Shown: positions 1 through 64,000 of the stretch, in pieces | Numbering within the stretch: the stretch's first letter is position 1 | Layout of the letters: each line of letters starts with the position of its first letter | DNA from: a virus | Strand: one strand, 5' to 3' | DNA: 64,000 nt | Virus genome (UHGV): UHGV-0311442 | The notes under the pieces: generated by a model | What the model saw: only the letters and a program-made list of their open reading frames with translations | Told to the model about the DNA's origin: nothing | Database searches by the model: none | Made by a program: the position numbers and the translations under genes

Positions 1-500
1 TCTTTTTCCCACAATCTGCTTTCGGCGTCGTAAATCGAAAACCAGAAACCGACGAGGTTCTTTGTCCGTTTAACGTTCATTAAGTCGTTATAAATGGGGA
101 AGAGTGCTTTATTGAAACTTTCTAACATCTCTGGAGAGAGTAGAAAGTTCACGTAGTATTCTAGCCATTGATAAACGGCTTCCCAGACATCTTCAGAAGA
201 GAAATGCTCGAATACGGCGTCATCACAATCGTAGTTATCGAAGACCCCTGAGAGATCTATTATGACGTCGCGAAGGTCAAAGTTTCGGTTGGTATTGACA
301 GCCTCAATAACTTCGGAGATAAGACGAGTAAAGACGTTTGTGCAGGCAGTCTGTGCGGTATAAAAGAATTCTCCTTGTGCGGTTGACCACTTCGGGTCCT
401 TCAAATGTTCATTGAAGTATTGTGGCCAAATTTTATAAAAGATTCCCTCGAACAACGAGGGATTGATACGTTGTAATTGAGGGACATAAACTTTTAGCAT
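1..500 (-). CDS. hypothetical protein, 3' end truncated by window edge
   Basis: ATG at 500-498 (minus) preceded by GGAG; frame checked open down to position 1; absent from ORF track because its stop lies outside the window. Confidence 0.4.
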   Translation of the reverse strand, partial: MLKVYVPQLQRINPSLFEGIFYKIWPQYFNEHLKDPKWSTAQGEFFYTAQTACTNVFTRLISEVIEAVNTNRNFDLRDVIIDLSGVFDNYDCDDAVFEHFSSEDVWEAVYQWLEYYVNFLLSPEMLESFNKALFPIYNDLMNVKRTKNLVGFWFSIYDAESRLWEK

Positions 501-536
501 TTTAATAACTCCAATGGTGTTACACCTGGATAATAT

Positions 537-1205
537 CTATCTAAGAATATTTTTAGCGAAAAAAGGATCGACTGTAAACTCCTTCACCTGTGAGTCATAA
601 CCCGAATGTATTTGATCGCTACTGAGCAAATACTGGTCTAAATCGTGCGGAAGAATCCAAGAATCGCCTTGCTTAAAAATACCATAATCTGCTGTTCCTG
701 CGGAAAAAATGATTTCCTCTGGAAACGAATAGATGTGGCGTAAGGCAAGATCGGATGGCTTTAACACGATTAATCGAACGGGATGTTGACTGACTGCCTC
801 TTTAATAAACTGTTCACGATTAAACCAAATTATTTTTTCGGGGTAAGTTTCGAATTCAGCCCATGTCCGCGTGATAACTAATTTGGAAATCTTTCTCAAT
901 TCTTCAGAATGCTCTGCGTAGCCAATACACTCCTTGCGTACTTCATGATTTTCTACCGATGCTGTGAATTTTTGGAATAGGTGTTGTTGGAAAAAGCCGT
1001 TCTCCGGGATATCACAACCCGCGTTGTATAGTGCAATGATCTCCCACAACAACGAAAGAGAAAACACAAATGCTAACTTTTCCACCACTTCCCAATCTTC
1101 GGAGTAAGGGGCTTTAAAGCCCCAATACTGCCGTGCGTTATACATAAAGTGAGTTTGTAAAAACCGGGGGGCTTTTGACAAGACCTCACTATAAACGATC
1201 AGCAT
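537..1205 (-). CDS. hypothetical protein (222 aa)
   Basis: ORF track; ATG with AAGGAG upstream; 7-nt overlap with upstream gene suggests coupling. Confidence 0.55.
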   Translation of the reverse strand: MLIVYSEVLSKAPRFLQTHFMYNARQYWGFKAPYSEDWEVVEKLAFVFSLSLLWEIIALYNAGCDIPENGFFQQHLFQKFTASVENHEVRKECIGYAEHSEELRKISKLVITRTWAEFETYPEKIIWFNREQFIKEAVSQHPVRLIVLKPSDLALRHIYSFPEEIIFSAGTADYGIFKQGDSWILPHDLDQYLLSSDQIHSGYDSQVKEFTVDPFFAKNILR

Positions 1206-2719
1206 TCAAGCTCCTTATCCGTCAGTATTCGTTTGTTTGAATAATAGCCGCACCACAACCCATGATATTTTTCCCCGATATAAACCAACGCATATTCGAT
1301 ATACTGCCGTTCTGGACGCCGTACCGCCACGTAGAAACGCCCTTCTGGTTCTTTCATACGGTTGATTTCCGTACGCGTCGGTATGTCGATACCACGAGTA
1401 AGGATAGTTTTAACCTTGTTTTTGCTACCAGGGATATGGATAGTTACGTCAAAACCTTTATCTACATTACGATAAAAGTCTTTCTTCGGCTTACCCTTCT
1501 CATCGTAAAGCAGGTCAGTAATGTCGTTCATTACGACTGAGTTTTTCCCCTCCATGGCATCGCGTAACCAACCTGCAAGCTCATCACGAATCGTAATGCA
1601 GCGATAAGACAATAACGCGGGACGAAGAATTCGTGTAATCGAAAGATCTTCAAACATCCATAGGTTTTTGTCTTCGCTAAAATGCATCCGATCGACAGGA
1701 ATACCGTTAGCTGCGGCTTCTGCGAACTTCTTACGTTTTACGAATAAGTTAAAAACAACGGCGATGGGATCAAACTGACGTAAACGGGGCACCCCTTCCC
1801 ATGCTTTCGCAGAGTGGGTATTTACCAACTCGTATACGTTGTTCCATGGTTCTTTGGTAAACATTACGCAGAATTGTGCGTCTGGAATGTACTTACCAAC
1901 GAAGACGATATCGTCCTTCTGTTTTGCATGGTTCCCACCGAACATGTAATAAAGTTTATTACCGTTAACTGTAACCGTGGGATGCGGTTCGTTCACCATC
2001 GGGTAACAGAACTTCGTAACACAGATATCGGGAAAAGCAGACAAATTGACACCTTCACCAACAACTTCTGGTTGCTGTTCTTCCTCAGGCATCTCGTCTT
2101 TTGACCAATACGGTGTATAGTCTAGCCCCTCACCTCGAGCCGAGATACTTGAACCTTTCCGTGCTAACTCGTCGGCACGCTCGTTTCCATAACGCCCTGA
2201 GTGACCTTTAATTTTAAGGACACGAACGCCTTTCCCTTCTTTCTTTAACCGCTGTTTAACCTCCCACATCCGTTGGATTAATTCCAAATTCGCAATGGGT
2301 GTGCCGTCCGCACGACGCCAGCCGCGTGCTGCCCAACCATCAATCCAATCGTTATACGTGTTGACAACGTAAGATGCGTCGATATAGATAACATAGTTTT
2401 TGGCAACGAAAGGGGCGTGTTCGAAGACGGTCAGGAAAGCCACGAGTTCTGCAACGTCGGAGTGTGACATTTTTGGTACAGGCACAACACCGTCAATAAA
2501 CTCCACGGTTTCTGGTAAAGGTGGAAGTTTTTCATCCTTGTTTATCTGGCGGTATCCTGACGTCGTAATCCCCTCGGGAATAGAGGGATGGCGGTAAACC
2601 CGACCATCCTCAATCGTTTCACGATTAAATAAGTATCCATGAATCCCCGCTCCTGTACCGAGCGGGGAGGTCAAATGGCTACCATCCGTGTAAATTACTG
2701 CAACATCAACGTTCTTCAT
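1199..2719 (-). CDS. RNase H-like domain protein with ~300 aa C-terminal extension of unknown function
   Basis: N-terminal DGS... and KIKGHSGRYGNERADELARKG match the RNase HI active-site pattern (GHxGxxxNExAD). Confidence 0.6.
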   Translation of the reverse strand: MKNVDVAVIYTDGSHLTSPLGTGAGIHGYLFNRETIEDGRVYRHPSIPEGITTSGYRQINKDEKLPPLPETVEFIDGVVPVPKMSHSDVAELVAFLTVFEHAPFVAKNYVIYIDASYVVNTYNDWIDGWAARGWRRADGTPIANLELIQRMWEVKQRLKKEGKGVRVLKIKGHSGRYGNERADELARKGSSISARGEGLDYTPYWSKDEMPEEEQQPEVVGEGVNLSAFPDICVTKFCYPMVNEPHPTVTVNGNKLYYMFGGNHAKQKDDIVFVGKYIPDAQFCVMFTKEPWNNVYELVNTHSAKAWEGVPRLRQFDPIAVVFNLFVKRKKFAEAAANGIPVDRMHFSEDKNLWMFEDLSITRILRPALLSYRCITIRDELAGWLRDAMEGKNSVVMNDITDLLYDEKGKPKKDFYRNVDKGFDVTIHIPGSKNKVKTILTRGIDIPTRTEINRMKEPEGRFYVAVRRPERQYIEYALVYIGEKYHGLWCGYYSNKRILTDKELEC

Positions 2720-2721
2720 TC

Positions 2722-3456
2722 TTAATCCCTGGTTAATTGATCACGAATCTGCGGCGCAACATACTCGCCAGTTTTCAGTTCTTCGTGACAGGCTTTGGCG
2801 CGTTCAAACCCGTATTGGCGGGTGACCAAAGCGAGGTGATAAATACGTGCCGTAGTGTAGGCTTCTTTTGCTGCATCCCACATTGCGTGGTGCTCAAAAG
2901 CGGGCTTACCGCGCGTCCAATAAACTTGCTCTACCGTTAAGTCGGGTTCGAAACCAAACGCAAAAGCTAAACGCTCTGCGGTACGATCGCTATCTAACGC
3001 GCTAAATTTACGGAACTTCCCTGGCGGGATATCGCATTGTGCGAATGCGTTCATGAAAACCGGCGCATCGAAGTCGGGACCGCGCATGGTAATAACAAAC
3101 TCATGCTTTGCGGTGATCTCTCCGAGCCATTTTTGCATCGCCCACAGCGCGTCTGGCAATGCTGTTGTTCCACCCCAGGCTTCTTCATACGCTTCACGAG
3201 ATGGTGCGTATTCGGGTTCACCTTTACCTTCCCACCAACCAACGGTTTGTGGGTCTTCGTGGAAAATGGCTTTTGCTTTAGGATCGTTAGGATCAATACG
3301 GATGTATGAAGAACCGACCATTTTCAAGGTAGGGACGTCAAAAGCCACTAAACCTGCACTCAACAGATAAGCATCAGGACGTAACGATTTGGTTTCTGCA
3401 TCAGCACCAATAACCAGTGTCGGTGTGTACGGGGTGACAATTTTTGGGTAGGTCAT
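2722..3456 (-). CDS. DEDDh-type 3'-5' exonuclease (DexA/DnaQ-like)
   Basis: LVIGADAETKSL (D-x-E), PDFDAPVF, HHAMWDAAKEAY (H-x4-D) arrangement; AGGAG RBS. Confidence 0.5.
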   Translation of the reverse strand: MTYPKIVTPYTPTLVIGADAETKSLRPDAYLLSAGLVAFDVPTLKMVGSSYIRIDPNDPKAKAIFHEDPQTVGWWEGKGEPEYAPSREAYEEAWGGTTALPDALWAMQKWLGEITAKHEFVITMRGPDFDAPVFMNAFAQCDIPPGKFRKFSALDSDRTAERLAFAFGFEPDLTVEQVYWTRGKPAFEHHAMWDAAKEAYTTARIYHLALVTRQYGFERAKACHEELKTGEYVAPQIRDQLTRD

Positions 3457-3546
3457 GTTGAATTCTCCTGTTAGTCTACATTAAAATAGTCGTAAACGTT
3501 AAAAAGAAAGACCCTCCTGTACCACGAAAGGGTACAGGAGGGAGTG

Positions 3547-4002
3547 TCAGTACAAACACGATGTCAAGTATTGGTTATACGAATCGAGCAGTGTCTGACG
3601 GTCGGAACGGTAATTCCACAACAAATTATTGAGTTTACGCGATAAATCACGGCTAATCTCTTGGGGCGTTAAAGAACTTTCATCAAGAGATAAGCGTTCA
3701 GGTACAACATGTAACTTCGGTAACTCATAACGTTCACAAAGTGGAGCCAGCATTGGTGGGCTCCAGCCACGTTTAACGGCTTGTTGGTTTAAATTTCGGG
3801 TGTAGACATAAACGTAGTAAGCATAGGTGTTGACATCCGCAACATACTCACGCATTGCATTATTGTCAATTTTCCAATTCACCATTATTGGCGGTGTAGG
3901 AGGAAGTTCCAGTGGCCTATAAGCTGGACGTTTAACTTCGTCGCCGTAGCTATTACTCACCAACCCCACGAACACCATCATGATGAATAACAGCATTTTC
4001 AT
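3547..4002 (-). CDS. secreted protein (signal peptide), unknown function
   Basis: N-terminus MKMLLFIMMVFVGLVSNSYG; AAGGAG 6 nt upstream of ATG at 4002 (track start 4005 is TTG). Confidence 0.5.
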   Translation of the reverse strand: MKMLLFIMMVFVGLVSNSYGDEVKRPAYRPLELPPTPPIMVNWKIDNNAMREYVADVNTYAYYVYVYTRNLNQQAVKRGWSPPMLAPLCERYELPKLHVVPERLSLDESSLTPQEISRDLSRKLNNLLWNYRSDRQTLLDSYNQYLTSCLY

Positions 4003-4005
4003 CAA

Positions 4006-4509
4006 TCACTCCTTAGAAGACGTTAGCGTCTTTATGATCTCCTGTCGAAAACTGTTCGCATTTAAATTGCCAACAGGTCTCGCCGAAGCCTCTTTACGTT
4101 GTTCTGGTGTTGAAGCTGGATTAACAGGAGTTTCTGGTTTTGTCGAAGACAGATCCTTCGCCGTACCGCTCGCTTTCGATGAATTAAACGTGCTTTCATA
4201 TGGCGGTTTCTGGCCGAGGCAAACGAAGAGCCTGTCGTATAACTTCCCATTATCTTCTTTTAGTTTATCTCGATCTTGTTTCATCTCTTGGTAAGACTGC
4301 GACATATAAGTGTCATGAGACTGCACTGCAACGAGCGCGTGAAACTGTTGTACATAGGCGTAGGAGACGAAGCCAGAATACGACAACAAGATCGTGATGA
4401 TTAAAGTCATTATCTTGCTTGCTCTTGATACGTTTTCTCCTTCTCCTGGTTTAAATGCTTCCATTAACATCTGAAGGAAGAACGGAAGCACTTTAAAAAA
4501 TGAACCCAT
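4006..4509 (-). CDS. bitopic membrane protein with periplasmic coiled coil (i-spanin-like architecture)
   Basis: single hydrophobic helix IMTLIITILLSYSGFVSYAYV followed by charged coiled-coil-like segment; GAGGTGA RBS; stop overlaps RBS of next gene. Confidence 0.5.
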   Translation of the reverse strand: MGSFFKVLPFFLQMLMEAFKPGEGENVSRASKIMTLIITILLSYSGFVSYAYVQQFHALVAVQSHDTYMSQSYQEMKQDRDKLKEDNGKLYDRLFVCLGQKPPYESTFNSSKASGTAKDLSSTKPETPVNPASTPEQRKEASARPVGNLNANSFRQEIIKTLTSSKE

Positions 4510-4534
4510 TGCTCACCTCGGAGTATTTTTAATT

Positions 4535-5908
4535 ATGTTAGACTTACAAGGTTTTATTCAGATACCGGCACTGTTTGACAATCAGGACGGCGTCACCGCT
4601 CCGGTGGGCGAGCTGTCGGATTTGACACTCTCGTACGCGAAGAGTAAACAGACGTTTACTAAAACCAATTTGCAAGTTCAATTGGTGACTTTTACGTCTA
4701 AACGAGAAAAACAGACGGTTGTTGTGCCAGCCGAGTTTTCTGATCATATTCTAACCGTTTCTCAATGGATTTACCAGCAAGCCATCTTGGGGAATCTGAG
4801 AAATGACGAACTCGAATTCCAGCGCCTGTTATTAGGCCAATTCCAATCAACCATTTCTGGTGTTCAGTCTGGTGCGATGATACAGACGAACAGTAACTGG
4901 TTCCCACGTTGGGTGAGCTGGAAATATGAAGTAACGGCAGATCAAGTACAAGATGACACTGATGTAGATAATCAGATCATTGTTTGGTTCTCGGATGAAG
5001 ACTTCGATCAAGATTACACAGGGTTCGAAATCGAAGTACAGATGCCGATTTCACCAATCGACACATTTTTGTCGACCAAGTCAGTCGTTGAAAAGGCGAT
5101 GGAAGGGTTTAACCTTACCGAACACCATAAGAAAATCAATGAGTTAATGGCAGGGTTTCCTTACACCGCTATCCAAACCAACTACTATACTTGGCACGAT
5201 CAAGAAAACTACGAGTCCACCCTAGTTGTCCCAATGTCGGTTATTATTTACGGACGTGCGGGGAAAAACCCAACGAAAATAAAGCAGGCGTTGCGAGAAC
5301 ATATTCTCGCTAATTCCAGCTTTACTGTCCCTGTCGGGGTAAAAGTATTTCCCGAGATTTTCACTACCACGAAATTTACAATTGTTCCCGGATGGAAAAT
5401 TCGTGGAATACCCAATGAGGAAGATGTGGCGGCGCTTTATTCCCCCATCCTTCCATATGATTTCTGGGTCAAAGCTATCAGTCGGTTTGGAGAATGGGCA
5501 GACCTGACGGTAGCAGAAAGAAATACTAAAACGATCAGTAAACCTACAACAGACGTAACTGACTTACCAACAGTTTATAAATCATTAAACTGTGTTGTAA
5601 TCAGTGGGCCGGAAAACGATACACGGAAAGCGACCTTACACGAAACTATCCCGGATTATGCGTTAATTGCGACGACTAACCCTGATATTGCGCGTATGTC
5701 GAAAACAACGACCGAATGGTTGGCGTTATTCTTCCAGGCACTTATTGCTGCGGAAGAATACCACCCGTATCAAACCAGCTTAGATGTTGTAAAACTGGTC
5801 GATGAGGCCGACCCTGATAACTACTTCTGGGTGTTTGAATACGACAACGTAGAATATCGTATCCTGTCTCGGAAAGCGAAATGGTACACCGAGTTAGACG
5901 AGGAGTAA
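4535..5908 (+). CDS. hypothetical protein (457 aa)
   Basis: long ORF, GGAG upstream, followed 4 nt later by next gene. Confidence 0.5.
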   Translation: MLDLQGFIQIPALFDNQDGVTAPVGELSDLTLSYAKSKQTFTKTNLQVQLVTFTSKREKQTVVVPAEFSDHILTVSQWIYQQAILGNLRNDELEFQRLLLGQFQSTISGVQSGAMIQTNSNWFPRWVSWKYEVTADQVQDDTDVDNQIIVWFSDEDFDQDYTGFEIEVQMPISPIDTFLSTKSVVEKAMEGFNLTEHHKKINELMAGFPYTAIQTNYYTWHDQENYESTLVVPMSVIIYGRAGKNPTKIKQALREHILANSSFTVPVGVKVFPEIFTTTKFTIVPGWKIRGIPNEEDVAALYSPILPYDFWVKAISRFGEWADLTVAERNTKTISKPTTDVTDLPTVYKSLNCVVISGPENDTRKATLHETIPDYALIATTNPDIARMSKTTTEWLALFFQALIAAEEYHPYQTSLDVVKLVDEADPDNYFWVFEYDNVEYRILSRKAKWYTELDEE

Positions 5909-5911
5909 TGA

Positions 5912-6535
5912 ATGGCTACGCGTTTACCACTCCAGGTACCGGTCAACACCACGGGACTGTTCAAAGTAAAAACACCATTTACTTTGGCCGAGACGGTCAT
6001 TTATACGGTAGAAGCGTCACGTACCTTCCCAGATTTAGTACGTCAGAATATTGACGTTTATAACTCGTATTACCAGCCAGTAGGGCTAGGACGTGAAGAA
6101 TATTTAGCAGATGCGAATGTTAGTGCGTCGATTCTGACATTTAAATCTCGGGACGGTCAAGTTGTATATATACCTGACACCTACCTGGAATCATACCCAG
6201 GTTTATCCGGGATCACGTATCAACGAAATGTGTTAGTGGTAGATTTGGCACTGGTACCGGATTACGTGAAAGTGTCGTCTATAACAAAAGACGTTTCAGA
6301 TATTCTCACGCATACACTAGGGATTGAGCCGAAAGTTGAAATTACAACACTCGAGTATGAGGGGAAGGTAACGGAGGAACAACACTTGCAGATGGAAGCG
6401 GCACGAAAAAATAAAATTCGTGAATCTATTCCATTAGGTGAGAAAGTTGCTGCGTTGACAGAAGAGAACAAAAAATTAAAAGAGTTAAACAACCAAATGT
6501 TAGAGATTCTTAAAGCTAACGGGTTAGTTAATTAA
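5912..6535 (+). CDS. hypothetical protein with C-terminal coiled coil (207 aa)
   Basis: GAGGAG RBS; C-terminus KVAALTEENKKLKELNNQMLEILK; followed by terminator. Confidence 0.55.
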   Translation: MATRLPLQVPVNTTGLFKVKTPFTLAETVIYTVEASRTFPDLVRQNIDVYNSYYQPVGLGREEYLADANVSASILTFKSRDGQVVYIPDTYLESYPGLSGITYQRNVLVVDLALVPDYVKVSSITKDVSDILTHTLGIEPKVEITTLEYEGKVTEEQHLQMEAARKNKIRESIPLGEKVAALTEENKKLKELNNQMLEILKANGLVN

Positions 6536-6542
6536 AAAAGAT

Positions 6543-6577
6543 TACCCTACTCCTTCGGGAGTAGGGTAGCTTTTATT
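6543..6577. terminator. bidirectional rho-independent terminator
   Basis: hairpin TACCCTACTCC-ttcg-GGAGTAGGGTA flanked by A-run and T-run between convergent genes. Confidence 0.6.
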
Positions 6578-7129
6578 TTAAATGTCGACTTCTAGTTTAC
6601 GGTAATCGATGACGCCTTGAGCAATCATAGCAGCAACATCGTTCCAAGTACGAAAAATGAAGTAAACGGTATCCCCGTTTAAATAGATATTGGATTCTTT
6701 ATCCGGGAAATCATCTTCACTGAGGTAGTAGTAGGGTTTGTCGAATGGGAAGTCACGTTCATCAGAGGAACCAAGTACCGCATAACGATTGCCACAATCA
6801 AACAGAATCTTCCAACCAGACATTTCACTATTAGCGTCAATACGATCGTCGATTTCAACGGTAATAGGAGAATGATCAAGAAAGCTGATTGTAACCTCCC
6901 CGTTATGTTGTCGTTTGAATCGATGAATATCTGTAGGCACAATTTCAGATGCTGCTATAAGGGAATAAAGTTGCGTTACGGTGATCTTTTTGTAAACACT
7001 ATCGCCATCCCACAAACGATCAAATAAGAAATTAGCCAGGAAATTTATATCCTTTAAACGTGAACGGAAAACAGAGCCACGACGAATACCGTAAGCCAGA
7101 TGAGTTAAATATTCAGACGATGGAAACAT
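6578..7129 (-). CDS. hypothetical protein (183 aa)
   Basis: ORF track; AGGAG 8 nt upstream of ATG. Confidence 0.55.
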   Translation of the reverse strand: MFPSSEYLTHLAYGIRRGSVFRSRLKDINFLANFLFDRLWDGDSVYKKITVTQLYSLIAASEIVPTDIHRFKRQHNGEVTISFLDHSPITVEIDDRIDANSEMSGWKILFDCGNRYAVLGSSDERDFPFDKPYYYLSEDDFPDKESNIYLNGDTVYFIFRTWNDVAAMIAQGVIDYRKLEVDI

Positions 7130-7148
7130 TTTAATACTCCTAAGGTGG

Positions 7149-7184
7149 AAAAAAGAATTAACCCTACTCCCGGAGGAGTAGGGG
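7149..7184 (-). terminator. rho-independent terminator
   Basis: hairpin CCCTACTCC-cgga-GGAGTAGGG with T-run on minus strand, just downstream of 7192..8124. Confidence 0.55.
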
Positions 7185-7191
7185 ATTTAAA

Positions 7192-8124
7192 TTACTTTTT
7201 GGTTTGACCCAGGTTTTCAAGAACCAGCTCACGAATGTACTTCTGAGTACGTTTCTTCGGTGGTAAAGCCATAAGGGTGTCAACGATTCCCTGGCCGCCG
7301 ATAACCTTGCTGACGAGTTGTTGAACTTGGAAGAGTTCTGCTTCTTCGTCGCTAATTTCGTTAGCTTGGTCTTTCTGACACAATGCTTCTACCAGGTCAG
7401 CTACGGATATTTCATTTTCGTCACCAGGGAAATCCAGGTTTAACGATTCGAAAACATCACGCTTAACGAGCACAGATTTCAGATCATCGTAGTTTTCACA
7501 AACGGCGACTTCTGTGCCAGGTACCGTTTCTTCTTCGTCTTGATCTTCATTCTCAGCGGAGAGGTAACTTACTTCTGTTGCGTGGAATGTTGCGTCAGCT
7601 TTTCTCAGGACGTAGCTCACATGCGACCAATTGCTCAGGATGAAGTAGACAACACCCCCATTTAATCCGATATTGCCCTGGCGAAGTTCGAGAGCAATTT
7701 CCAGGCGGCGTGAAATCTGCCCCAAGTCAAAGAAAGACTCGTCGCGTGCCGCAACAACTTCGTACTGATTCACCCCTTGTTCTACAACAACGAACCAGTT
7801 ATCCGGGAGAGGATACGGGTTGCGCATGAAAGAAAGTTCGTTCCCTACGCCTGGGTCAACAGTAACGGATGTATGGCGCATTCCCATGGAGAAGTTGAAC
7901 GTATCCCCATTTAGAACCGCAATTGCACCGTCAATCGGAAGAATTTTGGTGGTACGATCAATAGAGAAAATCTCTTTCTGCGCAATTGAAGGCTGATTAC
8001 TGCCTAGGAAATGGTTACGCAGAAAAGCAGCGGTTGGGCCTAAGCTGGCTTGCAGTATATGGTAGTTATAACGACGACGCAGCGTGTTAGCCAGTTCGTA
8101 AATTACTTCAGATGGAAAAGTCAT
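7192..8124 (-). CDS. hypothetical protein (310 aa)
   Basis: ORF track; SD-like sequence upstream. Confidence 0.55.
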   Translation of the reverse strand: MTFPSEVIYELANTLRRRYNYHILQASLGPTAAFLRNHFLGSNQPSIAQKEIFSIDRTTKILPIDGAIAVLNGDTFNFSMGMRHTSVTVDPGVGNELSFMRNPYPLPDNWFVVVEQGVNQYEVVAARDESFFDLGQISRRLEIALELRQGNIGLNGGVVYFILSNWSHVSYVLRKADATFHATEVSYLSAENEDQDEEETVPGTEVAVCENYDDLKSVLVKRDVFESLNLDFPGDENEISVADLVEALCQKDQANEISDEEAELFQVQQLVSKVIGGQGIVDTLMALPPKKRTQKYIRELVLENLGQTKK

Positions 8125-8177
8125 TTTAATAGTCCTCTTTTAGGTTTGTTCAAATCAACTAAGGGTTATGTAAAAAG

Positions 8178-8657
8178 TTAAAATAATGGCAAGTTACGCC
8201 ATTGCCCTACCGAGTAAAAAGCTTTTGGATGTTTACGGATATACGCTTTCGCTTCTTCTGGCAACCAACGATCGCCTACCAGTTTTTGTTGTGCAACAAT
8301 TACCGCCATCAACAAATACGGATTTTTCGCACCGGGGAACTTTGCATTGGTTTCTAGCGCAATATCCAACATTGACGACCAGCCCAATAATTTATGTTGC
8401 GCCGGTAAACGTTCTTCAATATACATCAGCCATTTCATGATTTGTTTAGGCTTATACGGACAGGTATAATTCGCCCAACAGACCATGACGAACTTAATAG
8501 CCTTCGCAATCACCCATACAGGGACAGTCACGAAAAGGCAGAAAATGGCCAACTGCGAGGCGGGCGCTTCGACAAAAGTAATCGCCACAAGGACCATAAA
8601 CAATTCAAGTACCACAAACCAAAAACGCGTTGGATAACGCCAAATGAATTTTATCAT
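8178..8657 (-). CDS. integral membrane protein (2 predicted TM helices)
   Basis: hydrophobic segments FWFVVLELFMVLVAITFV and LAIFCLFVTVPVWVIAKAIKFV. Confidence 0.5.
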   Translation of the reverse strand: MIKFIWRYPTRFWFVVLELFMVLVAITFVEAPASQLAIFCLFVTVPVWVIAKAIKFVMVCWANYTCPYKPKQIMKWLMYIEERLPAQHKLLGWSSMLDIALETNAKFPGAKNPYLLMAVIVAQQKLVGDRWLPEEAKAYIRKHPKAFYSVGQWRNLPLF

Positions 8658-8679
8658 AACTCTGTTCCTTTAGGGAATG

Positions 8680-8717
8680 AAAATAAAAGTACCCCTTACT
8701 CCGTATAGGGTAAGGGG
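8680..8717 (-). terminator. rho-independent terminator
   Basis: hairpin CCCCTTAC...GTAAGGGG with T-run on minus strand. Confidence 0.45.
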
Positions 8718-8723
8718 TAGAGG

Positions 8724-9233
8724 TTAGAAGAACGGCTGGTTTGGAATGACAGCGTACTCTAAAATGAACATGTGTTCTGGGGCGTCTTCTTTACGCCAGA
8801 CTTTGTGCGTCGTCACAAGTTTTTCCAGAATCGTTAAAAAACTACGCTGGCAGTATGTGTTTTCACCAAGCAGTAGATTTTGAAGTTCTACAGTAGCGTC
8901 CATATACGCCTGTTTAAAGACTAAACTACGATTATACTGTCCGGTAAAATTCCAAAGCAAGACTTTCCCTTCTTCGGTTTCTTTTACCGTTGGCCGTAAA
9001 CCACAAATCCACAACAAGGCAAGGTTGACGTTCCAGTCAAACTCTAAACCTTCTTCTTCGTCATCACCGAATGCTGTGGGTAAAGCATCGTAAAATTCGT
9101 GTTTCTCTGCGAATTCTTCATCTGACTTAATCTCGTCTTCGATGCTGCTTCGGACGATACTGTAAACGTCTTTCGCGGTCAATTGTGCGGCTTTTGTAAT
9201 GCCTTTATACCAATCGGTTACTACGATGCTCAA
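8724..9233 (-). CDS. hypothetical protein (169 aa), probable TTG start
   Basis: no ATG near N-terminus; TTG at 9233 preceded by GAGGAG at ideal spacing; overlaps stop of upstream gene. Confidence 0.45.
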   Translation of the reverse strand: MSIVVTDWYKGITKAAQLTAKDVYSIVRSSIEDEIKSDEEFAEKHEFYDALPTAFGDDEEEGLEFDWNVNLALLWICGLRPTVKETEEGKVLLWNFTGQYNRSLVFKQAYMDATVELQNLLLGENTYCQRSFLTILEKLVTTHKVWRKEDAPEHMFILEYAVIPNQPFF

Positions 9234-9928
9234 AGGGTAACTCCTCTATTGATTGGAAAACTCGTGTTTATCGTATCCCAAATTTTACTAACTTCCGCCA
9301 ATTGAATCTGACGTGGTGTTTTCTTCGCAAACGCAAGCTGACGTGGGGCCGAGCCCACAACAACAGGCACATCGATTTTCGCGCTATAGAACGCGGCGTC
9401 TTTCATAAAGCCTGCCATTTCTCGTTGTGCTGCTCGAGATTTGCTTTTGATTCGCGTGTGAGCGCCACTTTCACCCCAGTGGTAAGCTAACGCAACTTCA
9501 GCCATGGTGGGCTTGCGTTTGAGTCGTTTGGTTAACCCCTTTTCAAGATGTTTAACATACGCGGCAGCCAGCAAAACAGCATTACGCGGATTATACAAAT
9601 CGGCGTTCTGACTAAGACCTAATTCTTTTCCATAAAGCCTTAGCAGATTACGCTTGGTACTTGGAAGCATCTGTACCAGGCTGTGTGCTCGTGAGCTTTT
9701 GTTGTAAGCCTTGGGATCAAAACGCGATTCACGATAAATCAGCGTAATCATCAGCTTAGGATCAACGCCTTGCTTTCGAGAGATTTCCACAATTAACGGG
9801 CTGACTTTTTCGAACCGATGTTGGATTTGTGTAAACTCACGCTGATGCTTAGATTGCGGCGTTGATGTTGACGCCTGTGCGTTAAACGCGAAAAGTGTTA
9901 CCAGTAAAAGAAAGAAGATACGAAACAT
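9230..9928 (-). CDS. secreted soluble lytic transglycosylase (SLT domain)
   Basis: signal peptide MFRIFFLLLVTLFAFNAQAS; SLT motifs ITLIYRESRFDP and SLVQMLPST; GGAG RBS before the second ATG (9928). Confidence 0.6.
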   Translation of the reverse strand: MFRIFFLLLVTLFAFNAQASTSTPQSKHQREFTQIQHRFEKVSPLIVEISRKQGVDPKLMITLIYRESRFDPKAYNKSSRAHSLVQMLPSTKRNLLRLYGKELGLSQNADLYNPRNAVLLAAAYVKHLEKGLTKRLKRKPTMAEVALAYHWGESGAHTRIKSKSRAAQREMAGFMKDAAFYSAKIDVPVVVGSAPRQLAFAKKTPRQIQLAEVSKIWDTINTSFPINRGVTL

Positions 9929-10028
9929 TTTGTTTCTCCAGTTGGATTTATACATTTCCGTATTCCGTAAGACGAAATGACGGCGCGGACAGCTAATACT
10001 CCTTTGTTGTGTGCCCTAATGATAATAT

Positions 10029-10526
10029 CTATTTAAAAGAGTTTGGAATTAATGACTCTGCTTCTCGGTACAGCTTATCGGGTAAGTATAACGTGTAGTG
10101 TTGTCTCCTCGGTTCAAGTTTTTTGTAAAGCCACAAAAAGATTTCTTGTCTTTCCCAGGAATCTAACCACCCATTTGCCATCCCCAGTGGAGGGATAGCA
10201 ACGCTGGTATCCAGTTCCTCAACACAATCTGCTAATGCGGTAATGCCCGCAGTAACATAAGAAACCTGGGACTTTAAACGCCAATGTGTTTTCGTTGGGA
10301 GCAAGATGCACTTTTCATCAGGGTAAACGTAAACGCTTCCAATCTTAATTTCGTCTTCGCGACACCGCTTACGGTAATCTTGATAAAGGTTGGGGTAGCG
10401 TTCACGGCACGCCAGTGCAATACCGCGACCCATCGCTCCTACGCAGTTAATGGTAACGACTTTATAGTCTTCGGGCGCATTAAAAAGATCGTTACCAATT
10501 TCAGATTCTTTACGTACCGTTAACAT
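10029..10526 (-). CDS. macro-domain-like protein (possible ADP-ribose-binding/processing)
   Basis: VVTINCVGAMGRGIALA and VAIPPLGMANGW resemble the macro-domain Gly-rich loop and second motif; start set to first ATG (track start is TTG); weak RBS. Confidence 0.4.
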   Translation of the reverse strand: MLTVRKESEIGNDLFNAPEDYKVVTINCVGAMGRGIALACRERYPNLYQDYRKRCREDEIKIGSVYVYPDEKCILLPTKTHWRLKSQVSYVTAGITALADCVEELDTSVAIPPLGMANGWLDSWERQEIFLWLYKKLEPRRQHYTLYLPDKLYREAESLIPNSFK

Positions 10527-10613
10527 AACGAAACGCCCGGAGTTGATGTGTAGTATTAAAACGTGTACCGCCGATTGATAACTCGACAAGTATAGCGATA
10601 TATGTTTTACCCA

Positions 10614-10982
10614 TTAGCGATTTTTCGTAATCCATTGTTTGACCGCCGCTTCTAAACCTTCGTGTTGTAAGCCCAGGCGTTGCATAGTCAGCGCCAAGTT
10701 GAGCGTGTGCACAACCTGTTCACGGAACTGATGATCGTTCATGCGGTCCCAGACCTTCTCTACCGAAATATTGTGTTTCCAGAGCAAATAAGCTTCGCGA
10801 CACGATGCGCGACGAACCAAGCTGGGTTTAACAAAAGGCAACTCGATTTCAGGCAAGTAACCTAAAAGCTTAACTAGCGGCGTTACCTGCGTCTTACCGA
10901 AGTCACCGCACTGATAACAAATTTGTAGAATATCAATTTCATTCAACGGTATACCGTAAATTGATGGGTTCTCTGTGAACAT
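10614..10982 (-). CDS. hypothetical protein (122 aa)
   Basis: strong GAGGAG RBS. Confidence 0.5.
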   Translation of the reverse strand: MFTENPSIYGIPLNEIDILQICYQCGDFGKTQVTPLVKLLGYLPEIELPFVKPSLVRRASCREAYLLWKHNISVEKVWDRMNDHQFREQVVHTLNLALTMQRLGLQHEGLEAAVKQWITKNR

Positions 10983-11184
10983 TCATATTCTCCTCAGGCT
11001 CGAAATGTGTTTCGGGTGGCAACGTCCCTAAAGCCCCTTGGATACAAGCTGTCAGCGTAGGTTTGCCGAAACAGACCTTACCTATTGTCCCCACATTGGG
11101 ATGCTGTAAGAACGCTTTTGCACGTTCGTATTCCTTCCAACAAATACTCGTATCCAAACCACCCACTCCGTACGATTTTAACAT
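10939..11184 (-). CDS. hypothetical protein (81 aa)
   Basis: ORF track; weak RBS; 44-nt overlap with next gene. Confidence 0.3.
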   Translation of the reverse strand: MLKSYGVGGLDTSICWKEYERAKAFLQHPNVGTIGKVCFGKPTLTACIQGALGTLPPETHFEPEENMNVHREPINLRYTVE

Positions 11185-11187
11185 AAT

Positions 11188-11250
11188 TAGCTCTCTTGAC
11201 GTAAATTTCTCACACTCATAGTGAGGTACGTCAAGAGAGCTTGATTGTTT
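11188..11250 (+). other. 15-bp perfect inverted repeat (AGCTCTCTTGACGTA / TACGTCAAGAGAGCT) with nested inner repeat, followed by T-run on plus strand
   Basis: read directly from sequence; terminator-like in plus orientation inside a minus-strand gene block. Confidence 0.5.
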
Positions 11251-11694
11251 TTAGAATGTTTTGCTAAAATCGACCCACTCACGATCGTGCGAGTAAACCG
11301 CCTGATAGCCGCGTCGGATGAAATACTCTTTTGCTTCTTTACATTTCGCATACATGCCAGTAACAATCTCGCCGAAAACTTCATCAGCTGCAATTGCTTT
11401 GAAAATCTCTTTCATTACACCCCGTTGACGGTAGTCTGGGAGCACGTATACTGAACGTATCTTAAGTGAACCGTTACGATTCCGATAACTACAGTATCCT
11501 ACCGCGACGTCATCCTGATACACCAGAACTATGCAGTTACCTTCGATCAGTTGCCGAGCTTTTAATTTCGGTACCGACGTTTTGATTTTCAGTAACGTGG
11601 CCTGGTGGTCTAAGTAACGGTAGTGCAGTTTGAGTAAATCGGCAGCTTGTCGCTCACCGACTTTAGAAGATGCGTTCAACAAATAAATTTCCAT
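11251..11694 (-). CDS. GNAT family N-acetyltransferase
   Basis: acetyl-CoA binding motif YRQRGVMKEIFKAI (R/Q-x-x-G-x-G/A pattern); start re-set to ATG at 11694. Confidence 0.6.
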   Translation of the reverse strand: MEIYLLNASSKVGERQAADLLKLHYRYLDHQATLLKIKTSVPKLKARQLIEGNCIVLVYQDDVAVGYCSYRNRNGSLKIRSVYVLPDYRQRGVMKEIFKAIAADEVFGEIVTGMYAKCKEAKEYFIRRGYQAVYSHDREWVDFSKTF

Positions 11695-11725
11695 TTGCAA
11701 ACCTTAGAGACGCAAAAAAGTAAAA

Positions 11726-11854
11726 TTAAAACCAACGCGCGATGACGAAAGCCGCAGCGGCTAATATGGCTGTGGTGATTATTAACCCACCCCATGAAAG
11801 TTCCGCGTCGTATAGTGCGGATATCGCTACATTCGTAGCGTTTATCGTGGTCAT
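11726..11854 (-). CDS. possible small membrane protein (42 aa)
   Basis: unlisted small ORF MTTINATNVAISALYDAELSWGGLIITTAILAAAAFVIARWF with GGAG RBS. Confidence 0.25.
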   Translation of the reverse strand: MTTINATNVAISALYDAELSWGGLIITTAILAAAAFVIARWF

Positions 11855-12020
11855 TTTCTGCTCCTATCAATACCCTCACACCGGAGGGTATCTTCTGGAT
11901 TATTTGGGTGGTTAATCTTCGAACGCCCAACGGTGTCGTTTAATCAGCCAGTTTAAACCTTTACCAATTAACCACAACGAGCCAAGTGTTAACAGAACCC
12001 CTACAACCATATTCCCTCTC

Positions 12021-12200
12021 CTAATTCCGCCATTCGCATTCGCGTTGACGCCAAATTGAACCCCACGATAGTTTAATCAGATAAGATGAAACTACCCATA
12101 AAATCATCACCACACAAAACATGACATAAAGAACCGCTAGAATGGACATGAAGCCAAACCCTGCCGCATCCACAATACGACGGAACCAATCAGTTTGCAT
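12021..12200 (-). CDS. possible small membrane protein (59 aa)
   Basis: hydrophobic core FGFMSILAVLYVMFCVVMILWVV; AAGGAG upstream; overlaps 3' end of ATPase gene. Confidence 0.35.
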   Translation of the reverse strand: MQTDWFRRIVDAAGFGFMSILAVLYVMFCVVMILWVVSSYLIKLSWGSIWRQRECEWRN

Positions 12201-14694
12201 AAACAATTTTTACTCCTTCGTTATACACCGCAGGCAATGTCACCCCTTCCGGTTCGATGACACAGTACGATGCTTCATTAAGTTTAGAATGAACCTCGGC
12301 TTCGTGGGAGACTACCAACAGTTGTGAAAATTCTCCTGAGTTTGCTAACGTTTTAATAAAGCCGACCAGGTTGTTACGGTGCTCCTCATCCATGCCCTCC
12401 GAAGGTTCATCCAAAAGCAACGGAAACTGATGCAACTTCAGCGCTTTGTACGCAGTCAGTCTGAACATCAGATTAAATATCGCACGCTGCGCCTTTGACC
12501 CTTTACGCACGTCAGGAACAGGCTCAGGATGCGTTTTTAGCTGGACAGGAAAAGTATAATCCAAATCGCCGTCAGTGAGATCACAAGGCATAACACGCAT
12601 GGGGTACGTCCAGACCTGTTCGATATAACGCGTCATTAACTCTGTGATTCTAACGATAGCGTTGTAAAAATACTTTCTAAGTACACCCTTTTCTGGCGAG
12701 AAGGCTTGAATCATCAGTTTGTTATTGAACTGCTGGGCTTGTAAGTCAGCAAGTTCGCGTTCCAAACTGTTGAGCTGGTTCAATTCATTTTCCATCTGAC
12801 GATAACGTTCGCGTGCGGTTGTAAAAGCATCCAGCTTCCCTTCTCGTGTACGTAAGAGTTCCTCGACGACCGTATTTGTCAACGTAACCTTAACGTCACT
12901 CTCTAACCGTTCGAATAACGCACTGAAATCATCTACAGCACGTTTAACATTCACTAGATAGGTAAGTGTCGTGTTAGCCAGTTCGTGCTCTCTACGACGC
13001 ATTGAGAGCATCTCTGTGGCTTTACCTAATCGCGACTGTTGGAAGGCGATCTTTTGTTGTAAAGCACCATCGACGTTACCAACGGCCGCTACGGCATCCT
13101 GCCATTCTTTTTCCGCCTTCACTAACCGTTGTCTGGTTTCATGGTACTCAATAGCAGAGTACAACTCACCGTCAAACGCTGCGCATAGACTCCCGAACTG
13201 CTCGCGAGACTCTGTGAAAACGTTACGTTCTTGCAAACGCTTAAAGAACATACTCAAAACAGGGTCCTTTGAATACGTCAGTACAATCTCACGAACCTGC
13301 CGCATATAAGTTACATCAGATTCTAATTCAACACGATCGCGTAATAAGGTCTCTAACTGCGTTTGCAGTTCCGTGCGCTGCTGTTGCTGTCCACGAATCG
13401 AAGACTCAAGTTCAGGCAAAGAACGCGTAACGCCTGGTCGAAACTTAAACCGACACTGCGGACAATCCACTTCCGCTGTTTCTAAGTAGTGGTTACGTTC
13501 GTGATTTAAATTCTGTAAAACGTTCTCCACTCGCTGGAGTCTATCCCGCAACCCGGCGGTTTTTTGATCCATCACCAGAAGCCGTTCTTCCAAAACATTG
13601 AGTTTTTCGGTCGAATGAATTGCGTCCAGCGTTGTTCCTAACCGTTGTCCCCAAACACGCGCGTCGGTAGCCGCACGAAGTTGGTCTAAATTGACGTTAT
13701 CGTTAAATAGACCCGGAAAGAGATGTTCAGTGTCCCATTTGGTAAGTAACTCACGTAAACGTGCCAGCGTATTCTTGAGACCTTCGTGATTCCGCATCAG
13801 GTAGTCCTGTCGTGTCGACTCATCCATCAATAACGACAAGTCTTTATTCAACATCGATACCTCTGTTTCAGTAGACACGACAGCTTCGCGGGCGGTCGCC
13901 TCGTTTTGTCGTGCGACCTGTATCTGTTCATCAGTAGGCAGACCACCACGATGTTGTAATATTGCGTCGATGGTTGGACCCAAGCTGTTTAATGACGCTT
14001 GGATTGTTTCGATGGTGACGCCGCGATTTAATCCTGGCAACTGTTCGATTTCTCGGTTCAGTTCACGTAAATCCGATTCCAAACCTTTTAATCTCGTCGC
14101 TAACTGCTGCCGTTCTTCCTCGTTCTCAATAACACGCGTCCGTAATTCGGCGATCTTACGGCTGGTGATTTCAATACCCCCATTTAAGGCAGTAAGGTTT
14201 TTACGTAAACGTTGATAAAACCCTAACGCGTAAGTGAGGTCAGAGGTGCTTAAACGGTAAAACCACTTGCGACGTAATTCGGTTCCCGCATCGGTTAACA
14301 AGACCTCACCATTTAATAGTTCTTTAATTTCTTTCGTAATACCCGTGATTTCTTCAACACGGGAGTTGTAGACTTTCGCATTACCTTGCTCGACGATCTT
14401 TGCCCCCGTGGTCAGGTTCTCAATATCACAAACCAAAGAGTTGCCTTTACGGGCAACTTTGAATCGATAGCGTTGATCGCCGACTAAACAGTAATTCGTG
14501 TAAGAACCGCCGTCCCTGAATTCAGTTTTAGCTGGTGCTAAGGGTAAGAACACAGACAGTAGACTGGTTTTCCCGCAGCCGTTCCCACCCAGGATAATTG
14601 TTGTTGGAGACTGGATAGTGAAATCGAAGGTTTCAATTTCATGTAACCCCATCCCCGTAAAACCTTTGAGTATAATGCGTTCAACTTTTAGCAT
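12190..14694 (-). CDS. Rad50/SbcC-like SMC-family ATPase with zinc hook
   Basis: Walker A ILGGNGCGKTSLL; long coiled-coil middle; CPQC hook motif mid-protein; Walker B/D-loop LLLDEPSEGMD; H-loop VSHE; start re-set to ATG at 14694 with GGAGGTG RBS. Confidence 0.7.
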   Translation of the reverse strand: MLKVERIILKGFTGMGLHEIETFDFTIQSPTTIILGGNGCGKTSLLSVFLPLAPAKTEFRDGGSYTNYCLVGDQRYRFKVARKGNSLVCDIENLTTGAKIVEQGNAKVYNSRVEEITGITKEIKELLNGEVLLTDAGTELRRKWFYRLSTSDLTYALGFYQRLRKNLTALNGGIEITSRKIAELRTRVIENEEERQQLATRLKGLESDLRELNREIEQLPGLNRGVTIETIQASLNSLGPTIDAILQHRGGLPTDEQIQVARQNEATAREAVVSTETEVSMLNKDLSLLMDESTRQDYLMRNHEGLKNTLARLRELLTKWDTEHLFPGLFNDNVNLDQLRAATDARVWGQRLGTTLDAIHSTEKLNVLEERLLVMDQKTAGLRDRLQRVENVLQNLNHERNHYLETAEVDCPQCRFKFRPGVTRSLPELESSIRGQQQQRTELQTQLETLLRDRVELESDVTYMRQVREIVLTYSKDPVLSMFFKRLQERNVFTESREQFGSLCAAFDGELYSAIEYHETRQRLVKAEKEWQDAVAAVGNVDGALQQKIAFQQSRLGKATEMLSMRRREHELANTTLTYLVNVKRAVDDFSALFERLESDVKVTLTNTVVEELLRTREGKLDAFTTARERYRQMENELNQLNSLERELADLQAQQFNNKLMIQAFSPEKGVLRKYFYNAIVRITELMTRYIEQVWTYPMRVMPCDLTDGDLDYTFPVQLKTHPEPVPDVRKGSKAQRAIFNLMFRLTAYKALKLHQFPLLLDEPSEGMDEEHRNNLVGFIKTLANSGEFSQLLVVSHEAEVHSKLNEASYCVIEPEGVTLPAVYNEGVKIVYAN

Positions 14695-14772
14695 ACCCAC
14701 CTCCATAAAGACGGAGTGTGGTGTAAAAAGAAAAAAATAAAGAAAGGGAGAACCCGAAGGTTCTCCCAAACG

Positions 14773-15381
14773 TTATTTGGTGTACAGGTGATAACCCATT
14801 GAAGTCCAATAATCGACGTTCTTCGTGTTTTCTACCCAAACCTGTCCCGCCTTTGTGGCTAAGACTTCCATTGTCAATGTACAGATCAGATTTGTTACCG
14901 GGATACAATTTCCAGGTGTAACATCATCCAGATAAACCGGATATAAAAACGGCGATTTAATGGATTGGTACGGGTAAGAATAGTGGCTACCGACCTTCCA
15001 CCCTTCTTCTACAGGACAGAGATTAAAAGTGCGTGTTTCAGGAACTGCGTTTTCAGAGATCCAGTTAACAACATCGGCTTTAATTCGATCGTGGTCGATA
15101 TAGTAGAACACAACACGTTGTGGGATACTTGTGGTACCAGCCGGGTCTAAAGCCTCCAACGCCTTAAAAGGCGACGTTAACAATGTTGTACTGTTCTCAA
15201 GCGCGTAAACCAACTTTTCGTAAGCAGTCGGTGTTTTACGTTTAAAATATTCCCGTAAGCGAGGGTATGCCAGGAAGCCCTCTACTTCTTCTTCCATTAA
15301 GTCAATGAATAAAGGCGTATGCGAAAAGCGTTCTGCATTTTGCATCGCTTCAAGAAAACGAACTAATGTAATTTCGTTCAT
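14773..15381 (-). CDS. hypothetical protein (202 aa)
   Basis: ORF track; AAGGAAAG RBS; no Mre11 phosphoesterase motifs. Confidence 0.55.
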   Translation of the reverse strand: MNEITLVRFLEAMQNAERFSHTPLFIDLMEEEVEGFLAYPRLREYFKRKTPTAYEKLVYALENSTTLLTSPFKALEALDPAGTTSIPQRVVFYYIDHDRIKADVVNWISENAVPETRTFNLCPVEEGWKVGSHYSYPYQSIKSPFLYPVYLDDVTPGNCIPVTNLICTLTMEVLATKAGQVWVENTKNVDYWTSMGYHLYTK

Positions 15382-15401
15382 CTGGTCTTTCCTTTTAGAT
15401 C

Positions 15402-15429
15402 AAAAAAAGAAGCCCCGAGTAAACGGGGC
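15402..15429 (-). terminator. rho-independent terminator
   Basis: hairpin GCCCCG-agtaaa-CGGGGC with T-run on minus strand. Confidence 0.5.
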
Positions 15430-15437
15430 CGGGCTAA

Positions 15438-15914
15438 TTACAGCCCTAAGTGCGTGAGTGATAAAATAGGTTGTGTTTCACCTTTAATCGTCGCGAAGGA
15501 ACGATACATTTCTGCGTTACTTGAAAAAACTTCGTTAGCAACGATACATTCACCCGTCTCTAAAGAAAGGAGATAAATGTAGTCGCTCCATACGCTTTGT
15601 ACCAACACCCACTCAAGTGCGGTATCATTTTCGCGTGTTGTTCGCAGGTGGTGAAAGTAAGGACGGATTGCATCAACTGCCGCATTAAAACGACGGTGAT
15701 AAATTCGGGTTAAATCAAAGGTCCAGATTGTTTCCAGGTCGACTGGATGTAGTGTGCGCACCGTTTCGATAATTGTCGACTGATCATTAAGGCGCGAGGC
15801 TTCGGCGATACGCAGCAGTTTCCAGGCCACCGTTAAGTTGTGGCGAATTTGTTCAGGTTTAGCCGACAGGTCATGATGAAATTGCGCAGCTTGGTAAACG
15901 TTAGATAATTGCAT
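15438..15914 (-). CDS. hypothetical protein (158 aa)
   Basis: ORF track; conserved TACCTAAAGGAGTATTAAA-ATG initiation context. Confidence 0.55.
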   Translation of the reverse strand: MQLSNVYQAAQFHHDLSAKPEQIRHNLTVAWKLLRIAEASRLNDQSTIIETVRTLHPVDLETIWTFDLTRIYHRRFNAAVDAIRPYFHHLRTTRENDTALEWVLVQSVWSDYIYLLSLETGECIVANEVFSSNAEMYRSFATIKGETQPILSLTHLGL

Positions 15915-15943
15915 TTTAATACTCCTTTAGGTAAACATGTCGT

Positions 15944-15969
15944 AAAAAGGACCCCGGACGTACCGGGGT
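15944..15969 (-). terminator. rho-independent terminator
   Basis: hairpin ACCCCGG-acgta-CCGGGGT with T-run on minus strand. Confidence 0.5.
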
Positions 15970-15980
15970 CAAGACTACAC

Positions 15981-16370
15981 TCAATGATCTAATTCAATAG
16001 CACCAGCCATCTTGCCCCGTTCTTCGATAACAATCAGATAACGGTCGCGAGATTTGCTTTTAGCGAGAGTTAAGACAACAGTAGGGTCGCATGTTTTCGT
16101 GGTGATAGGAAGAACCTCTCTTTCGACGGAATCGAGCAGAAAGTAATAACCTGCGGGACACATTGTGCCACCGTCAGCTTTTACCAGAATATAGCGCCCG
16201 TCTGCGCCGACTTCTTGGCAGATTGTTTCACCGACTTCGCAAACTTCAAACCCCGGAGGATTGTACTGATAATCGGTATTGTTGTTTGGGGTTAGCAGTA
16301 AATCGTTAACTTGAGTAGATGCTGCTACACTCAGGGAGAAGAAGAATGCTAAAACGCAGACGAGACGCAT
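15981..16370 (-). CDS. secreted protein 1 of 5 (signal peptide)
   Basis: MRLVCVLAFFFSLSVAAS; AAGGAG RBS. Confidence 0.55.
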   Translation of the reverse strand: MRLVCVLAFFFSLSVAASTQVNDLLLTPNNNTDYQYNPPGFEVCEVGETICQEVGADGRYILVKADGGTMCPAGYYFLLDSVEREVLPITTKTCDPTVVLTLAKSKSRDRYLIVIEERGKMAGAIELDH

Positions 16371-16380
16371 GAGTTACTCC

Positions 16381-16791
16381 TTAAATTTTAAGTTTATCCA
16401 TAGCTACAACGATAGGTTTTTCCGAAGTGTCTAATATCCCTACCATTGGCACACCATCTACGACTTCGAAGAATGGTTTGTTATTACCAGAGCATAGACG
16501 TTTGTCGTTGTATTCGAGACGTTGGGCCTTCCACGTTTCGAGGTTGAGTACAGACATTGGGCTGTCGTAGCACCAGGCACCACCTTGCTCAACGATGAAT
16601 ACGTATCTGCTACCTTTGTATTTAAACAGACTCTTCGCCTGACAGTACAACCCGTCAATTTCCGTACAATAGAAATCATCGGTGCTATTGACGTATTTAA
16701 TATTGTCTGGCAACTGAATCGTCTTTGCTGTAGCGTTGACAGAGAACAGAACAGCCATTGCAATGAGAAGAGTGTTGATGATAGTTTTCAT
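16381..16791 (-). CDS. secreted protein 2 of 5 (signal peptide)
   Basis: MKTIINTLLIAMAVLFSVNATA; AAGGA RBS. Confidence 0.55.
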   Translation of the reverse strand: MKTIINTLLIAMAVLFSVNATAKTIQLPDNIKYVNSTDDFYCTEIDGLYCQAKSLFKYKGSRYVFIVEQGGAWCYDSPMSVLNLETWKAQRLEYNDKRLCSGNNKPFFEVVDGVPMVGILDTSEKPIVVAMDKLKI

Positions 16792-16802
16792 GATAAAAGT
16801 CC

Positions 16803-17288
16803 TTAGTATTTAGATTGTTCTACGTATTTCTTAACCAGGTAAGCGAATTCAGCAACACCGATATCACCGAACCAAATCAGGTAACCGGGGTCGATGTTGT
16901 AGTAATAGCCGACGAGTTTCTTGGTGTGTGGGTTGTATAGCGTTACGATGTATTCCCAACCACAAGCGTTAGCTTTACAACCGCCGCTTTCAATCCAGAT
17001 TTTGTTGTTGATATTTACCGGATACATGTTACCGCCAGGGCCATCCATGTAACCTTTAGAGCCGAACATACCATCCAGTCCCACAGGGTCTAGTGTTTTA
17101 TCAACAACGGCTTTAAACGACTTATCGGTATCGTACAAGTCGTTGATGTTTGGGCACGCATTTGGCTGACCTTCCCAAGCGTTTCCATCGCAGGTAAGCA
17201 ATTCGTCTACGGAGGCCGCATCTACAGTTGGCGTGGCACCGATAAACAAGAAAACCAGAAAGAACATCAGTGTATGTAAACGTTTCAT
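16803..17288 (-). CDS. secreted Cys-containing protein 3 of 5 (signal peptide)
   Basis: MKRLHTLMFFLVFLFIGATPTVDAAS; AAGGAG RBS; several Cys in mature part. Confidence 0.55.
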   Translation of the reverse strand: MKRLHTLMFFLVFLFIGATPTVDAASVDELLTCDGNAWEGQPNACPNINDLYDTDKSFKAVVDKTLDPVGLDGMFGSKGYMDGPGGNMYPVNINNKIWIESGGCKANACGWEYIVTLYNPHTKKLVGYYYNIDPGYLIWFGDIGVAEFAYLVKKYVEQSKY

Positions 17289-17306
17289 TGTAACTACTCC
17301 TTTAGA

Positions 17307-17693
17307 TTATTCGGCAGGACGATTTAAGGTAACGCGTCCGATTAATTCGGCGTTGTGAAAGAAGTCCACAGCGGTATAATTACCAACGGATAATGGGTGA
17401 ATACTAACTGACATTACTTTCGGTTGTTCGCAAGCAATATCGGTTAGACGTTGGTAGACTTGCGCACGGGTGTCAGCAATGAGTAACCCCGTACACGCTT
17501 CACCACGCACTAAACGATAAACTTGCAGTTTACCGAAACTGCGCATTAACGTAGGCGTCTCATCCGGGTTGATAATCGGTGAGTCAGGAGCCGGTTCGTA
17601 ATAGCGGACATCCGAATCACCGAAAGCATAAGTGCCAGTAATTCCGACCGCACAGAAAATAATGATAGTATAAAGTATAGTTCTGATATTCAT
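17307..17693 (-). CDS. secreted protein 4 of 5 (signal peptide)
   Basis: MNIRTILYTIIIFCAVGITGTYAFG; start ambiguous (GTG 17699 or ATG 17693). Confidence 0.5.
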   Translation of the reverse strand: MNIRTILYTIIIFCAVGITGTYAFGDSDVRYYEPAPDSPIINPDETPTLMRSFGKLQVYRLVRGEACTGLLIADTRAQVYQRLTDIACEQPKVMSVSIHPLSVGNYTAVDFFHNAELIGRVTLNRPAE

Positions 17694-17721
17694 TTTCACG
17701 CACTCTAAAAAAGATTAATAG

Positions 17722-18183
17722 TTATTTGTTAGGACGGGTGTGCCCACAGTTTTGGAAGAAAGTTTCAGATAAACGATCGCCTTCTACGGTAAAGTTAGCG
17801 GCATCGTTACCATTGATACTCACACTGAAAGTTTTGGCATTACCGATAGCATTAACGAAAGCAACCCAAGCGTGTTCTGCCTTGTCACTACCGTCCACGG
17901 TAGGGATGTTATAGGTTTTGCCGTTTACGACAATATCCATCGTGTTATCTTCAGCGTTAGTTGCACCTACGGGTTCCCCGTAATACCAAACCATGCGACC
18001 GTAAAATTTGCGATTCGCAGTTTCAGTGTCACAGTTGATAGACAGTCCGTTTCCGGCGGTGTCTTCAATTTCGTAAACTGCCTGGCCAGGGTTTTGTATT
18101 TGTTCCCAGCTGTTGATAGCGGCGTGTGCAGTATTGAAACCGATTACGAAAAGGGCGATTAAAAAGGAAGTGAAGATTTTCAT
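17722..18183 (-). CDS. secreted protein 5 of 5 (signal peptide)
   Basis: MKIFTSFLIALFVIGFNTAHA; AAAGGAG RBS; first gene after promoter-like motif. Confidence 0.55.
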   Translation of the reverse strand: MKIFTSFLIALFVIGFNTAHAAINSWEQIQNPGQAVYEIEDTAGNGLSINCDTETANRKFYGRMVWYYGEPVGATNAEDNTMDIVVNGKTYNIPTVDGSDKAEHAWVAFVNAIGNAKTFSVSINGNDAANFTVEGDRLSETFFQNCGHTRPNK

Positions 18184-18230
18184 TGTTTTGCTCCTTTATG
18201 GCGTTAATGTATAAAGAGTTAATCGTAACT

Positions 18231-18267
18231 CTCACCTAAGTAATATATATCTGAAATTATTTTTAAT
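18231..18267 (-). promoter_or_regulatory. conserved promoter-like motif, copy 1
   Basis: minus-strand reading ATTTCAGATATATATTACTTAGGTGAG, then a 5'-UTR hairpin and RBS of 17722..18183. Confidence 0.45.
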
Positions 18268-18276
18268 ATTAACGAA

Positions 18277-18307
18277 CAAAAAATAAAAGGTGGGGGTAAA
18301 CCCCCAC
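18277..18307 (-). terminator. rho-independent terminator
   Basis: hairpin GTGGGGG-taaa-CCCCCAC with T-run on minus strand. Confidence 0.55.
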
Positions 18308-18312
18308 CGATG

Positions 18313-18891
18313 TTATACATCGAACCGGTACTGCCGGGAGTTAATGAGGAACTCGGTATTCAGCTCAATCCATTCGAGTAAATCACCCAACGGTAATCGG
18401 TTTGGGTTTTCTAACTCAATAGACGCTACCGGATAAGAGTTTACTAATTCCGTAATTGCCTCAATACCCTCTTGCGTTCCGTCGTCTTCTAAGGTGATTG
18501 TAAACGGCATATCGGTACGATCCGCATTAGGATTGTACAAACTGACTTTCGTTGCTTGGACAAACGCAGTCAGGTCGTCACGTATAATGCGTGTATCAGG
18601 CGCTAGAACTACCCAGAGATGTTGTCCTGGCTGGAGTTTACGTTTTGCGTAGTTTAAGAACGGGTTAGCCGGTAAGCTTTCCAAACCACTGCAAATGTTC
18701 CGTAAATGAATCCCTCGTGGGTCTTTATAGTCCACGCTGAAGATTCCTACCGGTTCCTTCGCTGCCTGTTTTATCAGAAAGACCAATACCGTGTCCGCTC
18801 TTTCTGGTAAGGAAAGCTCTATTCCCTCAAGCTCCCCATCGACGAGGTTTTCCAACCAAACGTCTTTTCGCATTTCTATTAATCGGTACAC
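18313..18891 (-). CDS. hypothetical protein (192 aa), GTG start
   Basis: GTG at 18891 preceded by GAGGTG at 5 nt. Confidence 0.5.
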   Translation of the reverse strand: MYRLIEMRKDVWLENLVDGELEGIELSLPERADTVLVFLIKQAAKEPVGIFSVDYKDPRGIHLRNICSGLESLPANPFLNYAKRKLQPGQHLWVVLAPDTRIIRDDLTAFVQATKVSLYNPNADRTDMPFTITLEDDGTQEGIEAITELVNSYPVASIELENPNRLPLGDLLEWIELNTEFLINSRQYRFDV

Positions 18892-18903
18892 GGTACCACC
18901 TCA

Positions 18904-19677
18904 CTATTGATTAAGTTTTACATCGGCAATAAACAGCAATTGTTTACCATGTTGCTGCACTTCTTTCCAACCTAGTTTCATAGCAGCGTCAACAACATCT
19001 AACATGCTGTAACGGGACATCAACGCGGTTGATTTTGTTCCTGACATTAAATAAAGCGGCTCATTAGGGCAACGGTCTCGAGCATCAGGAAGTTCTCGAA
19101 TAACCGCTGAGCCTTCGGGTGCGGTAACAACGTGAATCACGGTAAATGGTCTCTTATGCGTTAAATAGATACGAAATCCAACGTGTTCAGATTCATGAAA
19201 GATTTTCTTCACAACCACATCTTTTAGTGTTGTCTGAACATCATCCCCAGGTAATATCGTGGATTCACGAGAAACGAAACAACGACTATTTTCAATCGTG
19301 GAGAAATAATTACGTATCGGCAAACTGGCGTTATGATCGCGCAGTTTTTTGCTCAATAGATCGAAGTTCAGTTCTTTAACTTTTTCTAACCACTCTTTGG
19401 CTTGTTGAATGTAATAACTACCAACAGCGCGATAAGTTAATACCTTACCTGTGCTCACTTTCCAAAGCTTGATGCTTAGTGAATTTGGCTTATAGCGACG
19501 ATACTCACCCTGCGTATGGTTGATGCGCTCGTAACGCTCTACATCATCAACTGGTGCAGATTCGACCGATTGTAATTGCAGCGTACGATCTAATCTATCG
19601 GCAAATAGTAGTGATGATAGCGGGCCTTCGATCATATACGGTTCGGTTTTAAAGATATCGTCTAAATGGACTTTCAT
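18904..19677 (-). CDS. GW...QLLF-motif paralog family member (257 aa)
   Basis: C-terminus AMKLGWKEVQQHGKQLLFIADV shared with three neighbours. Confidence 0.55.
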   Translation of the reverse strand: MKVHLDDIFKTEPYMIEGPLSSLLFADRLDRTLQLQSVESAPVDDVERYERINHTQGEYRRYKPNSLSIKLWKVSTGKVLTYRAVGSYYIQQAKEWLEKVKELNFDLLSKKLRDHNASLPIRNYFSTIENSRCFVSRESTILPGDDVQTTLKDVVVKKIFHESEHVGFRIYLTHKRPFTVIHVVTAPEGSAVIRELPDARDRCPNEPLYLMSGTKSTALMSRYSMLDVVDAAMKLGWKEVQQHGKQLLFIADVKLNQ

Positions 19678-19744
19678 TTCTATTTCCTTCTTAACAAAAG
19701 CCGCGACTAAAGCGCGGCAGTTAGAGAAAGTGTAGTTTCACTTA

Positions 19745-20896
19745 TTAAAGGTCAGCAACAAACAGCAGCTGACTGCCGTACGGTTCGACAGATTTCCAAC
19801 CGTAATCTTTACCGATCGTCGTTAGATGGCCGGTATTTAACTTTTTGTCAACCATCCGCAGACGCATCATTAGCGTATTGGATTCTGCCGCATCGAGTAA
19901 CAACGCAGGTTCTTTTTCAGTGCGGTCATCCGCTTTCGGGAAGAAACTGTAATACTGACTTTTGGGCAGTTCGATTGTCAACGTATAGTTTTTCTTTGTA
20001 ATGAATAACGCCATCCCTTCGAAATTACAATCGAAACGATATTCCCAACCCGCCTCGGCTAAAACGTCTTTTAGCATTTCCATGACTTTAAGCTGGTTAA
20101 CGCTAGGCAGTCGGTAAGCTGCAAGGTTACTTGGAAATATGCGTATACCGTCGACGACACTATCGGTGGTTTCGTCAATAAGTTCAGGATAACGTTGCGA
20201 GAAAATATGATCGCTCTTGCTTTTCTCTTCGATGTCACGAATGAATTGGGCTATTTCGTCTCTTAAGCCAGACACTTGATTTTCTCCTTCGACTTCAATA
20301 ATCTGGTGGGGTTCGCCGCTAATTAAAATGTGGTAAACGATGTCGTCGGTAGAACGGTAAGTGAGTTTGATAGCTTTATCACTTAACATTTCGTAGCGGA
20401 AGAAACTTTCGTACCAAGTTGACCCGAAATCGTTTCGTGTAAGTTCCTGCTCAACTTTGATGGTTTTTGCTTCAAAACCAATTAACCCACTTAATAACGC
20501 GTGTTCTGGTTTAGTTAAAATGTTCGCACCGTGAAAGGGCACTTTCTCAAGCTGAAAACATAAATTACTGACTTTACCACTTGGGAAGACCTTAAACATA
20601 ATCTTCCGGCTGCTACTCTTTTCCCTAACAACGAGTTTACGGTAATTTAGTCCACAATTTGTGTAAACCGCGAACTTGTAACCTTCAATTTCTTCATCGT
20701 AAGTACAGACATCGACAGGTGCGATAATCTCATTGTATTCAGTAAGTACACAGCAGCCCAAGTTATAACCAAACAACTCACGTTGTAATGAAGATTCGAT
20801 GGTTAAGCTTGGTAGTGACCAAGTCCGATTATAGCATCTGTCCATCAGTTCTTTTAGGATCTTGGCATGTCCTGGCTTAGAAATAATATTTCGCAT
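19745..20896 (-). CDS. GW...QLLF-motif paralog family member (383 aa)
   Basis: C-terminus GKDYGWKSVEPYGSQLLFVADL. Confidence 0.55.
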   Translation of the reverse strand: MRNIISKPGHAKILKELMDRCYNRTWSLPSLTIESSLQRELFGYNLGCCVLTEYNEIIAPVDVCTYDEEIEGYKFAVYTNCGLNYRKLVVREKSSSRKIMFKVFPSGKVSNLCFQLEKVPFHGANILTKPEHALLSGLIGFEAKTIKVEQELTRNDFGSTWYESFFRYEMLSDKAIKLTYRSTDDIVYHILISGEPHQIIEVEGENQVSGLRDEIAQFIRDIEEKSKSDHIFSQRYPELIDETTDSVVDGIRIFPSNLAAYRLPSVNQLKVMEMLKDVLAEAGWEYRFDCNFEGMALFITKKNYTLTIELPKSQYYSFFPKADDRTEKEPALLLDAAESNTLMMRLRMVDKKLNTGHLTTIGKDYGWKSVEPYGSQLLFVADL

Positions 20897-20926
20897 TTTT
20901 ACTCTCCTTTAGGGTTTTTTTGTTAC

Positions 20927-21481
20927 TTAAGCAGGGTAAGCTAAAAACAACAACTGCTGGCCGAGTTTACGTACAGTATACCAACCGTGGGCTTTAGCGA
21001 CCGCGATCAACGTTTCCCAGTCATCAACATCACACTGCTCATTCCGAAGTCTTGTAAAGAGTGCCTCGGCTTCGCTTTGGTTTAATAACTTACCTGGGTT
21101 GTCTGGGGTGCAGTCAGTAGGGGTTGGAAAGAAAGTATACTGACGCGCTAGGAGAAAATCGACCAGATACTTGGTATTTTCTTTATAAACCAGCGTGGAA
21201 GACTTTCCTTCGTGGAAGAAGCTGCCTGTTTTCCAAGCGCTATCCCCCAGTAAGCTCTGAAGGTAATCTGTAAAGCCCGTTCTGAAAGGGATATGGTTTT
21301 TACGTGTGATGTTACGACGCAGCGGGGTTTCCTCTACAGCTTGTACACCCACCCCTACTATCATCGCACCTGGCTGAATAATGCTATTGGTCAGTACGGT
21401 ATAAGGACGGACAAAGAAATGTTCGCCTACGCCTTTTTCAAGGGTTTGGATAATTTCATTTTTCAGTTCAGTTTGAAACAT
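20927..21481 (-). CDS. GW...QLLF-motif paralog family member (184 aa)
   Basis: C-terminus AKAHGWYTVRKLGQQLLFLAYPA. Confidence 0.55.
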   Translation of the reverse strand: MFQTELKNEIIQTLEKGVGEHFFVRPYTVLTNSIIQPGAMIVGVGVQAVEETPLRRNITRKNHIPFRTGFTDYLQSLLGDSAWKTGSFFHEGKSSTLVYKENTKYLVDFLLARQYTFFPTPTDCTPDNPGKLLNQSEAEALFTRLRNEQCDVDDWETLIAVAKAHGWYTVRKLGQQLLFLAYPA

Positions 21482-21510
21482 GGTATATTCTCCTTTTTCG
21501 GTTTTCTTAA

Positions 21511-22248
21511 TTACGCGGTTTTAATTAACAGCAGATAGTCCTTCGTAATCTCAGCACAACCCCACCCTCTCATCGCGGCGATTTTACGAAGATCAATTTT
21601 CTCGTGATATCTCAATAAGGGATCGCCTGAGTTAATCTCAACCAGGTGTGTGGCTTTAGAAATCGTTTCTACATCAGGGATCTGTTTTGCTAAGTCGGAT
21701 GCAATTAACTCGATGATACGGTATCCCTCTAACACAGAAACATAGATGCGCAAACCATATAGCGTGCCTTCGTCTTCTAATGGACAAAGATCGATGCCGG
21801 GTCCAAGCAGTGATAACTCGACGTTATCGGGAAGGTTTTCTGCATTTCGGAGTAACCCTATCCCATTTCTAAACAGAGGGAAGTAAGAGAATAGTGGTGG
21901 TAAAGCCCAACCGTTCCCAATAAGCACATCAGCGATACTCGTAGGTGTGTTCGCAAGAAGACGAATGTGGTCAGCCACAACTTCAAGTTCGGCGTCACTG
22001 ATCAACTTATAGATTAACATGACACTGGTTTCGGTATTAATAACAAAGAAGACGCGGTTGGCGTAACTGCCTATCACGTATTCGTCAATCATACAGTCGA
22101 TAACGTCACTGTCTGGATAATCTTCAGGTTTAATTGTTCCAGCATCGATTAACTTAGCAGGTTGCGATTGTTTTATTAGTTCGTTAACCACCGTAGAAGA
22201 AAGTTCTAAACTGGTGTTGGTAAAGATATCGTCTAATAATTCTTTCAT
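21511..22248 (-). CDS. GW...LL-motif paralog family member, divergent (245 aa)
   Basis: C-terminus AAMRGWGCAEITKDYLLLIKTA. Confidence 0.5.
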   Translation of the reverse strand: MKELLDDIFTNTSLELSSTVVNELIKQSQPAKLIDAGTIKPEDYPDSDVIDCMIDEYVIGSYANRVFFVINTETSVMLIYKLISDAELEVVADHIRLLANTPTSIADVLIGNGWALPPLFSYFPLFRNGIGLLRNAENLPDNVELSLLGPGIDLCPLEDEGTLYGLRIYVSVLEGYRIIELIASDLAKQIPDVETISKATHLVEINSGDPLLRYHEKIDLRKIAAMRGWGCAEITKDYLLLIKTA

Positions 22249-22516
22249 GATTTACTCGCTAATCCCAATGAAGGGAAGGCTATTATTATGGATTGTAAAA
22301 GAGGTATAAGGAAGTCACTACGTTCCTCTGGGAAGAGTATGTCGGTATACTCCGTATACCTCCGCTATTTATATCCGTATACATAATGCCCCCTACCCCC
22401 TACCGGTATCCCGAGTAGCAGAATAAAGGGACATAATGTAATTTTTAGTAACCTTTAACGAAAGGTACTAAAAGGGTAACGTGTCCGTAGGGACTGAACT
22501 GGTACTTCAGTCCCTA

Positions 22517-22548
22517 TTCACTTAAGTAAAATATATCTGAAATCAATT
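22517..22548 (-). promoter_or_regulatory. conserved promoter-like motif, copy 2 (variant)
   Basis: minus-strand reading GATTTCAGATATATTTTACTTAAGTGAA followed by a hairpin; lies about 265 nt upstream of 21511..22248. Confidence 0.4.
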
Positions 22549-22568
22549 CCGATCTAAGGAACGTCCCG

Positions 22569-23534
22569 ATGGAGAAATCCAGTGTTGATTTTTTCTCAAT
22601 TGGTATCGTCGCGGAAGACAAACCCCGTGGTACAGATCGGGTAAAAGTGATACCAATTGAAACTAACTTTGCTAACCCTACCGTGGTGCAATCTGTTTCT
22701 TCAGCAACTGAAAAGACGCATGAAACGTCTGGTGCAACAGATAACCTAACCATTAAGACGGGTAACACGATAACAGCAAAGTGGTGGAAGTTTAACTCCA
22801 ACCGAATTAATTCCCCTGACGTTAAACGAGAAGACTACGTTATCTTGTTACGTTTGGGGAAAACCGATATTTATTTTTGGATTGATCTGAACTTCGCTAA
22901 CGTTAAGCGATTAGAAGATGCGGTTTATGCGTGGTCGGCTGACCCTGAAAACCAAATGGCGGATGACTTGTCCAATGCGTATGTGTTGAACGTTTCGACG
23001 ATTGACAAACATATCACGCTAAGAACAAGTATGGTGAATGGCGAGAAAGCGGCGTGGTTGTTTCAGTTTGATAATGCAAACGGTACGTGGCAGTGCGTTG
23101 ACCATAAAGGAAACAAGTATTACATTAACTCGGTTGAAGATGATCTCGGGTTTGAGAATGCGATGCTTTCAAAAGTGAACATCAACAAAGAAGATGCGTT
23201 CATTTATTCAAAGCGTTCTATTAACCTGGAAACGAAAACGATTAATGAAAAATGCGAAGTTCGCAATACAGAAGCAGCGAAATCCGTTACGTTTAAAACA
23301 CAAACCTGGTTAACGGAAGCGGGAAGTTCGACAACGTTTAAAACGCCGAACTTTAAACAAGAAGGGAAGGAAGCGATGTTCACCGGTAATTTGGAAATCG
23401 CTAAGAACTTCAAATACGGTGGTACGGGTGAAGGTGTGGGTGTCTTTACGGTTAAAGATGCTGTTATTTCCGGTATTACCTTTAGCGTTCACATTCACCA
23501 AGGTAAACATGGTCCGACATCACCTCCGCAATAA
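22569..23534 (+). CDS. hypothetical protein (321 aa), possibly virion-associated
   Basis: ORF track; AAGGA RBS; plus-strand gene isolated between minus-strand blocks. Confidence 0.5.
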   Translation: MEKSSVDFFSIGIVAEDKPRGTDRVKVIPIETNFANPTVVQSVSSATEKTHETSGATDNLTIKTGNTITAKWWKFNSNRINSPDVKREDYVILLRLGKTDIYFWIDLNFANVKRLEDAVYAWSADPENQMADDLSNAYVLNVSTIDKHITLRTSMVNGEKAAWLFQFDNANGTWQCVDHKGNKYYINSVEDDLGFENAMLSKVNINKEDAFIYSKRSINLETKTINEKCEVRNTEAAKSVTFKTQTWLTEAGSSTTFKTPNFKQEGKEAMFTGNLEIAKNFKYGGTGEGVGVFTVKDAVISGITFSVHIHQGKHGPTSPPQ

Positions 23535-23740
23535 TTCCCCTTTTTCTTACGTTGTTTTTATATATTGTGACCTGACGTTGGTAAAACTTTTTATCAACAC
23601 TTTTCTTAAACCCATCGTTTAGTTAAGCAGGCCACTTTTTTCGCGCACTCTACTCCTCCCTACGGGGAGGAGCTATCTTATGCTTCGGTTGTAACACACG
23701 TCGGTCTTAGACCACCTTCCTTTTGAAATGGAGAGCTGTT

Positions 23741-23950
23741 ATGTCTATTAAAGAGTTCTCTTCTGCTGAGCATATTCCAGAAGAGTTTAAGAAAATCGGT
23801 AACGTTAGCGCCTTCGGCGATACCGTTGATCATGTAACTGGTAAGCTGGCTGCTGAAGCCGAAAAAATTGGCGGCGACGCATTCAAAGTTATCGGTATTT
23901 CCGGCAACAACAAACTGCACGGTAACGCGATTGTCTACAAAAAAGACTAA
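23741..23950 (+). CDS. DUF1471 (BhsA/YhcN-family)-like small protein without signal peptide
   Basis: GDTVDHVTGKLAAEAEKIGGDAFKVIGISGNNKLHGNAIVYK matches the DUF1471 domain pattern; GGAG RBS; flanked by hairpins. Confidence 0.55.
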   Translation: MSIKEFSSAEHIPEEFKKIGNVSAFGDTVDHVTGKLAAEAEKIGGDAFKVIGISGNNKLHGNAIVYKKD

Positions 23951-23952
23951 GC

Positions 23953-24010
23953 GAAAAAAAAACGTGCTACTCCTACCCTCTAAGAGGGTAGGAGGTTACT
24001 TTATTTTTTT
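23953..24010. terminator. bidirectional rho-independent terminator
   Basis: hairpin CTCCTACCCTC-taag-AGGGTAGGAG flanked by A8 and T-run between convergent genes. Confidence 0.6.
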
Positions 24011-25263
24011 CGTGCTCTAAAGCGATGCATTTCTAAATACACTTTTTCCCAGGGACCGAATGGACCAACGATTGCTTGAGCATCGTTAATCTTCTTCTGA
24101 TTATACCACCGGGCTTCACGAAAGACGTAGTTTTGACTGTCGAATTCGGTGGTGTTAAATACCCACTCACCTTCCTCCCACGTAGGCCAATAACCTACCG
24201 TCTTACCAAATCGATTATTTAAGTACCCTAATGGTTTTTCAGAATCAGGATCGTTAGGGTCCTTGAGATAACAACGTCCCCAAACTGCGTTATGGGATAC
24301 ACCCACAACCTCTTCTTCTAAATACGGATTATCTACCGTAAAGATAAAAGAGGATTCGTGGAGTAAAAGTGCCTTTAATGTTTCGGGGTTGCGAATACGT
24401 TGGACATTAGTAGGTGTTGATAAATCCCCCACACCGATGGCGTCCCAGTCGTAATAGCGACGGGTTTCCAGAACGGTCCGTGCAAGATCAAAATTCGGTA
24501 AAGAAATCATGATAGCACGGTCGGAGAAATAACCGCCCGGGGGCAACCAACGTAACATCCCGCCTATGACGAAACCCACGGTTTTTCCCGTAATAGATTC
24601 GGGCAGCGATATCATTAACGTAGAGTAATAGTCGCGTGTAGTGTCGAGCTTGTTTAGGGTAAGGTTGGCAATGGGGTAAGTTTTAACATTCCCTAACTGA
24701 CCAAAAACCATACAACCAATATCTGGCGTACAGGCTCTCCGTACGATTTTACCGGCCCCGGGTAATCGCACACCTACGGTATCCGTCTGGTGTGGTACCC
24801 ACTGACCGTTGATGTTGTAGAGCACACTATTACGGTATTTGTCCTTCCACTTGTCCTCACAAACGACGACAACGTCATCAGCATCGTCTAAGCTGAAATC
24901 TTGACTGTGATGGTACCCCGGCGGACACAGATATGTCTCGACAGGCACATCGGCATTAATTGATTGGTAGTGTGCCCAACTGAATTCCAGTTTCGGCAAT
25001 CCGGCCTTTAGAGTGGGGATGACGTTTCCGGCTTTTTCATTTAACCAATCTTGTAAAGTGTCTGTTCGGTTTTGTAGTTCGGCAAGATGGTATTGACTGA
25101 CTAACGTATAGTCTTTACCAAGTGCACTTAAACCGATCTCAAAGGTGTGGTAGTCTGAACACAACGTATTTAAGGGTTGCGTGACATCGATGGCTCCCCA
25201 GGTACGGGACTCTCGAGAGAAGCCAAAAGCGCTGTCGGGCCGCACTTGATAAGCAGTAGTCAC
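24001..25263 (-). CDS. hypothetical protein (420 aa), GTG start
   Basis: GTG at 25263 with GAGGAA upstream; divergent from tail-fibre operon. Confidence 0.5.
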   Translation of the reverse strand: MTTAYQVRPDSAFGFSRESRTWGAIDVTQPLNTLCSDYHTFEIGLSALGKDYTLVSQYHLAELQNRTDTLQDWLNEKAGNVIPTLKAGLPKLEFSWAHYQSINADVPVETYLCPPGYHHSQDFSLDDADDVVVVCEDKWKDKYRNSVLYNINGQWVPHQTDTVGVRLPGAGKIVRRACTPDIGCMVFGQLGNVKTYPIANLTLNKLDTTRDYYSTLMISLPESITGKTVGFVIGGMLRWLPPGGYFSDRAIMISLPNFDLARTVLETRRYYDWDAIGVGDLSTPTNVQRIRNPETLKALLLHESSFIFTVDNPYLEEEVVGVSHNAVWGRCYLKDPNDPDSEKPLGYLNNRFGKTVGYWPTWEEGEWVFNTTEFDSQNYVFREARWYNQKKINDAQAIVGPFGPWEKVYLEMHRFRARKK

Positions 25264-25331
25264 AGCTCTTTTCCTCTATAGATTCAAGTCATAGTATGAA
25301 CTTCGACGCCCACGGACTATAGGAGTAGAGA

Positions 25332-28300
25332 ATGGCTGTCGTCCTAGACCCACACTTCAAAAAACCGGGGAATAAAATAACCGGTGAAGCGGTCGCCGTC
25401 TTTGGTACGAAATACCGAATGTTGGTACCTGCCCACGCCCCTTTTTTCACCACATCCCTGGTGGTCAAGAGCGGCGGCAAAACACTGACCATAGGCGACG
25501 ATTACGTTATTACGCACCCGTACGAGACCGGTATGTTGCGCACAGCCTATCTCATTCACGGGATGATTTGGATTGTTAATGACAAATACAAATCGAATTT
25601 TACGGTAGATTACCACGCCGTTGGTTGTGGTCAGGCTACCCAACAACAGATTACCGCAGAACGCGAACTCAATAAAGATAAATACCCGTCTGCGTGTCAG
25701 TGGGACACCGTCATCGGGGACGTTTACTTTCCACCGGTCGATATCCAGTTCGATTGGGAGAATTGGAAAGGTGAACTGGAATTAATGCAGGCTATTGCTG
25801 GATTAGGCGATTCGTTAGGGGAAGTCGTGAGTCGGCTTAACCCCATCGCACGCAATACCCTGGATTTAGAATACCGTGCTAATAGCAAGGTTATCACTTC
25901 CGAGCAGTATGCCGTATACGACAATAAAGGTGGCTTCACCTACAACACTGCCCGTCATCGTTATAGCTTGAGTTATAAAACTGCAACCTTTAACGACTAC
26001 GCCCTGTCAGTGAAACACAGAATTCCTGCTATTCTGCCAGACATGACGAAATTGAATCCAAACGAACAGATCGATTGGATGCTCTGTTATGCTAACGGCG
26101 GTGCAAGTATTCTACGGCTGCAGCTAAAACAGCGCAAAATCTCACTGGTCTTAACGGTCGCTATTGGTAGCGGTTCAACAAACTACGATTATACGTTAAT
26201 CAACGGCTTAACTGACGATGAGTTAAAAAACGATATCGATTTTAGTGTAACCCGACAACCCGGAAACGGTGTTTACGTCATCGTAGTAAAAACAAATAAA
26301 CAGACCATGGATTACACATTCAATGTCGATACGCCGCCTGATGAGTTCTCGGCAGGGTATTCGAAAACGGATGTTGCTAAATGGTTGAAGTTTAAAACGA
26401 ACATTAATTTAAACTGGTATGCGGCCGAAAACGATTATATTCAAATTCGTTCTTTACCCGGCGCACCAGAACCTGACATCGATAACGATGTTTACCAGTT
26501 AATAGTCAAATACCATCAGTTAGTTGAGCAGCTGTATCGTAACGCGCCTGCACACGAACACGTTACACGTAAGGACAACCCGCACACCGATACGTGGGGT
26601 CCGATCCGTGCGTTAGAGCTGAATGGTATTGCGACAGATGCCGCGTTAGCTTACGGGAAGACGAAACAGCAGTTAACGGATTATGTTAATGCTAAGTACC
26701 CAACACAAGCAACGTTAACCGCACAGAAAAAACTGCTTCGTGAATCGCCGAGCAAGAACGTTAACGGCACGATTACCACACTTCCGGGTTTTACTTCGTT
26801 CACGACGGAAGTTGATCCGGTCTCGATGTCGAAATACGTGAGTCCTTATTTTAGCGAAAGCTATGTTAGTAGTGGTCACAGATATCACGGCGCGCTTCGT
26901 TATACAGGAGCGAAAAGCGGTTTCAGTGCTAACTTTAATGCAGTGCCTGCCAACCTGCAAGATATTGACTTTATTGTTACTGGACGTAAAACAGCGTCTG
27001 GTAATGAAGCGGTCGGTAGGGTTGGTTTACGTTTCTACGAAAATCCTGGTAGTAACTCCGGTAAGTACGTAGAGATTACCGGTGAAGTCTGGTCCGGTAC
27101 TCTTACTATCGAACTGGCGTTGCACGGTTACGGTAGTCCGGTACCGGCAGTTCGGTATATTTCACAAGCTCCTAACCCGGCAATACCGGATGGGGATTTT
27201 ACGCTACGTTTTCAACTGAAGCGTACAGGGAATGTGTTTGACGTCGTTATTACCGTAAACAGTAAAACGTATAGCGGTAGGATTAACTTCAATAACATGG
27301 ACGCTGCGTTAGAAGCATTAGAGAATCAGCACCACTTTAAATCGCTGATCAATAATGTTGCCGACGCCGTTACCATTAGTTCGCAAAACAAAGGTAACAC
27401 GGTTACCATTAAGAAAGCACCGGATGTTGTTGACGAGACACGTTTAGGTGCCCAGTTTGTTGTTGATCCGAAATCCATCAAGTTTATTGGCCAAGGTTCA
27501 ACTGATGTTAACGTGGCTAACAACCCCGTAACGTTCCAAGCAGGTACTAACCAGCTTGTGCTATACCCCGATGACCGAGGATTGTTGTGGCGTGGTAAAA
27601 AACTCTTAGACCCCACCACCGTAGCCCCGTATCTGCCAGGCAATACCGCAGGTGGCACAGGTTTATTCTACGCAAGTTCGACAACAACGGTTACGATCAC
27701 CGGTAGCGGGATAAAAGCCTCGCCGTTCGTAGCGACCTTTATTCTTCCTACCGCGACCGATACAACAGCTCTGGCAGCTTGGCAGTTGACCGATGAGTTC
27801 GGTACCGCTGAAAACCTTGCAGCAACGCCAGCACTGATTGAAAAACTCGATGCGGAGTTCACCGGTAAGTTAGTTGCAGTTAAATCGTACATTAACGACA
27901 TGCAACTTACCAGCTCGGTTACTATCGATAAGATTACCTTTGGTTTAGGTAACGTTGCGAATACGCCTGATGTCGATTTACCGATTTCTACAGCACAACG
28001 TGCGGAGTTAGATAAATACTCGCCTAAAGTTCACCAACACCCGTTTACCGCTTTTGGTACAGGGAACGCAACCACAGCGCAACGTGGTCTGATTAAATTT
28101 GGTCTGGATGTGGATGATGCGACTTTAGCACTCGATGGGAGTGTGGTAATGGCGCAGACTTCCCAGATTGAAAAATTGGAGCGCGCTGTCAGCGGTGTTG
28201 ACTCGGAGGCACGTCTTGACATTATACGTTTTGGTGAGTCTGGTAACGACTTAATAGACGTTACGGTCAAAGACAAAATTCTGGTCACGCTTCCAGCTTC

Positions 28301-29654
28301 AACGTATTTTATCGGTGGTGAAACATACGACGTTCCGTTGATGACGATTAACGTCAGTGAACGTTTTCCGAAATTGAATACAGAAATCTACGCAGGGATT
28401 TTTGTTGATATTGTTGACAACAAAGCGAAGTATATTGTCCACGACAGCTACAGTCAGGCTGAAACGGATACCATGACGCGTGTAGGGTTGATTGGTGTTA
28501 ACGACATTTCTGAGGTGTTCGTTACGGAGATGCGTAATGTCACACGGTTGGGCGATTTCCGTGAACTGAAAGATCATAAAGCCGATGACAACGCACACAT
28601 TCAACGCTCCGCGTCACGTGCAGCGCTTGGGTTAGCTAACTTAACCGTAGGTGCGCCTTGCTGGGCTTCTGGACTCCAGGCAGTAGTACGCGGTGAAGCA
28701 GATTGGCGTTATGTTGTCGATGGGCAGTATAAAGCCTTAGACGGGGTGAAATACGACCAGCTCGCATCCAAGTGGATTTTTGACGCGAAAGGGGTAAGCG
28801 ATAACCTGCACGGGTTTATCCACAGCATGTTCCCAGCTTTTAAGAACGCAGGAATGCGGGTAAGTTGGGAAACAGAAAGTAACGCAAAAACCGGTACGGT
28901 GCTAGAAACTGTTTTAGGATGCTGGAAAAACACCGACGGCGAGTTTATGCGGTTGTCGTTACTTATCACTCGTGGTTATCGTTTAACTGACAGCAACGGT
29001 GAATATTGTTACGCAGGGTTCGGTTTGAACTTCGGTAGCGGGAAATCGGTAGTGTTAGGTTTCACACCAACGAAGCGTGTTACGCCTGCACCGTGGAATA
29101 CGTTACAACCTGACGTAACGTTTACCCACACCCGTGCTGCAAATAACGCAATAACGTTTAACGCAACATTGACCTTAGCGGGCACTACGTATACCATCGT
29201 GGTGTTTTTATCTGCGACTGATAAATACGTAAGTTGCACGGCAGCAGGGGGAGCTACGCAGAAAATCCCTCTAACTGACCGTTTAACTGGGTTCAATATC
29301 GCACCTATCGTTAACGATCCGTATACCCCTATTTACTACGGTTTAGGGGGACTTTATGAGGATGAAGTTCGTGCCAACATCCGTTCTACGGCAGATAGCG
29401 CAACCGCGAATAAAGTCTATGGTACGTTGTTAGACTATATTAGCAACTATTCCTCATTAAATCGTGTGCGCGTTATGGAATTGACCGGTGTCAGTTCAGA
29501 CCCCGAAACGCTTAATGCGTTAGTGGCAACTGAATTTAATAACAACCTGGCGGATTACGCTGCGTTACCGATACCTCCTTATCTTAACAAGGAGCGCGTA
29601 ATGTCGTTTATCGACACCAACAATAAAGTGCAGGCGGTAATCATTCGCGATTAA
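25332..29654 (+). CDS. tail fibre protein (1440 aa)
   Basis: AGGAG RBS; tail-fibre-type repeat motifs (GNVANTPDVDLPISTAQRAEL; GNATTAQRGLIKFG); N-terminal PFF module shared with the next three genes. Confidence 0.65.
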   Translation: MAVVLDPHFKKPGNKITGEAVAVFGTKYRMLVPAHAPFFTTSLVVKSGGKTLTIGDDYVITHPYETGMLRTAYLIHGMIWIVNDKYKSNFTVDYHAVGCGQATQQQITAERELNKDKYPSACQWDTVIGDVYFPPVDIQFDWENWKGELELMQAIAGLGDSLGEVVSRLNPIARNTLDLEYRANSKVITSEQYAVYDNKGGFTYNTARHRYSLSYKTATFNDYALSVKHRIPAILPDMTKLNPNEQIDWMLCYANGGASILRLQLKQRKISLVLTVAIGSGSTNYDYTLINGLTDDELKNDIDFSVTRQPGNGVYVIVVKTNKQTMDYTFNVDTPPDEFSAGYSKTDVAKWLKFKTNINLNWYAAENDYIQIRSLPGAPEPDIDNDVYQLIVKYHQLVEQLYRNAPAHEHVTRKDNPHTDTWGPIRALELNGIATDAALAYGKTKQQLTDYVNAKYPTQATLTAQKKLLRESPSKNVNGTITTLPGFTSFTTEVDPVSMSKYVSPYFSESYVSSGHRYHGALRYTGAKSGFSANFNAVPANLQDIDFIVTGRKTASGNEAVGRVGLRFYENPGSNSGKYVEITGEVWSGTLTIELALHGYGSPVPAVRYISQAPNPAIPDGDFTLRFQLKRTGNVFDVVITVNSKTYSGRINFNNMDAALEALENQHHFKSLINNVADAVTISSQNKGNTVTIKKAPDVVDETRLGAQFVVDPKSIKFIGQGSTDVNVANNPVTFQAGTNQLVLYPDDRGLLWRGKKLLDPTTVAPYLPGNTAGGTGLFYASSTTTVTITGSGIKASPFVATFILPTATDTTALAAWQLTDEFGTAENLAATPALIEKLDAEFTGKLVAVKSYINDMQLTSSVTIDKITFGLGNVANTPDVDLPISTAQRAELDKYSPKVHQHPFTAFGTGNATTAQRGLIKFGLDVDDATLALDGSVVMAQTSQIEKLERAVSGVDSEARLDIIRFGESGNDLIDVTVKDKILVTLPASTYFIGGETYDVPLMTINVSERFPKLNTEIYAGIFVDIVDNKAKYIVHDSYSQAETDTMTRVGLIGVNDISEVFVTEMRNVTRLGDFRELKDHKADDNAHIQRSASRAALGLANLTVGAPCWASGLQAVVRGEADWRYVVDGQYKALDGVKYDQLASKWIFDAKGVSDNLHGFIHSMFPAFKNAGMRVSWETESNAKTGTVLETVLGCWKNTDGEFMRLSLLITRGYRLTDSNGEYCYAGFGLNFGSGKSVVLGFTPTKRVTPAPWNTLQPDVTFTHTRAANNAITFNATLTLAGTTYTIVVFLSATDKYVSCTAAGGATQKIPLTDRLTGFNIAPIVNDPYTPIYYGLGGLYEDEVRANIRSTADSATANKVYGTLLDYISNYSSLNRVRVMELTGVSSDPETLNALVATEFNNNLADYAALPIPPYLNKERVMSFIDTNNKVQAVIIRD

Positions 29655-29667
29655 GGAGATTTTTTTG

Positions 29668-32600
29668 ATGAAAGCGTATCCTTACGATCCTCGGGGGACG
29701 AAAGCCGAGAATCACTTCTTAGAGGAGCGTATCATCGGGTCAGAAAATAACAACGATCGGGTGGTGATTTTAGACCATCGCCCGTTCTTTGAAGATTTAG
29801 TCGTCAGACAACCAGGTTCAACCACCCCACTGAGTCGTGGGGTGGACTACGAACTGCAATATCAGCTGACGGAACTGGATGACTCGGTAGCAGCCAACGT
29901 GTATTGTGGGGTACACCTTATCAACCCATCCATCAAAGGCATCGTAACCTTTGAAGGGCAAATGCTCGGCGGTACGTTCTACGACCCGTTTGTTGATATT
30001 CTCGATGAACTGGTGAAATATTTGAATAACCCAGTCAGTGCTGACTGGCTGTTATTAGACGGTAGACCATCGTTATATCCAGCGACGCCAGCAGCAACGT
30101 CCTGGGCGGATTTGCTGAACAAAAAATATTTAGCGTCGGCAGTTCACGATATTGAATTGAAAACCGACGACGCTAACCAGCTAATTAAAGACAAATTAGC
30201 TGAAGTTAAAGCGTTAGTGACTGCGTTGGGTAAAGAAATCGAAGCATTTAACTACCCGGCACATATCGCAGCGAAGAACCCGCACGAAACCACATCCGCG
30301 CAGATTAACGCGCATCCTGTTAACTTGAAAACACCCGACACCTTTATGGCGTACGGGTTAAAGTTGAAAGCACTGACGGATGAGCTGAAAGCGTTTCGTT
30401 TACCGCAGTCGGTTATCGATACGTATATCTCTCACTGGATTTCTTCGGAAGTGCGGGGCGTGTTTAACTGTACGGTGTCAGGAAACCGCGCACAGTTCCG
30501 TTCGAAAAACGGTGAGTCCGAAATCATTTTTGCCAACGATGGTTTTACGTTAAAATCCAACGGTTCTGTGGTGTTAGCGGTAGGGCATCTGGAAGGCACA
30601 GGTGCAGGACGCTATATCAACTGGCGTGCCGGTAAAAACACATTACGCATCGAGTCAACAGGCGATGCTTTAGGGATGAACAAACTCACCCTGAACGGTA
30701 ACCCGTTACTGACTACCACGGCGTTGATGGAATACCAACAAGATCCAGATGCGGGTTCTGGTGGCGGTGGCGACCCTGATGACTCGAAGGTGTACATTGA
30801 AGGTCGTAATGGGATTAGCTTTACCGGTAAAGGTTCTCGCGCCGACCCTATCGTGGGGACTATCGACCCAACAAAAGCGACAACCGCCGAAAAAGGCGTC
30901 GCTAAACTTAAAACAGGTAAAGGTACAGAAACGACTGGGGTTGCTGCAACACCGGCTTCGTTAGCACCATACTCGACCGACCTATCGGGGTATGTGGCTA
31001 AAACGACCATGATTAACGGTAAGCCGATGAACGACGGCTCCAGGACAATCACGAAAGCTGATCTGGGGTTAGGGCGAGCGGATAACACCGCAGACGTTGA
31101 CAAGCCGTTGTCTACCGAGTTAAATACGGCGCTTAGTGGTTTAGCGGATGCAGGTCACCACCACGATTGGTCGGAACTAGGCATTTATAAAGCCTCGCAA
31201 ACCGTTTACGGTATCGGTCGTTACGCAACTAACCAGAACGGTTTGGTTGAAAACCGTGCAGTGGTGCCGAACGTCTTAAAAGAACTTTCGGCGCGTTTAG
31301 ATGTGGTCGCCGCGGCGATTGCAAACGCGAAAGAAGGGTCGGTAACAGATTTCGCTGCGGTAAAAGGCGCAGACTGGCGCTTTAATAGCCAGGGTACGGC
31401 AATCTCCGTTCAAGATTTGAAATATTTCTATTTGCTGAACGGTGCGAAAGCTGATAGCGCCGTTACAGGTTCGATTGACCTGCAAACTACGCCGATGTTT
31501 AACTGGTTCTCACCGAACAACCAAATTGAGACGACCTGGCCTACGGGGAAAGTGAGTGCTGGTAAGGGCATTAGCTGGACAGGTATTGAAGAACCACCAC
31601 TAATGGGTTTCCAATCTGTTCCGGTAGGTAAAACTGCCTCACAGATGGGCGACCAGTCAGTTGTTACTGTGTTGGCCAAAACGCGGGTAAGAGCACGCCA
31701 GCCGAAGCTTTGGGTTTATGCCGCTGGAGGTGGCCCGGTTACAGTTTACATTAACGGTATCCAGGCAGCCACAGGCCAGTCTCCGCTCGTTGCAGTGTAC
31801 GAAACATCAGCGGACGTTGAAAACTACACCGTAGCGGTTAAAGCTGAGTGTAGCGACACGGCTAAATCCGCAGCGGTGCAATTCGAAATTTACGACGGTG
31901 ACTACCCCGTTTATTTCAGTGGCCCTGAAACGCACGTAGAGCTTCTCCAAGAGTTTGTTACAACACACGTAGGCATTCGTCATTATCTGTACGTTAACAT
32001 GCTCACAGGCTCTCTGTATTCGCGTACTGAGCCAATTCAGAGTATTGCAGTTGACCCTGAGCGCGGTTATATCGGCTACGTTGATATTGTTGCCGGTGAA
32101 TCTTACTCGAATAAAACCGTGAGTTTTGAAACCACGTTTGATTTCGGGAAAAGTACCGAGGTTAGTGAGCACATCGACGCTCGTAAAGCACACGGACTCA
32201 GTTCTGTAGACTGGACGTTAACGGATAACCCACGGTTGCCGTTATTAAATCGTGCGATTGCTGAACCGAGAACGTGTATTTTTAGAAAAGCGTTAACGGC
32301 CGGTACTGGTGATGTTTTTCATCTGGTAAGTCGTGGTCTTTATACCTACGCACACAACCAAAACGTGAAGTCCAGTCTTCAATACGTTGTGATACCTGAG
32401 GGTGCTACACCGTATTGCTGGTTTACACCGTTTAACCCGAAAGAAAACAACGCGCCGACGTTCGAAGGTTCGTTTGCGTTCGACGTTGACGATGTCGGTG
32501 GAACACAAGCACTCACGGCTGCACCGGATTTGGTGCTGTGTACGTCAACACAAGGTAGCAGCGTTAAACGTCGTTACGTACGTATTGACCTAACTGCCAA

Positions 32601-33849
32601 AGCGTGTAAGCTGGGGATTGGTTCTCGTTCAGATTCTGCTGTTACGGATATCCCGTTAGTGATGGAGGAATCTGGGGAAACGGCGGTGGTGGCAACGTTT
32701 AAGGATGTGTTGTTCAACGGCGAGGAAACCAACGCAGCGATACTCGACTTGATAGGCTGGGGTCCAAATAAAGACAAAATCTCTGCAAACCATGCGCCAC
32801 GTGGTATGATTCGTTATCGTTACAACGTAAACACTCGGGTATTACGTTTAGCACTCTCATTCTCACAGTTCGGAACGACAACAGTTAAGCAACGTCAGTT
32901 GGAAATTCAATTCCCGTTTGATTTAGTGGATTACTTCACCGGTGACGGTGTAGGGTTGTCGTTTAAAGAACTGTCTGCGAAATGCCGTGTAACGATTAGC
33001 CACGCACTGATTGATCCGGTCACGACTAAAATCGATATTGATAAGTACCATTACTTACGCTCGTTATTTGAGTCGTATTTGGACGCATCTGTTGGTTATT
33101 TGGCTGATACCAAAGACGTCGACTTTAGTCAGTCTGTGATTGACCCAGCGACTTATGAGATTAGTCAGAAATACCGCGTTACCGAAAGCATTGCGCTGCC
33201 GACCGGCCAGGGAAGTGTTGCTGTTTCCCATGACGGCCAGTTACCTGCGCAGTTCTTTGACCGTAAGCTTTCTCGTGGTGCTTTGATGGCCAAGAAAGGT
33301 GAACTTCATGCCTCCTGGAACAATGAGTGGAGTACATCCAAAGCTGCCGCAAACCGGTATCGGCATAAACTCATTCTACGCTTTGCGCAAGGTGCTGATA
33401 AACAGCAGTACCGTGTTGCAAAAGTGGCAGGAACGGTGAAGTGTAACTGGCCGGGTAAGGTGATTATCGGCGATGCTGGGAAGGACGCGTATGTATCAGC
33501 TATTGATAGCGTGCCGTTTGCGCTTTCGACCAGCGCGGACACAGGTAAAGCAGTTACCCTTACGCCAAAGGATCTACGTGTAGGGCAGGATATTTATATT
33601 GTCTTAGAACCACCGGGTAATAATCCTGAAGGCTACGAGCTTAACTTTACCTGTTCGTTAGATGTCACTGACGAGAACGGTGTTCGTCAAGACCAACTCA
33701 ATGCGCAGAGCTTCGAACTCCGTAGCGGCGAAAGTCAATTCTTAATGGAGAAACGCAATCCGTACCACATCACGAGTAAAGCGTGGAAGTGGATTTTGGC
33801 TGTACTGAAACGAGAACTTAACGGGAAGCAGTTAGGGAATCGTACTTAG
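29668..33849 (+). CDS. tail fibre protein (1393 aa)
   Basis: AAGGAGA RBS; classical fibre motifs KATTAEKGVAKLKTGKGTETTGVAATPASL and ADLGLGRADNTADVDKPLSTELNTALSG. Confidence 0.7.
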   Translation: MKAYPYDPRGTKAENHFLEERIIGSENNNDRVVILDHRPFFEDLVVRQPGSTTPLSRGVDYELQYQLTELDDSVAANVYCGVHLINPSIKGIVTFEGQMLGGTFYDPFVDILDELVKYLNNPVSADWLLLDGRPSLYPATPAATSWADLLNKKYLASAVHDIELKTDDANQLIKDKLAEVKALVTALGKEIEAFNYPAHIAAKNPHETTSAQINAHPVNLKTPDTFMAYGLKLKALTDELKAFRLPQSVIDTYISHWISSEVRGVFNCTVSGNRAQFRSKNGESEIIFANDGFTLKSNGSVVLAVGHLEGTGAGRYINWRAGKNTLRIESTGDALGMNKLTLNGNPLLTTTALMEYQQDPDAGSGGGGDPDDSKVYIEGRNGISFTGKGSRADPIVGTIDPTKATTAEKGVAKLKTGKGTETTGVAATPASLAPYSTDLSGYVAKTTMINGKPMNDGSRTITKADLGLGRADNTADVDKPLSTELNTALSGLADAGHHHDWSELGIYKASQTVYGIGRYATNQNGLVENRAVVPNVLKELSARLDVVAAAIANAKEGSVTDFAAVKGADWRFNSQGTAISVQDLKYFYLLNGAKADSAVTGSIDLQTTPMFNWFSPNNQIETTWPTGKVSAGKGISWTGIEEPPLMGFQSVPVGKTASQMGDQSVVTVLAKTRVRARQPKLWVYAAGGGPVTVYINGIQAATGQSPLVAVYETSADVENYTVAVKAECSDTAKSAAVQFEIYDGDYPVYFSGPETHVELLQEFVTTHVGIRHYLYVNMLTGSLYSRTEPIQSIAVDPERGYIGYVDIVAGESYSNKTVSFETTFDFGKSTEVSEHIDARKAHGLSSVDWTLTDNPRLPLLNRAIAEPRTCIFRKALTAGTGDVFHLVSRGLYTYAHNQNVKSSLQYVVIPEGATPYCWFTPFNPKENNAPTFEGSFAFDVDDVGGTQALTAAPDLVLCTSTQGSSVKRRYVRIDLTAKACKLGIGSRSDSAVTDIPLVMEESGETAVVATFKDVLFNGEETNAAILDLIGWGPNKDKISANHAPRGMIRYRYNVNTRVLRLALSFSQFGTTTVKQRQLEIQFPFDLVDYFTGDGVGLSFKELSAKCRVTISHALIDPVTTKIDIDKYHYLRSLFESYLDASVGYLADTKDVDFSQSVIDPATYEISQKYRVTESIALPTGQGSVAVSHDGQLPAQFFDRKLSRGALMAKKGELHASWNNEWSTSKAAANRYRHKLILRFAQGADKQQYRVAKVAGTVKCNWPGKVIIGDAGKDAYVSAIDSVPFALSTSADTGKAVTLTPKDLRVGQDIYIVLEPPGNNPEGYELNFTCSLDVTDENGVRQDQLNAQSFELRSGESQFLMEKRNPYHITSKAWKWILAVLKRELNGKQLGNRT

Positions 33850-33887
33850 GACAGGCTGCCTGCGGGCAGTTGTGTGTCCGTAGGTAA

Positions 33888-33924
33888 CCCCTCCCTGTAA
33901 TGGGGAGGGGTATCCATTTTATTT
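33888..33924 (+). terminator. rho-independent terminator
   Basis: hairpin CCCCTCCC-tgtaa-TGGGGAGGGG followed by TATCCATTTTATTT. Confidence 0.55.
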
Positions 33925-33943
33925 AAAAGTAGGAGTCTTTACG

Positions 33944-36900
33944 ATGCCGAGAGAAGACGCGGCGCAGTTTAACGGTACGCTAAGCACAGCGACGTACCCT
34001 AACCGATTTAACGTGGTCATTCCGCCTGAAGGACCTTTTTATCGTATCGGATTAAAACTCACAGTAGCCGACGATACCGCGCCTAACGGACGTCGTACTC
34101 TGATTGAGGGGTTGGACTACTATTTAGGCTATTACTTTAAAGAACTCGCAGAAGCTGAGCAAGATCAGATTTACGGCGGGTTCATGTTGCTGACCGCAAC
34201 AGAAATCGAATATGAGATTTTAGGGGTAGCACGCCAGTATCGTGTACCACAATCTGAAATCGGAAAGTTCTTAGTTCGTACTGACCTGAAAGACCCACGT
34301 AACGTGGACTGGTCAGAGTTAATGGCGTATGCGCCAGTTATTCAACCCATCGATCCTCCTGCTAACTTAGAAGAAGCTATTCTGAGGGATGAGGTTGTTA
34401 AAGCGTTAAACGATATCCGTAAGAAAATCGTTCAACGTTCAACAGAGTTAGATGCAGCGTTTACCGAAGTCACTAACCTGATTTACGAGAACGGTAAAAA
34501 GGTTTTCGACGAGGAGTTATACCAACACCACCTTAATCCTAACGCACACCAGTATACGACCACTGATGTTGGTGCCCTTCCGGTTTTGGGACGTGCTGTC
34601 GACGCTACAAAAGCGTTTGGACTGACGATTGACGAATTGGCTACGCTGATGGGTTCGGCGGGTATTGAGCAATCAGACGTTGATCAGTTAATGGGTGAAG
34701 CCCTTGGTACCGTTTACGGTCGTTGGGGTAGCACAAACGGTAACGAGCTGACGTTTAAAACCGCAGGCGGACACATCATCAGTATCCGTGGTGATAAGTG
34801 GTTAATTACCTCACCGCAACCGTTGGTGATTAAAGCAGACCAGGACAACAACGAATCGGGTTTGGCGGTTGAATTTAGTGCGGGACTGAATACGCTTTGG
34901 GTGCACTCTGGGACAGAACAGGATGTATTAGCGCCGGTTTACAACTCTGTGTATTTGGTTACACCAGAAATGGTGAACATGTACCTGACGTCTGTAACGT
35001 TACTTGAAGCAAATGCCTATTTCAAACCATCAGACAGCGTAAAACCATACGGTACAGCGAAGCAGTCTAATCCGCTAACGTTGAACGCGAATATTCCCAC
35101 AGCAACCGAGTCGGTTTATGGGGTGTTTTCGATTACGAATATCGCAACCTCCGTAGCACTAGGCACTGCTATTTCCCAAAAGGCGGTGACCGAATTAAAA
35201 GACCGGTTAGACTTGTACGTTGACGATGACTACACGGTTAACGGTAAAGGGTTTGTTAAGACAGGCGATAAAATGGTGTTAACCTTAACGAAAACCGATT
35301 TCGGTATCGATAAGATGGATAACACCATGCCGATCGCTAAACCGGTAACAAAAGCGTTAGCGAATGTGCTGAAAAATAAAAGTGTGAAGGAGCACACGCA
35401 CACTACCGCCGATTTGGATAATGTCCCGATTGGTAGTGCGACTGTAGATGGTATTTTACAGTTGTGGGATGCGATTGATGCCACGAATGATAAAGCCGTC
35501 ACGTCTCGTCAAGGGTGGTTGTTCGCAAAAGAGATCAAGAAGGTTTCCGATAAACTGAATACCATCTTACCTGCGTGGACTGTCGGTGGGGCGAAGTTCG
35601 GTAACAAAAACTTCTTACCCATTCCGGCACTCGGTAATTATTCAGGTTTTACAAAGAACCAGTCCTATCAGAAAGGCGTTGTAGGATATCAACAAGGTAA
35701 AGTTTATTCGTTACGTAATGCTTCTAATGGTGTACCTGGTACAGAGGCTATTTATTACGGTTATGCTGATATCAATACGTCGAATGCATTTGAGAACCCT
35801 CAGCAAACTTCGGTGAAATACCATCCTGCTGGGATGAGTAAATATCCTGGAGTGACCTTAAAAGCTATTTTGATCGGTGGTCAGGAAGCGATTATTTGTC
35901 TGGGTTCTGACAATAACCGTTATCTGGTCTTGTTCAATGGCTCGATGGACCACAGTAAGCACACAGTGGTGTGCCGTGTTACAATGCCGAATTATCGCGA
36001 TAATAGTCCCACTGGTTCAAACGAGATTCCGTGGAATCCTCGGCCAGAATCTGACGATGTTGTTCTGGTTGACGACCACGTTTACCTTCTTCGCTCCACG
36101 GTAAATAACGCTGCTTATGCCGTGGCGGCATGGCGTTTACGTAAAGCCGATTTGTCTACTAATGTTGCGTTAGAATTTGAACGTGTAACGTTAAATGGTG
36201 AAATGGGACAATTCGGAGATAACCTCTGCCTAAGAATTGGCCAGAAGACCGAAGAGTCGCAGACTGGTCAATTCTTCACGTATTACCCACCCGAGGCACG
36301 GGCTAAATGGACAATCGGTCACAACTTTGTCCATGGTCCAGAATGTAACCATGCTTGTGCGGTGCGTGACAGTGTGATTCGTGTGAATCATGTACCCACT
36401 GTGTGGTTTGCGGCTGCCGACGGTTCGACGATTAATTTCCGTCAATGGTCAACAAGTTTCACAATCGATACGTTAACGGGTAGAGTTACGTTGGAGGGTG
36501 CCGAACGTTTCCCCATTAAGGCTGATACTACCACACTGACGTTCGCGGATGGTTCAACTGTAGAAACCAGTCGTAAGTGGGGCGGTGGTCAAGCAAACAA
36601 TCGTTGTTTTGCAACGTATGCTAAACCTAACGGCACCGGAATGATGCTTTCCTGTTGGCAGGTTAACGATGCGGACCAGATGCCGAATGTTTCTATTAAA
36701 GGAACGCAAGGCAAAGAGTTTTTCGATTATTTGCGTTACGATAACCCGAACAATACCTCAGGCGAAGGAACGTTTACTTGGGATAAAGGCCGTGGTTCTA
36801 TCTATACCATCGGTCTTTCTCATCCTGTCGGTATCGGTGGTTCGAATAAGGTTTGGCTATCCAATCCACGCAACCGTTATACGATCGAAGTAGAAGTTGA

Positions 36901-39127
36901 CCCAAGTAAACCTTATGACGTTCCTGGATATAGCGGTTATGGCCCGAACAACAACCGTCGAGAAGTTGATGCAACCCTTTACGAACAGTTAAGCTGTATG
37001 GCTGCTTGCATGACTCCAGAGGAGCGTCACGGCCAGTTAAACGGTTGGTATTTGACGAAAGCGGAAACCTTCCCATATCGAAACATCTACGGTAACTTTG
37101 CCCTGTCATCAGAACGGCTGACGTTAGAGGAAGCGGATCGCCAGAAGATGATTAGGATGATTGTCGATGGTGCACCATCTGGTCAGGCAAACGGTTACGC
37201 GAACGAGCGCATCAGCGCAGCACACCAAAGCGGTAACGCGTTGTTTGCGCTCTGGTTGCTAGGCATTAACACTGTTTGTGAGTTCGACTTATTACAAGTC
37301 TCATGCATGAAAATCTTGAGTAACGGACGTCGAGTTCTCGACATCTATTATTTCATGGTGAGTCCGACTAAAGAAAACGGTTATCTACGTTTTAACTCGG
37401 CTACTTTCAAACTCGTTGATTGGTTCTTAGACCTTGATTACGGCTTAAGTTATCAGTCTCTGAGGGAAGAAGCGGGTAATAAAACGCGACGTGTAGGCCA
37501 GCCAATTTTTGCTTCTGCCGACGGTGTAAACTTCGGTCTATGGCTACCTTATACGCTGACAATACGGAATATCGGGGACCTAAATGCTTTGGGTTACGCT
37601 GCGAAGTATACCTTCGACCCTGGGTCGGGTTGGACTCGCGTTCCCGGTAAGTCACAATTGCGTCGGATGGCCCCTGCTCATAATCCCGAAACAGGCTGCT
37701 ACATGGGTGCGGGTAATTGGGACAAGATGGCACTAATTTTCTCTAAAGCAGATCGTGTCTTCTGTTCAGGTAACGCATATACAGCCGAAGAGTTCGTTAA
37801 TGACACCAGATTCACAACTGGGGGACAGGCGGTTATTATCGCTGGTGTGGAAACTGCCGAAGGTTGGATTCTATATTTGACGGAAGAGGTCAGGTTAGAT
37901 TTCGGTAGTAATAGCTATACATTACCGACGTGGTTGGTGGATTTAAGCAATGAATTCCCAGAAAACCATGCTAACCAGACGTTCTATGTTCATGCTGCTC
38001 TTGTAGGTTCGAAAGCTCAATATCAGATCGGTCTGGAAAAGCTGCCGGATACGAGTTCGCGATTATTTGTTGGTACAGTTACAACCGATAAAAAGCGCAT
38101 AGTTGCTATTAACATCGATAAAGTGAAACGGTTAGGCAGGGTTCGTGAATTAGAAGAACACGCTGCTGTTAGAGATCAGCACGACGTTGCAGCGGCGTAC
38201 GATCGAAAAACGGGTCCACTCCAAACCTTGGTTAACCAACCGCTGAAAGCCCCCACGGCATCTGCGGGCAAGGGTGCAGGGTATGCCGATGGTCAGAGAT
38301 GGAATGCGTTGACCGGGATCACAACACGTCCCAAACTGCCGATACAGGAAACCTACGCAGGTTATAAAAGTATCGGTAGAGTAGCGTATGAGAACTGCGC
38401 TGATCAGTTCTGGCAGAAAGCGGTCGCTGCAAACGTTGCAGCGGCTACTGCGTCTGAGAACAGTCAAGCGGCAGCCGCGAACATGAAGTGGTTGGGCGCG
38501 TATACGAAACCGACTACAGGTGCGAATGCATATCTGGCGCTGAGTCTGCGTGTTAAAGTGCCTGGTAATCCCGGCACCGCTAATCGTAGACTAAAAATCA
38601 GGCTTGCGGCTCCGACAGGTATAACCCAAGTTCGTTACGGGTTAAACCAGTCTGGTGGCACGATGACTGAACAGACAGTAACGTTAACTGCTAACAGTTA
38701 TCTGGAAAAAGAACACGCCGGATTTAAGCCAGCCGAAGAAGTCCGTGTACATGCTACGTTTGTCATTCCAAAAAATGAATACGATAGCTACCGTACGAAG
38801 TTCGGTGCTGTTCAGCTGATTGACGTTGAGTCGAACACTGTCATTAAACAGACAGATATCGACACACCGTTTATCGTGTATACCGACACGGAGTTAGCAG
38901 CGCAATCTGGTTTGGTGTATAAAGCGGTTAAGGGTCAGTTCCATCAACTCCCGTCTCAACCTGTCGTCATTGTAACTGATGGACAGACAGGGACTACGCC
39001 ACCGGTGAAAACCTCGTTTGCTGACGGGACATTAACGGTCTACGTGGCAACCACGTACGATGCGGTTAACCCAGCACAAACCCGCGATATCGATAAGCTC
39101 CAGTTCAATCTTATGTTTACATCTTAA
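33944..39127 (+). CDS. tail fibre / receptor-binding protein (1727 aa)
   Basis: shares N-terminal GPFY...DYxLxY module; largest ORF of the operon. Confidence 0.6.
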   Translation: MPREDAAQFNGTLSTATYPNRFNVVIPPEGPFYRIGLKLTVADDTAPNGRRTLIEGLDYYLGYYFKELAEAEQDQIYGGFMLLTATEIEYEILGVARQYRVPQSEIGKFLVRTDLKDPRNVDWSELMAYAPVIQPIDPPANLEEAILRDEVVKALNDIRKKIVQRSTELDAAFTEVTNLIYENGKKVFDEELYQHHLNPNAHQYTTTDVGALPVLGRAVDATKAFGLTIDELATLMGSAGIEQSDVDQLMGEALGTVYGRWGSTNGNELTFKTAGGHIISIRGDKWLITSPQPLVIKADQDNNESGLAVEFSAGLNTLWVHSGTEQDVLAPVYNSVYLVTPEMVNMYLTSVTLLEANAYFKPSDSVKPYGTAKQSNPLTLNANIPTATESVYGVFSITNIATSVALGTAISQKAVTELKDRLDLYVDDDYTVNGKGFVKTGDKMVLTLTKTDFGIDKMDNTMPIAKPVTKALANVLKNKSVKEHTHTTADLDNVPIGSATVDGILQLWDAIDATNDKAVTSRQGWLFAKEIKKVSDKLNTILPAWTVGGAKFGNKNFLPIPALGNYSGFTKNQSYQKGVVGYQQGKVYSLRNASNGVPGTEAIYYGYADINTSNAFENPQQTSVKYHPAGMSKYPGVTLKAILIGGQEAIICLGSDNNRYLVLFNGSMDHSKHTVVCRVTMPNYRDNSPTGSNEIPWNPRPESDDVVLVDDHVYLLRSTVNNAAYAVAAWRLRKADLSTNVALEFERVTLNGEMGQFGDNLCLRIGQKTEESQTGQFFTYYPPEARAKWTIGHNFVHGPECNHACAVRDSVIRVNHVPTVWFAAADGSTINFRQWSTSFTIDTLTGRVTLEGAERFPIKADTTTLTFADGSTVETSRKWGGGQANNRCFATYAKPNGTGMMLSCWQVNDADQMPNVSIKGTQGKEFFDYLRYDNPNNTSGEGTFTWDKGRGSIYTIGLSHPVGIGGSNKVWLSNPRNRYTIEVEVDPSKPYDVPGYSGYGPNNNRREVDATLYEQLSCMAACMTPEERHGQLNGWYLTKAETFPYRNIYGNFALSSERLTLEEADRQKMIRMIVDGAPSGQANGYANERISAAHQSGNALFALWLLGINTVCEFDLLQVSCMKILSNGRRVLDIYYFMVSPTKENGYLRFNSATFKLVDWFLDLDYGLSYQSLREEAGNKTRRVGQPIFASADGVNFGLWLPYTLTIRNIGDLNALGYAAKYTFDPGSGWTRVPGKSQLRRMAPAHNPETGCYMGAGNWDKMALIFSKADRVFCSGNAYTAEEFVNDTRFTTGGQAVIIAGVETAEGWILYLTEEVRLDFGSNSYTLPTWLVDLSNEFPENHANQTFYVHAALVGSKAQYQIGLEKLPDTSSRLFVGTVTTDKKRIVAINIDKVKRLGRVRELEEHAAVRDQHDVAAAYDRKTGPLQTLVNQPLKAPTASAGKGAGYADGQRWNALTGITTRPKLPIQETYAGYKSIGRVAYENCADQFWQKAVAANVAAATASENSQAAAANMKWLGAYTKPTTGANAYLALSLRVKVPGNPGTANRRLKIRLAAPTGITQVRYGLNQSGGTMTEQTVTLTANSYLEKEHAGFKPAEEVRVHATFVIPKNEYDSYRTKFGAVQLIDVESNTVIKQTDIDTPFIVYTDTELAAQSGLVYKAVKGQFHQLPSQPVVIVTDGQTGTTPPVKTSFADGTLTVYVATTYDAVNPAQTRDIDKLQFNLMFTS

Positions 39128-39167
39128 CGCCACGAGACAAGGACGTCTCGGATTAAGGAGAGTGGCC

Positions 39168-40367
39168 ATGGCCTCCATTGTATATCAGTACCCTTTAGAT
39201 TTAACGGGAACCCTAACCTCTAACGCCGTGGAGCGTCAGGTTACGTTAGGTACAGGTAAAGTTAACCGTGCGTTTGCTTTTCCTGACGGACCGTTTTATG
39301 CTGATACGTTCCGCTTGCGGGTTGCCAATCGACCCGACGCGACGTATGAACGCGGAACGGACTATGAGTTGATTTTTGCACACCCGGGTTACGAGAAATT
39401 GACGAAGAACCGGGAAGTGGTAATGGCGGTTGTTGTAACGAACACCGCGATTCCGACCGATATCACGGTATCGGCGCAAGTAGTCGGTGGTCCGCAGTCT
39501 GCAAACGTGACTGCGATAGAACAGGCGATTGCCGAGTTGAATCTCGATAATCGAACTGTTGGCTTTAAAGACTTGCGAAATGTGCCGGACACGTTTCCTT
39601 CGGCACCAACGTATAAAGACGTCGGCGATATTTACGGCTTCGAATATATCATTACAGTGCTCGCTGGCATCAAAGATGCGATAACGGCGGGTGATGCTGT
39701 ACAGCTTGAGAACATCAAAGCGATTCTCGAAAGCCTGAAAAACGATTTCCTGGACGCGCTGAACGCGCACATTAACGCCACGGGTAATGTCCACCATCTG
39801 GATATTCATCAGGTTAACGGGTTAACAGAAACGGAGATCCGTGCACTTATCCGTGACGTACAATCTGCCATCGATGCAACCATTACTGATATTAATGCGT
39901 TGAAGAAAGCAGACGAAGCGTTAGGAAAACGTATTGATGCTGTTGTCAAATCTTTGGAAGCGTGGAACGACCAACTTAACATCGTTGCCCAAAACTACCA
40001 GAAGATGGCATTGGCATTGGCGAACCTAAATTCGCTAGTGTTACAGTTACAGAAAAATATCAACGATCTGAACACCAAACTCAACCAAGCGATTCAGCGC
40101 ATTGCTGCGTTAGAACAACGGGGTAATGAGTCCGATCAGAAAATTGATAATCTGCAACAAAACCTGGATGCGCTTAAACAACAGGTTGCGAATAACACGA
40201 ACGCAATCAGTCAGGCGAATCAGAACCTACAAAACCATATTGCGGCGGATAACCCGCACACAGGTTATCTCCACAAGAAATACGGCGGTGTGGTTCAGGC
40301 TCCAGTGCACGTTAACGCTAACTTGACGTCCCGTGATGACGTTCAGGCAGAAGCGGGTACGAAATAA
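39168..40367 (+). CDS. tail fibre-associated protein with C-terminal coiled coil (400 aa)
   Basis: start re-set to ATG 39168 with AAGGAGAG RBS; N-terminal FPDGPFY...DYELIF module; heptad-like Q/N/L-rich C-terminus. Confidence 0.55.
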   Translation: MASIVYQYPLDLTGTLTSNAVERQVTLGTGKVNRAFAFPDGPFYADTFRLRVANRPDATYERGTDYELIFAHPGYEKLTKNREVVMAVVVTNTAIPTDITVSAQVVGGPQSANVTAIEQAIAELNLDNRTVGFKDLRNVPDTFPSAPTYKDVGDIYGFEYIITVLAGIKDAITAGDAVQLENIKAILESLKNDFLDALNAHINATGNVHHLDIHQVNGLTETEIRALIRDVQSAIDATITDINALKKADEALGKRIDAVVKSLEAWNDQLNIVAQNYQKMALALANLNSLVLQLQKNINDLNTKLNQAIQRIAALEQRGNESDQKIDNLQQNLDALKQQVANNTNAISQANQNLQNHIAADNPHTGYLHKKYGGVVQAPVHVNANLTSRDDVQAEAGTK

Positions 40368-40376
40368 CTTTATTAC

Positions 40377-40423
40377 AGGAGGAACTATGCTTATGGGCGT
40401 AGTCCTCCATTCTTTTTTATTTT
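40377..40423 (+). terminator. rho-independent terminator (likely partial)
   Basis: stem AGGAGG...CCTCC followed by ATTCTTTTTTATTTT. Confidence 0.5.
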
Positions 40424-40434
40424 AAGGATACGTG

Positions 40435-40830
40435 ATGGCGATCAGTGTTAAAAATGTACGTGACCGAATCACCAACGTAGAGAACCAAATGGCAACTGGC
40501 CCACGTGTTGATCCGCAAGTTGCGTCGAAAGCACATAATGCCGCCGACACTTTTTCGGGTTGGACGCCAAGTCGGTTAGACTGCGGGGGAAGCTGTAGCT
40601 GGACGTGCTCAAACGGTTGTACGCATGGCTGTACGAGTTGTTCGGGCACCTGTACGTCGGTGTGTGTAGGTAGCTGCTCCTCTGCGTGCGGTAACCAGTG
40701 TACTGGATGTAGTTCAACGTGTTCTGGTGGCTGTTCAGGTTGCAGTGGGACCTGTGGAGGTGCTTGCTCGGGCCGTTGTTCTACGGGTTGTTCTGGTGCT
40801 TGCTCCGGTGGCTGTTCTGGCCCAACCTAA
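40435..40830 (+). CDS. Cys-rich repeat peptide precursor A (leader + (C-x3)n core, ~21 Cys)
   Basis: AAGGA RBS; N-terminal ~50 aa ordinary sequence then DCGGSCSWTCSNGCTHGCTSCSGTC... of only C/S/G/T/N/A/V. Confidence 0.6.
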   Translation: MAISVKNVRDRITNVENQMATGPRVDPQVASKAHNAADTFSGWTPSRLDCGGSCSWTCSNGCTHGCTSCSGTCTSVCVGSCSSACGNQCTGCSSTCSGGCSGCSGTCGGACSGRCSTGCSGACSGGCSGPT

Positions 40831-40840
40831 GAGGTGAAAA

Positions 40841-41239
40841 ATGGCAATTGGATTACCTGCGCTACAAGCGCGGCTAAATAACATTGACAACACTGCATTG
40901 AAGAATACGGGTGCAGTACAAAACTATATTCGTGGGAAAGCGACGAACAACGCAGACCTATTCGGTGGGCAAGCTCGCAACCACTATGACTGCGGGGGAA
41001 GCTGTAGCTGGACCTGTTCGAGCTGTTCTGGTGGTTGTACAGGGAACGCATCAGGCGGCTGTGGCTCTTCCTGTTCTGCAAACTGTGTATCAGGTTGTAG
41101 CGCGGGCTGTAGTGGATGTTCGAATACCTGTTCTGGTGGCTGCTCAGGAAGCTGTACGGGGAGTTGTTCTAACTCGTGTGTAGGAAACTGTTCTGCAGGC
41201 TGCTCTGGTGCTTGCTCCGGTGGCTGTTCTGGGAGGTAA
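40841..41239 (+). CDS. Cys-rich repeat peptide precursor B
   Basis: AGAGGTGA RBS; leader shares NADLFGG and YDCGGSCSWTCS junction with A; CxxxC repeats. Confidence 0.6.
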   Translation: MAIGLPALQARLNNIDNTALKNTGAVQNYIRGKATNNADLFGGQARNHYDCGGSCSWTCSSCSGGCTGNASGGCGSSCSANCVSGCSAGCSGCSNTCSGGCSGSCTGSCSNSCVGNCSAGCSGACSGGCSGR

Positions 41240-41241
41240 TT

Positions 41242-41448
41242 GTGATTAGCCTTAAGAACCTTCGTGATCGGTTAGTAACAGCGGAAGGGTATATTACGAC
41301 CGCTAACGCAAACAACTATATTGCAAACCAGGGCACCGTGTCTTCAACCAATAACCTTGCCGGTTTACCTTTAAGCCATTATAACTGTAACGGCGGATGT
41401 AGCTGGTCGTGCAGTGGTAGCTGTAGTAAAGGTGCGGGGGGAAGGTAA
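41242..41448 (+). CDS. Cys-rich peptide precursor C (short core), GTG start
   Basis: GGGAGG 5 nt before GTG at 41242; ISLKNLRDRL leader resembling A; core YNCNGGCSWSCSGSCSKGAGGR. Confidence 0.5.
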   Translation: MISLKNLRDRLVTAEGYITTANANNYIANQGTVSSTNNLAGLPLSHYNCNGGCSWSCSGSCSKGAGGR

Positions 41449-41597
41449 CTAAGCCCTCCAGTGGTAGTATGTCTATTACGCAATAACCGAGTTAATCGTA
41501 CGGGTTTACTACTGAGTTTCAAGTTACCGGTAGGCAATGGTGCGGTGGTTTCTATACCCTGAATGTCCGTTTGACCGTGAAATAATTGGAGCAATCA

Positions 41598-42485
41598 ATG
41601 AAGAATGATTTACATTTAGCGTACAAAACAATTTTCAATCATCCACTTCACATTTCTTCCCCTGATTCCGTACGTGCACACTTAGCAGATGAAGTTCGTC
41701 TGTTGACTCAGTTGCCGGGCGAATGGCCTAAAGTGCGCGGACGTTTCTTTACCGATCGTAAAAACTATCGTGTGGAAAATACGTTTAAGATTCGTGATCT
41801 GACGGCAGAAAGTGTAGTGGTCTTTACCGGTGACTCCGAGTTGCGTGGTAAACTGGTTGCGGGTAAATATTTCTTTAGTGACGGGATTTTGAATAACTCC
41901 GTAGATATGGAATTGTTCTTTACCCCATTTGAAGAAATGGGCGCAAAACCAGTTGCCCGTCGTTGGTGGTCGCCGGATTACTTAGGCTCGTTCCCGTATT
42001 TCTTTACCCTGGTAACACCAGAAACGAAGAACTATTTCGATACGGAATCGTATATCGAAATTGAAGGGTACGAAGCGTTAGGGATTAATTGCTTAGCGGA
42101 TTTAATGGCGTATAGCTATAAGTTCGTGTGGGATCGTGAACGTTCCGTGTGGGTTGCCCTGACGGATGAACACGAAATTACAAAACGCATCCGTAAGCCT
42201 TGGATGCAGCATTTGATTCAAACGCGTATTGGCGAGCATCCGTCAACAGAAGCGGATCTGGCAAAACTCGTTAGTTTCTTAATGACGAAAGTCACGTTAA
42301 CTGACGAAGAGAAAGCAGCAGTGTCGGCGGTGTTGGACCGTAACGTAACGTTAGCGGATTTAGAACGTTTAAATGTCCGTTATAAAGACCTTAATCGTAT
42401 TTTGGAAGCGTATAACTCTCCATTCTTGTTAACCCCTGGTGCTAACGTAGACGACGATCCTTTGTTCGCCATTGATTATATTTAA
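41598..42485 (+). CDS. hypothetical protein (295 aa), cassette accessory
   Basis: GGAG RBS before ATG 41598; sits between precursor genes and radical SAM genes. Confidence 0.5.
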   Translation: MKNDLHLAYKTIFNHPLHISSPDSVRAHLADEVRLLTQLPGEWPKVRGRFFTDRKNYRVENTFKIRDLTAESVVVFTGDSELRGKLVAGKYFFSDGILNNSVDMELFFTPFEEMGAKPVARRWWSPDYLGSFPYFFTLVTPETKNYFDTESYIEIEGYEALGINCLADLMAYSYKFVWDRERSVWVALTDEHEITKRIRKPWMQHLIQTRIGEHPSTEADLAKLVSFLMTKVTLTDEEKAAVSAVLDRNVTLADLERLNVRYKDLNRILEAYNSPFLLTPGANVDDDPLFAIDYI

Positions 42486-42506
42486 AAACGACCGGAGTCA
42501 CCTGCA

Positions 42507-43430
42507 ATGACAACCAATGCAGAACCAAGGTTATCGAATCGTTTATACGATAAACCCACCGTATTGTCCGTAGTCGCTACGTCCAAGTGTAACCTGGATT
42601 GTAGCTTCTGCGGTGGAGCCTATTACATGAATCGTGAAGATTCTCCGCGAGAGTTTCAACGTGAGCGAATTTTGGAAGCGCTGGAAGCTAATCCAACCAT
42701 TACCGAAATTCAGTGGACGGGTGGTGAGCCATTACTGGCAACCCGTAAAATTGAGGCGTTTGTTGACGAATTAAAAGTGATTCGTCCAGAACTCAAACAC
42801 CAGTTGTATACCAATGGCTTAAAGATGCGTAAATCGCATCTCCCGTTGCTAAAACAGTTTGACAATGTCTACGTTAGCATCGATGGGTTTAAGTCGTCTG
42901 AGCGCCCGTTTATGCGCTTTATTGACGAAGGCTGTTACGAAGCACTGGAAACGATCTACGAGCTGGATAATGTCCAGACTTGGGGTGTCCTGACACGGGA
43001 CCGTTTAGGGGACAAACGCTGGCACGAAGATATTATTCAGCTGCACAGCGCGATTTACCATTACGGTTTCCGTGCAATGACGTTACTCTTAGATGCGAAA
43101 ATGCCAAAACCTTTATCGCCTGACCACGTCATGAACTTTATTTACGGCTACTATCAGGTTCAGGACAACATTGAACGTCTGAATGTAGTAAATGGACGTG
43201 AATGTGGCTTTACGGTAAGTAAAGTGTTTGAAGAAGGGTGTAACGTTTGCAGCGAAAGTCTTTGGATTAATGCAGACGGTGGTGAGCACCAACTCCAGAA
43301 TGCACCTAACGTTCTGGAATCGGGATGTAACCAACTGGCCTTCTCTATCGGTGTAGAGGCGTACGAATATATTCGTCGCGTAGTGATGGCAGGACGTAAT
43401 AGAGGGGCGGCAAATGAGCCAAGCAAATGA
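42507..43430 (+). CDS. radical SAM enzyme (307 aa)
   Basis: CNLDCSFCGG (CxxxCxxC) and GGEPLL SAM-binding motif; extra C-terminal Cys (CNVCSE...GCNQ). Confidence 0.7.
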   Translation: MTTNAEPRLSNRLYDKPTVLSVVATSKCNLDCSFCGGAYYMNREDSPREFQRERILEALEANPTITEIQWTGGEPLLATRKIEAFVDELKVIRPELKHQLYTNGLKMRKSHLPLLKQFDNVYVSIDGFKSSERPFMRFIDEGCYEALETIYELDNVQTWGVLTRDRLGDKRWHEDIIQLHSAIYHYGFRAMTLLLDAKMPKPLSPDHVMNFIYGYYQVQDNIERLNVVNGRECGFTVSKVFEEGCNVCSESLWINADGGEHQLQNAPNVLESGCNQLAFSIGVEAYEYIRRVVMAGRNRGAANEPSK

Positions 43431-44736
43431 ATTCCCTAAGCAGTTAACGTATCAGATCGTAACCAACCTTTCGTGTAACCTGGACTGCGAATATTGTTAC
43501 GAACGTAAGTACCCGCGTAACAACAAAGCGGCCGACATTGTTGATTTCTTACACGCCTGTTTTGAACGTGATAAAAACGAACCGAATGTTGAAGTTATTA
43601 TCGACATTATCGGCGGTGAACCGTTCATGCAGCCTAAGTTGCTGCTGGCAGCGTTTGAAACCGCAGAGCAGTTGTGTAAAGAACACAACCGTCCGTTTAT
43701 GTTTAGTATCTCCACGAACGGGACCTTGTTAGATCGTCCGTTGAACCGTGAGATTGTAGAACGTTGGAAAGACAAACTTTCGGTTGGGGTTTCGATTGAT
43801 GGCTTGCCTGAGTCCCATGACCGTTATCGTATCTTCACAACAACGCGCCAGGGTTCTTACGAAGCCGCAGTACGTGGCTATAATTACTTAAAAGAGGTTG
43901 GCATTGCAGAACTCGGCGTAAAAGCGACCTTTACGTTAGAAACACTGCCGTTCTATGCTGCAGGGATGAAGTCATTAATTGACATTACTGGCGGTGGGAC
44001 AATTTCTGGGAACGTAACCTTCGAAGACGTTATGCCACGTAGCATGGCGACGTCAATCGCTTTACAGATGATGGATGTGATAGATTATTGGGTTGAGAAA
44101 GGATTACACACCAACCCACGTAATATCTTATCGCACATCATTCCAGAAGGGTTGGATTTCGATACGATTTGGGAACCGAACTGGCGTGACCAGTTACTGT
44201 ATAATGACACCGTACGGTTGAACCCAGAACGTTTACGTCCGTTCTGTGGGACGTTAACGCACATGACGTGCTTAGGATTTGACCGTAAGATCTTTGGCTG
44301 TAACCGCTTTATGTCAACGGTAACGTCGCGTTCTGCGGTGTTTGAGTTGGTAGGTCGGGAATTCGTCAGTCTGGACAACGGTAAATTGTTAGAAGAGATT
44401 CAAACGCAATATACCAACTACCCAGAGACCTGTTTAGGTTGTCCGATGAAACACGCTTGTGGTAGCTGTGCGGCGGCTTCTTACGAGAACGGGGAAGGAA
44501 CGTTAGAAGACCGTAAAGCGTATCACGCTGAACGTCGTCAGTGTGGCTGGACGACAGCGAAACTGATGGTGGCGGAATACTGGAAACAGAAGATGGGTAC
44601 GACGTCAGCAAAAGCGTTCCACGACACGAGCATGTGTTATTGCCCACGCTGTGTTCGTGAACGTGCCCAAAAGGAAAAATTATTAAGAGAAGCCAAAGAT
44701 GAAACCAATTCTGATCAACAATATTACGAAGCGTAG
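43414..44736 (+). CDS. radical SAM enzyme with SPASM-like C-terminal domain (440 aa)
   Basis: CNLDCEYCYE and GGEPF motifs; C-terminal CLGCPMKHACGSC cluster typical of SPASM/twitch auxiliary Fe-S domains; 17-nt overlap with upstream gene. Confidence 0.7.
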   Translation: MSQANEFPKQLTYQIVTNLSCNLDCEYCYERKYPRNNKAADIVDFLHACFERDKNEPNVEVIIDIIGGEPFMQPKLLLAAFETAEQLCKEHNRPFMFSISTNGTLLDRPLNREIVERWKDKLSVGVSIDGLPESHDRYRIFTTTRQGSYEAAVRGYNYLKEVGIAELGVKATFTLETLPFYAAGMKSLIDITGGGTISGNVTFEDVMPRSMATSIALQMMDVIDYWVEKGLHTNPRNILSHIIPEGLDFDTIWEPNWRDQLLYNDTVRLNPERLRPFCGTLTHMTCLGFDRKIFGCNRFMSTVTSRSAVFELVGREFVSLDNGKLLEEIQTQYTNYPETCLGCPMKHACGSCAAASYENGEGTLEDRKAYHAERRQCGWTTAKLMVAEYWKQKMGTTSAKAFHDTSMCYCPRCVRERAQKEKLLREAKDETNSDQQYYEA

Positions 44737-45271
44737 AATTCGACTTCTGGATAAGTTTCTGGAAAACAGTAAGCTATTCGGTTGTTATGTGGTGATTAAC
44801 GGTGAAGATTTTACCGATGACGTAAAACGCTTACTGATTCGTCACGGTGTGACTGTAATCATCCCAATGTACTGCACCGAACTTACTGACCTGTCGGTCG
44901 CGGAAATTGAAAAACGTAACCCAGGGTTTGAAGAACGGGTATTGGATTTCCCACGTCACAAAATTGCGTTTCTACGCCGCTCTTTAAGCGAACCCAGCGC
45001 AGAATCTATCACTGTGTTGGCATTGTCCTTCCCCGGCATTACTATCTTCGCAACACGTAACCCGAACTCACCGATTGATGGGTTTTACGATGAGCGAGAG
45101 AAATTTAATACCGTGATTTTTCCTGAGCTAACGCCAGAAGAATGCCAGGGTATCCGTATCGATTGGGAATCGGACTTCGACACAAGATTCCGTCATATCG
45201 ATTTTGAACTGTTAATCGAATTAGGGTTGATTAAAGGAGACGATGAATGTCTGCTACTGGTGAAGGCTTAA
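44699..45271 (+). CDS. hypothetical protein (190 aa), cassette accessory
   Basis: ORF track; overlaps preceding gene by 38 nt. Confidence 0.45.
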   Translation: MKPILINNITKRRIRLLDKFLENSKLFGCYVVINGEDFTDDVKRLLIRHGVTVIIPMYCTELTDLSVAEIEKRNPGFEERVLDFPRHKIAFLRRSLSEPSAESITVLALSFPGITIFATRNPNSPIDGFYDEREKFNTVIFPELTPEECQGIRIDWESDFDTRFRHIDFELLIELGLIKGDDECLLLVKA

Positions 45272-45918
45272 CGAAAGAAGAAATCCGTCGCCGTTATTTT
45301 GCGCACGATTTACCGATTGACCGTCATGGTAACTACATGGAGAAAATCGGTAGTGAAGATCACGGCCGTACAGGGTTTTGTGCGTTACTGCACTATAAGT
45401 TGATTGATGGGATGTCTGATCGCGAAGCATTGGAACAAATGCGTAACTACGACATGTCTGAAATCGAAGCACGGTTTACGCTACAGAAAGCGAAAGACTT
45501 TGTTAACGACACGTTGGGGATTGACCTGGAAGAAATTCGTGCAGGTTTACGTTCCACGGTGCGGTACATCTTTACCGATGTTCAGAAAATTCTAAGCGCT
45601 CTGGAATTCCGTTATCAGGATGCGCGCTATGCTGAGATTCAGGTAGGTGATTTCACTTTCCAGGCAGATGAGAAGTCACAGGTAGCACTGAGTCGTTATA
45701 TCCAGTCAGAAACTGCGCCAGCGTATTGGTTAACGGCTAACAACACCCGTATCGAACCGTTTACGTTAGAACAGTGCAAGACGTTGCTGGCAGCAATCGT
45801 TGAGCGCGATCAAAGACTACACCACGCAATGTCTGAGCAGAAAAGAGAAGTCAGAGCTTGGGCTGAAGCACGTGATTACGATTCAATTAAAGCGTTTGCG
45901 TTAGAGCAAGGGCTGTAA
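45247..45918 (+). CDS. hypothetical protein (223 aa), cassette accessory
   Basis: GGAG RBS; last gene before bidirectional terminator. Confidence 0.5.
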   Translation: MSATGEGLTKEEIRRRYFAHDLPIDRHGNYMEKIGSEDHGRTGFCALLHYKLIDGMSDREALEQMRNYDMSEIEARFTLQKAKDFVNDTLGIDLEEIRAGLRSTVRYIFTDVQKILSALEFRYQDARYAEIQVGDFTFQADEKSQVALSRYIQSETAPAYWLTANNTRIEPFTLEQCKTLLAAIVERDQRLHHAMSEQKREVRAWAEARDYDSIKAFALEQGL

Positions 45919-45926
45919 TCGACAGC

Positions 45927-45982
45927 GAAAAAAAATAGTATACCTACCTCCTATTACGGGAGGTAGGTATTTTTATTTTTTC
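45927..45982. terminator. bidirectional rho-independent terminator
   Basis: hairpin TACCTACCTCC-tattacg-GGAGGTAGGTA flanked by A8 and TTTTTATTTTTT. Confidence 0.65.
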
Positions 45983-46513
45983 TTAGGACGTAAAACCGTC
46001 CAGCTCACCGTTGGTGGTGGCCAGGTCAATACGATTATCAACAACTTTCGGCGTAATTACGAAAGTTGCCATTACACCTGGTTTATAACGGAGGTTCTTT
46101 TCAGTAACGGTGCACGTTACCGTACGCAGAGTGACGTTTTCATGTTCGTCTTTCTGGTCTTCGGTGTTGTACACAACGTCGCCTGGTGCGATAGCATCGT
46201 TCGGTTTAACTTTATTGATGTAATATTGTAACCAAGCGCGCAGTTCATTTTCTTGAACCCAGCGAGACAGATCGTCAGTTAGTTCAATACGGCCTACAAC
46301 ACCCGGTTCCAGACGATCGTAATGCAGTTCGATTGCACCTTTGAAATTCTCAGAACCTGGTAGTGCAGTCATGGTAACTTTGGTATTCTTACCTTCGCCT
46401 TCCAGCGCAGTAGGGAGACCAAAGGACACTTCTTTATCAGTTACCTGATGTGGTAGCTCAGTGTTAGCAGCATTATAAAGCGCGACCAACATCATCTGGT
46501 TAGTAGCGGCCAT
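45983..46513 (-). CDS. five-member paralog family protein (176 aa)
   Basis: shares N-terminal pattern and ENFKG...HYxRL core with 46579..47109; similar to 49774, 50264, 61107. Confidence 0.55.
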   Translation of the reverse strand: MAATNQMMLVALYNAANTELPHQVTDKEVSFGLPTALEGEGKNTKVTMTALPGSENFKGAIELHYDRLEPGVVGRIELTDDLSRWVQENELRAWLQYYINKVKPNDAIAPGDVVYNTEDQKDEHENVTLRTVTCTVTEKNLRYKPGVMATFVITPKVVDNRIDLATTNGELDGFTS

Positions 46514-46561
46514 TATCTTAAATCCTCAATAGTACGAGTTAAAGAAATATCGGGGAGGTTA

Positions 46562-46571
46562 CCCCCCCCCC
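46562..46571. repeat. C10/G10 homopolymer tract in intergenic hairpin
   Basis: ten consecutive C on plus strand. Confidence 0.8.
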
Positions 46572-46578
46572 GATTTAA

Positions 46579-47109
46579 TTATTCTTTAGGAGACGGTGCG
46601 GTGAAGCCATCCAGTTCACCTTCCAAACCGCTCAGTGCTACTTTCTCAGGAGCCGGAGGAGTAACTTTATACGTCGCGACAGTACCAGGCAGGAACTTCA
46701 AGTGGCCAGCCACAACCGTTACCACGTAAATGGTTTTGCCTTCTTCTTCACGAGAAATAGTTTGCAGGTCGTTTTCACCGAACTCGTCATCGGTGTACCC
46801 TTTCTCAGCCATGGCTGCGTTAACTTTCGCCAGGATCTTCGTTGGTGAATCGAAATCGGTAGTAGGTGCAGTTACTTCAACTTCACCAACGATGTCGCAG
46901 GAAAGACGAGTATAGTGGAATTCTTTCTCGCCTTTGAAGTTCTGGCTTTCTGCCTTGGCGGTCAGAGTAATTTTAGTGTTGCGGCCAGCTTCTCCGGTGA
47001 ACTCAGCGACAGCACTAAAATTAACATCATTTACAGTCAACTTAGAAGCAGTTTGGTTGTTTTTAGCAATTACAATCTCGATAAGCTGCTGTTGAAAAGT
47101 TTTAGCCAT
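46579..47109 (-). CDS. five-member paralog family protein (176 aa)
   Basis: TKITLTAKAESQNFKGEKEFHYTRL aligns with TKVTMTALPGSENFKGAIELHYDRL in neighbour. Confidence 0.55.
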   Translation of the reverse strand: MAKTFQQQLIEIVIAKNNQTASKLTVNDVNFSAVAEFTGEAGRNTKITLTAKAESQNFKGEKEFHYTRLSCDIVGEVEVTAPTTDFDSPTKILAKVNAAMAEKGYTDDEFGENDLQTISREEEGKTIYVVTVVAGHLKFLPGTVATYKVTPPAPEKVALSGLEGELDGFTAPSPKE

Positions 47110-47248
47110 TGTTTTACCTCGTAAGTAGTATGGGTGGTTTGCATAGTATTGTTCGGATTATAGAAGTGTTGTTAATAGTTATGACAGACAGCAGTAAGGG
47201 TTGTCTGTAAAATTATTATTTTTTAACTTTTTATAGAAGGGTGAAAAC

Positions 47249-47728
47249 ATGCTAAAACGTTTTCTACTTGTTGTAACTGCAGCACTTTCGTTGGCAAGCT
47301 GTGCCCTACAACCCACCGCTAACGGTCAATTCTCGACTGTACCCGTAGAGCCACACGACATGGTTATTTACACCTGTATGGGTGTTGAGCAAGATTTTGC
47401 AAATTACAAACCTGTCGTCAGTTCGACTAACCTAATGTTAGGTTCAGTAACTGTAGTCGATACTGGTGCTAACTGGGTAGCCACTTGGCCAAACGGTAAG
47501 ATTGAATCACCACAACTTTATAAAGATCTATTAGGTAAAGTTAATGGGAATATCGATCCTATCACGGGACAACGTTACTACCGTGTAAATGGACTACTTT
47601 CAAAAACGCCAACATTTGCGTATTCTACTTTAGAATATAAAACGGGCGATGGTAAAGGCATTACTTTCTTCCACTGTAAGGAAGGTGTAGCTCCTGACAG
47701 TGGAACAATGCTCCATCCTGCGGAATAA
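47249..47728 (+). CDS. lipoprotein (159 aa)
   Basis: signal peptide with lipobox LASC (MLKRFLLVVTAALSLASC); own terminator; opposite strand to neighbours. Confidence 0.6.
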   Translation: MLKRFLLVVTAALSLASCALQPTANGQFSTVPVEPHDMVIYTCMGVEQDFANYKPVVSSTNLMLGSVTVVDTGANWVATWPNGKIESPQLYKDLLGKVNGNIDPITGQRYYRVNGLLSKTPTFAYSTLEYKTGDGKGITFFHCKEGVAPDSGTMLHPAE

Positions 47729-47735
47729 TAAAAAC

Positions 47736-47773
47736 TACCCTACTCCCGATAAGGAGTAGGGTATATTGATTTT
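47736..47773 (+). terminator. rho-independent terminator
   Basis: hairpin TACCCTACTCC-cgataa-GGAGTAGGGTA followed by TATTGATTTT. Confidence 0.6.
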
Positions 47774-47846
47774 AACCGTCAAATCGTGCGTAAAACGCAT
47801 TCTAAGCGTCTTTATACAAAATAAGGTATAAACGCCTTAGAAATAG

Positions 47847-48362
47847 TTAAATCTCGACTAAAGCGCTCCAATCGATTGGTTTTTGCTTAACCACTTTCAC
47901 AGTACCACGATTTGGTGACCAGAAAGTAATGTTAGGTTGATTACGAACGTCGATGTGTAACCAGCTGATGTCACATTCAATAAAGTGAATGAACGGAAAC
48001 TCATCAGGGTTAGCAGCGATATAGTCGTGAACCTGTTTTACGGTGCTATCCAACAACGTTGCATCAATTGCGTTACCGAATTTGTGTTGACTTCCTGAAT
48101 CGGCGTAAAGCTGTAACGCACGTTGTTTATAACTACCGCCCTTAGGCTTTTCTTGATTAATAAAGAAATCTAAAGTTCTTAGTCCGCGTTGTTGCGCAGC
48201 GGTTGAGTTAATCACCATTCTACCGAAACGGTTACGAATCTGTTGCAGTGAAATCATTAGCAACGGGTTCATAAACCGGATTGCAGAATCGCCGTATTTG
48301 GCAATATAAGACTGTGGTACTAACTCTCTGAGTTTAAAATTACTCGGATTTGGATGAAACAT
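47847..48362 (-). CDS. peptidase M15-family cell-wall peptidase
   Basis: SGSQHKFGNAIDA and WLHIDVR motifs (zinc ligands of M15 D,D-/L,D-peptidases); GGGAGGGAAG RBS. Confidence 0.6.
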   Translation of the reverse strand: MFHPNPSNFKLRELVPQSYIAKYGDSAIRFMNPLLMISLQQIRNRFGRMVINSTAAQQRGLRTLDFFINQEKPKGGSYKQRALQLYADSGSQHKFGNAIDATLLDSTVKQVHDYIAANPDEFPFIHFIECDISWLHIDVRNQPNITFWSPNRGTVKVVKQKPIDWSALVEI

Positions 48363-49005
48363 CTTCCCTCCCAGACAGAAAAGCGCGTTTGATGTTCAGG
48401 TATTTGACATTAACGGGCTGATCTGTGGTGATATCAATACGTTCGTGGTCAGGGATTGCAGGTTCCTTAAACTCGCGAACGAATAAATAGTTTCGATTAT
48501 AATCTAACGTACGAAACGCGTTAGTGTTGTAGGATGGCTTTGCATTAGGATCTACGTAGGAATCCCAGCCGAATTCAACGACGGCCTTATAAAATGTTTG
48601 GCAGATATAAGGTGAGATTTCCAACGACTGCATAATACGCAGGAACGTTAAATCAGAGAACTCTTTATCGATAATACGCGAAACGTTACCACCCGGTGTC
48701 ATGGGATAGCTACGCTCCGTGTTACATTTTTGATAGAGTAGGTCGTGAATGCAGGCCGCAGGTGCCCACGGTCCGTCAGGATGGAAAATTCCCTGGAGGT
48801 GTTCAGGAATTGACGCTAAATCGGTAACGAACCCTTTCGGTGCTGTTAACCACAGTTGCGTGTCAGGCAATACACCCGTTAAATAAACCGCACGGTCTAA
48901 GTGTACGTGGTCGTGATAAATCTCACGTAACGTAAACGGATAATGGTAATCCTCCGTTAATACAAACCACTTATTGTCTAAACGTTTATATTGAAACTTC
49001 TCCAT
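48340..49005 (-). CDS. DUF1353-like protein
   Basis: TDLASIPEHLQGIFHPDGPWAPAACIHDLLY resembles the DUF1353 D-x-AS-x-P...HD pattern; start re-set to ATG 49005. Confidence 0.4.
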   Translation of the reverse strand: MEKFQYKRLDNKWFVLTEDYHYPFTLREIYHDHVHLDRAVYLTGVLPDTQLWLTAPKGFVTDLASIPEHLQGIFHPDGPWAPAACIHDLLYQKCNTERSYPMTPGGNVSRIIDKEFSDLTFLRIMQSLEISPYICQTFYKAVVEFGWDSYVDPNAKPSYNTNAFRTLDYNRNYLFVREFKEPAIPDHERIDITTDQPVNVKYLNIKRAFLSGREDVSSKSE

Positions 49006-49121
49006 TACCCACACCTTCCCTTATAGAAACCAGAAAAATTCGCATCCACGCTTTTCGTCTTTACGTTTTCGTCCAGACGTTAACGCTTTCCACAATAGTG
49101 CTAAGAGTTTAGCAAACCAGT

Positions 49122-49712
49122 TCATTTTACTAACCCCGCCTTCACTACATAATCCGGCATTTCCCTGAACACACGTGCGTACCAGCCGTAAGCGAATTTT
49201 TCATTCTTCTTACGCTTTTCGGAGATTTCTGTGTAGTAGGTTACCTGGTGTGAGATTAACGCAAAGATTAAGATGCCTAACCCCTCGTCTTTACGGTAAT
49301 TCAGATAAGCATTCAGGGCACCTAGCGTTTTAGGTCCCATACCGCCGTCGGTGTCAATATCTGCGTAAAGTTTCCCTTCGTTATTTAAAACGTTCAGAAT
49401 ACGTTGTAACGATTTCACACAGTTAACGCGGCCAGAGTTAATAGCAAAATCAAACATCCGGTCTGCGAGTAAGGGTGAAATAGCTAAAATCTCATCGAGT
49501 TTAAGTTTCTTCCACCAACCGCGATCGTAAATATCAAACGCCTGCGCACGGGTCAGATCCTTCATTTTTCCTTTATACCCGTATTCGCGTGCAGTTGTTA
49601 GTGTTACACCGTGACAGGTTTCCCCACCTTTATCGTCAGGGTCGTTTACGTACCCGCCTTCTAAATCTGTTTTCGAAGCAATAATACCTTCTTTAGTCCA
49701 ACGTTCGGCCAT
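49122..49712 (-). CDS. GH108-type muramidase with peptidoglycan-binding domain (endolysin candidate)
   Basis: N-terminal DLEGGYVNDPDDKGGETCHGVT (EGGY catalytic motif of GH108) plus C-terminal PG-binding-like region; GAGGAG RBS. Confidence 0.7.
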   Translation of the reverse strand: MAERWTKEGIIASKTDLEGGYVNDPDDKGGETCHGVTLTTAREYGYKGKMKDLTRAQAFDIYDRGWWKKLKLDEILAISPLLADRMFDFAINSGRVNCVKSLQRILNVLNNEGKLYADIDTDGGMGPKTLGALNAYLNYRKDEGLGILIFALISHQVTYYTEISEKRKKNEKFAYGWYARVFREMPDYVVKAGLVK

Positions 49713-49734
49713 TTTGTTTAACTCCTCTTTTACA

Positions 49735-49769
49735 CAAAAAAAGAAAAGAGGGTGGGATTACCCCACCCT
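49735..49769 (-). terminator. rho-independent terminator
   Basis: hairpin AGGGTGGG-atta-CCCACCCT with T-run on minus strand. Confidence 0.55.
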
Positions 49770-49773
49770 GTCG

Positions 49774-50250
49774 TTATTTCTTCTTAGCGCGTGATGGCTT
49801 AGCTGGCGGTGTTTCAACAGTCGGTTTACGCGCAACGCGCACTGTAAAACCACCGACCCAGGTTAGGCACTCAGGACGGAAGAAAATGCCGTGCTCGATT
49901 GCACTGCCGCCCAGCGGTAACTCACCAACCTGCTCTACCCATACGTCGTCTTCAGTAAGGGTTAAGCCATACTGTTCGTTAATTACAGGCAACAGGTCCG
50001 CAGTCGTGGTGGCTGTTTCAACTAACAGTTTCGGCAATACGTTGAGGAAATACAAACCGGCATCGATGCGGTTATACTGGAACGTTTGCTTATTAGCATA
50101 ACCGAGATTCTTAACCGCCACAACCGTAATTTCGGTATTGTACGCACCGGTACTTACGACGGGCTCACCCAATGTAACTTTGGCGGTGTCGAACTCAGCG
50201 TCTGGGTTAGCCTTTTTAATAAGGTCGAAGATAGTTTCTTGACTGGTCAT
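49774..50250 (-). CDS. five-member paralog family protein (158 aa)
   Basis: N-terminal pattern and DLLPVINEQYGLTLTEDDV shared with 50264 and 61107. Confidence 0.55.
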   Translation of the reverse strand: MTSQETIFDLIKKANPDAEFDTAKVTLGEPVVSTGAYNTEITVVAVKNLGYANKQTFQYNRIDAGLYFLNVLPKLLVETATTTADLLPVINEQYGLTLTEDDVWVEQVGELPLGGSAIEHGIFFRPECLTWVGGFTVRVARKPTVETPPAKPSRAKKK

Positions 50251-50263
50251 TACTGTAATCCTC

Positions 50264-51112
50264 TTAATCTAAGAATCCCGGTAAGACCGAATTAGTTTTA
50301 GCTAATTCAATCTTCGACTTCGGACGATCGGTACCGTTAAAGTGGATTAACAGATTACCGGTCAGGTTAGCACACAGTCCACTGAGTGCGAGTACCAGCA
50401 CACGTGTGTACTTTGTGTTTGCGCCTTCGTAACCTGCGGTAGGCCCATCGTAGATAACCTTAGCACCGTAGAGGTTATTAGCAGCGTTCTTAGGTACGCT
50501 TACCCATATCTCATCAACGACGTTAGTCAGTTTAGTGGCTAACTCAGCCAGGTCGACGGTGTCGTTAATGGTAATCGGATCAAGGTAATCTTTTTCTGCT
50601 GTGAAATCAATTGGATAAGAATAAACCGCAGCGTTACCTTTCTTAGTGGACGGATACTCTACCAGGTTTTCTAATTGAGTAACAGGTAACAGTTTAGCCA
50701 GATCAATAGGATCGCGTAGCGTAAGTGTTACTTCGCCACACCACTCGTAGGATTTCTCGTTAGCGGTAAGCTGATGGGTTTCACCTTCAACTTTCGCATC
50801 AACGATATCCGACGGCAGAATATTTAAATCGTATTTTGCATTGATTGCATTAAGCAAATCTGCAGCGGTTACAACACCGTCGTTACCAAACACCAACTCA
50901 CCTGTTAGGTATTCGGGCAAATTACGACGATGGTAAGTCACAGTTAAAGTAGTAGACTCATCGCCTTTGAGTTTAGAAGTCAGAACCACCTGGGTATCAA
51001 CCCCAGTACCAGTAGGTTCGCCGATATCAACATCACTGAAGGTCAATGGCGGAACAATATTGTTTTCAGTGTTGATGAGTTTTAGCAGTTTCTGTTTTGA
51101 CGTAAGAGACAT
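50264..51112 (-). CDS. five-member paralog family protein, extended (282 aa)
   Basis: N-terminal KLINTENN...TFSDVDIG...LTVTYHRR and DLLNAINAKYDL. Confidence 0.55.
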   Translation of the reverse strand: MSLTSKQKLLKLINTENNIVPPLTFSDVDIGEPTGTGVDTQVVLTSKLKGDESTTLTVTYHRRNLPEYLTGELVFGNDGVVTAADLLNAINAKYDLNILPSDIVDAKVEGETHQLTANEKSYEWCGEVTLTLRDPIDLAKLLPVTQLENLVEYPSTKKGNAAVYSYPIDFTAEKDYLDPITINDTVDLAELATKLTNVVDEIWVSVPKNAANNLYGAKVIYDGPTAGYEGANTKYTRVLVLALSGLCANLTGNLLIHFNGTDRPKSKIELAKTNSVLPGFLD

Positions 51113-51234
51113 CGCGTTAACTCACAATAAGTAAAAAGGTTTAAGAGGTCGTTTTACATCCCTCAGCCAGCATAGGAATAGTCGAGTAGAGGGTAAGCAA
51201 AGTAGTGTCGAAATAACAAAAAAGAAAAGGGAAA

Positions 51235-51271
51235 GAAAATTAATTCCGCTATAGACCGAAGCCTATAGCGG
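51235..51271 (-). terminator. possible terminator hairpin
   Basis: CCGCTATAG-accgaagc-CTATAGCGG downstream of 51279..51710. Confidence 0.35.
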
Positions 51272-51278
51272 AGAGAGG

Positions 51279-51710
51279 TTAGCGAACGTTATGTGCTAAG
51301 TACATCAGAGAACGAGTGTCGGTGTCACGATAAGTTTGTGACATCTGGCTCAGTAACTTGTTGGCGGTAGGATCGCTATAAAGACGTTTTAACCATTCGT
51401 CAACCATTTCTGGTACAGTGTCGACCAGCAGTGGATAGTTAAGATTTTCCAGTGTGTATTCAACGAATTCGTGCATCAGATTCTGGTCACGATGCATGGT
51501 GTCACCTAACTCACCTGCGGGATACTCTTCACGAGGACGTTTACCCCAGCTGCAAATCTCCATATAGGCCGTGTTTACAATCTCTTTGTATTCCTCTAAC
51601 TTAAGTAAATCGAAGCCAGCATTCGGGCGGCAGAAACCTACTAAAACGCTCAGAGCAATAGGGTTGTTACGAACGTAGTTACGGATTTCATCATTTAATA
51701 CGAAAAACAT
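51279..51710 (-). CDS. hypothetical protein (143 aa), paralog of 52914..53342
   Basis: aligned N-termini (NDEIRNYVRNNPIALSVL vs NSDLRDYIRQYPASIPVL) and shared W-x-R-L...DP motif. Confidence 0.55.
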   Translation of the reverse strand: MFFVLNDEIRNYVRNNPIALSVLVGFCRPNAGFDLLKLEEYKEIVNTAYMEICSWGKRPREEYPAGELGDTMHRDQNLMHEFVEYTLENLNYPLLVDTVPEMVDEWLKRLYSDPTANKLLSQMSQTYRDTDTRSLMYLAHNVR

Positions 51711-51742
51711 TTTAATACTCCTTTAGGTAAATACAATAATGG

Positions 51743-51762
51743 AGGGGTGGTTTACCACCCCT
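51743..51762 (-). terminator. possible terminator hairpin
   Basis: GGGGTGG-ttta-CCACCCC after stop of 51780..52892; weak T-run. Confidence 0.35.
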
Positions 51763-51779
51763 TGTACGATTTTAGTTAA

Positions 51780-52892
51780 TTAACGAAATTTTTGACAAGC
51801 AGGGCAATCGCAGCCTATGCCAGATGATATTTCTCTAAAGATCGCGTCGATCGAGTGCTCATTATTCTTAAGAAAACGAGCTCCCGCCAAGTCACGCAGA
51901 TGAGTTTTTAACTTTCCGATAATACCGGGTTCATAGTTGAGTAGAATGGTAAGTGTATTGTCTGTGTAAGTCCACTGACGGACTTTCTCAGGAAACCAAC
52001 GAGCGATATCACGCATAAACTTATCGGCATCTTCTTTCCCAATAGTAGTGATTGTCAGAAGACGTAGACGATTGTCAACAATCTCATTAATGAGGTTGCT
52101 AATTTCTTCGTCAAGAGCAGCGTCCCACCATTTCCATTTAATGATGAGTTTTTCGCCCTCGAGTTTAGTCTCTACTTTGGTAGGATAGAAAGCTGTCAAG
52201 GTATCATTAATCGCTTCGGCCTCTGGGCCAGTGTAAGTAAAGGAATACGGTTCTTCGAACCATTTAATAACGTCAGGATCATTATCAACAAGCACGGTTA
52301 GCGTGCCGTCGACATAATTAGACCCACGAATTTTCTCCTTGTATTCGTGAACAGCACTACGCATGAGTTCATCAGCGGTATCTTTTCCGATACCATGAAT
52401 CGAAATAAGTCGAACGGCATCGTTATCGATCAGCTCAGCGATAGAACTAATTTCTTCCATGAGATTACGATCGTCTTTCTTCAATCGAACGACGATCTTA
52501 TCGTTATCCGAATAAATGCCTAAATCGTCGGGATAGAGGGTCTCTAACGCTTCTTTAATTTCCTTAATCTTCTTACCTTCGTACCAGAGGACGTGTGGTT
52601 CGTCTTTCTGCTGTTCTTCTACTTTCGGTTGTTCAGTCTCGGTCGTTTCCACCCGAGTGTTCGTGGTACCTTCTGCTGGGTTGAGTAACTCACCGATTTC
52701 TTTCGCGATAGTGTCGCAAAGATAATCGTTGCAGTGAGTCCAGTAGAATACGATGCTTTCATCGTTGACCTGCTCTACACGGAAATGTACACCTTTATCC
52801 AGGAATATGCGATAAAGTTGATCAAGTAACTGTGCTTCAGGAACCGGACGGATTTCAGTTTTAACGAGCGGGGTAATTTCGATATTAAACAT
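51780..52892 (-). CDS. hypothetical protein with internal duplication and C-terminal Cys cluster (370 aa)
   Basis: two ~65-aa repeats; C-terminal CDCPACQKF. Confidence 0.55.
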   Translation of the reverse strand: MFNIEITPLVKTEIRPVPEAQLLDQLYRIFLDKGVHFRVEQVNDESIVFYWTHCNDYLCDTIAKEIGELLNPAEGTTNTRVETTETEQPKVEEQQKDEPHVLWYEGKKIKEIKEALETLYPDDLGIYSDNDKIVVRLKKDDRNLMEEISSIAELIDNDAVRLISIHGIGKDTADELMRSAVHEYKEKIRGSNYVDGTLTVLVDNDPDVIKWFEEPYSFTYTGPEAEAINDTLTAFYPTKVETKLEGEKLIIKWKWWDAALDEEISNLINEIVDNRLRLLTITTIGKEDADKFMRDIARWFPEKVRQWTYTDNTLTILLNYEPGIIGKLKTHLRDLAGARFLKNNEHSIDAIFREISSGIGCDCPACQKFR

Positions 52893-52913
52893 GTCATTTT
52901 TCCTTTTGGTAAA

Positions 52914-53342
52914 TTAGCTGTAATTGTGCTTAAAGAACTCTAAAGCACGCTGGTCGTTTGTAATCGCCGTTGTGGACATTCGTTTTAACGCCTGGCGGCA
53001 GTAAGGGTCGTTCAGAATACGTTGCTGCCAAGCGTTGACTATTTCCGTCACTGTTTCCCCTTCTACAGCAGTGTTAAGTTTATCGAGGCAGTGCCGTCCT
53101 AACAGAAACGCAACTGCGTAATCGGTAAACATCTCGGTGCCGAAATCCCCGTCGGGATAATCGCAACGTTTACGTACCGACGTTGCGGTAATGGAGTTAT
53201 AAGCGGTTTTTATTATCTCGTGGAACTGTTCCACCGTTAAGATGTTAACGTCAGTACCTGAAAGCGTAAGCGATGCCAGTACAGGAATACTGGCTGGGTA
53301 CTGACGGATGTAATCACGCAAATCTGAATTGAGCGTTTTCAT
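52914..53342 (-). CDS. hypothetical protein (142 aa), paralog of 51279..51710
   Basis: see 51279..51710. Confidence 0.55.
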   Translation of the reverse strand: MKTLNSDLRDYIRQYPASIPVLASLTLSGTDVNILTVEQFHEIIKTAYNSITATSVRKRCDYPDGDFGTEMFTDYAVAFLLGRHCLDKLNTAVEGETVTEIVNAWQQRILNDPYCRQALKRMSTTAITNDQRALEFFKHNYS

Positions 53343-54090
53343 TCATGAACCCTTTTGTTTTTATCCAATATAAGCAATTTGCACCAACCTGAACTGGCTC
53401 GATCCTATCAAGTTCTTCCATCAGAGCCAGATAAGTTTGCCAAACGGTTTGACGTTCGAAGAAAAATGATGTTGTGCCATTAGACCTAAGACATGCACGT
53501 ACTAAGTGCTCGGTTTGTGAAAACTGTATATTAACGTTGTTCAGGACACGTTGTATAGTATCAGAGTCGTAATGCGCGAAACGATCTTTGTGTACCAGAA
53601 CCATCTCTATAGGCGAGGAATCGTCATTGACTGAAAAAGGTTCGTCAATGCGAATAAGGTTATTCCGGTGAGGTACCCCATCGTAACCGAGCGTATAGAC
53701 ATCCATACCTTCCCCCGGGTTACAGTCGAAATACTCCAGAATTTTATCAGCGTTTTTCTCCGCCGAACGTTTAAAGTAAACAATATAAACGGTATGACTA
53801 ATCTTCTCAACTTCGTATACTTTTTCGGAGAACGATCTGAAAATTGCCATGACGTTTAATCTTCCTTTGTCTTTAGCAACGTAACTTGCAACTAAACACG
53901 TTGCTTCACCACGAAGAACATCGTCAATGAACTCTTTTGCTCGTTTTAATTCATCCTCGTTAAAACCACCGATAGTGAGCTCATTCCCATAAATCTGATA
54001 AGCAAGATGTGGAGTAACGTTTTTCAGGAAACTCGTAATGATGTGCGTGTATGCCCAAAGACTACTATTCTTAAACTCGATAGTTTTCAT
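53314..54090 (-). CDS. hypothetical protein (258 aa)
   Basis: ORF track. Confidence 0.5.
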   Translation of the reverse strand: MKTIEFKNSSLWAYTHIITSFLKNVTPHLAYQIYGNELTIGGFNEDELKRAKEFIDDVLRGEATCLVASYVAKDKGRLNVMAIFRSFSEKVYEVEKISHTVYIVYFKRSAEKNADKILEYFDCNPGEGMDVYTLGYDGVPHRNNLIRIDEPFSVNDDSSPIEMVLVHKDRFAHYDSDTIQRVLNNVNIQFSQTEHLVRACLRSNGTTSFFFERQTVWQTYLALMEELDRIEPVQVGANCLYWIKTKGFMNENAQFRFA

Positions 54091-54134
54091 TTTATTTTCC
54101 TTTTGGTTTTACAAGCTGAAACGTTAATTTACGC

Positions 54135-54629
54135 TTAGAGGTGTTTTCCGATAACTTCCGAAACTAATTCGTAAAGGTCATCGTCACTGCACACGTCTAC
54201 GCTAATTCCGATATCGATACTACGACTGCGGAACCCTACTTTGAGCGTTTTACCGAATTCGGTTTGTAGGGCTTTATAGAGTCTATTCTTATCTTCTTTA
54301 AAGAGAGGAACAGGTAGTCTAACAGTGAACTTGTAATGTTCTTTCGAAACAAGTTCGTTAGAATAATTAAAACGTTTAGCCACACGGGTTCCGACAATCT
54401 GTGTTATCAGCTTAAACATTTCTTCGTCACTATACGGAGTTGCGCCATAACCGATATCAATAGAATTTCTACGGAATCCTGCGCAGAATAATGCACCGAA
54501 TTGCTCACGGAATTCTTTGTATAGAACATCTTTTTCTACATCCCACAGCCCGTAACCCAAGTCAACAGTGAATTTGTATTTTTCTTTGTCAACTAATTCG
54601 TTAGTGTAATCAAGTCTAGTGAAGTTCAT
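54135..54629 (-). CDS. tandem-duplicated ~80-aa domain protein (164 aa)
   Basis: two repeats sharing NELV-KE-YKFTV...LYK...FG...GFR-SIDIG...CSD..L. Confidence 0.55.
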   Translation of the reverse strand: MNFTRLDYTNELVDKEKYKFTVDLGYGLWDVEKDVLYKEFREQFGALFCAGFRRNSIDIGYGATPYSDEEMFKLITQIVGTRVAKRFNYSNELVSKEHYKFTVRLPVPLFKEDKNRLYKALQTEFGKTLKVGFRSRSIDIGISVDVCSDDDLYELVSEVIGKHL

Positions 54630-54676
54630 GGTATATTCTCCTAAAATGGTTTTCGTTAAGTGAGAGCTTTTGTACT

Positions 54677-54710
54677 CTCACCTAAGTAATATATATCTGA
54701 AATTATTTTT
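54677..54710 (-). promoter_or_regulatory. conserved promoter-like motif, copy 3
   Basis: minus-strand reading AATAATTTCAGATATATATTACTTAGGTGAGAG, then hairpin and RBS of 54135..54629. Confidence 0.45.
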
Positions 54711-54711
54711 A

Positions 54712-54993
54712 TTAAAAACCCGCAATAAAACTGCCTAGCGAGACACGTTGCAAGTATTTTGGTTTGCGTGCCAGGTAACAGTTCTTAGGATTACCTATTG
54801 CCATCTGTGCAACTGCACGTTCTAAACGCGGCGCTTCTAAGATGGCACGATAGTTCCCTTCGTAGTGCATCAACCACGCACACTCTTCAACAAAACGTTT
54901 TGCTTCTCGGTATTCTAACGTACGAATTAACTTCTTGCCCCGGTATTGTTTTACATCACCGTTTTGACAAAATACAATAGTTTCACGCTTCAT
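54712..54993 (-). CDS. hypothetical protein (93 aa)
   Basis: ORF track. Confidence 0.45.
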   Translation of the reverse strand: MKRETIVFCQNGDVKQYRGKKLIRTLEYREAKRFVEECAWLMHYEGNYRAILEAPRLERAVAQMAIGNPKNCYLARKPKYLQRVSLGSFIAGF

Positions 54994-55294
54994 TGATAAT
55001 CTCCCAGTTCGCTCTTATAATCTCACGTTTACAGTCTTCAATATCTTTACGGTAAAACGTCGTTTTTTCTTTTAATAGCTTTAATATCTCCTCTTTAGGC
55101 AATTTCCCCTCACAACCCAATTCAGCAATAGCACAAACGAGAACAGTCAAATATTCTACTGAACCGGTTTTCGCACGATATTCAGAGATAAGTTCTTGTT
55201 GTGTTTCAACGGTTTCTTCTAATAACTTGATATATTCTTCGTGCTTTGCGCACGCTTTGCATTTTCCGAAACCTAGCAATTTAAAAACCACTAT
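54983..55294 (-). CDS. hypothetical protein with CxxC (103 aa), GTG start
   Basis: AAGGAGG 5 nt before GTG at 55294; the track ATG at 55330 lacks an RBS. Confidence 0.45.
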   Translation of the reverse strand: MVVFKLLGFGKCKACAKHEEYIKLLEETVETQQELISEYRAKTGSVEYLTVLVCAIAELGCEGKLPKEEILKLLKEKTTFYRKDIEDCKREIIRANWEIINEA

Positions 55295-55592
55295 TACCTC
55301 CTTTGGCAATCCAGGTCGCCACACGCACATGAGCGTCTTGAAAAGACGATATGAGCAAGATCACACCGCCTAACGTACGAGGGACGCGTAAGGCTTCGTA
55401 ACGACGGCAGTAAGAACGTACGCAATACTCGGAACCTAAGATAACGATTTCGCAGTATTCTGAACGAATAGGTAGTAGTTGAGAAACGAGTTTATCGCAC
55501 GTTTCTTTATTGTCTTCTAACAACCCACCACGGAGAATATAGTTGACAATGTTCTCAGGTACCGATGTGTTTGTGATTTTACTTTCCATCAT
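55281..55592 (-). CDS. hypothetical Cys-containing protein (103 aa)
   Basis: AGGAG RBS. Confidence 0.5.
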   Translation of the reverse strand: MMESKITNTSVPENIVNYILRGGLLEDNKETCDKLVSQLLPIRSEYCEIVILGSEYCVRSYCRRYEALRVPRTLGGVILLISSFQDAHVRVATWIAKGGNSGF

Positions 55593-55978
55593 TAAACTCC
55601 TATAGTGATCTCCGTAATGTGCATTCTTCGCATCTCACGGGTCATTCTGTCTATTGCTCGTTGACACTCGAATAAATTGTCGTAGTATTTCTGGGCGGTA
55701 ACGTTGAATATAATCCGACCTTCTTTCAATTGTTTAGCAACGACTTTTGTAGTTTCCGATTCAAACAGCAAACCACCTTCCCTGCCGATCTTAACTAAAA
55801 CGTCACGAATGATAACGTTTATAAGCTCACCATTTGGGGAAACCACGATTTCCGTATACCAATCGCCCTCGCTAACGATACGTTGTACCCTTTCACCGCA
55901 TAGCCAGTTTTTAACTTTCCCGTTAACATACAGTTGGGCTTTCAGTAACAAACGTCTTTTAATGTAAGATAAACGCAT
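55592..55978 (-). CDS. hypothetical protein (128 aa), paralog of 55982..56356
   Basis: shared GDWYTEI...IGREGG...F...TAQ core. Confidence 0.55.
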   Translation of the reverse strand: MRLSYIKRRLLLKAQLYVNGKVKNWLCGERVQRIVSEGDWYTEIVVSPNGELINVIIRDVLVKIGREGGLLFESETTKVVAKQLKEGRIIFNVTAQKYYDNLFECQRAIDRMTREMRRMHITEITIGV

Positions 55979-55981
55979 CTT

Positions 55982-56356
55982 TTAAACCTCCACCGTAGTT
56001 CGTTCAGTTTCTTTAATAAACTTACTAAGCGATTCATTTAAACGTTTTACTCTTTCACCAAACTTAACTACTGTATCGTAAAGGCATTGTGCTGTACCGT
56101 TAAATAAAATCGGACCGTTTTTTAACTCCAGGGCAGAAACTTGATAGTATTCAGAGTTGAAGATTGCTCCTCCCTCGCGTCCTATTCTAACAACTACGTT
56201 ACGAACTTGTATGTTTTGTAACCCACCGTTTGCTAACGTAATAATCTCTGTATACCAGTCACCCGATTTAACTACCGTTGTGACATTCTTGCCGCAAGCC
56301 CAGGTTTTAAACGAAGTGTCTAGCCAACATCTGAATTTGTATAACAGTAATGACAT
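55982..56356 (-). CDS. hypothetical protein (124 aa), paralog of 55592..55978
   Basis: GGAGGAG RBS; see above. Confidence 0.55.
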   Translation of the reverse strand: MSLLLYKFRCWLDTSFKTWACGKNVTTVVKSGDWYTEIITLANGGLQNIQVRNVVVRIGREGGAIFNSEYYQVSALELKNGPILFNGTAQCLYDTVVKFGERVKRLNESLSKFIKETERTTVEV

Positions 56357-56398
56357 ATCGTTACTCCTCCCTCTCAGGATTTCCTGAGAGGGGTTATA

Positions 56399-56680
56399 TC
56401 ACAGTTTCTCTTCTATTGTATCTAATCGAACTAACGCATCGTGACTGACTTTCCGTGCGTGTCCGATTGTCCCACCGAGGGCTTTTGTTGTTGGGTCTAA
56501 GGTATTCAGACGGTGATACTGATAATCGATATCACGTATACAACGCGCCTGTTGTTTTACCATCCGAATTAATAGTCGTTTGGTTTGACGATTGTTACTA
56601 AGCTCCTGCCGTAATCGCGTGTTTTCTTTATAAAGCTCCTGTTGACGTGAGTTAATTAAACCCAACAACCAATCTAACAT
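56399..56680 (-). CDS. hypothetical coiled-coil protein (93 aa)
   Basis: ORF track. Confidence 0.45.
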   Translation of the reverse strand: MLDWLLGLINSRQQELYKENTRLRQELSNNRQTKRLLIRMVKQQARCIRDIDYQYHRLNTLDPTTKALGGTIGHARKVSHDALVRLDTIEEKL

Positions 56681-56682
56681 TT

Positions 56683-57198
56683 TTACCCCCGGTGCAAGAA
56701 AATACGGTTAGTGTTTTCGAATTTCGGTTCTGTCCACTCTAGTTCCCAGTAAGCCTGGTTAATATCGCGAGACGTGAGTTTCAAATTCGAAACACCGGGG
56801 ATATCGATCTGCTGCAGTAAATTAATAATCGTCACCAGCTCTTTACGAGGACGGTTCCAGATAACTTCAAGATACTCTTTCAGACGCTCCGGATAAGCGA
56901 CAGGTCGAATATAAACTAGTCCAGCGGGATACTCAATTGCTGAGGGTGTTCTAGGCACTAACCAAACCCAGTCTTTTAATAACGGTCCTGGGTGATAGTT
57001 AGAGAGTTGAGTAAGCGCGTTTGCGACCGAACAACAACGGAAGTAGGTGATATCCCAATCGTGTTCATGGCAATTTCGCGCAACGATAACTTTTAAACGG
57101 TCAATAGGTTTACCGTCGATGGTCGTAACACCAGGTTGATTCGCCAGAATCTGACGTTCACGTTTAGTGTAAAGATTCATGTTAATATTTACTGACAT
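56683..57198 (-). CDS. hypothetical protein (171 aa)
   Basis: ORF track; conserved initiation context. Confidence 0.5.
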   Translation of the reverse strand: MSVNINMNLYTKRERQILANQPGVTTIDGKPIDRLKVIVARNCHEHDWDITYFRCCSVANALTQLSNYHPGPLLKDWVWLVPRTPSAIEYPAGLVYIRPVAYPERLKEYLEVIWNRPRKELVTIINLLQQIDIPGVSNLKLTSRDINQAYWELEWTEPKFENTNRIFLHRG

Positions 57199-57244
57199 TT
57201 AATGCTCCTTTAGGTAAATGGTGGGGTAATTAAGCTACGGTTCC

Positions 57245-57688
57245 TTAAATCATGCCTGGGAATTCGAAATCGATTTTATCTAAAAGTTTGTAGTCGTCTT
57301 TTAGCTGAAGCATTAGCGTATTCTTAAACAGTTCAAGCGAACCGATAAAGTAAGCCGTATAGCAGCTACCACGAACAGAAGAGGAAAGACCCAAGTCTCT
57401 TAAACACTGTTTCAAGATTTCATGTTCTTCAGCGGTACCGAAAAGTTGGAAATTGATAACGGTAATCTGTTTATTAATGATTGCCGATAACCATTCTTTA
57501 ATTCTTCTCGTGGTTATTCTTTCTTTGAAATCACTAGCTTCTGGCAGCCAGGTAATGTGAACAAACGGTGCATCGTAATCCACGAGAACTTTCTGCTGCC
57601 AACGTACTTGCATCAAACCACGAATACGGTTTGCTAACGTTTCAGAATCACAAAGTAGCATAATGCCGTTGGTAGTATTTGGTTTCAT
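57245..57688 (-). CDS. hypothetical protein (147 aa)
   Basis: AAGGAAGGG RBS. Confidence 0.5.
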   Translation of the reverse strand: MKPNTTNGIMLLCDSETLANRIRGLMQVRWQQKVLVDYDAPFVHITWLPEASDFKERITTRRIKEWLSAIINKQITVINFQLFGTAEEHEILKQCLRDLGLSSSVRGSCYTAYFIGSLELFKNTLMLQLKDDYKLLDKIDFEFPGMI

Positions 57689-58536
57689 AATTGCCCTTCC
57701 TTCTTAATGTAATCTTCAACCAACTTATCAAACACGATTTTTATCTTCTCGCGTTCTTCTTCGCCCAATTCACCGGAACAGGTTAGTCCGTTTATCTTTC
57801 CGTACCGTAATTCCAACACATACTTCAACCGATGACGTAAGGCTTGTTCAAAATGCGTTGGAATATAAATTGGTTCGAAGTTGTGCAATAAAATAAAATC
57901 GTCTTCGGTGTGTTTAGGAGGTTCGAATTTTACTCTATCTAAGATAGTAAGCCAGCGTTGTCTGTCGACTAGCCGATCGTCCCAATAAACAGGTTTTGTC
58001 TTAGAGGGGGTAAGTGTATTGTAGTCACTGGAATCGGAGATACGGAAATTTGCTGTGACGTAAGTCTTCGAGAGTAACGAGAGAAGACAAATCGTGCCTT
58101 CTTTAGGGTAGCTTAAAAGCTCTCCGAGTACGTCTTTAGCTTTCTTGAAGTAGTCTCTAATATAGTCTTCAGCAATTGGTTGAATTTCTACTTCCATACA
58201 GCTAATTTGGGGCCCGTCTATCCGTAAAGGAATTTTTAGTTCAGCAATATACTGCCTATCAGATGTATAAGCTCGCGTAATAATAGGGTACGTAACAGGC
58301 TTGGCCAAATGACGATATTCATCATTTCTAATGACTGAGTAACGTCCAAACCCGCCTTTATTCGATTTTGAAAAAGCGTAAAGGTCTTTTAGATACTCTA
58401 GATACTGGTCATCGGTCATTTCGTCGGTATTAAATTCACGAATGTAAAGTCGTTCAACAAATCCCTTTGTTTGTTCGTAGTAATAACTGGGGTCCCTATT
58501 TGCTAGAATGTGCGGGAGATAATACGGGTGTGACAT
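57685..58536 (-). CDS. hypothetical protein (283 aa)
   Basis: AAAGGAGGA RBS; first gene after promoter-like motif. Confidence 0.55.
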   Translation of the reverse strand: MSHPYYLPHILANRDPSYYYEQTKGFVERLYIREFNTDEMTDDQYLEYLKDLYAFSKSNKGGFGRYSVIRNDEYRHLAKPVTYPIITRAYTSDRQYIAELKIPLRIDGPQISCMEVEIQPIAEDYIRDYFKKAKDVLGELLSYPKEGTICLLSLLSKTYVTANFRISDSSDYNTLTPSKTKPVYWDDRLVDRQRWLTILDRVKFEPPKHTEDDFILLHNFEPIYIPTHFEQALRHRLKYVLELRYGKINGLTCSGELGEEEREKIKIVFDKLVEDYIKKEGQL

Positions 58537-58584
58537 CTAATCCTCCTTTCGGCTATAACTAATGGAGTGAACGTAAATTTCACT

Positions 58585-58616
58585 CTCCCCTAGGTAATAT
58601 ATATCTGAGAAAAAAT
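58585..58616 (-). promoter_or_regulatory. conserved promoter-like motif, copy 4
   Basis: minus-strand reading TTCTCAGATATATATTACCTAGGGGAGAG then hairpin GAGTGAA...TTCACTC and RBS. Confidence 0.45.
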
Positions 58617-58653
58617 ATAAAAACCGTAGGATGGACTTAGTCCATCCTACGGT
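58617..58653 (-). terminator. rho-independent terminator
   Basis: hairpin CCGTAGGATGGAC-tta-GTCCATCCTACGG flanked by A/T runs. Confidence 0.6.
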
Positions 58654-58658
58654 TTAAA

Positions 58659-60785
58659 TTAAATAACTACCCAGCTTTTACCATCGGAGCCAACTTGCAT
58701 TAGCGTAATACTTTCAGTGGTCTCAATGGGTTTGGCAAGACCTTCCGTCCCACCCTTTGGAGTGATGAGAACGTTCGAATTTTGCGGTTTAACGGTGATC
58801 GAACCAGCCTTATTTGCCACGATCTGTATATTTCTACCCACGCTATATTCTAGATCAGGAATAGTAAGTTGGCCGCCACGGTTGGTGGCTGGGAAATACA
58901 CATAAGACGATACATCTTCCTCAGATAACACTATACTACCAGAATCACGATTGACCGAGATCTCAAACTTAGAAATATCGATATCGTAGGCAGTAACTTT
59001 CGTAATATCTGTCAGAACCAATTCGTTCAAATTGGTCTTAGCTGTACTGTTCGCCAGATCAAATGGAGTGCCATTCTTGCCGTCAAGCACAGGCGTGACT
59101 TTGATTTTATTGTCACCCGGATAAATGATTTCAAACGTATGCCAGTTATTATCGTACGCACCAAAAGTTCCTAATTGCACATTCTGCTTTTTATGATGCA
59201 TCAGATAAAGATTCGTACCGTCGGTCTGTAAGAAAAAAGACATTAAGTACGGGTTCGTATCAGCCACACCAGCGTCAGCAAGTGTAGTACCAGAAGGTAG
59301 GTCGGACGCGGAAATACGCCAATAAAGTCCTAATCCGAAACGATCTGCTGCTAAATCACCTTTTAGTCTAAAAGTAACGGTCAGACGTCCACCGTAACGT
59401 ATCATGTCCGCAGCAGATGTCATTGACTTAGTTACATTCCAAGGTTTCATCGTTACAGCCTTTCTTAATTCGACGAAATGCCCGTTTCCATCCTCAGAAT
59501 CTTGCACGGTTACGTTACAATCAACGATATTGTTCCAACCCTGCCCTTTCAGGGAACCATCTCCACGACGTCCGTTATAACCCACAGACTCTACTAATGG
59601 GGTATAGCTTCTTACCACATTCATATTGTCTTTGAGCTCTTTAGTGTCGTTCTTCGTCAGGAGCATTGCACCATTCGCTGTTCTTGATAATATCTCAGCA
59701 GCTATTCTCTCTGAGATAATACCGCGTCGTGCCCAAGAACTGAAATGGCTATTCCTTGTTTCAGACGTCCAGTTTTTATTACTACGGGTGGCAGCACCGT
59801 AGTAGGCAGCACCAGCGATATCAGGATCGTCAGTGGGATCATTAGTCGGTACACGTTGGCCATTATCGTCGTACATGAATGGAACAAAAAAGATATTTTT
59901 TTGTTCATTGTTACGATAATTACCGTATATGGTTTCATATTGAACAGGATATTTTTCCTTCCAATAGTAGGTAGTGTCCCCGCAGATCCATGGTACTTCG
60001 GCGGTGTCGTACTCGGGCATCTGAGAGAGATGGTCAGAGAGATCAGTTCGGAAACGCTCTACCATTGCCATAAATAACGCTGGTTGTTGTGCGTAACCTA
60101 CTTTAGTCAGATCATACTCCCCCTGCATCCACACTACAGCCAAGAGTTTATTTTTAGGATTAACGTCCAGAGCTTTTTTGGTCCGGCTAACTAAATCTTT
60201 ATAAAGAGGTTTTTCCACCCCCCATACCGATGACGTCGCAGAGGCTCCTGTGGCTTCATCGAAGGTACCTTCTGCACCACCCGTGAAAGCAGAACCGCCG
60301 CGTGCGCAGGGTACTAGTAAGATACCAGCGTTGCTAGGAATATACGGGAGAAGACGCTTCGCGATGTGTAGACCTTGACCCACACATCCGTATTCACCTT
60401 TGTCCAAATTGGCTTTGGGGTGCGAGAATACGGACATATCTTGCACGTCGTGCAGACAGTGATCCGCTGGAATGACGTCGTTATACTTACAATCAGCACC
60501 ATTAGGCGTTACCTTCGCACGGCGCGCCATTTGTTTAATCCGCGGATCGGGAGCGTCCAACGTCGCTGGTAAAGGCAATCCTTCACCATAACTCATCGCA
60601 TTAGATTGCCCGGCTATAGGGATCACGAAGTAATAATCCGGTTCCGTCACCCCCCCCCCTTGAAGTTCTGCAATATCAATTTTATATTCTTTTTCTTCCT
60701 TAGAAAGGAGAACTACCGCACCTTTGAGATCGCCAGAGAAATTGTCGAGTTCATGGATACGTTTCTTTCCAATTGGTTGAACCAT
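58659..60785 (-). CDS. tail-associated SASA/SGNH-type carbohydrate O-acetylesterase with C-terminal beta-rich domain (708 aa)
   Basis: N-terminal FVIPIAGQSNAMSYGEG (GQSN motif); GGAGGT RBS before ATG 60785; adjacent to fibre genes. Confidence 0.6.
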   Translation of the reverse strand: MVQPIGKKRIHELDNFSGDLKGAVVLLSKEEKEYKIDIAELQGGGVTEPDYYFVIPIAGQSNAMSYGEGLPLPATLDAPDPRIKQMARRAKVTPNGADCKYNDVIPADHCLHDVQDMSVFSHPKANLDKGEYGCVGQGLHIAKRLLPYIPSNAGILLVPCARGGSAFTGGAEGTFDEATGASATSSVWGVEKPLYKDLVSRTKKALDVNPKNKLLAVVWMQGEYDLTKVGYAQQPALFMAMVERFRTDLSDHLSQMPEYDTAEVPWICGDTTYYWKEKYPVQYETIYGNYRNNEQKNIFFVPFMYDDNGQRVPTNDPTDDPDIAGAAYYGAATRSNKNWTSETRNSHFSSWARRGIISERIAAEILSRTANGAMLLTKNDTKELKDNMNVVRSYTPLVESVGYNGRRGDGSLKGQGWNNIVDCNVTVQDSEDGNGHFVELRKAVTMKPWNVTKSMTSAADMIRYGGRLTVTFRLKGDLAADRFGLGLYWRISASDLPSGTTLADAGVADTNPYLMSFFLQTDGTNLYLMHHKKQNVQLGTFGAYDNNWHTFEIIYPGDNKIKVTPVLDGKNGTPFDLANSTAKTNLNELVLTDITKVTAYDIDISKFEISVNRDSGSIVLSEEDVSSYVYFPATNRGGQLTIPDLEYSVGRNIQIVANKAGSITVKPQNSNVLITPKGGTEGLAKPIETTESITLMQVGSDGKSWVVI
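60650..60659 (-). repeat. G10 homopolymer tract inside the esterase coding sequence (codons for GGGV)
   Basis: ten consecutive C on plus strand; in frame as given. Confidence 0.85.
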
Positions 60786-61106
60786 TGTAACCTCCAATTT
60801 TTAAACCAATACTCTTCCGGTTAGCGCGACATGCCGTTCTGTGATAAGGCAGTACTAACGATAAGTTTAACCGGGGTTTGTTCTTCCGTAATAGGGATTT
60901 CATCGAGATTGTTGATATCAATAGTAACATCATGGACTTTAGGCATTGTTACCAAGATAGTCAACATTACCACCGATGCTTTTGTGGAAGTATCCGCAAC
61001 GTAATATTTAACGTCCAGTAATTCGTTACTTTCAGATAAGTAGAGTATTTGCGGATAGATTGTTATCAATGTAAAAAAAATACCAACGCCATTTAAGTTT
61101 TAGCCA

Positions 61107-61622
61107 TTAATGATCTCCGAAGGTTAATGCACAATTATCTGCGGTAACGATTAAATCGTCGTCTTTTGTTACTGCGGCTTCTTCACTGTTACCGAAAACC
61201 AGAACAGAGAATTGACCTTTATAACCTAATGAATTAGGTGATACCTGTAACGTTACCGCGTCTTTTCCTACAGTGAAAGAATCATCTGTTAGATCTTCAG
61301 CTTGTAAGTTACTGCCACAAGCTGCGTTAATCGCTTCGATTAAATCGTGTGTGGTAAACCCTTCCCCGGCTACTTTTACCAGAATAGGTTGCTGGTTTAA
61401 CCACCGCTCTGCGGTTAAACGGTTGTAATAGATCTGCAACGTTCTGTTTCCAGGACGCTTAATCTTTACAACGGCAGTGGTATCACGATTCATTTCTTCA
61501 GTAGGATTTACGTTGCTGAACTCAACCTCGTTTTCTTGCAGATCGAGCTGAAGGTCGTAGTTGATCAGCGATATAACCATGTTAGTTGAAGTTAATGATA
61601 AATCTGGTGTGAATTGCCCCAT
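61107..61622 (-). CDS. five-member paralog family protein (171 aa)
   Basis: start re-set to ATG 61622 with GGAGGT RBS; LINYDL...HDLIEAINAACG pattern. Confidence 0.5.
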   Translation of the reverse strand: MGQFTPDLSLTSTNMVISLINYDLQLDLQENEVEFSNVNPTEEMNRDTTAVVKIKRPGNRTLQIYYNRLTAERWLNQQPILVKVAGEGFTTHDLIEAINAACGSNLQAEDLTDDSFTVGKDAVTLQVSPNSLGYKGQFSVLVFGNSEEAAVTKDDDLIVTADNCALTFGDH

Positions 61623-61720
61623 AAAGTTTACCTCCAACGGTTAGGGGAGTCATAAAATGTTGGCTAAAACATTTCACCCCTCCCCCGATTATGTTTTCAG
61701 GCACTATGACTTGAAAATAA

Positions 61721-62224
61721 TTAACTAATTCTCAAATCACGTAGTGCGCCTGTTGACTTCATCACGTTTTGGAACGCAGCGCTGATGTTATTAGTCCAGT
61801 AGTAATGCTGTCCGTTAATAACCTGCTGATAGGCCAGCGCGCAGGTGTTGCCACCTAAATTTACGGTAATGTTAGAGGCTCTGCCTCCTTGTAAGTAAAC
61901 CGCTAAAGTAGGCTTTGCGTTGGTAAATATCGTCGTTAGCATTAACTCGATACCTATTAAAGTCCCCACCCCGCAGTTACCCGCGTTTTGAATGGTCCCC
62001 TGATTTTTCTGGTTTAACGGCCAGCTTGGTCCTACTGCGCCCCATTTATTACCTAAAGAATCGCTATATGCAGCGGTTGCAATTTTACAGCCCATAGATC
62101 GTCCCACCATTTGACTCATCATAAAAGGTCTACCCAATCCTAATTTACTACCCGCAGCGCTCATCCATTGTTGGCCAGTTTCATTCTTAGCTGAAGATCC
62201 GTCCCATCCTGACGCTACCCCCAT
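61721..62224 (-). CDS. Gly-rich putative tail fibre accessory protein (167 aa)
   Basis: AAGGAGGG RBS; N-terminal GWDGSSAKNETGQQWMSAAG shared with 62241..63032. Confidence 0.5.
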   Translation of the reverse strand: MGVASGWDGSSAKNETGQQWMSAAGSKLGLGRPFMMSQMVGRSMGCKIATAAYSDSLGNKWGAVGPSWPLNQKNQGTIQNAGNCGVGTLIGIELMLTTIFTNAKPTLAVYLQGGRASNITVNLGGNTCALAYQQVINGQHYYWTNNISAAFQNVMKSTGALRDLRIS

Positions 62225-62240
62225 CTACCCTCCTTTTTAA

Positions 62241-63032
62241 TTAAACACGTGAACCGTATATTGCACCTACTGCGTCCCATCTTGGCGCATTACCAGTAAC
62301 AGCTGCACCAGCTGCTCCGCCGTTATATTCTGTACCGTTACCTTGAGTATTACATCTTCCTCCACCAGCACCGACATTACCACCCGAACCGCCTGTATAT
62401 GCACTAAGAGACCCCTCACCAACAGATCCTCTACCAGGAGCGGAAATAGTACCAGCAGCCGCACCGGAACTCATATGAGAGGAAGACCCACCAGCACCGA
62501 ATGGGCGACCACCGCCACCACCAAATATTAGTCTACCCCTGTTACCGCCGCCACCGCCGCCACCGCCTCCGGCAATAGCGCCACGGTTGGTTATACGCAG
62601 TCTGTTTCCTATTCCGTTCTGTACTGCGGTTCCACCTGCACCGCCTGGCGAGTTAGAACCACCGTTGCCTCCTCTGCCGTATACTGTAACCCCAGGATTG
62701 ATGATGAGTGTAATATACGAATTTGGAAGATTGCTAGGGAATTCTAAACAAGGAACCCCGCTACTATAAGACACTAAATCCCCTGTAATGGTCACAACGA
62801 CAGCAGTAGAGCCTAAAGAACGTAAATAGTTAATAAGCGTATCTTTATTGTAATTGTGATTAGCTCCGATCGAATACTGAACCTCTTTTGATTTTCCCGC
62901 CAATTGCGACATCCAGCCTGGAACCGGCACACCGAGTGTGCGCATCGCGCCAGACATCCAACCATTACCAGCTTCAGCTTTTGCTGAAGAACCAATCCAT
63001 CCGGGAGTCGCTGATACAGACAAAATAACCAC
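62241..63032 (-). CDS. Gly-rich protein with poly-Gly tracts (263 aa), start uncertain
   Basis: GGGGGGGGGNRG tract; N-terminal GWIGSSAKAEAGNGWMSGA; GTG start without clear RBS, preceded by a perfect hairpin. Confidence 0.45.
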   Translation of the reverse strand: MVILSVSATPGWIGSSAKAEAGNGWMSGAMRTLGVPVPGWMSQLAGKSKEVQYSIGANHNYNKDTLINYLRSLGSTAVVVTITGDLVSYSSGVPCLEFPSNLPNSYITLIINPGVTVYGRGGNGGSNSPGGAGGTAVQNGIGNRLRITNRGAIAGGGGGGGGGNRGRLIFGGGGGRPFGAGGSSSHMSSGAAAGTISAPGRGSVGEGSLSAYTGGSGGNVGAGGGRCNTQGNGTEYNGGAAGAAVTGNAPRWDAVGAIYGSRV

Positions 63033-63078
63033 CTTATAACGTACTTGTGAGTCAGTGAGGGGAACCCCTCACTGATAA

Positions 63079-64000
63079 TTATAACTTGTTCTCGATTATC
63101 TCCGCCAACTCCTTTATTGCCTCAATAAGTAGAGCTATTTGGGCAGAGTTAGAGACCGTTAAAACGTCCTCACCATTAGCGTCTTTATAAGTAGAAACTG
63201 CTTCAGGTAACACTTTTTGTAAGGTCTGTGCTACAACGCCAGCCTCACGATGAACATTAGTGGATTTAAAGTTCTCCTTTTTGTCGTATATTAAACCTGA
63301 CAATTCCTTTACCTTCTCCAATGCATTAGTTATTGGAGAGAAATTACTTTTCAGCCGGGCGTCAGATCGTATATAAACGTCGTTAAAGTTACCGTTCCCA
63401 CCACAAACCCAAGTACCGTCGTTTTGCAAATAAGCATTGGCATCGGTGCCATTATCAGTACGTGAGTTGTTTATCATGTAAAAGCCGAATTGATAGTTAC
63501 CTAAACCACCAACAAAAAATTTCCTATCAGCATGGTCTTGTCTTAACAATGCCTGAGCAGAACTGGTTCCTACCGGATTAAGACCAAAAATAACGTTATG
63601 GTCTCTCATGCTAATCCAAGAACCTGAGTTGCTGTTAATAGAATATCTATTTGCATAAACCCAAGTATTGGTTCTTATATCTCCGGTAACGTTGAGAGGT
63701 TTATTGCTTTGAACAGCCCCACTCGTAAAGCGTAAAACATGAGCATTATTGGCGTAAACATCTAGAACGCCATCCCCGTTCTGCTTAAAGCCGGTGTCAT
63801 TATCCCCTAAAACTATGGAGTTCCCACCTAAAGCATTGGCGGTTCCAATACCCAATGCTCCATTCAATTGACCGCCAGATAATGGCAACGCCCCAACGTC
63901 GGCAGCAGTTGGCTTGTTTCTCGTATTGTACACGCGACGCCAACCTGGTGAGTAAGTATCGCCGTTAAATACGTAGATAAACTCCGCATTAGTGAGTGCG
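63079..64000 (-). CDS. tail fibre protein C-terminal portion with S74-type intramolecular chaperone domain (5' part beyond window)
   Basis: PTAADVGALPLSGGQLNG fibre motif; SDARLK autoprocessing motif followed by coiled coil; ORF runs off window end. Confidence 0.65.
   Translation of the reverse strand, partial: ALTNAEFIYVFNGDTYSPGWRRVYNTRNKPTAADVGALPLSGGQLNGALGIGTANALGGNSIVLGDNDTGFKQNGDGVLDVYANNAHVLRFTSGAVQSNKPLNVTGDIRTNTWVYANRYSINSNSGSWISMRDHNVIFGLNPVGTSSAQALLRQDHADRKFFVGGLGNYQFGFYMINNSRTDNGTDANAYLQNDGTWVCGGNGNFNDVYIRSDARLKSNFSPITNALEKVKELSGLIYDKKENFKSTNVHREAGVVAQTLQKVLPEAVSTYKDANGEDVLTVSNSAQIALLIEAIKELAEIIENKL

What the first reader, a model, noticed from the sequence alone, without database searches (positions are those of the whole stretch)
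41598..45918. Three unknown proteins flanking the radical SAM genes
The 295-aa gene sits between the precursors and the first radical SAM gene; the 190- and 223-aa genes overlap each other and the second radical SAM gene. None shows recognisable motifs by eye. Tight overlaps suggest coupled expression with the enzymes; they may supply recognition, proteolysis or immunity.
Basis: inference. Interest (0 to 1): 0.5.

Follow-up and report, generated by a model that had tools for sequence, protein, structure and literature searches.

The report
Phage radical-SAM module helper proteins
Three conserved genes of a giant Salmonella-type phage are helpers attached to a pair of radical-SAM enzymes that probably cross-link small cysteine-rich, tail-fibre-like proteins: one has a fold matching nothing known, one looks like a 'dead' copy of the enzyme fold, and one carries a known tail-fibre chaperone domain.

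Summary
Three real genes under purifying selection lie at 41598-42485 (295 aa), 44699-45271 (190 aa) and 45247-45918 (223 aa). They sit in one operon with three Cys-rich CXXX-repeat genes and two radical-SAM (rSAM) genes, in an SPN3US-like jumbo phage.

- **p295:** a confident model with no structural relative. No catalytic-type residue is conserved. A profile search found distant homologues in 11 gene contexts; an rSAM1-type gene is adjacent in every one, and CXXX genes lie upstream wherever the contig reaches.
- **p190:** it directly follows the SPASM-type rSAM2 in every context where that region is present. Its model is an rSAM-like partial barrel without the CxxxCxxC motif, so it is a likely pseudo-enzyme partner.
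- **p223:** an N-terminal domain that co-varies with the module, fused to a DUF4376 tail-fibre chaperone domain. It is confined to the SPN3US-like lineage.

Both rSAMs lack the N-terminal recognition domain of their nearest solved relatives. The module usually lies beside fibre genes, and in one contig the CXXX repeats form the C-terminus of a fibre-like protein.

My best reading is that the three proteins are non-virion maturation and assembly factors for rSAM-cross-linked fibre-like proteins. Coupling to the enzymes is supported. Protease and immunity roles are not. Recognition is plausible, but no RRE fold was found.

The parts
33944..39127 (+). Large baseplate/fibre protein (1727 aa), orthologue of SPN3US gp168; upstream context of the operon
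   Evidence: ORF. SPN3US gp168 is a tail-associated virion protein described as a baseplate/fibre candidate (PMC5694885 and PMC5105663).
39165..40367 (+). gp167-family virion (tail) protein, about 400 aa, coiled coil; the family recurs beside the module in other lineages
   Evidence: phrog_2163 at 8e-103. SPN3US gp167 was detected in virions. Family members neighbour the module in L021 and L038.
40435..40830 (+). CysA: Cys-rich CXXX-repeat protein (131 aa), presumed rSAM substrate
   Evidence: phrog_6085 at 1.6e-40; weak TIGR04114 CXXX-repeat hit; sequence.
40841..41239 (+). CysB: second CXXX-repeat protein (132 aa)
   Evidence: phrog_6085 at 2.5e-39; TIGR04114 at 19.4 bits against a cut-off of 20.
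41242..41448 (+). CysC: short paralogue (68 aa, GTG start) with the leader-like N-terminus and only the first 'Y-x-C-x-G-G-C-S-W' motif; it lies upstream of the p295/rSAM1 pair in every context with sequence there
   Evidence: Start codon and GGGAGG ribosome site; phrog_6085 at 4e-24; conserved position.
41598..42485 (+). p295 (SPN3US gp165 orthologue): orphan-fold, apparently non-enzymatic partner of rSAM1
42507..43430 (+). rSAM1 (307 aa): radical SAM enzyme with CxxxCxxC and three conserved C-terminal Cys; no N-terminal recognition domain
   Evidence: PF04055 at 6e-14; conserved Cys; nearest solved relatives TigE, SkfB and CteB align from about residue 92-111 of those chains.
43414..44736 (+). 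rSAM2 (440 aa): radical SAM/SPASM enzyme, nearest to the PapB and CXXX-repeat maturase families; no N-terminal recognition domain
   Evidence: NCBIfam PapB 1.2e-33 and TIGR04115 6.5e-33, both below their cut-offs; SPASM cysteines conserved; CteB 5wgg aligns from its residue 106.
44699..45271 (+). p190 (SPN3US gp162 orthologue): rSAM-like (beta/alpha)6 partial barrel without the Fe-S motif; presumed pseudo-enzyme partner of rSAM2
45247..45546 (+). p223 N-terminal domain (about residues 1-100): co-varies with the module; possible counterpart of the 93-aa protein that ends the module in L016
   Evidence: hhalign probability 75%, E 2.5e-5, colinear end to end. Its distance matrix tracks p295, rSAM1 and rSAM2 at r 0.95-0.96.
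45616..45879 (+). p223 C-terminal DUF4376 domain (residues 124-211): tail-fibre chaperone family
   Evidence: PF14301 at 4.8e-11, 43.5 bits against a cut-off of 25. DUF4376 proteins V22 gp27, A5 gp9 and the CJIE1 protein act as fibre chaperones.
45940..45970 (.). Bidirectional intrinsic terminator that closes the operon
   Evidence: 13-bp stem followed by a T-run on both strands.

Best explanation
The three genes are accessory, non-virion components of a phage-borne maturation module. In that module two radical-SAM enzymes post-translationally cross-link small Cys-rich CXXX-repeat proteins that behave like miniature tail fibres. (1) p295 is a non-enzymatic protein with an orphan fold that works with rSAM1. 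Because rSAM1 has no recognition domain of its own, p295 most likely binds the leader-like N-terminal part of the precursors and presents them to the enzyme. The short precursor CysC and the shared C-x-G-x-C-S-W motif are the likeliest targets. (2) p190 is a decayed radical-SAM-type partial barrel that has lost the iron-sulfur motif. It works with the SPASM enzyme rSAM2 as a pseudo-enzyme subunit, acting as a scaffold or substrate clamp for the long CXXX repeat. (3) p223 is a two-domain adaptor found only in SPN3US-like phages. Its N-terminal domain belongs to the module, and its C-terminal DUF4376 domain is a tail-fibre chaperone that helps the matured proteins, or the neighbouring large fibre, to fold and assemble. 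Shown: the genes are real; the families co-occur with the rSAM genes and keep their order next to them; the fold assignments; DUF4376 membership; absence from SPN3US virions. Inferred: physical partnerships, the binding roles, thioether-type chemistry, and a fibre destination for the product.
Against: No physical interaction was tested or modelled. No RRE-like fold was found in p295 or p190, and sequence tests for an RRE in the p223 N-domain were negative. TIM-like partial barrels are common, hhalign sees no sequence relation between p190 and the phage's own rSAMs, and only three of the five AF2 models of p190 were confident. In L014-L017 the module is not next to recognisable fibre genes. The annotated Cys-rich protein gp166 was not seen in SPN3US virions, which argues against a structural product. 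That evidence is weak: two of the three Cys-rich genes are unannotated, and the Cys-rich cores of the phage's own proteins contain no Lys and at most one Arg, so trypsin would yield almost no detectable peptides. Most co-occurrence comes from one lineage; about ten contexts are independent. The mirror-tree signal is not a formal test.
Confidence: 0.55

Rival explanations
1. Classical RiPP cluster. The Cys-rich proteins are precursors of a diffusible peptide (bacteriocin, signal or metal binder). The three unknowns would supply the RRE-type leader recognition element, the leader protease, and immunity or export.
For: The precursors have a conserved leader-like N-terminus and a repetitive Cys-rich core. 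rSAM2 is nearest to ranthipeptide and CXXX-repeat RiPP maturases. Both rSAMs lack their own recognition domain. In L014-L017 the module has no fibre neighbours. By eye, the small terminal proteins and the p223 N-domain have a PqqD-like pattern.
Against: No RRE, protease or transporter fold or family was detected. p295 has no conserved catalytic residues. There are no membrane segments and no defence or immunity hits. One helper carries a fibre chaperone domain. In L018 the CXXX repeat is the C-terminus of a fibre-like protein.
Confidence: 0.15
2. Ordinary tail-fibre assembly proteins. The three genes would chaperone the big fibres (gp168/gp167 family) and merely sit next to the rSAM genes because synteny is frozen in this lineage.
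For: DUF4376 in p223. The location is a fibre/lysis region. The three proteins are absent from virions, as chaperones are. Among module parts, the p223 C-domain distance matrix is the one most correlated with the gp168 C-terminus (r 0.65). p223 is absent from the module in other lineages.
Against: The p295 and p190 families are found only beside rSAM1 and rSAM2, including contexts without gp168-type fibres and with permuted order. They are not found next to fibres that lack rSAM genes: 62 of 50,697 phage genomes, all carrying the rSAM pair.
Confidence: 0.12
3. p190 and/or p295 are active enzymes that add a further modification to the precursors, such as epimerisation, decarboxylation or dehydrogenation, rather than binding partners.
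For: p190 has a TIM/rSAM-like barrel, a fold typical of enzymes, and a strongly conserved 'S-V-A-E-I-E-K-R-N-P-G-F-E' stretch within the SPN3US-like lineage. p295 has several conserved charged residues within the lineage.
Against: The conserved stretch of p190 decays in distant homologues (L014, L016, L021). p295 keeps only a few mostly hydrophobic or aromatic positions across the whole family. No enzyme family is detected by Pfam, NCBIfam or PDB sequence search.
Confidence: 0.08

Closest known systems
CXXX-repeat radical SAM peptide maturation system (NCBIfam TIGR04115 maturase with TIGR04114 / Pfam PF27846 target repeat) and the ranthipeptide maturase PapB
   Same: A SPASM-type rSAM gene sits next to genes for peptides made of Cys-x-x-x repeats. 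rSAM2's best family hits are PapB (1.2e-33) and TIGR04115 (6.5e-33). A precursor in L015 is flagged with PF27846.
   Different: Scores are far below the family cut-offs (115-117 bits against 340-350). The system is phage-borne and has two rSAM enzymes. Its precursors are 130-aa proteins with a fibre-like N-terminal part. It adds three accessory proteins (p295, p190, p223) that match no family in Pfam, NCBIfam or PADLOC, apart from the DUF4376 domain of p223. I found no published characterisation of either the bacterial or the phage system.
RRE (PqqD-like) leader-recognition domains of RiPP maturases, for example the N-terminal domain of CteB
   Same: The functional need is the same. The phage rSAMs align to CteB, TigE and SkfB only after the first 92-111 residues of those chains. 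Something else must therefore recruit the substrate, and p295 and p190 are the constant neighbours. That the CteB N-terminal domain is an RRE rests on my own knowledge, not on a tool result.
   Different: No PqqD or winged-helix signal in p295 or p190, nor by sequence in the p223 N-domain. If these proteins recognise the substrate, they do so with other folds.
DUF4376 tail-fibre chaperones (Alteromonas phage V22 gp27, A5 gp9; Campylobacter CJIE1 prophage protein downstream of the H-fibre)
   Same: p223 has the same architecture, a variable N-terminal part plus a C-terminal DUF4376 (residues 124-211 of 223, against 92-184 of 195 and 138-231 of 239). It is encoded in a fibre operon and is absent from virions.
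   Different: It is not immediately downstream of a fibre gene. It is translationally coupled to p190 and rSAM2. Its N-terminal domain co-varies with the rSAM module and may correspond to a free-standing small protein of the module in another phage.
Pseudo-radical-SAM proteins (for example NCBIfam TIGR04347 'pseudo-SAM/SPASM') and the truncated PFL-activating-enzyme domain 3CAN
   Same: p190 has an rSAM-type partial barrel without the CxxxCxxC cluster motif.
   Different: p190 is only 190 aa, has no SPASM domain and no detectable sequence similarity to any rSAM family. Its similarity is structural and rests on a predicted model.

Membership tests
DUF4376 (Pfam PF14301) tail-fibre chaperone family, for p223 | Match to the family HMM above Pfam's gathering score | tested here: met
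   43.5 bits against a cut-off of 25, E 4.8e-11, residues 124-211 covering profile positions 11-102 of 106. Precomputed PF14301 on nearly all full-length homologues.
DUF4376 (Pfam PF14301) tail-fibre chaperone family, for p223 | Architecture of a variable N-terminal part plus C-terminal DUF4376, encoded with a tail fibre gene | tested here: met
   The domain is C-terminal, as in V22 gp27 and A5 gp9. The gene is the last one in an operon that starts with the gp168/gp167 fibre genes. It is not directly adjacent to a fibre gene.
DUF4376 (Pfam PF14301) tail-fibre chaperone family, for p223 | Chaperone activity on a cognate fibre | not testable with these tools
   Needs co-expression of fibre and chaperone. 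Only the absence of the SPN3US orthologue gp161 from virions is known.
RRE / PqqD-like recognition element (PF05402), for any of the three | Sequence match to PqqD-type profiles | tested here: not met
   No PqqD hit at E up to 10 for p295, p190, p223, the p223 N-domain or the small terminal proteins.
RRE / PqqD-like recognition element (PF05402), for any of the three | Winged-helix (three strands, three helices) fold | tested here: inconclusive
Radical SAM superfamily (PF04055), for p190 | CxxxCxxC motif binding the [4Fe-4S] cluster, and a match to the family HMM | tested here: not met
   No such motif; only two conserved Cys, far apart. No Pfam or NCBIfam hit. hhalign against the phage's own rSAM1 and rSAM2 gives probability below 1%.
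Radical SAM superfamily (PF04055), for p190 | Partial (beta/alpha)6 TIM-barrel core fold | tested here: met
RiPP leader peptidase / protease, for p295 or p190 | Protease fold or a conserved catalytic dyad/triad | tested here: not met
TIGR04115/TIGR04114 CXXX-repeat rSAM system (context of the three genes) | Maturase and target repeat scoring above the NCBIfam cut-offs | tested here: not met
   rSAM2 scores 114.7 bits against 350. The best precursor scores 19.4 bits against 20. It works like this system but is not an equivalog member.
Immunity or defence-related protein | Membrane segments, or a match to known defence or immunity families | tested here: not met
   The maximum 19-residue hydropathy is 0.6-1.4. 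No PADLOC hit for the three proteins.

The most novel reading that the evidence does not exclude
Phages build small tail fibrils whose Cys-rich tips are covalently stapled by a pair of radical-SAM enzymes. That would be a ribosomally made, rSAM-cross-linked structural protein of a virion. Substrate handling would be done not by the usual RRE domain but by two new partner proteins, an orphan-fold protein for rSAM1 and a dead rSAM-like barrel for rSAM2. In SPN3US-like phages a recognition-type domain would be fused to a tail-fibre chaperone domain, handing the modified protein over to fibre assembly.
Probability: 0.3. Interest if true: 0.85.

Novelty: new variant of a known kind. Interest (0 to 1): 0.6.

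Why it matters
Radical-SAM peptide maturases are known from bacterial natural-product clusters and normally find their substrates through an RRE domain. This is a compact phage module in which both enzymes lack that domain and are always paired with two uncharacterised proteins. It offers a testable case of RRE-independent substrate recruitment and of a pseudo-rSAM subunit. The repeated placement next to fibre genes, a contig in which the CXXX repeat ends a fibre-like protein, and the fusion to a fibre chaperone domain all suggest that phages use radical chemistry to harden a receptor-binding appendage. If so, this would be a new kind of virion protein modification, relevant to host range and phage engineering. 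SPN3US already has amber mutants and virion proteomics (PMC5105663, PMC5694885), so the idea can be tested directly. The analysis also assigns a context to three PHROG families (8030, 7988, 8169) listed as 'unknown function'.

Tried and rejected
1. Pfam, NCBIfam, PHROGs and PADLOC scans of the three proteins and of distant homologues gave only DUF4376 for p223; everything else was 'unknown'.
2. Profile searches against PDB sequences found nothing for any of the three.
4. I tested whether p190 is a recent paralogue of the phage's rSAMs. hhalign was negative.
5. I tested whether the p223 N-domain is an RRE. Pfam, PDB-sequence and hhalign tests were all negative.
6. The 70-aa protein that ends the module in L014 showed no significant similarity to the p223 N-domain.
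7. SPFM5, 6, 7, 9 and 14 looked like a natural experiment without the module. I rejected this: those GenBank records are scrambled in roughly 60-nt blocks in reverse order.
8. The search for related loci with the broad alignment A9 failed because it has no conserved stretch. With A1 it found only the SPN3US-like lineage.
9. Literature searches for any description of the phage rSAM/CXXX module or of gp161-166 found nothing.
10. The 150-nt spacer before p295 has no RNA structure beyond chance.
11. Sigma-70 promoter-like sites are not enriched.


Full report
**What the window is.** The region belongs to a jumbo phage related to Salmonella phage SPN3US (genus Seoulvirus). The stretch 41.6-44.7 kb is about 72% identical in DNA to SPN3US and its relatives. 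An IMG/VR contig of 225 kb carries an identical copy of the 295-aa gene (L022).

On the + strand the genes run as follows:

- a 1727-aa baseplate/fibre protein (33944-39127; SPN3US gp168)
- a roughly 400-aa coiled-coil virion protein (39165-40367; gp167 family)
- three Cys-rich genes, CysA (40435-40830), CysB (40841-41239) and the short CysC (41242-41448)
- the 295-aa gene (41598-42485, 'p295')
- rSAM1 (42507-43430)
- rSAM2 (43414-44736)
- the 190-aa gene (44699-45271, 'p190')
- the 223-aa gene (45247-45918, 'p223')
- a strong bidirectional terminator (45940-45970)

In SPN3US numbering the three proteins are gp165, gp162 and gp161.

**Observation check.** All three ORFs exist at the stated coordinates.

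- Overlaps are 17 nt (rSAM1/rSAM2), 38 nt (rSAM2/p190) and 25 nt (p190/p223). Four of the five genes have clear ribosome sites; p190's is weak.
- Each ORF matches a PHROG family end to end.
- Each is present full length in the same 62 of 50,697 phage genomes: Seoulvirus, several Erwinia jumbo-phage genera and Cronobacter CR5.
- They evolve under purifying selection. dN/dS is 0.076 for p295 and 0.21 for p223. For p190, dS is saturated and dN is 0.14-0.44.
- p190 evolves fastest (33-53% identity across the lineage). p295 is at 46-76% and rSAM2 at 58-83%.
- The statement that none has a recognisable motif needs one correction: p223 contains Pfam DUF4376.

**p295.**

- The word-indexed search found 48 clusters, all in the same syntenic module.
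- An AlphaFold2 model from a 29-sequence alignment is confident (pLDDT 86.9, pTM 0.82). It shows an N-terminal alpha+beta domain (about residues 20-190), a C-terminal helical domain (191-272) and a conserved C-terminal 'DDPLF' tail.
- Foldseek against viral models finds only the Asesino orthologue.
- PDB-sequence and family searches are empty.
- A full HMMER profile search of 1.84 billion representatives found only 45 proteins, including distant ones that mainly conserve profile positions 160-278.
- Across this wider family the conserved positions are few and mostly hydrophobic or aromatic, with no conserved His, Ser or Cys. This argues against a protease or other enzyme.

**Context of distant p295 homologues, the key test.** I looked up eleven contexts and scored all loci with HMMs of the five proteins. 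In every case an rSAM1-type gene is adjacent to the p295 homologue, overlapping it or within about 21 nt. Wherever upstream sequence exists, CXXX-repeat genes are there, usually with a short single-motif 'CysC' gene directly before p295.

Surroundings and gene order differ between contexts:

- **L013:** CysC-rSAM1-p295.
- **L021:** rSAM2-p190-CysA-CysC-p295-rSAM1. It lies between Peptidase_S74 and tail-collar fibre genes on one side and a gp167-family gene plus an amidase on the other.
- **L014-L017:** no fibre gene in view. Neighbours include an Acb2/Tad1-like protein, a nucleotidyltransferase, a GIY-YIG nuclease, Cpn60 and thymidylate synthase.
- **L038:** rSAM1 paralogues on both sides of p295.
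- **L037:** the module follows a 973-aa Laminin_G_3 protein.
- **L018:** a J-like central fibre gene (phrog_31, 1e-23) comes first. It is followed by a 104-aa ORF with a 'GDTMTG' sequence, which I recognise from my own knowledge as typical of tail fibres. Next comes a 221-aa fibre-like protein whose C-terminus is the CXXX repeat (phrog_6085, 8.5e-4), and then p295, rSAM1 and rSAM2.

The p295 family is therefore a dedicated companion of rSAM1 and the CXXX precursors, not merely a syntenic neighbour.

**p190.**

- It has few homologues by word search, but tblastn finds it in all 62 genomes, always overlapping the end of rSAM2.
- The 172-177-aa proteins that directly follow rSAM2 in L014 and L016 are homologues (hhalign 97%, E about 1e-11; phrog_7988 8e-11 for L014). 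The L021 protein matches the p190 HMM at 2e-16 and the L038 one at 2e-49.
- The AF2 model (pLDDT 81.9; three of five models confident) is a (beta/alpha)6 unit.
- p190 has no CxxxCxxC and only two conserved, distant cysteines, one of which is lost in L016.
- No profile-level similarity to the phage's own rSAMs is detectable.
- By eye, 'YVVINGEDF' at the end of predicted strand 2 resembles the 'IDIIGGEPF' SAM-binding motif of rSAM2. This is a lead, not a test.
- I read p190 as an rSAM-like pseudo-enzyme that partners rSAM2.

**p223.**

- Residues 124-211 match DUF4376 above the Pfam threshold.
- Proteins with a C-terminal DUF4376 are experimentally supported tail-fibre chaperones. V22 gp27 is essential for active fibres. 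A5 gp9 binds its fibre and is proposed to act as a transient cap. The CJIE1 gene downstream of the H-fibre is required for receptor-binding function (PMC7289586, PMC10579305, PMC7882524).
- p223 occurs only in the SPN3US-like lineage and its distant member L038.
- The N-terminal roughly 100 residues behave differently from the C-terminal domain. The 93-aa protein that follows p190 in L016 aligns colinearly to residues 10-94 (hhalign 75%, E 2.5e-5). The 70-aa protein in L014 does not.
- In a comparison of pairwise-identity matrices over 16 loci, the N-domain tracks p295, rSAM1 and rSAM2 (r 0.95-0.96). The DUF4376 half tracks them less (0.69-0.88) and is the module part most correlated with the recombining C-terminus of gp168 (0.65). 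This is suggestive only, because the pairs are not independent.
- By eye, the N-domain has a PqqD-like pattern.

**The enzymes and the substrate.**

- rSAM2 has the rSAM motif plus a full set of SPASM cysteines. Its best family matches are the thioether-forming PapB and the CXXX-repeat maturase TIGR04115, both far below their cut-offs. Its only solved relative by sequence is CteB.
- rSAM1 is a shorter paralogue (hhalign 96.5% to rSAM2) with three conserved C-terminal cysteines.
- Both align to CteB, TigE and SkfB only from about residue 92-111 of those chains. They therefore lack the N-terminal extension, which in CteB is the leader-binding RRE (my own knowledge). This is the indirect argument that partner proteins recruit the substrate.
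- The precursors share a conserved N-terminal part ('ISLKNIRDRL...NNA..L.G') and a first motif C-x-G-x-C-S-W, followed in the long forms by about 17-20 CXXX units.
- The constant groupings CysC-p295-rSAM1 and rSAM2-p190 suggest two enzyme/partner pairs with different target motifs. This is inference.

**Virion data.** SPN3US virion proteomics lists gp160, gp167, gp168, gp169 and gp170 but none of gp161-166 (PMC5694885, Supplementary Table 1). The three proteins are thus non-structural, as expected for maturation or assembly factors. The absence of gp166 (CysB) counts against a structural product, but weakly. CysA and CysC are unannotated in SPN3US. The Cys-rich cores of the phage's own proteins also contain no Lys and at most one Arg, so tryptic detection would be poor.

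**Comparison with known systems, and novelty.** The module works like a CXXX-repeat or ranthipeptide-type rSAM maturation system but is not an equivalog of it.

- p223 is a member of DUF4376.
- p190 resembles the rSAM fold but fails the defining motif.
- p295 has no known relative.
- None of the three is detectably an RRE, a protease or an immunity protein.
- I found no publication describing this phage module or these proteins.

I rate it a new variant of a known kind. The accessory set and the link to fibres are new; the core chemistry is probably not.

**Verdict.** p223 is largely a fibre chaperone. Confidence that p295 and p190 are dedicated rSAM-module components is about 0.85. Confidence in the full mechanistic reading is about 0.55.

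Noticed in passing
L008 (LR535912.1, Salmonella phage SPFM14, 87917-107958); also SPFM1, 5, 6, 7, 8, 9, 10, 15 and 20: In these GenBank records the module's genes appear in reverse order on the same strand. Their 'proteins' are made of blocks of about 20 aa (60 nt) that each match the true protein but run in reverse block order. This looks like a scrambled deposited sequence, not biology.
   Followed up: partly
L001 (NC_027402.1, SPN3US) 7941-8339, 8353-8761, 8758-8976; L002 8050-8262 and 8497-8769 (minus strand): SPN3US RefSeq annotates only one of the three Cys-rich genes, and starts it 24 codons late (8426). CysA and CysC are unannotated. In pEa_SNUABM_29, antisense ORFs are annotated over the Cys-rich genes instead. 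Gene callers also produce spurious Val/Ala-rich ORFs in other frames of these genes, for example L014 8553-8765 and L021 6498-6824.
   Followed up: partly
L026/L027 6380-7300; L038 6667-7560: Some relatives carry an extra rSAM1 paralogue. It lies between CysA and CysB in two IMG/VR contigs and upstream of p295 in L038, so the number of rSAM genes in the module varies from 2 to 3.
   Followed up: no
L018 2083-3059: In a contig with a lambda-J-like central fibre gene, the CXXX repeat is the C-terminal end of a 221-aa fibre-like protein rather than of a free 130-aa protein. The protein may be continuous with the preceding 104-aa ORF that carries a GDTMTG sequence. The rSAM1 gene there is split by a frameshift.
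   Followed up: partly
window 43414-44736 (rSAM2 residues 408-413): Beyond the SPASM cysteines, rSAM2 has a conserved C-terminal C-x-C-x-x-C (C408, C410, C413 are invariant in 8 diverse orthologues) of unknown role.
   Followed up: no
window 45983-46513 and 46579-47109 (minus strand): These are two tandem 176-aa paralogues of the SPN3US gp160 family, an abundant virion protein (DUF7941 in relatives). Their similarity pattern is decoupled from the rSAM module: 0.93-0.97 identity to L024-L026 but 0.39 to SPN3US. This points to a recombination boundary just after the terminator.
   Followed up: partly
window 47249-47728 (+ strand): A 159-aa ORF with a lipoprotein-type signal peptide (…LSLASC) lies between the virion-protein paralogues and a 171-aa ORF (47847-48362) I did not examine, a 224-aa ORF (48340-49014, DUF1353 in relatives) and a 196-aa ORF (49122-49712, GH108-type endolysin in relatives). 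It might be a superinfection-exclusion or lysis-related protein.
   Followed up: no
window 41449-41597: The spacer between CysC and p295 is 150 nt here, against about 13-25 nt in the relatives compared (e.g. L001, L003). It has no RNA structure beyond shuffled controls (z 0.42).
   Followed up: yes
L014/L015 2684-3868 and 7633-7854: In the phage where the module has no fibre neighbours, it sits near an Acb2/Tad1-hairpin-family protein (an anti-defence sponge family) and a separate 394-aa rSAM protein with a 'GCPMGCSFC' motif that I did not characterise further.
   Followed up: no
P0049, P0005, P0007: Near-identical copies of these phage proteins are deposited under Salmonella enterica genome assemblies, for example serovar Kedougou on a 226-kb contig. 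Jumbo phages of this type seem to be carried along in bacterial isolate assemblies.
   Followed up: no

What the first reader, a model, noticed from the sequence alone, without database searches (positions are those of the whole stretch)
42507..44736. Two adjacent, overlapping radical SAM enzymes, one with SPASM-like domain
Both proteins carry the CxxxCxxC cluster near the N-terminus (CNLDCSFC, CNLDCEYC) and a GGEP SAM-binding motif; the 440-aa protein adds a C-terminal CLGCPMKHACGSC cluster as in SPASM/twitch peptide maturases, and the 307-aa one has a shorter extra Cys set. Paired rSAM maturases next to multiple precursors suggest two distinct modifications or precursor-specific enzymes.
Basis: partly seen in the sequence, partly recalled or inferred. 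Interest (0 to 1): 0.8.

Follow-up and report, generated by a model that had tools for sequence, protein, structure and literature searches.

The report
Radical SAM enzymes for phage tail fibres
Two overlapping radical SAM enzyme genes in a giant Salmonella-type phage sit inside its tail-fibre gene block and most likely modify chemically (probably by sulphur-to-carbon cross-links) the cysteine-repeat fibre proteins encoded just upstream, a modification of virus particle proteins for which I found no published description.

Summary
ORFs 42507-43430 (307 aa) and 43414-44736 (440 aa) overlap by 17 nt. Both carry CX3CX2C and GGEP and pass Pfam Radical_SAM.

The 440-aa enzyme has an 8-Cys SPASM domain. 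Its closest relatives are thioether-forming peptide maturases (CteB structure; NCBIfam PapB and TIGR04115 "CXXX-repeat target" models, both below cutoff). The 307-aa enzyme is a shorter maturase-type radical SAM protein with only three conserved C-terminal Cys.

The window is an SPN3US-like jumbo phage. The enzymes lie in one co-directional block with baseplate/fibre genes, three CxxxC-repeat ORFs (about 21, 20 and 5 Cys) and a 295-aa orphan protein.

The same four-part module (Cys-repeat protein, orphan protein, short rSAM, long rSAM) recurs in unrelated prophages. There the Cys repeat is the C-terminus of bona fide tail-fibre proteins. 76 of 80 viral loci encoding a relative of the long enzyme carry such repeats.

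Best reading: a tail-fibre maturation cassette, not a secreted-peptide pathway. The chemistry is inferred, not shown. I found no literature on it. It is a new variant of a known kind.

The parts
33944..39127 (+). Giant baseplate/tail-fibre candidate protein (1727 aa). It is the homolog of SPN3US gp168 and forms the upstream context of the cassette.
   Evidence: It is syntenic with SPN3US_0168. gp168, gp169 and gp170 are virion 'baseplate/tail fiber candidates' by mass spectrometry in SPN3US (PMC5105663; PMC5694885).
39162..40367 (+). Virion structural protein with a coiled coil and NPH-type fibre motifs (homolog of SPN3US gp167). The start is probably GTG 39162 or ATG 39168.
   Evidence: phrog_2163 'virion structural protein', E 8e-103. 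SPN3US_0167 is annotated 'putative virion structural protein 20'. The start was inferred from the homologs' N-termini.
40435..40830 (+). Cys-repeat protein A (131 aa). About 50 aa of N-terminal region are followed by a tract of 21 Cys in C-x3/C-x2 spacing that runs almost to the C-terminus.
   Evidence: phrog_6085, E 1.6e-40. It is conserved in SPN3US and Erwinia phages. dN/dS is 0.03-0.15. It gives a weak hit to NCBIfam TIGR04114.
40841..41239 (+). Cys-repeat protein B (132 aa, 20 Cys), a paralog of A.
   Evidence: phrog_6085, E 2.5e-39. TIGR04114 scores 19.4 bits against a cutoff of 20. See the alignment. The junction 'KATNNADLFGGQARNHYDCGGSCSWTCS' matches the junction in prophage tail fibres.
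41242..41448 (+). Cys-repeat protein C (68 aa). It has a GTG start 2 nt after the stop of B and a GGGAGG Shine-Dalgarno sequence. It keeps the junction plus only five Cys (CNGGCSWSCSGSC).
   Evidence: phrog_6085, E 3.9e-24. 68-aa orthologs exist in SPN3US, pEa_SNUABM_29 and L019. Start site.
41598..42485 (+). Orphan accessory protein (295 aa, homolog of SPN3US gp165). It is conserved with the enzyme pair and is proposed to be a fibre chaperone or substrate-presenting partner.
   Evidence: phrog_8030, E 1e-141. Its C-terminal half is homologous to the 250-aa proteins in the same position in the Deferribacter and Campylobacter prophages (E 3e-10 and 4e-10). It is present in all clade A loci. It has no Pfam, PDB or named relative. 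Only 75 representatives were found among 1.84 billion proteins.
42507..43430 (+). rSAM1, the short radical SAM enzyme (307 aa). It has the CX3CX2C cluster, GGEP, and three conserved C-terminal Cys (245, 248, 274).
43414..44736 (+). rSAM2, the long radical SAM/SPASM enzyme (440 aa). It has the CX3CX2C cluster, GGEP and eight conserved SPASM Cys. It has no N-terminal peptide-recognition domain.
44699..45271 (+). 190-aa protein of unknown function (homolog of SPN3US gp162). It overlaps the end of rSAM2 by 38 nt and was found only in the jumbo-phage version of the cassette.
   Evidence: phrog_7988, E 1.8e-55. Present in L001-L019 only.
45247..45918 (+). DUF4376 protein (homolog of SPN3US gp161), the last gene of the co-directional block.
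   Evidence: Pfam DUF4376, E 4.8e-11. gp161 was detected in SPN3US virions as a member of paralog family B (PMC5694885).
45940..45970 (.). Strong bidirectional terminator-like hairpin (13-bp stem with T runs on both sides) that closes the gene block.
   Evidence: No terminator-like site was found between the fibre genes, the Cys-repeat ORFs and the enzymes.

Best explanation
The two genes are the enzymatic core of a phage tail-fibre maturation cassette.

Shown:
- The window is an SPN3US-like jumbo phage.
- The enzymes lie in one co-directional, tightly packed block. It contains baseplate/fibre proteins, three small proteins whose C-terminal 20-80 residues are C-[S/T]-G-x repeats, and an orphan 295-aa protein.
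- The same four components recur in unrelated phages. There the Cys repeat is fused to the C-terminus of genuine tail-fibre proteins.

Inferred mechanism:
1. Late in infection the Cys-repeat proteins are made together with the fibre proteins.
2. The orphan protein binds or presents them. It occupies the position of the P2 gpG fibre chaperone in the Campylobacter prophage. It may replace the peptide-recognition domain that rSAM2 lacks.
3. rSAM2 holds three [4Fe-4S] clusters: the SAM cluster and two SPASM auxiliary clusters. It cleaves SAM, abstracts a hydrogen from a carbon within or next to each repeat unit, and joins a cluster-bound Cys thiolate to that carbon. It would repeat this along the tract and so create a ladder of redox-insensitive thioether rings.
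4. rSAM1 has the SAM cluster plus a probable auxiliary site ligated by three Cys. It would add a second modification or serve a subset of sites or precursors.
5. The products are not cleaved or exported. They stay in the virion as rigid, protease- and reductant-resistant distal fibre modules.
For: Phage identity and synteny:
- Identity and synteny with SPN3US gp161-gp168 are shown. The gp168 family is a virion baseplate/fibre candidate (PMC5105663; PMC5694885).

Enzyme class:
- Pfam Radical_SAM is passed by both.
- rSAM2's best NCBIfam hits are PapB (117 bits) and TIGR04115 over its full length (115 bits). Eight SPASM Cys are invariant or nearly so across 24 homologs down to 27% identity. CteB is the best PDB match by profile (4.7e-37) and by fold (AF2 pLDDT 87.8; Foldseek 1e-15).

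Substrate link:
- 76 of 80 viral loci with a relative of rSAM2 carry CxxxC-repeat ORFs within 7 kb.
- Among 79 bacterial loci retrieved with the generic motif, most of which match rSAM2 only over its N-terminal radical SAM core, just 5 carry such repeats. Four of those five are matches over most of the enzyme's length.

Fibre link:
- In the Campylobacter P2-like prophage the gene order is baseplate J, Tail_P2_I, tail fibre ending in CNGCSGSCSGSC..., 250-aa orphan, long rSAM, short rSAM, DUF1353, sheath.
- The Deferribacter prophage has GpJ, a fibre with HxHDDRYYTE repeats and about 28 Cys repeats, the orphan, the short rSAM and the long rSAM.
- The Cys-repeat proteins of L005, L021, L024 and L027 combine N-terminal tail-fibre PHROGs with C-terminal phrog_6085, the family of the window's ORFs.
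- The junction motif 'NAxxLxGQxxxxYx|C(G/N)G(S/T)CSW(S/T)C' is shared by the stand-alone and the fused forms, and the tract is always C-terminal.
- Clade B loci, which are true TIGR04115 members at 385-586 bits, lie next to baseplate wedge and tail-collar fibre genes.

Other support:
- No peptidase or transporter is present in the block.
- The only terminator-like site lies after gp161.
- The thioether chemistry of the nearest characterised enzyme PapB is described in PMC10739248.
Against: - No chemistry was observed. Thioether formation is inferred only from kinship, at 17-20% identity to solved enzymes.
- rSAM2 fails the curated cutoffs of TIGR04115 (115 against 350), PapB (117 against 340) and SCIFF (60 against 425).
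- PapB needs a carboxylate acceptor (PMC10739248). Asp and Glu make up about 1% of repeat positions here, so the acceptor and regiochemistry must differ.
- anSME, which oxidises Cys or Ser to formylglycine, is also a close structural match.
- The small proteins have never been shown in a virion. In SPN3US they are unannotated or annotated in the wrong frame, so published proteomes could not have scored them.
- In the jumbo phages the Cys-repeat proteins are stand-alone 68-132-aa proteins, which is formally compatible with a peptide product.
- The neighbour survey across 33 non-redundant loci gave tail families as the commonest annotated hits, but DNA methyltransferases and helicases also appeared.
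- The role of the orphan protein rests on position and co-occurrence only.
Confidence: 0.55

Rival explanations
1. A classical phage-encoded RiPP pathway. The three small Cys-repeat proteins would be leader-plus-core precursors. After modification by the two enzymes they would be cleaved and released at lysis or through a host exporter, as diffusible peptides such as a bacteriocin, a signal or an anti-defence factor.
For: - In the jumbo phages the substrates are small (68-132 aa), with a conserved N-terminal region of about 50 aa that resembles a leader.
- The enzymes belong to the maturase branch of radical SAM/SPASM proteins.
- NCBIfam names the related family a 'peptide maturase'.
- GG motifs lie near the leader/core junction.
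Against: - No protease, exporter or immunity gene lies in the block or nearby.
- The same module in prophages acts on 250-600-aa proteins with tail-fibre N-terminal domains.
- The 'leader' carries a tail-fibre motif shared with those fibres.
- The genes sit between fibre genes in one block that ends in a single terminator-like site.
Confidence: 0.15
2. The Cys-repeat tract is a fibre module, but the enzymes do not make thioether cross-links. They would carry out another radical reaction on it. Candidates are Cys-to-formylglycine oxidation (as in anSME), epimerisation (as in YydG/EpeE), or building or loading metal or iron-sulphur sites on a Cys-rich scaffold.
For: - anSME is the second-best solved relative of rSAM2 by profile (1e-17) and among the top fold matches of both enzymes.
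- EpeE/YydG, TigE and MoaA appear among rSAM1's matches.
- The repeats lack the acidic acceptor that PapB uses (PMC10739248).
- From my own knowledge: other tail-fibre tips are stabilised by metal ions, for example the His-Fe sites of T4 gp37.
Against: - The best HMM and structure matches for rSAM2 are thioether formers (PapB, CteB).
- Dense Cys spacing with S/T/G neighbours resembles sactipeptide and ranthipeptide cores more than sulfatase motifs. No C/S-x-P-x-R motif is present in the repeats.
Confidence: 0.2
3. The two enzymes have nothing to do with the neighbouring Cys-rich ORFs. They would act on a small molecule or nucleic acid, for example nucleotide modification, a viperin-like activity or cofactor synthesis, as an auxiliary metabolic function of the phage.
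For: - rSAM1 gives weak core-only hits to MoaA, viperin, QueE and NrdG models.
- Radical SAM genes in jumbo phages have been loosely ascribed to DNA repair or host metabolism (PMC8541153).
Against: - Co-occurrence with Cys-repeat ORFs in 76 of 80 viral loci, across unrelated phage types.
- The SPASM domain and maturase-type best matches.
- All small-molecule family hits cover only the N-terminal core and score far below cutoff.
Confidence: 0.03

Closest known systems
NCBIfam TIGR04115 (radical SAM peptide maturase, CXXX-repeat target family) with TIGR04114 (Cys-rich repeat target)
   Same: - The target type is the same: long C-x3 repeat tracts encoded next to a radical SAM/SPASM enzyme.
- rSAM2 aligns to the model over its full length (positions 3-345 of 359).
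- True members (385-586 bits) were recovered in the same viral scan. They too lie next to Cys-repeat proteins and to baseplate or tail-fibre genes.
   Different: - rSAM2 scores 115 bits against a cutoff of 350, so it belongs to a sister clade at 24-28% identity.
- The window's clade adds a second, short radical SAM enzyme and an orphan protein of 240-300 aa. It lacks the N-terminal extension of 40-100 aa seen in true members.
- I found no experimental or published description of either clade.
PapB/PapA (freyrasin ranthipeptide system, Paenibacillus polymyxa)
   Same: - It is the best-scoring NCBIfam model for rSAM2 (1.2e-33).
- It is a SPASM enzyme that installs a series of small thioether rings on a tandemly repeated Cys motif: six Cys-to-Asp C-beta links (PMC10739248).
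   Different: - The score of 117 bits is below the cutoff of 340.
- The PapA acceptor is Asp in CX3D. The phage repeats are C-[S/T]-G-x with about 1% acidic residues.
- PapA is a short leader-dependent peptide. Here the substrates are fibre modules.
CteB/CteA (SCIFF thioether maturase, PDB 5WGG)
   Same: - It is the nearest solved structure for both enzymes.
- It has the same SPASM architecture with two auxiliary clusters.
   Different: - CteB has an N-terminal peptide-recognition domain of about 100 aa. The rSAM2 profile aligns only from CteB residue 104 onward.
- The SCIFF family model scores 60 bits against a cutoff of 425.
- It makes a single Cys-Thr link rather than about 20 repeats.
Covalent or metal-based stabilisation of virion proteins, such as HK97 capsid isopeptide cross-links and the T4 gp37 fibre-tip iron sites (from my own knowledge)
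   Same: The proposed biological logic is the same: extra bonds make an extracellular viral structure mechanically and chemically robust.
   Different: Those cases are autocatalytic or use metal ligation. None uses dedicated radical SAM enzymes or Cys-derived thioethers.

Membership tests
Radical SAM superfamily (Pfam PF04055) | A CX3CX2C motif for the SAM-binding [4Fe-4S] cluster, and a score above the Pfam gathering threshold. | tested here: met
   rSAM1 has CNLDCSFC at 28-35 and scores 53 bits. rSAM2 has CNLDCEYC at 21-28 and scores 57 bits. The cutoff is 29.5. The three Cys are invariant in both family alignments.
Radical SAM superfamily (Pfam PF04055) | A GGE SAM-binding motif and a partial TIM-barrel fold. 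| tested here: met
   GGEP lies at 72-75 and 67-70, and G-G-E is invariant. The AF2 models (pLDDT 89.3 and 87.8) superpose on radical SAM structures.
SPASM-domain radical SAM enzymes (rSAM2) | Seven or eight C-terminal Cys for two auxiliary [4Fe-4S] clusters. The pattern is C-x9-15-G-x4-C, a gap, C-x2-C-x5-C-x3-C, a gap, then C. | tested here: met
   C278, C286, C296, C340, C343, C349, C352 and C377 are invariant or at least 90% conserved over 24 homologs. The central block is C-x2-C-x5-C-x2-C, one residue shorter than canonical. The region aligns with the SPASM domain of CteB. No Pfam SPASM model hit appeared at E<=0.1.
SPASM-domain radical SAM enzymes (rSAM1) | Seven or eight C-terminal Cys for two auxiliary clusters. 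| tested here: not met
   Only three C-terminal Cys are conserved (C245/246, C248, C274). C143 and C233 are not conserved.
Twitch-type radical SAM enzymes (rSAM1) | A truncated SPASM-like C-terminal domain (beta-hairpin plus helix) that binds one auxiliary cluster. | tested here: inconclusive
NCBIfam TIGR04115, CXXX-repeat target maturase (rSAM2) | A score at or above the curated cutoff of 350 bits. | tested here: not met
   114.7 bits. Relatives in L028, L030, L046, L047 and L082 score 385-586 bits.
NCBIfam TIGR04115, CXXX-repeat target maturase (rSAM2) | It is encoded next to a protein with tandem CXXX repeats (TIGR04114). | tested here: met
   Three such ORFs lie 1.1-2.1 kb upstream. TIGR04114 scores 19.4 and 14.4 bits against a cutoff of 20. 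84% of the spacings are C-x3-C.
PapB family ranthipeptide maturase (NF047865) | A score at or above 340 bits, and a substrate with Cys-X3-Asp motifs. | tested here: not met
   116.8 bits. Asp is about 1% of repeat positions in this clade.
SCIFF maturase, CteB type (TIGR03974) | A score at or above 425 bits, and an N-terminal peptide-recognition (RRE) domain. | tested here: not met
   59.6 bits. Only 20 residues precede the cluster motif, and the profile aligns from CteB residue 104.
RiPP pathway in the classical sense | A short precursor whose leader is removed by a dedicated protease, with the product exported. | tested here: inconclusive
   No protease or transporter domain was found in the genes from 33.9 to 50.3 kb. 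Homologous substrates reach 600 aa and carry tail-fibre domains. Cleavage itself cannot be tested in silico.
Thioether (sactionine/ranthionine) cross-linking enzymes | A demonstrated S-C bond between Cys and an acceptor carbon. | not testable with these tools
   This needs mass spectrometry or NMR of the modified protein.

The most novel reading that the evidence does not exclude
Radical SAM/SPASM 'CXXX-repeat' systems, so far filed as cryptic peptide natural-product pathways, may in fact be virion-maturation machinery. They would turn the Cys-repeat C-termini of tail-fibre proteins into poly-thioether ladder structures. This would occur in jumbo phages, P2-like and lambda-like prophages and many gut phages. 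It would be the first enzyme-installed radical cross-linking of a viral structural protein, and a cytoplasm-compatible substitute for disulfide bonds in receptor-binding fibres.
Probability: 0.45. Interest if true: 0.85.

Novelty: new variant of a known kind. Interest (0 to 1): 0.72.

Why it matters
If the reading holds, phage receptor-binding fibres can carry dozens of enzyme-made covalent cross-links. Structural models, host-range engineering and proteomics all currently ignore such links: the repeats contain almost no tryptic sites, and in SPN3US the ORFs are unannotated or annotated in the wrong frame.

It would reassign an uncharacterised maturase family, NCBIfam TIGR04115/04114 and its sister clade, from 'peptide natural product' to virion assembly. 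It would also explain why jumbo phages of Salmonella, Erwinia and Cronobacter conserve two radical SAM genes.

It would offer a processive enzyme that staples about 20 consecutive C-x3 units, which is of interest for peptide and protein engineering.

It is directly testable. SPN3US is a genetic model phage with amber mutants and established virion mass spectrometry.

Tried and rejected
- **Literature.** Ten full-text searches found nothing on these genes beyond generic 'radical SAM' annotation. The terms covered SPN3US plus radical SAM, CXXX-repeat, TIGR04115/04114, ranthipeptide plus phage, tail fibre plus radical SAM/thioether/Cys-rich, SPASM plus tail fibre, and RiPP plus prophage plus tail. 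One candidate paper was irrelevant. Two attempts to fetch Hudson et al. 2019 (JACS) by DOI and by a guessed PMC id failed.
- **Genome scan.** It returned mostly other SPASM families and missed the known Campylobacter and Deferribacter loci. It served only as a negative control for the Cys-repeat association. It does not measure how often bacterial members lie in prophages.
- **Orphan 295-aa protein.** No Pfam, PDB-sequence or named homolog was found, even with profiles.
- **Neighbour survey.** I pooled 95 neighbour proteins from 33 non-redundant loci in one PHROG scan. The tool reports only per-family counts. Tail families lead, but the result is too fragmented for a per-locus rate.
- **Attenuator idea.** I looked for a terminator in the 149-nt gap between precursor C and the orphan gene, as in many RiPP operons. 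None was found, and folding is no better than shuffles (z 0.15).
- **Cluster geometry.** Cys-Cys distances in the AF2 models could not be measured because coordinates are not exposed.
- **Paralogy of the two enzymes.** I rejected the idea that they are recent duplicates. They share only 25% identity, confined to the N-terminal core.
Full report
**Observation.** rSAM1 is 42507-43430 (307 aa) and rSAM2 is 43414-44736 (440 aa), both on the + strand. The rSAM2 start codon lies 17 nt inside rSAM1, behind a purine-rich ribosome-binding stretch. rSAM1 carries CNLDCSFC (residues 28-35) and GGEP (72-75). rSAM2 carries CNLDCEYC (21-28), GGEP (67-70) and CLGCPMKHACGSC (340-352). Both pass the Pfam Radical_SAM gathering score (53 and 57 bits against 29.5). 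Apart from the Cys-repeat ORFs themselves, no other ORF of at least 100 aa in the window has a CX3CX2C motif.

**What the window is.** The region matches Salmonella phage SPN3US and its Escherichia, Proteus and Erwinia relatives at about 72-74% nucleotide identity, with complete gene-order conservation. A 225-kb IMG/VR contig is 100% identical over rSAM2 and is presumably the source (L007). [quoted passage not shown]

Upstream lie three giant paralogous ORFs (25332-39127). Their SPN3US counterparts gp170, gp169 and gp168 are abundant virion 'baseplate/tail fiber candidates' (PMC5694885; PMC5105663). Next comes a gp167-like virion structural protein. Downstream lie a 190-aa unknown protein and a DUF4376 protein. 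From the fibre genes to the DUF4376 gene everything is co-directional with small gaps or overlaps. The only terminator-like site is a strong bidirectional hairpin at 45940-45970.

**The Cys-repeat ORFs.** Three ORFs lie between gp167 and the enzymes: 40435-40830, 40841-41239 and 41242-41448. Each encodes about 50 N-terminal residues followed by C-x3 (84%) or C-x2 (16%) repeats, with 21, 20 and 5 Cys. The consensus unit is C-[S/T]-G-[S/G/T]. They belong to PHROG 6085 of unknown function (E 1e-24 to 1e-40) and give borderline hits to NCBIfam TIGR04114 'Cys-rich repeat'.

They are real genes. All three orthologs are present in SPN3US, Erwinia phage pEa_SNUABM_29 and other relatives. dN is 0.05-0.27 with saturated dS, comparable to the neighbouring genes. 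In SPN3US records they are unannotated, and 'gp166' is annotated in a wrong frame across precursor B.

**Classification of rSAM2.**
- The best NCBIfam models are PapB ranthipeptide maturase (116.8 bits) and TIGR04115 'radical SAM peptide maturase, CXXX-repeat target family'. The latter aligns over its whole length (114.7 bits, model positions 3-345 of 359). Both are well below the curated cutoffs of 340 and 350.
- In an alignment of 24 homologs down to 27% identity, the three SAM-cluster Cys and eight C-terminal Cys (278, 286, 296, 340, 343, 349, 352, 377) are invariant or nearly so. This is a full SPASM set.
- A profile search of PDB sequences gives the thioether-forming SCIFF maturase CteB first (4.7e-37, through the SPASM domain), then anSME.
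- The AF2 model (pLDDT 87.8) matches CteB, ChlB, anSME and SuiB best.
- Only 20 residues precede the cluster motif, and the profile aligns from CteB residue 104. rSAM2 therefore lacks CteB's N-terminal peptide-recognition domain.

**Classification of rSAM1.**
- Sequence models see only the radical SAM core: TIGR04084, MoaA, PapB and others, all far below cutoff.
- Its homologs found by the word-indexed search are all jumbo-phage proteins.
- In 24 of them the SAM-binding residues are invariant. Only three C-terminal Cys are conserved: C-x2-C or C-x-C at 245-248, and G-C at 274.
- It is therefore a maturase-type radical SAM enzyme with a reduced, probably single-cluster C-terminal domain. It is not a recent duplicate of rSAM2: identity is 25%, in the core only.

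**Evidence from other phages.** Distant homologs of rSAM2 (33-40% identity) occur in bacterial genomes inside prophages of quite different types.
- In Campylobacter pinnipediorum the gene order is baseplate J, Tail_P2_I, a 384-aa tail fibre (Pfam Phage_tail_fib) ending in ...GCNGCSGSCSGSCSSGCTACSGCSGSCSG..., a 250-aa unknown protein, the long rSAM, a short rSAM, DUF1353, sheath and tube.
- In Deferribacter abyssi a GpJ-type central fibre is followed by a 302-aa fibre. This has HxHDDRYYTE repeats, then 'KATNADQLGGQAGSYYRCSDCSWTCSS' and about 28 Cys repeats. After it come a 250-aa unknown protein, a short rSAM and the long rSAM.
- The 250-aa proteins are homologous to the C-terminal half of the window's 295-aa protein (E 3e-10 and 4e-10). 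The short rSAMs are homologous to rSAM1 (E 3e-15 and 2e-7), including the CxC...GC Cys.

**Viral contig scan.** A scan of IMG/VR returned 80 loci, and 76 of them carry Cys-repeat ORFs within 7 kb, up to 92 Cys in one 480-aa protein.

Iterated local HMM searches separate two clades.
- Clade A (at least 31% identity to rSAM2, including the window) always has the orphan protein and almost always a short rSAM.
- Clade B (24-28% identity) has a long rSAM with a 40-100-aa N-terminal extension, no orphan protein and rarely a short rSAM. Clade B proteins pass the TIGR04115 cutoff at 385-586 bits.

The fibre link holds in both clades.
- In clade A the Cys-repeat proteins of L005, L021, L024 and L027 combine N-terminal tail-fibre PHROGs with C-terminal PHROG 6085.
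- The Cys tract is always C-terminal, with 3-12 residues after it.
- The tract is preceded by tail-fibre-type junctions, 'NAxxLxGQxxxxYx|C(G/N)G(S/T)CSW(S/T)C' or 'FDGSxxIxIxxG|C'. The first of these is shared with the window's small proteins.
- Clade B loci examined (L037, L047, L082) lie next to baseplate-wedge and tail-collar-fibre genes.

As a control I used 79 bacterial loci retrieved through the generic cluster motif, most matching rSAM2 only over the N-terminal core. Only 5 have Cys repeats, and four of those five match over most of the enzyme's length.

**Interpretation.** The shown facts point to a four-component module dedicated to the Cys-repeat C-terminal part of phage fibre proteins. 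In SPN3US-like jumbo phages that part is encoded as three separate small proteins.

That the enzymes act on these repeats is a strong inference from co-occurrence across unrelated phages. That the products are structural follows from three points: the fused forms, the gene position, and the absence of any protease or exporter.

That the chemistry is thioether formation is a weaker inference, drawn from the kinship of rSAM2 with PapB and CteB. PapB links Cys sulphur to Asp C-beta at repeated motifs (PMC10739248). The phage repeats lack acidic residues, so the acceptor must differ. It might be the alpha-carbon of S/T/G, as in sactipeptides (my own knowledge), or another position.

The orphan protein occupies the slot of the P2 gpG fibre chaperone in the Campylobacter prophage (this comparison is from my own knowledge), and rSAM2 lacks a recognition domain. 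I therefore propose that the orphan protein presents the substrate. This is inference only.

The role of rSAM1 is open. A close relative (L019) carries an extra short rSAM paralog inserted between precursors A and B. That hints at precursor- or site-specific short enzymes.

**Comparison with what is known.** The genes are publicly annotated as radical SAM proteins, and NCBIfam defines a 'CXXX-repeat target' maturase family. I found no experimental work on that family and no published link between it and phage tail fibres.

The window's enzymes fail the membership cutoffs of TIGR04115, PapB and SCIFF. They should be described as a sister clade that works on the same kind of target, not as members. 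I rate the finding a new variant of a known kind. It deserves fairly high interest, because it makes enzyme-installed covalent cross-linking of phage receptor-binding fibres directly testable in a tractable model phage.

Noticed in passing
L001 (SPN3US NC_027402) 7950-8979; L003 (JN641803) 4950-5979: In both SPN3US records the three Cys-repeat ORFs are not annotated. The annotated 'hypothetical protein' gp166 (ACQ60_gp100 / SPN3US_0166; L001 8426-8761) lies in a different frame across precursor B (real ORF 8353-8757). Published virion proteomes could therefore not have detected these proteins.
   Followed up: partly
L019 3159-7017 (IMGVR_UViG_3300045988_078609; rSAM2 93% identical to the window's): This close relative has a third radical SAM gene. 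It is a 303-aa paralog of the short enzyme (3576-4487), inserted between precursors A and B, in addition to the usual short and long pair.
   Followed up: partly
window 48340-49014 (-); L005 8068-8433: A DUF1353 protein (E 7e-15) lies 3.6 kb downstream of the enzymes on the opposite strand. A DUF1353 gene directly follows the rSAM pair in the Campylobacter prophage. RefSeq calls the SPN3US homolog a 'tail assembly chaperone'. This may be a fifth associated component or a coincidence.
   Followed up: no
window 45983-46513, 46579-47109 and 49774-50250 (all on the - strand): Three paralogous small proteins with DUF7941 lie immediately after the cassette's terminator, converging on it.
   Followed up: no
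window 25332-29654, 29665-33849 and 33944-39127 (+): Three consecutive giant ORFs (1440, 1394 and 1727 aa) correspond to the SPN3US gp170/169/168 paralog family of baseplate/fibre candidates. The 1727-aa protein gives no Pfam hit at all.
   Followed up: partly
window 40469-41315, both strands: Many overlapping alternative-frame ORFs of 50-130 aa cross the Cys-repeat genes on both strands. They are by-products of the repetitive TGC/AGC/GGC codon composition and can mislead gene callers, as happened in SPN3US and pEa_SNUABM_29.
   Followed up: partly
L028 4783-6246; L052 5659-6957; L080 2967-5786: Some gut-metagenome phages encode very large Cys-repeat proteins: 480 aa with 92 Cys, 433 aa with 80 Cys, and a 937-aa protein with internal tracts. 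In clade B the tract starts with a conserved CxxxC(S/T)GLC motif instead of the CSW(S/T)C of clade A.
   Followed up: partly
L020 4062-8107 (213-kb viral contig): Another jumbo-size contig has a 568-aa Cys-repeat fibre followed by a short rSAM that appears split or frameshifted (4062-4277 and 4193-4777). A 472-aa short-rSAM-like protein and the long rSAM come after it.
   Followed up: no
L046 8213-9493: In one clade B locus, a 420-aa ORF lies directly after the long rSAM and shares its C-terminal sequence (…PEEWAL…GREELD.LNALA…). It was not recognised as a radical SAM protein by the local searches. It may be a degenerate paralog.
   Followed up: no

What the first reader, a model, noticed from the sequence alone, without database searches (positions are those of the whole stretch)
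45983..61622. Five-member paralog family scattered around cell-wall and fibre genes
ORFs at 45983, 46579, 49774, 50264 and 61107 share an N-terminal pattern (hydrophobic L-I-x-x-I-N near the start, a TxxDVxF segment, and a T-x-V-x-L-T-A...G...Y-x-R-L core) and, in three of them, a D-L-L-x-A-I-N segment. No function is recognisable. Their position beside fibre genes suggests a diversifying set of small virion-associated or adhesin-chaperone proteins.
Basis: seen in the sequence. Interest (0 to 1): 0.55.

Follow-up and report, generated by a model that had tools for sequence, protein, structure and literature searches.

The report
Five DUF7941 virion filament-subunit paralogs
The five small genes are genuine paralogs of a known jumbo-phage family (Pfam DUF7941, the SPN3US "paralog family B"), whose members are abundant virion proteins recently proposed to link head-to-tail into flexible filaments; the finding is real but is not a new kind of thing.

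Summary
Observation confirmed. All five minus-strand ORFs match Pfam PF25613 (DUF7941) above its curated cut-off. A family HMM finds exactly these five in the 64-kb window.

The window is an undescribed SPN3US-like (phiKZ-type) jumbo phage, syntenic with SPN3US:
- D is closest to the first gene of the SPN3US 17-gene array.
- C is closest to gp141.
- A and B are closest to gp160.
- E is closest to gp122.

A 2026 preprint shows that a Goslar homolog forms filaments and predicts head-to-tail docking. I add four things:
- A conserved post-domain tail motif (…GELDGF) is present in A, B and D. C lacks it, and E has a different tail.
- 60 of 146 family representatives are covalent arrays of two or three such domains, spaced about 170 aa apart.
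- B alone is hypervariable among close relatives (49–100% identity; A, C and D 82–99%).
- E-type genes sit directly upstream of receptor-binding genes in three genera.

The "adhesin-chaperone" idea is not supported. The attachment site is unresolved: SPN3US proteomics finds the A–D orthologs in tailless heads, whereas phiKZ gp127 sits at the baseplate periphery. Verdict: new members of a known family, moderate interest.

The parts
50264..51112 (-). D: long DUF7941 protein (282 aa). It has an N-terminal domain, a linker motif, a C-terminal domain, and a 23-aa C-terminal extension.
   Evidence: Pfam PF25613, 182.3 bits, covering positions 5-275 of the 276-position profile. 45% identical over its full length to the first gene of the SPN3US 17-gene array. 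phmmer E = 4.4e-7 to phiKZ gp127, PDB 9xqd. 92-99% identical in 7 related contigs. The AF2 model is poor (pLDDT 43).
50651..50704 (-). D linker motif DLAKLLPVTQLENLVEYP (aa 137-154), directly after the N-terminal domain.
   Evidence: It aligns with the post-domain motif VT..L.GL.YP of SPN3US and Goslar long forms and with the C-terminal tails of A and B. Coordinates.
50267..50335 (-). D C-terminal extension GTDRPKSKIELAKTNSVLPGFLD (aa 260-282): a second, tail-type copy of the motif.
   Evidence: 8 of 15 residues match the tail of A. Conserved in all related contigs. Absent from the SPN3US ortholog, which ends at ...LHFNN.
49774..50250 (-). C: short DUF7941 protein (158 aa). N-terminal domain only, ending in a Lys/Arg-rich tail and lacking the docking-type motif.
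   Evidence: Pfam 105.2 bits. 39% identical to the N-terminal domain of SPN3US gp141. A basic tail (aa 140-158, nt 49777-49833) is present in every relative although its sequence and length vary, giving proteins of 154-165 aa.
46579..47109 (-). B: short DUF7941 protein (176 aa). N-terminal domain plus a C-terminal docking-type tail. This is the hypervariable member.
46603..46644 (-). B tail motif KVALSGLEGELDGF (aa 156-169).
   Evidence: K156, L159, S160, G164, E165, L166, D167, G168 and F169 are each >= 90% conserved across 149 A/B-type sequences that are as little as about 40% identical overall. This is the lowest-entropy block of the protein.
45983..46513 (-). A: short DUF7941 protein (176 aa), tandem paralog of B. 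N-terminal domain plus a C-terminal tail IDLATTNGELDGF (aa 162-174, nt 45992-46030). This is the conserved member.
   Evidence: Pfam 38.4 bits. 33% identical to B and 36% to SPN3US gp160. 93-99% identical in 9 related contigs. phiEaH2 also has two genes at this position, and relative L020 has three.
61107..61622 (-). E: short DUF7941 protein (171 aa) with a different, acidic tail ...DDDLIVTADNCALTFGDH (nt 61110-61163). It is the first gene of a unit that continues into a receptor-binding/esterase gene.
   Evidence: Pfam 62.9 bits. 32% identical over its full length to SPN3US gp122, which shares the tail type. No terminator lies between E and the 712-aa gene. Goslar gp91, a small DUF7941 protein, also sits directly upstream of the fibre gene gp90.
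58659..60797 (-). Downstream partner of E: a 712-aa protein with a sialate-O-acetylesterase-type domain and DUF6645. Its first ~50 aa are a conserved N-terminal module.
   Evidence: Pfam SASA 42.3 bits and DUF6645 101.9 bits. Residues 5-53 are 47% identical to the N-terminus of SPN3US gp123, the gene downstream of gp122. In relatives the same module heads a different 206-aa gene. Terminator at 58621-58655.
51245..51272 (-). Terminator-like hairpin upstream of D; closes the preceding gene.
   Evidence: 12-bp stem followed by a T-run.
49749..49769 (-). Terminator-like hairpin directly after C; ends the D-C unit.
   Evidence: 9-bp stem with 6 GC pairs, then a T-run.
46549..46574 (-). Terminator-like hairpin between B and A, so B is a unit of its own.
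   Evidence: 10-bp stem with 7 GC pairs, then a T-run.
45940..45970 (.). Bidirectional terminator-like hairpin after A, where it converges with the DUF4376 gene.
   Evidence: 12-13-bp stem scored on both strands.

Best explanation
The five genes encode modular subunits of a self-assembling protein filament carried by the virion of an SPN3US-like (phiKZ-type) jumbo phage. Each protein starts with the same ~145-residue globular DUF7941 N-terminal domain. What follows that domain decides the role.

- A and B (176 aa) carry a short, highly conserved tail (...L..T.GELDGF). I take this tail to be the 'donor' peptide that docks onto the N-terminal domain of the next subunit, so A and B would be chain-elongating units. 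They correspond to the most abundant members in SPN3US (gp160) and Goslar (gp23).
- D carries the same motif as an internal linker, then a C-terminal domain, then a second tail-type copy of the motif.
- C has the domain but no donor motif, only a basic tail. It could accept but not donate, acting as a cap or end unit.
- E has a different acidic tail and is co-transcribed with a swappable esterase/receptor-binding gene. I infer that it is the tail-side member that couples receptor-binding proteins to the system.

Separate terminators around D-C, B and A would allow different stoichiometries.

Likely function: long flexible external fibres that enlarge the capture radius and mediate first contact with the host. 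B would be the exposed, fast-changing subunit.

Shown here: homology, fold, motif conservation, tandem-array relatives, variability, synteny and transcription-unit signals.

Shown by others for homologs: virion abundance, filaments of purified Goslar gp22, and phiKZ gp127 in the outer baseplate.

Inferred: donor/acceptor roles of each paralog, external location, host-recognition function and the anchor site.
For: Family membership:
- All five match PF25613 above the cut-off, and they are the only five matches in the window.
- Orthology and synteny with SPN3US are clear.

Fold:
- The model of B has pLDDT 94, and the tail itself scores about 92.
- D matches gp127 by sequence (E = 4.4e-7).

Donor motif:
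- It is >= 90% conserved in 149 A/B-type sequences.
- 37 of 47 short single-domain representatives carry it in their last 30 aa, against 5.8 +/- 2.3 in shuffles and 11 of 196 other 30-aa windows.
- It aligns with the post-domain linker of the long forms.

Fusion ('Rosetta-stone') evidence for linear head-to-tail arrays:
- Of the 146 best representatives, out of 2011 family members in 1.84 billion proteins, 50 have two and 10 have three tandem N-terminal domains.
- The spacing is 170 aa (IQR 165-176), the size of A and B. The motif is present at 34 of 60 junctions.

Literature:
- Purified Goslar gp22 forms filaments.
- AF3 predicts head-to-tail docking of the linker onto the next N-terminal domain.
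- Some Goslar members are fused to carbohydrate-binding, hydrolase or LRR domains.
- gp22 and gp23 are present at about 580 and 2140 copies per virion.
- phiKZ gp127 terminates the gp139 band in the outer baseplate (PMC13250141).

Signs of surface exposure:
- B varies from 49 to 100% identity where A, C and D stay at 82-99%.
- The A/B-type copy number ranges from one intact gene (B disrupted) to three among relatives.
- The DUF7941 genes are the most diverged genes of the block relative to SPN3US: 36-45% identity against 45-83% for the neighbours, whose low end is the fibre-like gp168.

E:
- A small DUF7941 gene sits directly upstream of a fibre or receptor-binding gene in this phage, SPN3US and Goslar.
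- The cassette downstream of E is swapped among relatives while E stays 85-87% identical.
- SPN3US gp122 is seen only in tailed virions (22 PSM against 0 in tailless heads), like gp123 and gp124.

Expression: terminators delimit D-C, B and A; 13 were found in the region against 5.6 +/- 2.3 expected.
Against: - In SPN3US, the closest studied relative, the orthologs of D, C and A/B (gp138, gp141, gp160) are as abundant in dual-CsCl-purified tailless heads as in whole virions (head/WT ratios 1.45, 1.44 and 1.23). Their authors therefore call them head proteins, possibly ejection proteins. That contradicts a purely baseplate-anchored fibre cloud and leaves an internal location possible.
- No DUF7941 density was seen in the Goslar maps. 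The Goslar preparation also carried non-virion assemblies (PhuZ, chimallin), so co-purification is possible.
- Only one gp127 per baseplate lobe is modelled in phiKZ, and that model was itself docked from an AF3 prediction at 4.4 A.
- No multimer prediction could be run here.
- The model of D failed (pLDDT 43).
- The roles assigned to C, D and E rest on the presence or absence of motifs alone.
- The motif at array junctions could dock in cis rather than in trans.
Confidence: 0.55

Rival explanations
1. A to D are internal head proteins: part of the packaged protein bolus, or ejection proteins, incorporated into the capsid and delivered to the cell with the DNA. They would not be external fibres.
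For: SPN3US gp138, gp141 and gp160 are at equal or higher normalised levels in tailless heads from the tail-tube mutant than in wild-type virions (text). The SPN3US authors list gp141 and gp160 as 'Head ejection?'. They are very abundant, like the PF12699 ejection proteins.
Against: - None of them is among the nine proteins processed by the prohead protease, unlike the known internal proteins.
- Purified Goslar gp22 forms long filaments in vitro.
- Relatives carry the domain fused to carbohydrate-binding or hydrolase domains. One 683-aa relative is annotated as a tail fibre protein, which makes sense only outside the capsid.
- phiKZ gp127 is modelled on the outer baseplate.
- B shows allele replacement typical of exposed proteins.
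Confidence: 0.2
2. The proteins polymerise but are not true virion parts. They form cytoplasmic filaments or bundles during infection, for example an assembly scaffold, and merely co-purify with particles.
For: The Goslar preprint states that its preparation also captured PhuZ filaments and phage-nucleus fragments. gp22 self-assembles without any virion. Co-purification would explain their presence in both tailless heads and whole virions.
Against: - Levels in SPN3US are reproducible across replicates after two CsCl gradients, with low variance. Protein-only filaments should not band with DNA-filled heads; this is an inference from buoyant densities.
- gp127 occupies a defined site in the phiKZ map.
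- Fusions to receptor-binding-type domains argue for an extracellular role.
Confidence: 0.15
3. One reading: small chaperones or assembly factors for the neighbouring fibre and adhesin genes.
For: E lies beside gp38-type adhesin and fibre genes and is co-transcribed with an esterase fibre gene. SPN3US gp122 is of very low abundance (22 PSM) and was classed as non-virion by its authors.
Against: There is no similarity to any tail-fibre chaperone family. A to D are not next to fibre genes; they lie in a lysis / radical-SAM block. Their orthologs are among the most abundant particle proteins, which chaperones are not. Goslar detected all ten of its members in virions.
Confidence: 0.05
4. The shared pattern is chance or compositional similarity between unrelated small ORFs.
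For: Several pairwise BLAST scores are only 25-29 bits or absent; A-C, B-C, A-E and B-E show no significant pair.
Against: Pfam matches of 38-182 bits, all above the curated cut-off. A clean gap in the window-wide HMM scan, 1e-34 against 0.76. Each ORF has conserved orthologs in other genera.
Confidence: 0.01

Closest known systems
Escherichia phage Goslar gp22 / gp23 and eight further DUF7941 proteins (bioRxiv 10.64898/2026.04.21.720040)
   Same: - Same Pfam family.
- Same two architectures: D resembles gp22 (N-terminal domain + linker + C-terminal domain; 29% identity over 214 aa), and A/B resemble gp23 (N-terminal domain + linker only; 35% identity in the N-terminal part).
- Same neighbourhood: a GH108/PG_binding_3 lysin lies next to the pair.
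- A small member (gp91) sits directly upstream of a fibre gene, as E does.
   Different: - Five members in this window against ten in the Goslar genome.
- None here is fused to carbohydrate-binding or hydrolase domains; E is separate from its esterase partner.
- The gp23-type gene is duplicated here, into a conserved copy and a hypervariable copy.
- C, with no linker motif and a basic tail, has no described Goslar counterpart.
- Filament formation and copy numbers were measured for Goslar, not here.
Salmonella phage SPN3US 'paralog family B' (gp83, gp138-154, gp160, gp237, candidate gp122; PMC5105663, PMC5694885, PMC10052503)
   Same: Direct orthology and synteny: D with the first gene of the array (45% identity), C with the gp141 N-terminal domain (39%), A/B with gp160 (36% / 45%), and E with gp122 (32%). 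The lysin, DUF1353, lipoprotein, DUF4376 and radical-SAM neighbours are shared.
   Different: - The SPN3US 17-gene array is reduced to two genes (D, C) here.
- The C-type gene is truncated to the N-terminal domain.
- gp160 is single in SPN3US but tandemly duplicated here, as in phiEaH2.
- D has a C-terminal extension that its SPN3US ortholog lacks.
- SPN3US assigns the family to the head by proteomics; nothing here tests location.
Pseudomonas phage phiKZ gp127 (PDB 9XQD chain 0; PMC13250141), with gp126 and gp143
   Different: - Only 18% identity.
- phiKZ has about three members, and one gp127 per baseplate lobe is modelled.
- There is no evidence that any of the five occupies that site. The closest studied orthologs, in SPN3US, stay with tailless heads.
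Polymers built by donating a terminal peptide to the next subunit, e.g. donor-strand exchange in chaperone-usher pili. This is an analogy from general knowledge, not tested.
   Same: The proposed logic is the same: a globular acceptor domain plus a short conserved terminal peptide that completes or binds the neighbour. Subunits lacking the donor would act as chain ends, and specialised adhesin-linked subunits would occur.
   Different: No sequence or fold relationship. No usher or chaperone. The docking geometry is unknown. This says what it may work like, not which family it belongs to.

Membership tests
Pfam PF25613 (DUF7941) | Profile match above the curated gathering score (27 bits) | tested here: met
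   A 38.4, B 37.8, C 105.2, D 182.3 and E 62.9 bits.
Pfam PF25613 (DUF7941) | N-terminal globular domain with the fold seen in phiKZ gp127 residues 1-150 | tested here: met
Pfam PF25613 (DUF7941) | Post-domain linker or tail motif (…L..T..L.G[FL]..) proposed to dock on the next subunit | tested here: met
   Present in A (aa 162-174), in B (aa 156-169) and twice in D (aa 137-154 and 260-282). Conserved family-wide.
Pfam PF25613 (DUF7941) | The same linker or tail motif in C and E | tested here: not met
   C ends in a Lys/Arg-rich tail directly after the domain. E has an acidic ...LIVTADNCALTFGDH tail, like SPN3US gp122 and like the ends of triple-domain arrays. C and E are members by domain but deviate in this feature.
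Pfam PF25613 (DUF7941) | C-terminal globular domain (full-length architecture) | tested here: met
   Only D: its match covers profile positions 5-275 of 276 and ends in ...LLIHFN. A, B, C and E are the short architecture, as is Goslar gp23.
Pfam PF25613 (DUF7941) | Head-to-tail oligomerisation or filament formation | not testable with these tools
   No multimer prediction or experiment was possible. Indirect support comes from tandem-domain relatives and from Goslar gp22 filaments.
Pfam PF25613 (DUF7941) | Occurrence in chimallivirus / phiKZ-type jumbo phages | tested here: met
   The window is syntenic with SPN3US. The 48 structural neighbours in BFVD that carry names are all from jumbo or phiKZ-like phages. 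Caveat: PMC13375240 reports the domain in Spiroplasma proteins as well.
SPN3US paralog family B | Orthology to named members, with conserved gene order | tested here: met
   Best hits are D to the array's first gene, C to gp141, A/B to gp160 and E to gp122. Flanking genes are 45-83% identical in the same order.
SPN3US paralog family B | Detected in purified virions and tailless heads by mass spectrometry | not testable with these tools
   Known only for the SPN3US orthologs.
Tail-fibre assembly chaperones (e.g. Caudo_TAP PF02413, T4 gp38/gp57-type helpers) | Profile match to a chaperone family | tested here: not met
   No such Pfam or PHROG match for any of the five at E <= 1.
PF12699 inner-body / ejection proteins (SPN3US paralog family A) | Profile match to PF12699 | tested here: not met
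   No PF12699 match for any of the five.

The most novel reading that the evidence does not exclude
The five paralogs are a complete construction kit for a heteropolymeric, pilus-like phage fibre.
- D would be a bivalent long unit, acting as a branch or anchor.
- A would be a conserved elongator.
- B would be a hypervariable, exchangeable elongator that sets surface or antigenic specificity.
- C would be a donor-less cap with a basic tail.
- E would be an adaptor that plugs swappable receptor-binding enzymes into the system.

Fibre length and composition would be set by separately terminated transcription units. The covalent two- and three-domain arrays found elsewhere would be the fused version of the same polymer. 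If true, this would be a new class of self-assembling viral appendage, built by peptide donation between identical domains, and it would resolve the head-versus-baseplate conflict by showing where the fibres are anchored.
Probability: 0.2. Interest if true: 0.65.

Novelty: new member of a known kind. Interest (0 to 1): 0.35.

Why it matters
DUF7941 proteins are among the most abundant components of phiKZ-type jumbo-phage particles (hundreds to thousands of copies), yet their location and role are still disputed. SPN3US proteomics places them in the head. A 2026 phiKZ map and a Goslar preprint place them in baseplate-anchored fibres.

This window adds a compact, five-gene version of the family, in a phage clade that turns up as ~225-kb contigs in many Salmonella, E. 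coli and Shigella assemblies.

The analysis gives testable handles:
- a conserved donor-type tail motif;
- natural fused arrays with a 170-aa period;
- a member without the motif;
- a hypervariable member;
- an adaptor-like member tied to a swappable receptor-binding cassette.

If the fibres mediate first contact with the host, the B alleles and the E cassette would be determinants of host range, which is relevant to phage therapy and typing.

The family itself is already described, so this is an incremental finding, not a new kind of system.

Tried and rejected
With the permitted shallow alignment the model was unusable (pLDDT 43), so nothing is claimed from it.
- phmmer searches of the neighbouring 435-aa and 1727-aa proteins against PDB chains found no phiKZ baseplate proteins. 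The link of those genes to baseplate and fibre proteins rests on SPN3US synteny and literature only.
- The word-indexed homolog search for D returned only close relatives (79-94% identity). A profile search with 19 members was capped at 8000 candidates and mostly re-found A/B-type proteins.
- I considered whether GLE/GE in the B tail is a prohead-protease site (the S/A/G-x-E type). I rejected this: A and SPN3US gp160 have N-G-E there, and no paralog-B protein is among the processed SPN3US proteins.
- The sigma-70 promoter scan gave fewer sites than shuffles. It is uninformative, as expected for a phage with its own RNA polymerases.
- I looked for further members among the large fibre-like ORFs (1440, 1394, 1727 and 712 aa). 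None was found by Pfam or by the family HMM.
- A literature search for 'hair-like' appendages of related phages gave nothing specific to this family.

Full report

Yes.
- A: 45983-46513, 176 aa
- B: 46579-47109, 176 aa
- C: 49774-50250, 158 aa
- D: 50264-51112, 282 aa
- E: 61107-61622, 171 aa from the ATG

DL[LI]..IN occurs in C, D and E only.

Pairwise BLAST is decisive only for A-B (33% identity over the full length). D bridges weakly to A, C and E.

Profiles remove the doubt:
- All five match Pfam PF25613 (DUF7941) above its gathering score of 27: 38.4, 37.8, 105.2, 182.3 and 62.9 bits.
- All five hit the PHROGs annotated 'virion structural protein'.
- An HMM built from 19 family members picks out exactly these five among 376 ORFs of the window, at E <= 1e-34; the next ORF scores 0.76.

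**2. What genome is this?**

The window has no near-identical DNA match among 50,697 phage records. Its proteins and gene order are those of the SPN3US/phiEaH2 group of phiKZ-type jumbo phages.

Read on the minus strand, the order is: D, C, GH108 lysin, DUF1353, a 171-aa gene, a lipoprotein on the opposite strand, B, A, DUF4376, a 190-aa gene, two radical-SAM genes, and then the large fibre-like proteins. SPN3US has the same order, with neighbours 45-83% identical.

Best hits in SPN3US:
- D: the first gene of the SPN3US 17-gene array, 45% identical over the full length. Tool outputs mask that gene's name as 'xxxxx'.
- C: the N-terminal domain of gp141, 39%.
- A and B: gp160, 36% and 45%.
- E: gp122, 32%.

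This is the SPN3US 'paralog family B' (PMC5105663, PMC5694885). The 17-gene array is reduced to two genes here. The single gp160 gene is duplicated here, as it is in phiEaH2.

**3. Anatomy**

All five share an N-terminal domain of about 145 aa. What follows that domain differs.

- A and B end in …IDLATTNGELDGF and …KVALSGLEGELDGF. In 149 A/B-type sequences, which are as little as about 40% identical overall, K156, L159, S160, G164, E165, L166, D167, G168 and F169 are each >= 90% conserved. This is the most conserved block of the protein.
- In the multiple alignment this tail lines up with the motif that directly follows the domain in the long forms (VT..L.GL.YP). In D that motif is DLAKLLPVTQLENLVEYP, aa 137-154.
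- D continues into the C-terminal domain, ending …LLIHFN like phiKZ gp127. It then has a 23-aa extension, …KIELAKTNSVLPGFLD, that resembles the A/B tail. The extension is conserved in the relatives and absent from the SPN3US ortholog.
- C stops right after the domain, with a Lys/Arg-rich tail that every relative keeps in kind but not in sequence.
- E ends …DDDLIVTADNCALTFGDH, like SPN3US gp122 (…VLCIGDDAVLTYGDDA).

Terminator-like hairpins bracket D-C, B and A as three separate units; 13 were found in the region against 5.6 +/- 2.3 in shuffles. E runs without a terminator into a 712-aa SASA-esterase/DUF6645 gene, followed by a strong terminator.

**4. Structure**

The AF2 model of B is confident (mean pLDDT 94; tail blocks about 92).
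- Foldseek against the PDB finds nothing.
- In BFVD, 48 predicted viral structures match at E <= 0.001. Those with names are from jumbo phages such as Eowyn, RAY, Phabio, PhiEaH1 and Moabite.
- D matches gp127 by sequence (E = 4.4e-7). Its own model failed (pLDDT 43).

**5. The wider family**

A full scan of 1.84 billion representative proteins with the five-sequence profile gives 2011 members at E <= 1e-3 and 366 at E <= 1e-10.

Among the best 146:
- 86 have one N-terminal domain, 50 have two and 10 have three, in tandem.
- The start-to-start spacing is 170 aa (IQR 165-176), the size of A and B.
- The hydrophobic-x-G-[FLI] motif sits at 34 of 60 junctions.
- It also sits in the last 30 aa of 37 of 47 short single-domain proteins. 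Shuffles give 5.8 +/- 2.3, and other 30-aa windows give 11 of 196.
- Five of seven triple arrays end in short acidic/glycine repeats (LLDDGG-like) that resemble the tail of E.

Covalent arrays of the same domain at the same period are independent, fusion-type evidence that these domains line up head to tail.

**6. Variation**

Across nine related contigs:
- A is 93-99% identical.
- D is 92-99%.
- C is 82-95%.
- B is 49-100%. In L019 it drops to 49% while the flanking genes are 95-100% identical.

B carries an internal deletion in L017. L020 has three A/B-type genes. The GELDGF motif survives in all intact B alleles.

The 90%-clustered protein collection holds about 100 B-type clusters from the same kind of ~225-kb contigs. 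D-type clusters from these contigs are all >= 79% identical.

E stays 85-87% identical while the gene downstream of it is exchanged. Three relatives (L021-L023) have a 206-aa gene that carries the same ~47-aa N-terminal module as the 712-aa esterase here and as SPN3US gp123; a fourth (L024) lacks both. The window keeps an 82-aa remnant of the 206-aa gene.

**7. What is known from experiments on homologs**

- *Goslar preprint* (10.64898/2026.04.21.720040). It describes ten DUF7941 proteins. gp22 and gp23 are present at about 580 and 2140 copies per virion. AF3 predicts that the linker of one protomer docks on the N-terminal domain of the next. Purified gp22 forms filaments. Three members are fused to carbohydrate-binding, hydrolase or LRR domains. 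The authors propose a 'fibre cloud' anchored at the peripheral baseplate. They also note that the preparation carried PhuZ and chimallin, and that no DUF7941 density was seen in the Goslar maps.
- *phiKZ atlas* (PMC13250141). One gp127 per star lobe ends the gp139 band of the outer baseplate. The model was docked from an AF3 prediction into a 4.4 A map.
- *SPN3US proteomics* (PMC10052503). The D-type, C-type and A/B-type orthologs have head/WT normalised ratios of 1.45, 1.44 and 1.23 in tailless heads from a tail-tube mutant, and are therefore called head proteins. gp122, the E ortholog, gives 22 PSM in virions and none in heads, like its neighbours gp123 and gp124, which are classed as tail proteins. 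Another family member, gp237, was re-assigned to the tail.

**8. Most likely mechanism**

I commit to this reading (confidence about 0.55): the five proteins are modular subunits of a self-assembling filament carried by the virion.
- The shared domain is the acceptor.
- The conserved tail or linker motif is the donor that binds the next subunit.
- A and B are elongation units.
- D is a long unit with two donor-type motifs.
- C can accept but not donate.
- E is the tail-side member coupled to a swappable receptor-binding enzyme.

The function would be host capture and first contact, with B as the exposed, fast-changing unit.

Shown here: homology, fold, motif conservation, fused arrays, variability and transcription-unit signals. 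Shown by others: abundance, gp22 filaments and the gp127 site. Inferred: donor and acceptor roles, external location, function and anchor site.

The anchor site is unresolved. The closest studied orthologs stay with tailless heads, which a purely baseplate-anchored model does not explain.

**9. Rivals**

- Internal head or ejection proteins (0.2). Supported by the SPN3US tailless-head data. Argued against by the lack of protease processing, the in-vitro filaments, the fusions to receptor-binding-type domains, the gp127 site and the allele turnover in B.
- Polymerising but co-purifying non-virion assemblies (0.15).
- Fibre chaperones (0.05). No family match; the orthologs are bulk components.
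- Chance (0.01). Refuted.

**10. Novelty and verdict**

The family is already known as Pfam DUF7941 and SPN3US paralog family B, with a filament model published in 2026. These are new members in an undescribed phage.

The increments here are:
- the tail 'grammar' across the five paralogs;
- the tandem-array relatives;
- the hypervariable B beside the conserved A;
- the recurring pairing of an E-type gene with a receptor-binding cassette.

Interest is moderate to low for the finding as stated (0.35). It would be higher only if the construction-kit reading and the location question were resolved experimentally.

Noticed in passing
window 61721-63933 (minus strand): Directly upstream of E lie three fibre-related genes: a fibre-tip gene with a Peptidase_S74 intramolecular chaperone domain (63079-63933), a full T-even-type Gp38 adhesin (62241-63032; PF05268, 232.7 bits), and a second gene with only the Gp38 N-terminal domain and a different C-terminus (61721-62224). 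T2/T4-style gp38 adhesins in a phiKZ-type jumbo phage are unexpected. Among relatives these genes vary from 35 to 98% identity.
   Followed up: partly
whole window; related loci L006, L010, L012, L016-L020: Close relatives of this phage (79-100% identical proteins) occur as ~220-227-kb contigs in many assemblies labelled Salmonella enterica (several serovars), E. coli and Shigella, and in IMG/VR. Yet no record among 50,697 deposited phage genomes is near-identical. This suggests a widespread, undescribed jumbo-phage clade that travels with enterobacterial isolates, perhaps in a carrier state.
   Followed up: partly
window 58659-61069; L021-L024: The site downstream of E is a swap site. Three relatives carry a 206-aa gene made of a conserved ~47-aa N-terminal module plus a small C-terminal domain; a fourth lacks both. 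The window has an 82-aa remnant of that C-terminal domain (60821-61069, TTG start, possibly not a gene), followed by a 712-aa SASA-esterase/DUF6645 protein that carries the same N-terminal module. SPN3US gp123 has the module too.
   Followed up: partly
window 51279-56356 (minus strand): There are other small paralog pairs near the finding: 51279-51710 with 52914-53342 (32% identity) and 55592-55978 with 55982-56356 (42% identity). By eye, 54135-54629 is an internal duplication of an ~80-aa unit. None has a Pfam match.
   Followed up: no
window 47249-47728 (plus strand): A lipoprotein-like gene (signal peptide plus Cys) sits between the lysis genes and B, on the opposite strand. It is conserved in position in SPN3US (48% identity) and has a Goslar homolog, gp88 (33%), which lies beside that phage's fibre genes. 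Like B, it is more variable than its neighbours among close relatives (71-93% identity).
   Followed up: no
L001 (SPN3US 121518-131656): Inside the SPN3US 17-gene array, gp145-147, gp148-150 and gp151-153 are three copies of a three-gene cassette. Each has a long DUF7941 protein ending in NGELDGF/NGELNGF, followed by two proteins of about 330 and 300 aa that lack the DUF7941 N-terminal pattern and end in ELVE / ELVLP. All are nevertheless counted in 'paralog family B'.
   Followed up: no
literature; protein B (46579-47109): A 2026 paper reports DUF7941 in Spaid-like proteins of a male-killing Spiroplasma and in other Spiroplasma species, so the domain may not be strictly confined to chimalliviruses. 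B also gives a sub-threshold Pfam 'Spiralin' match (E = 0.006, 17.5 bits).
   Followed up: no
representative proteins P0195, P0196, P0202, P0208, P0222: Some large family members (778-1778 aa) combine two to five DUF7941 N-terminal domains with other repeated modules. P0222 alternates the domain's C-terminal half with repeats that look like lectin/LamG domains by eye. Their genomic origin is unknown because the library has no context.
   Followed up: no
tool outputs: The name of SPN3US gene number 138 is replaced by 'xxxxx' in annotation tables, paper text and even my own script output. In this report 'the first gene of the SPN3US array' means that gene (RefSeq tag ACQ60_gp128, protein YP_009153432.1).
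   Followed up: no
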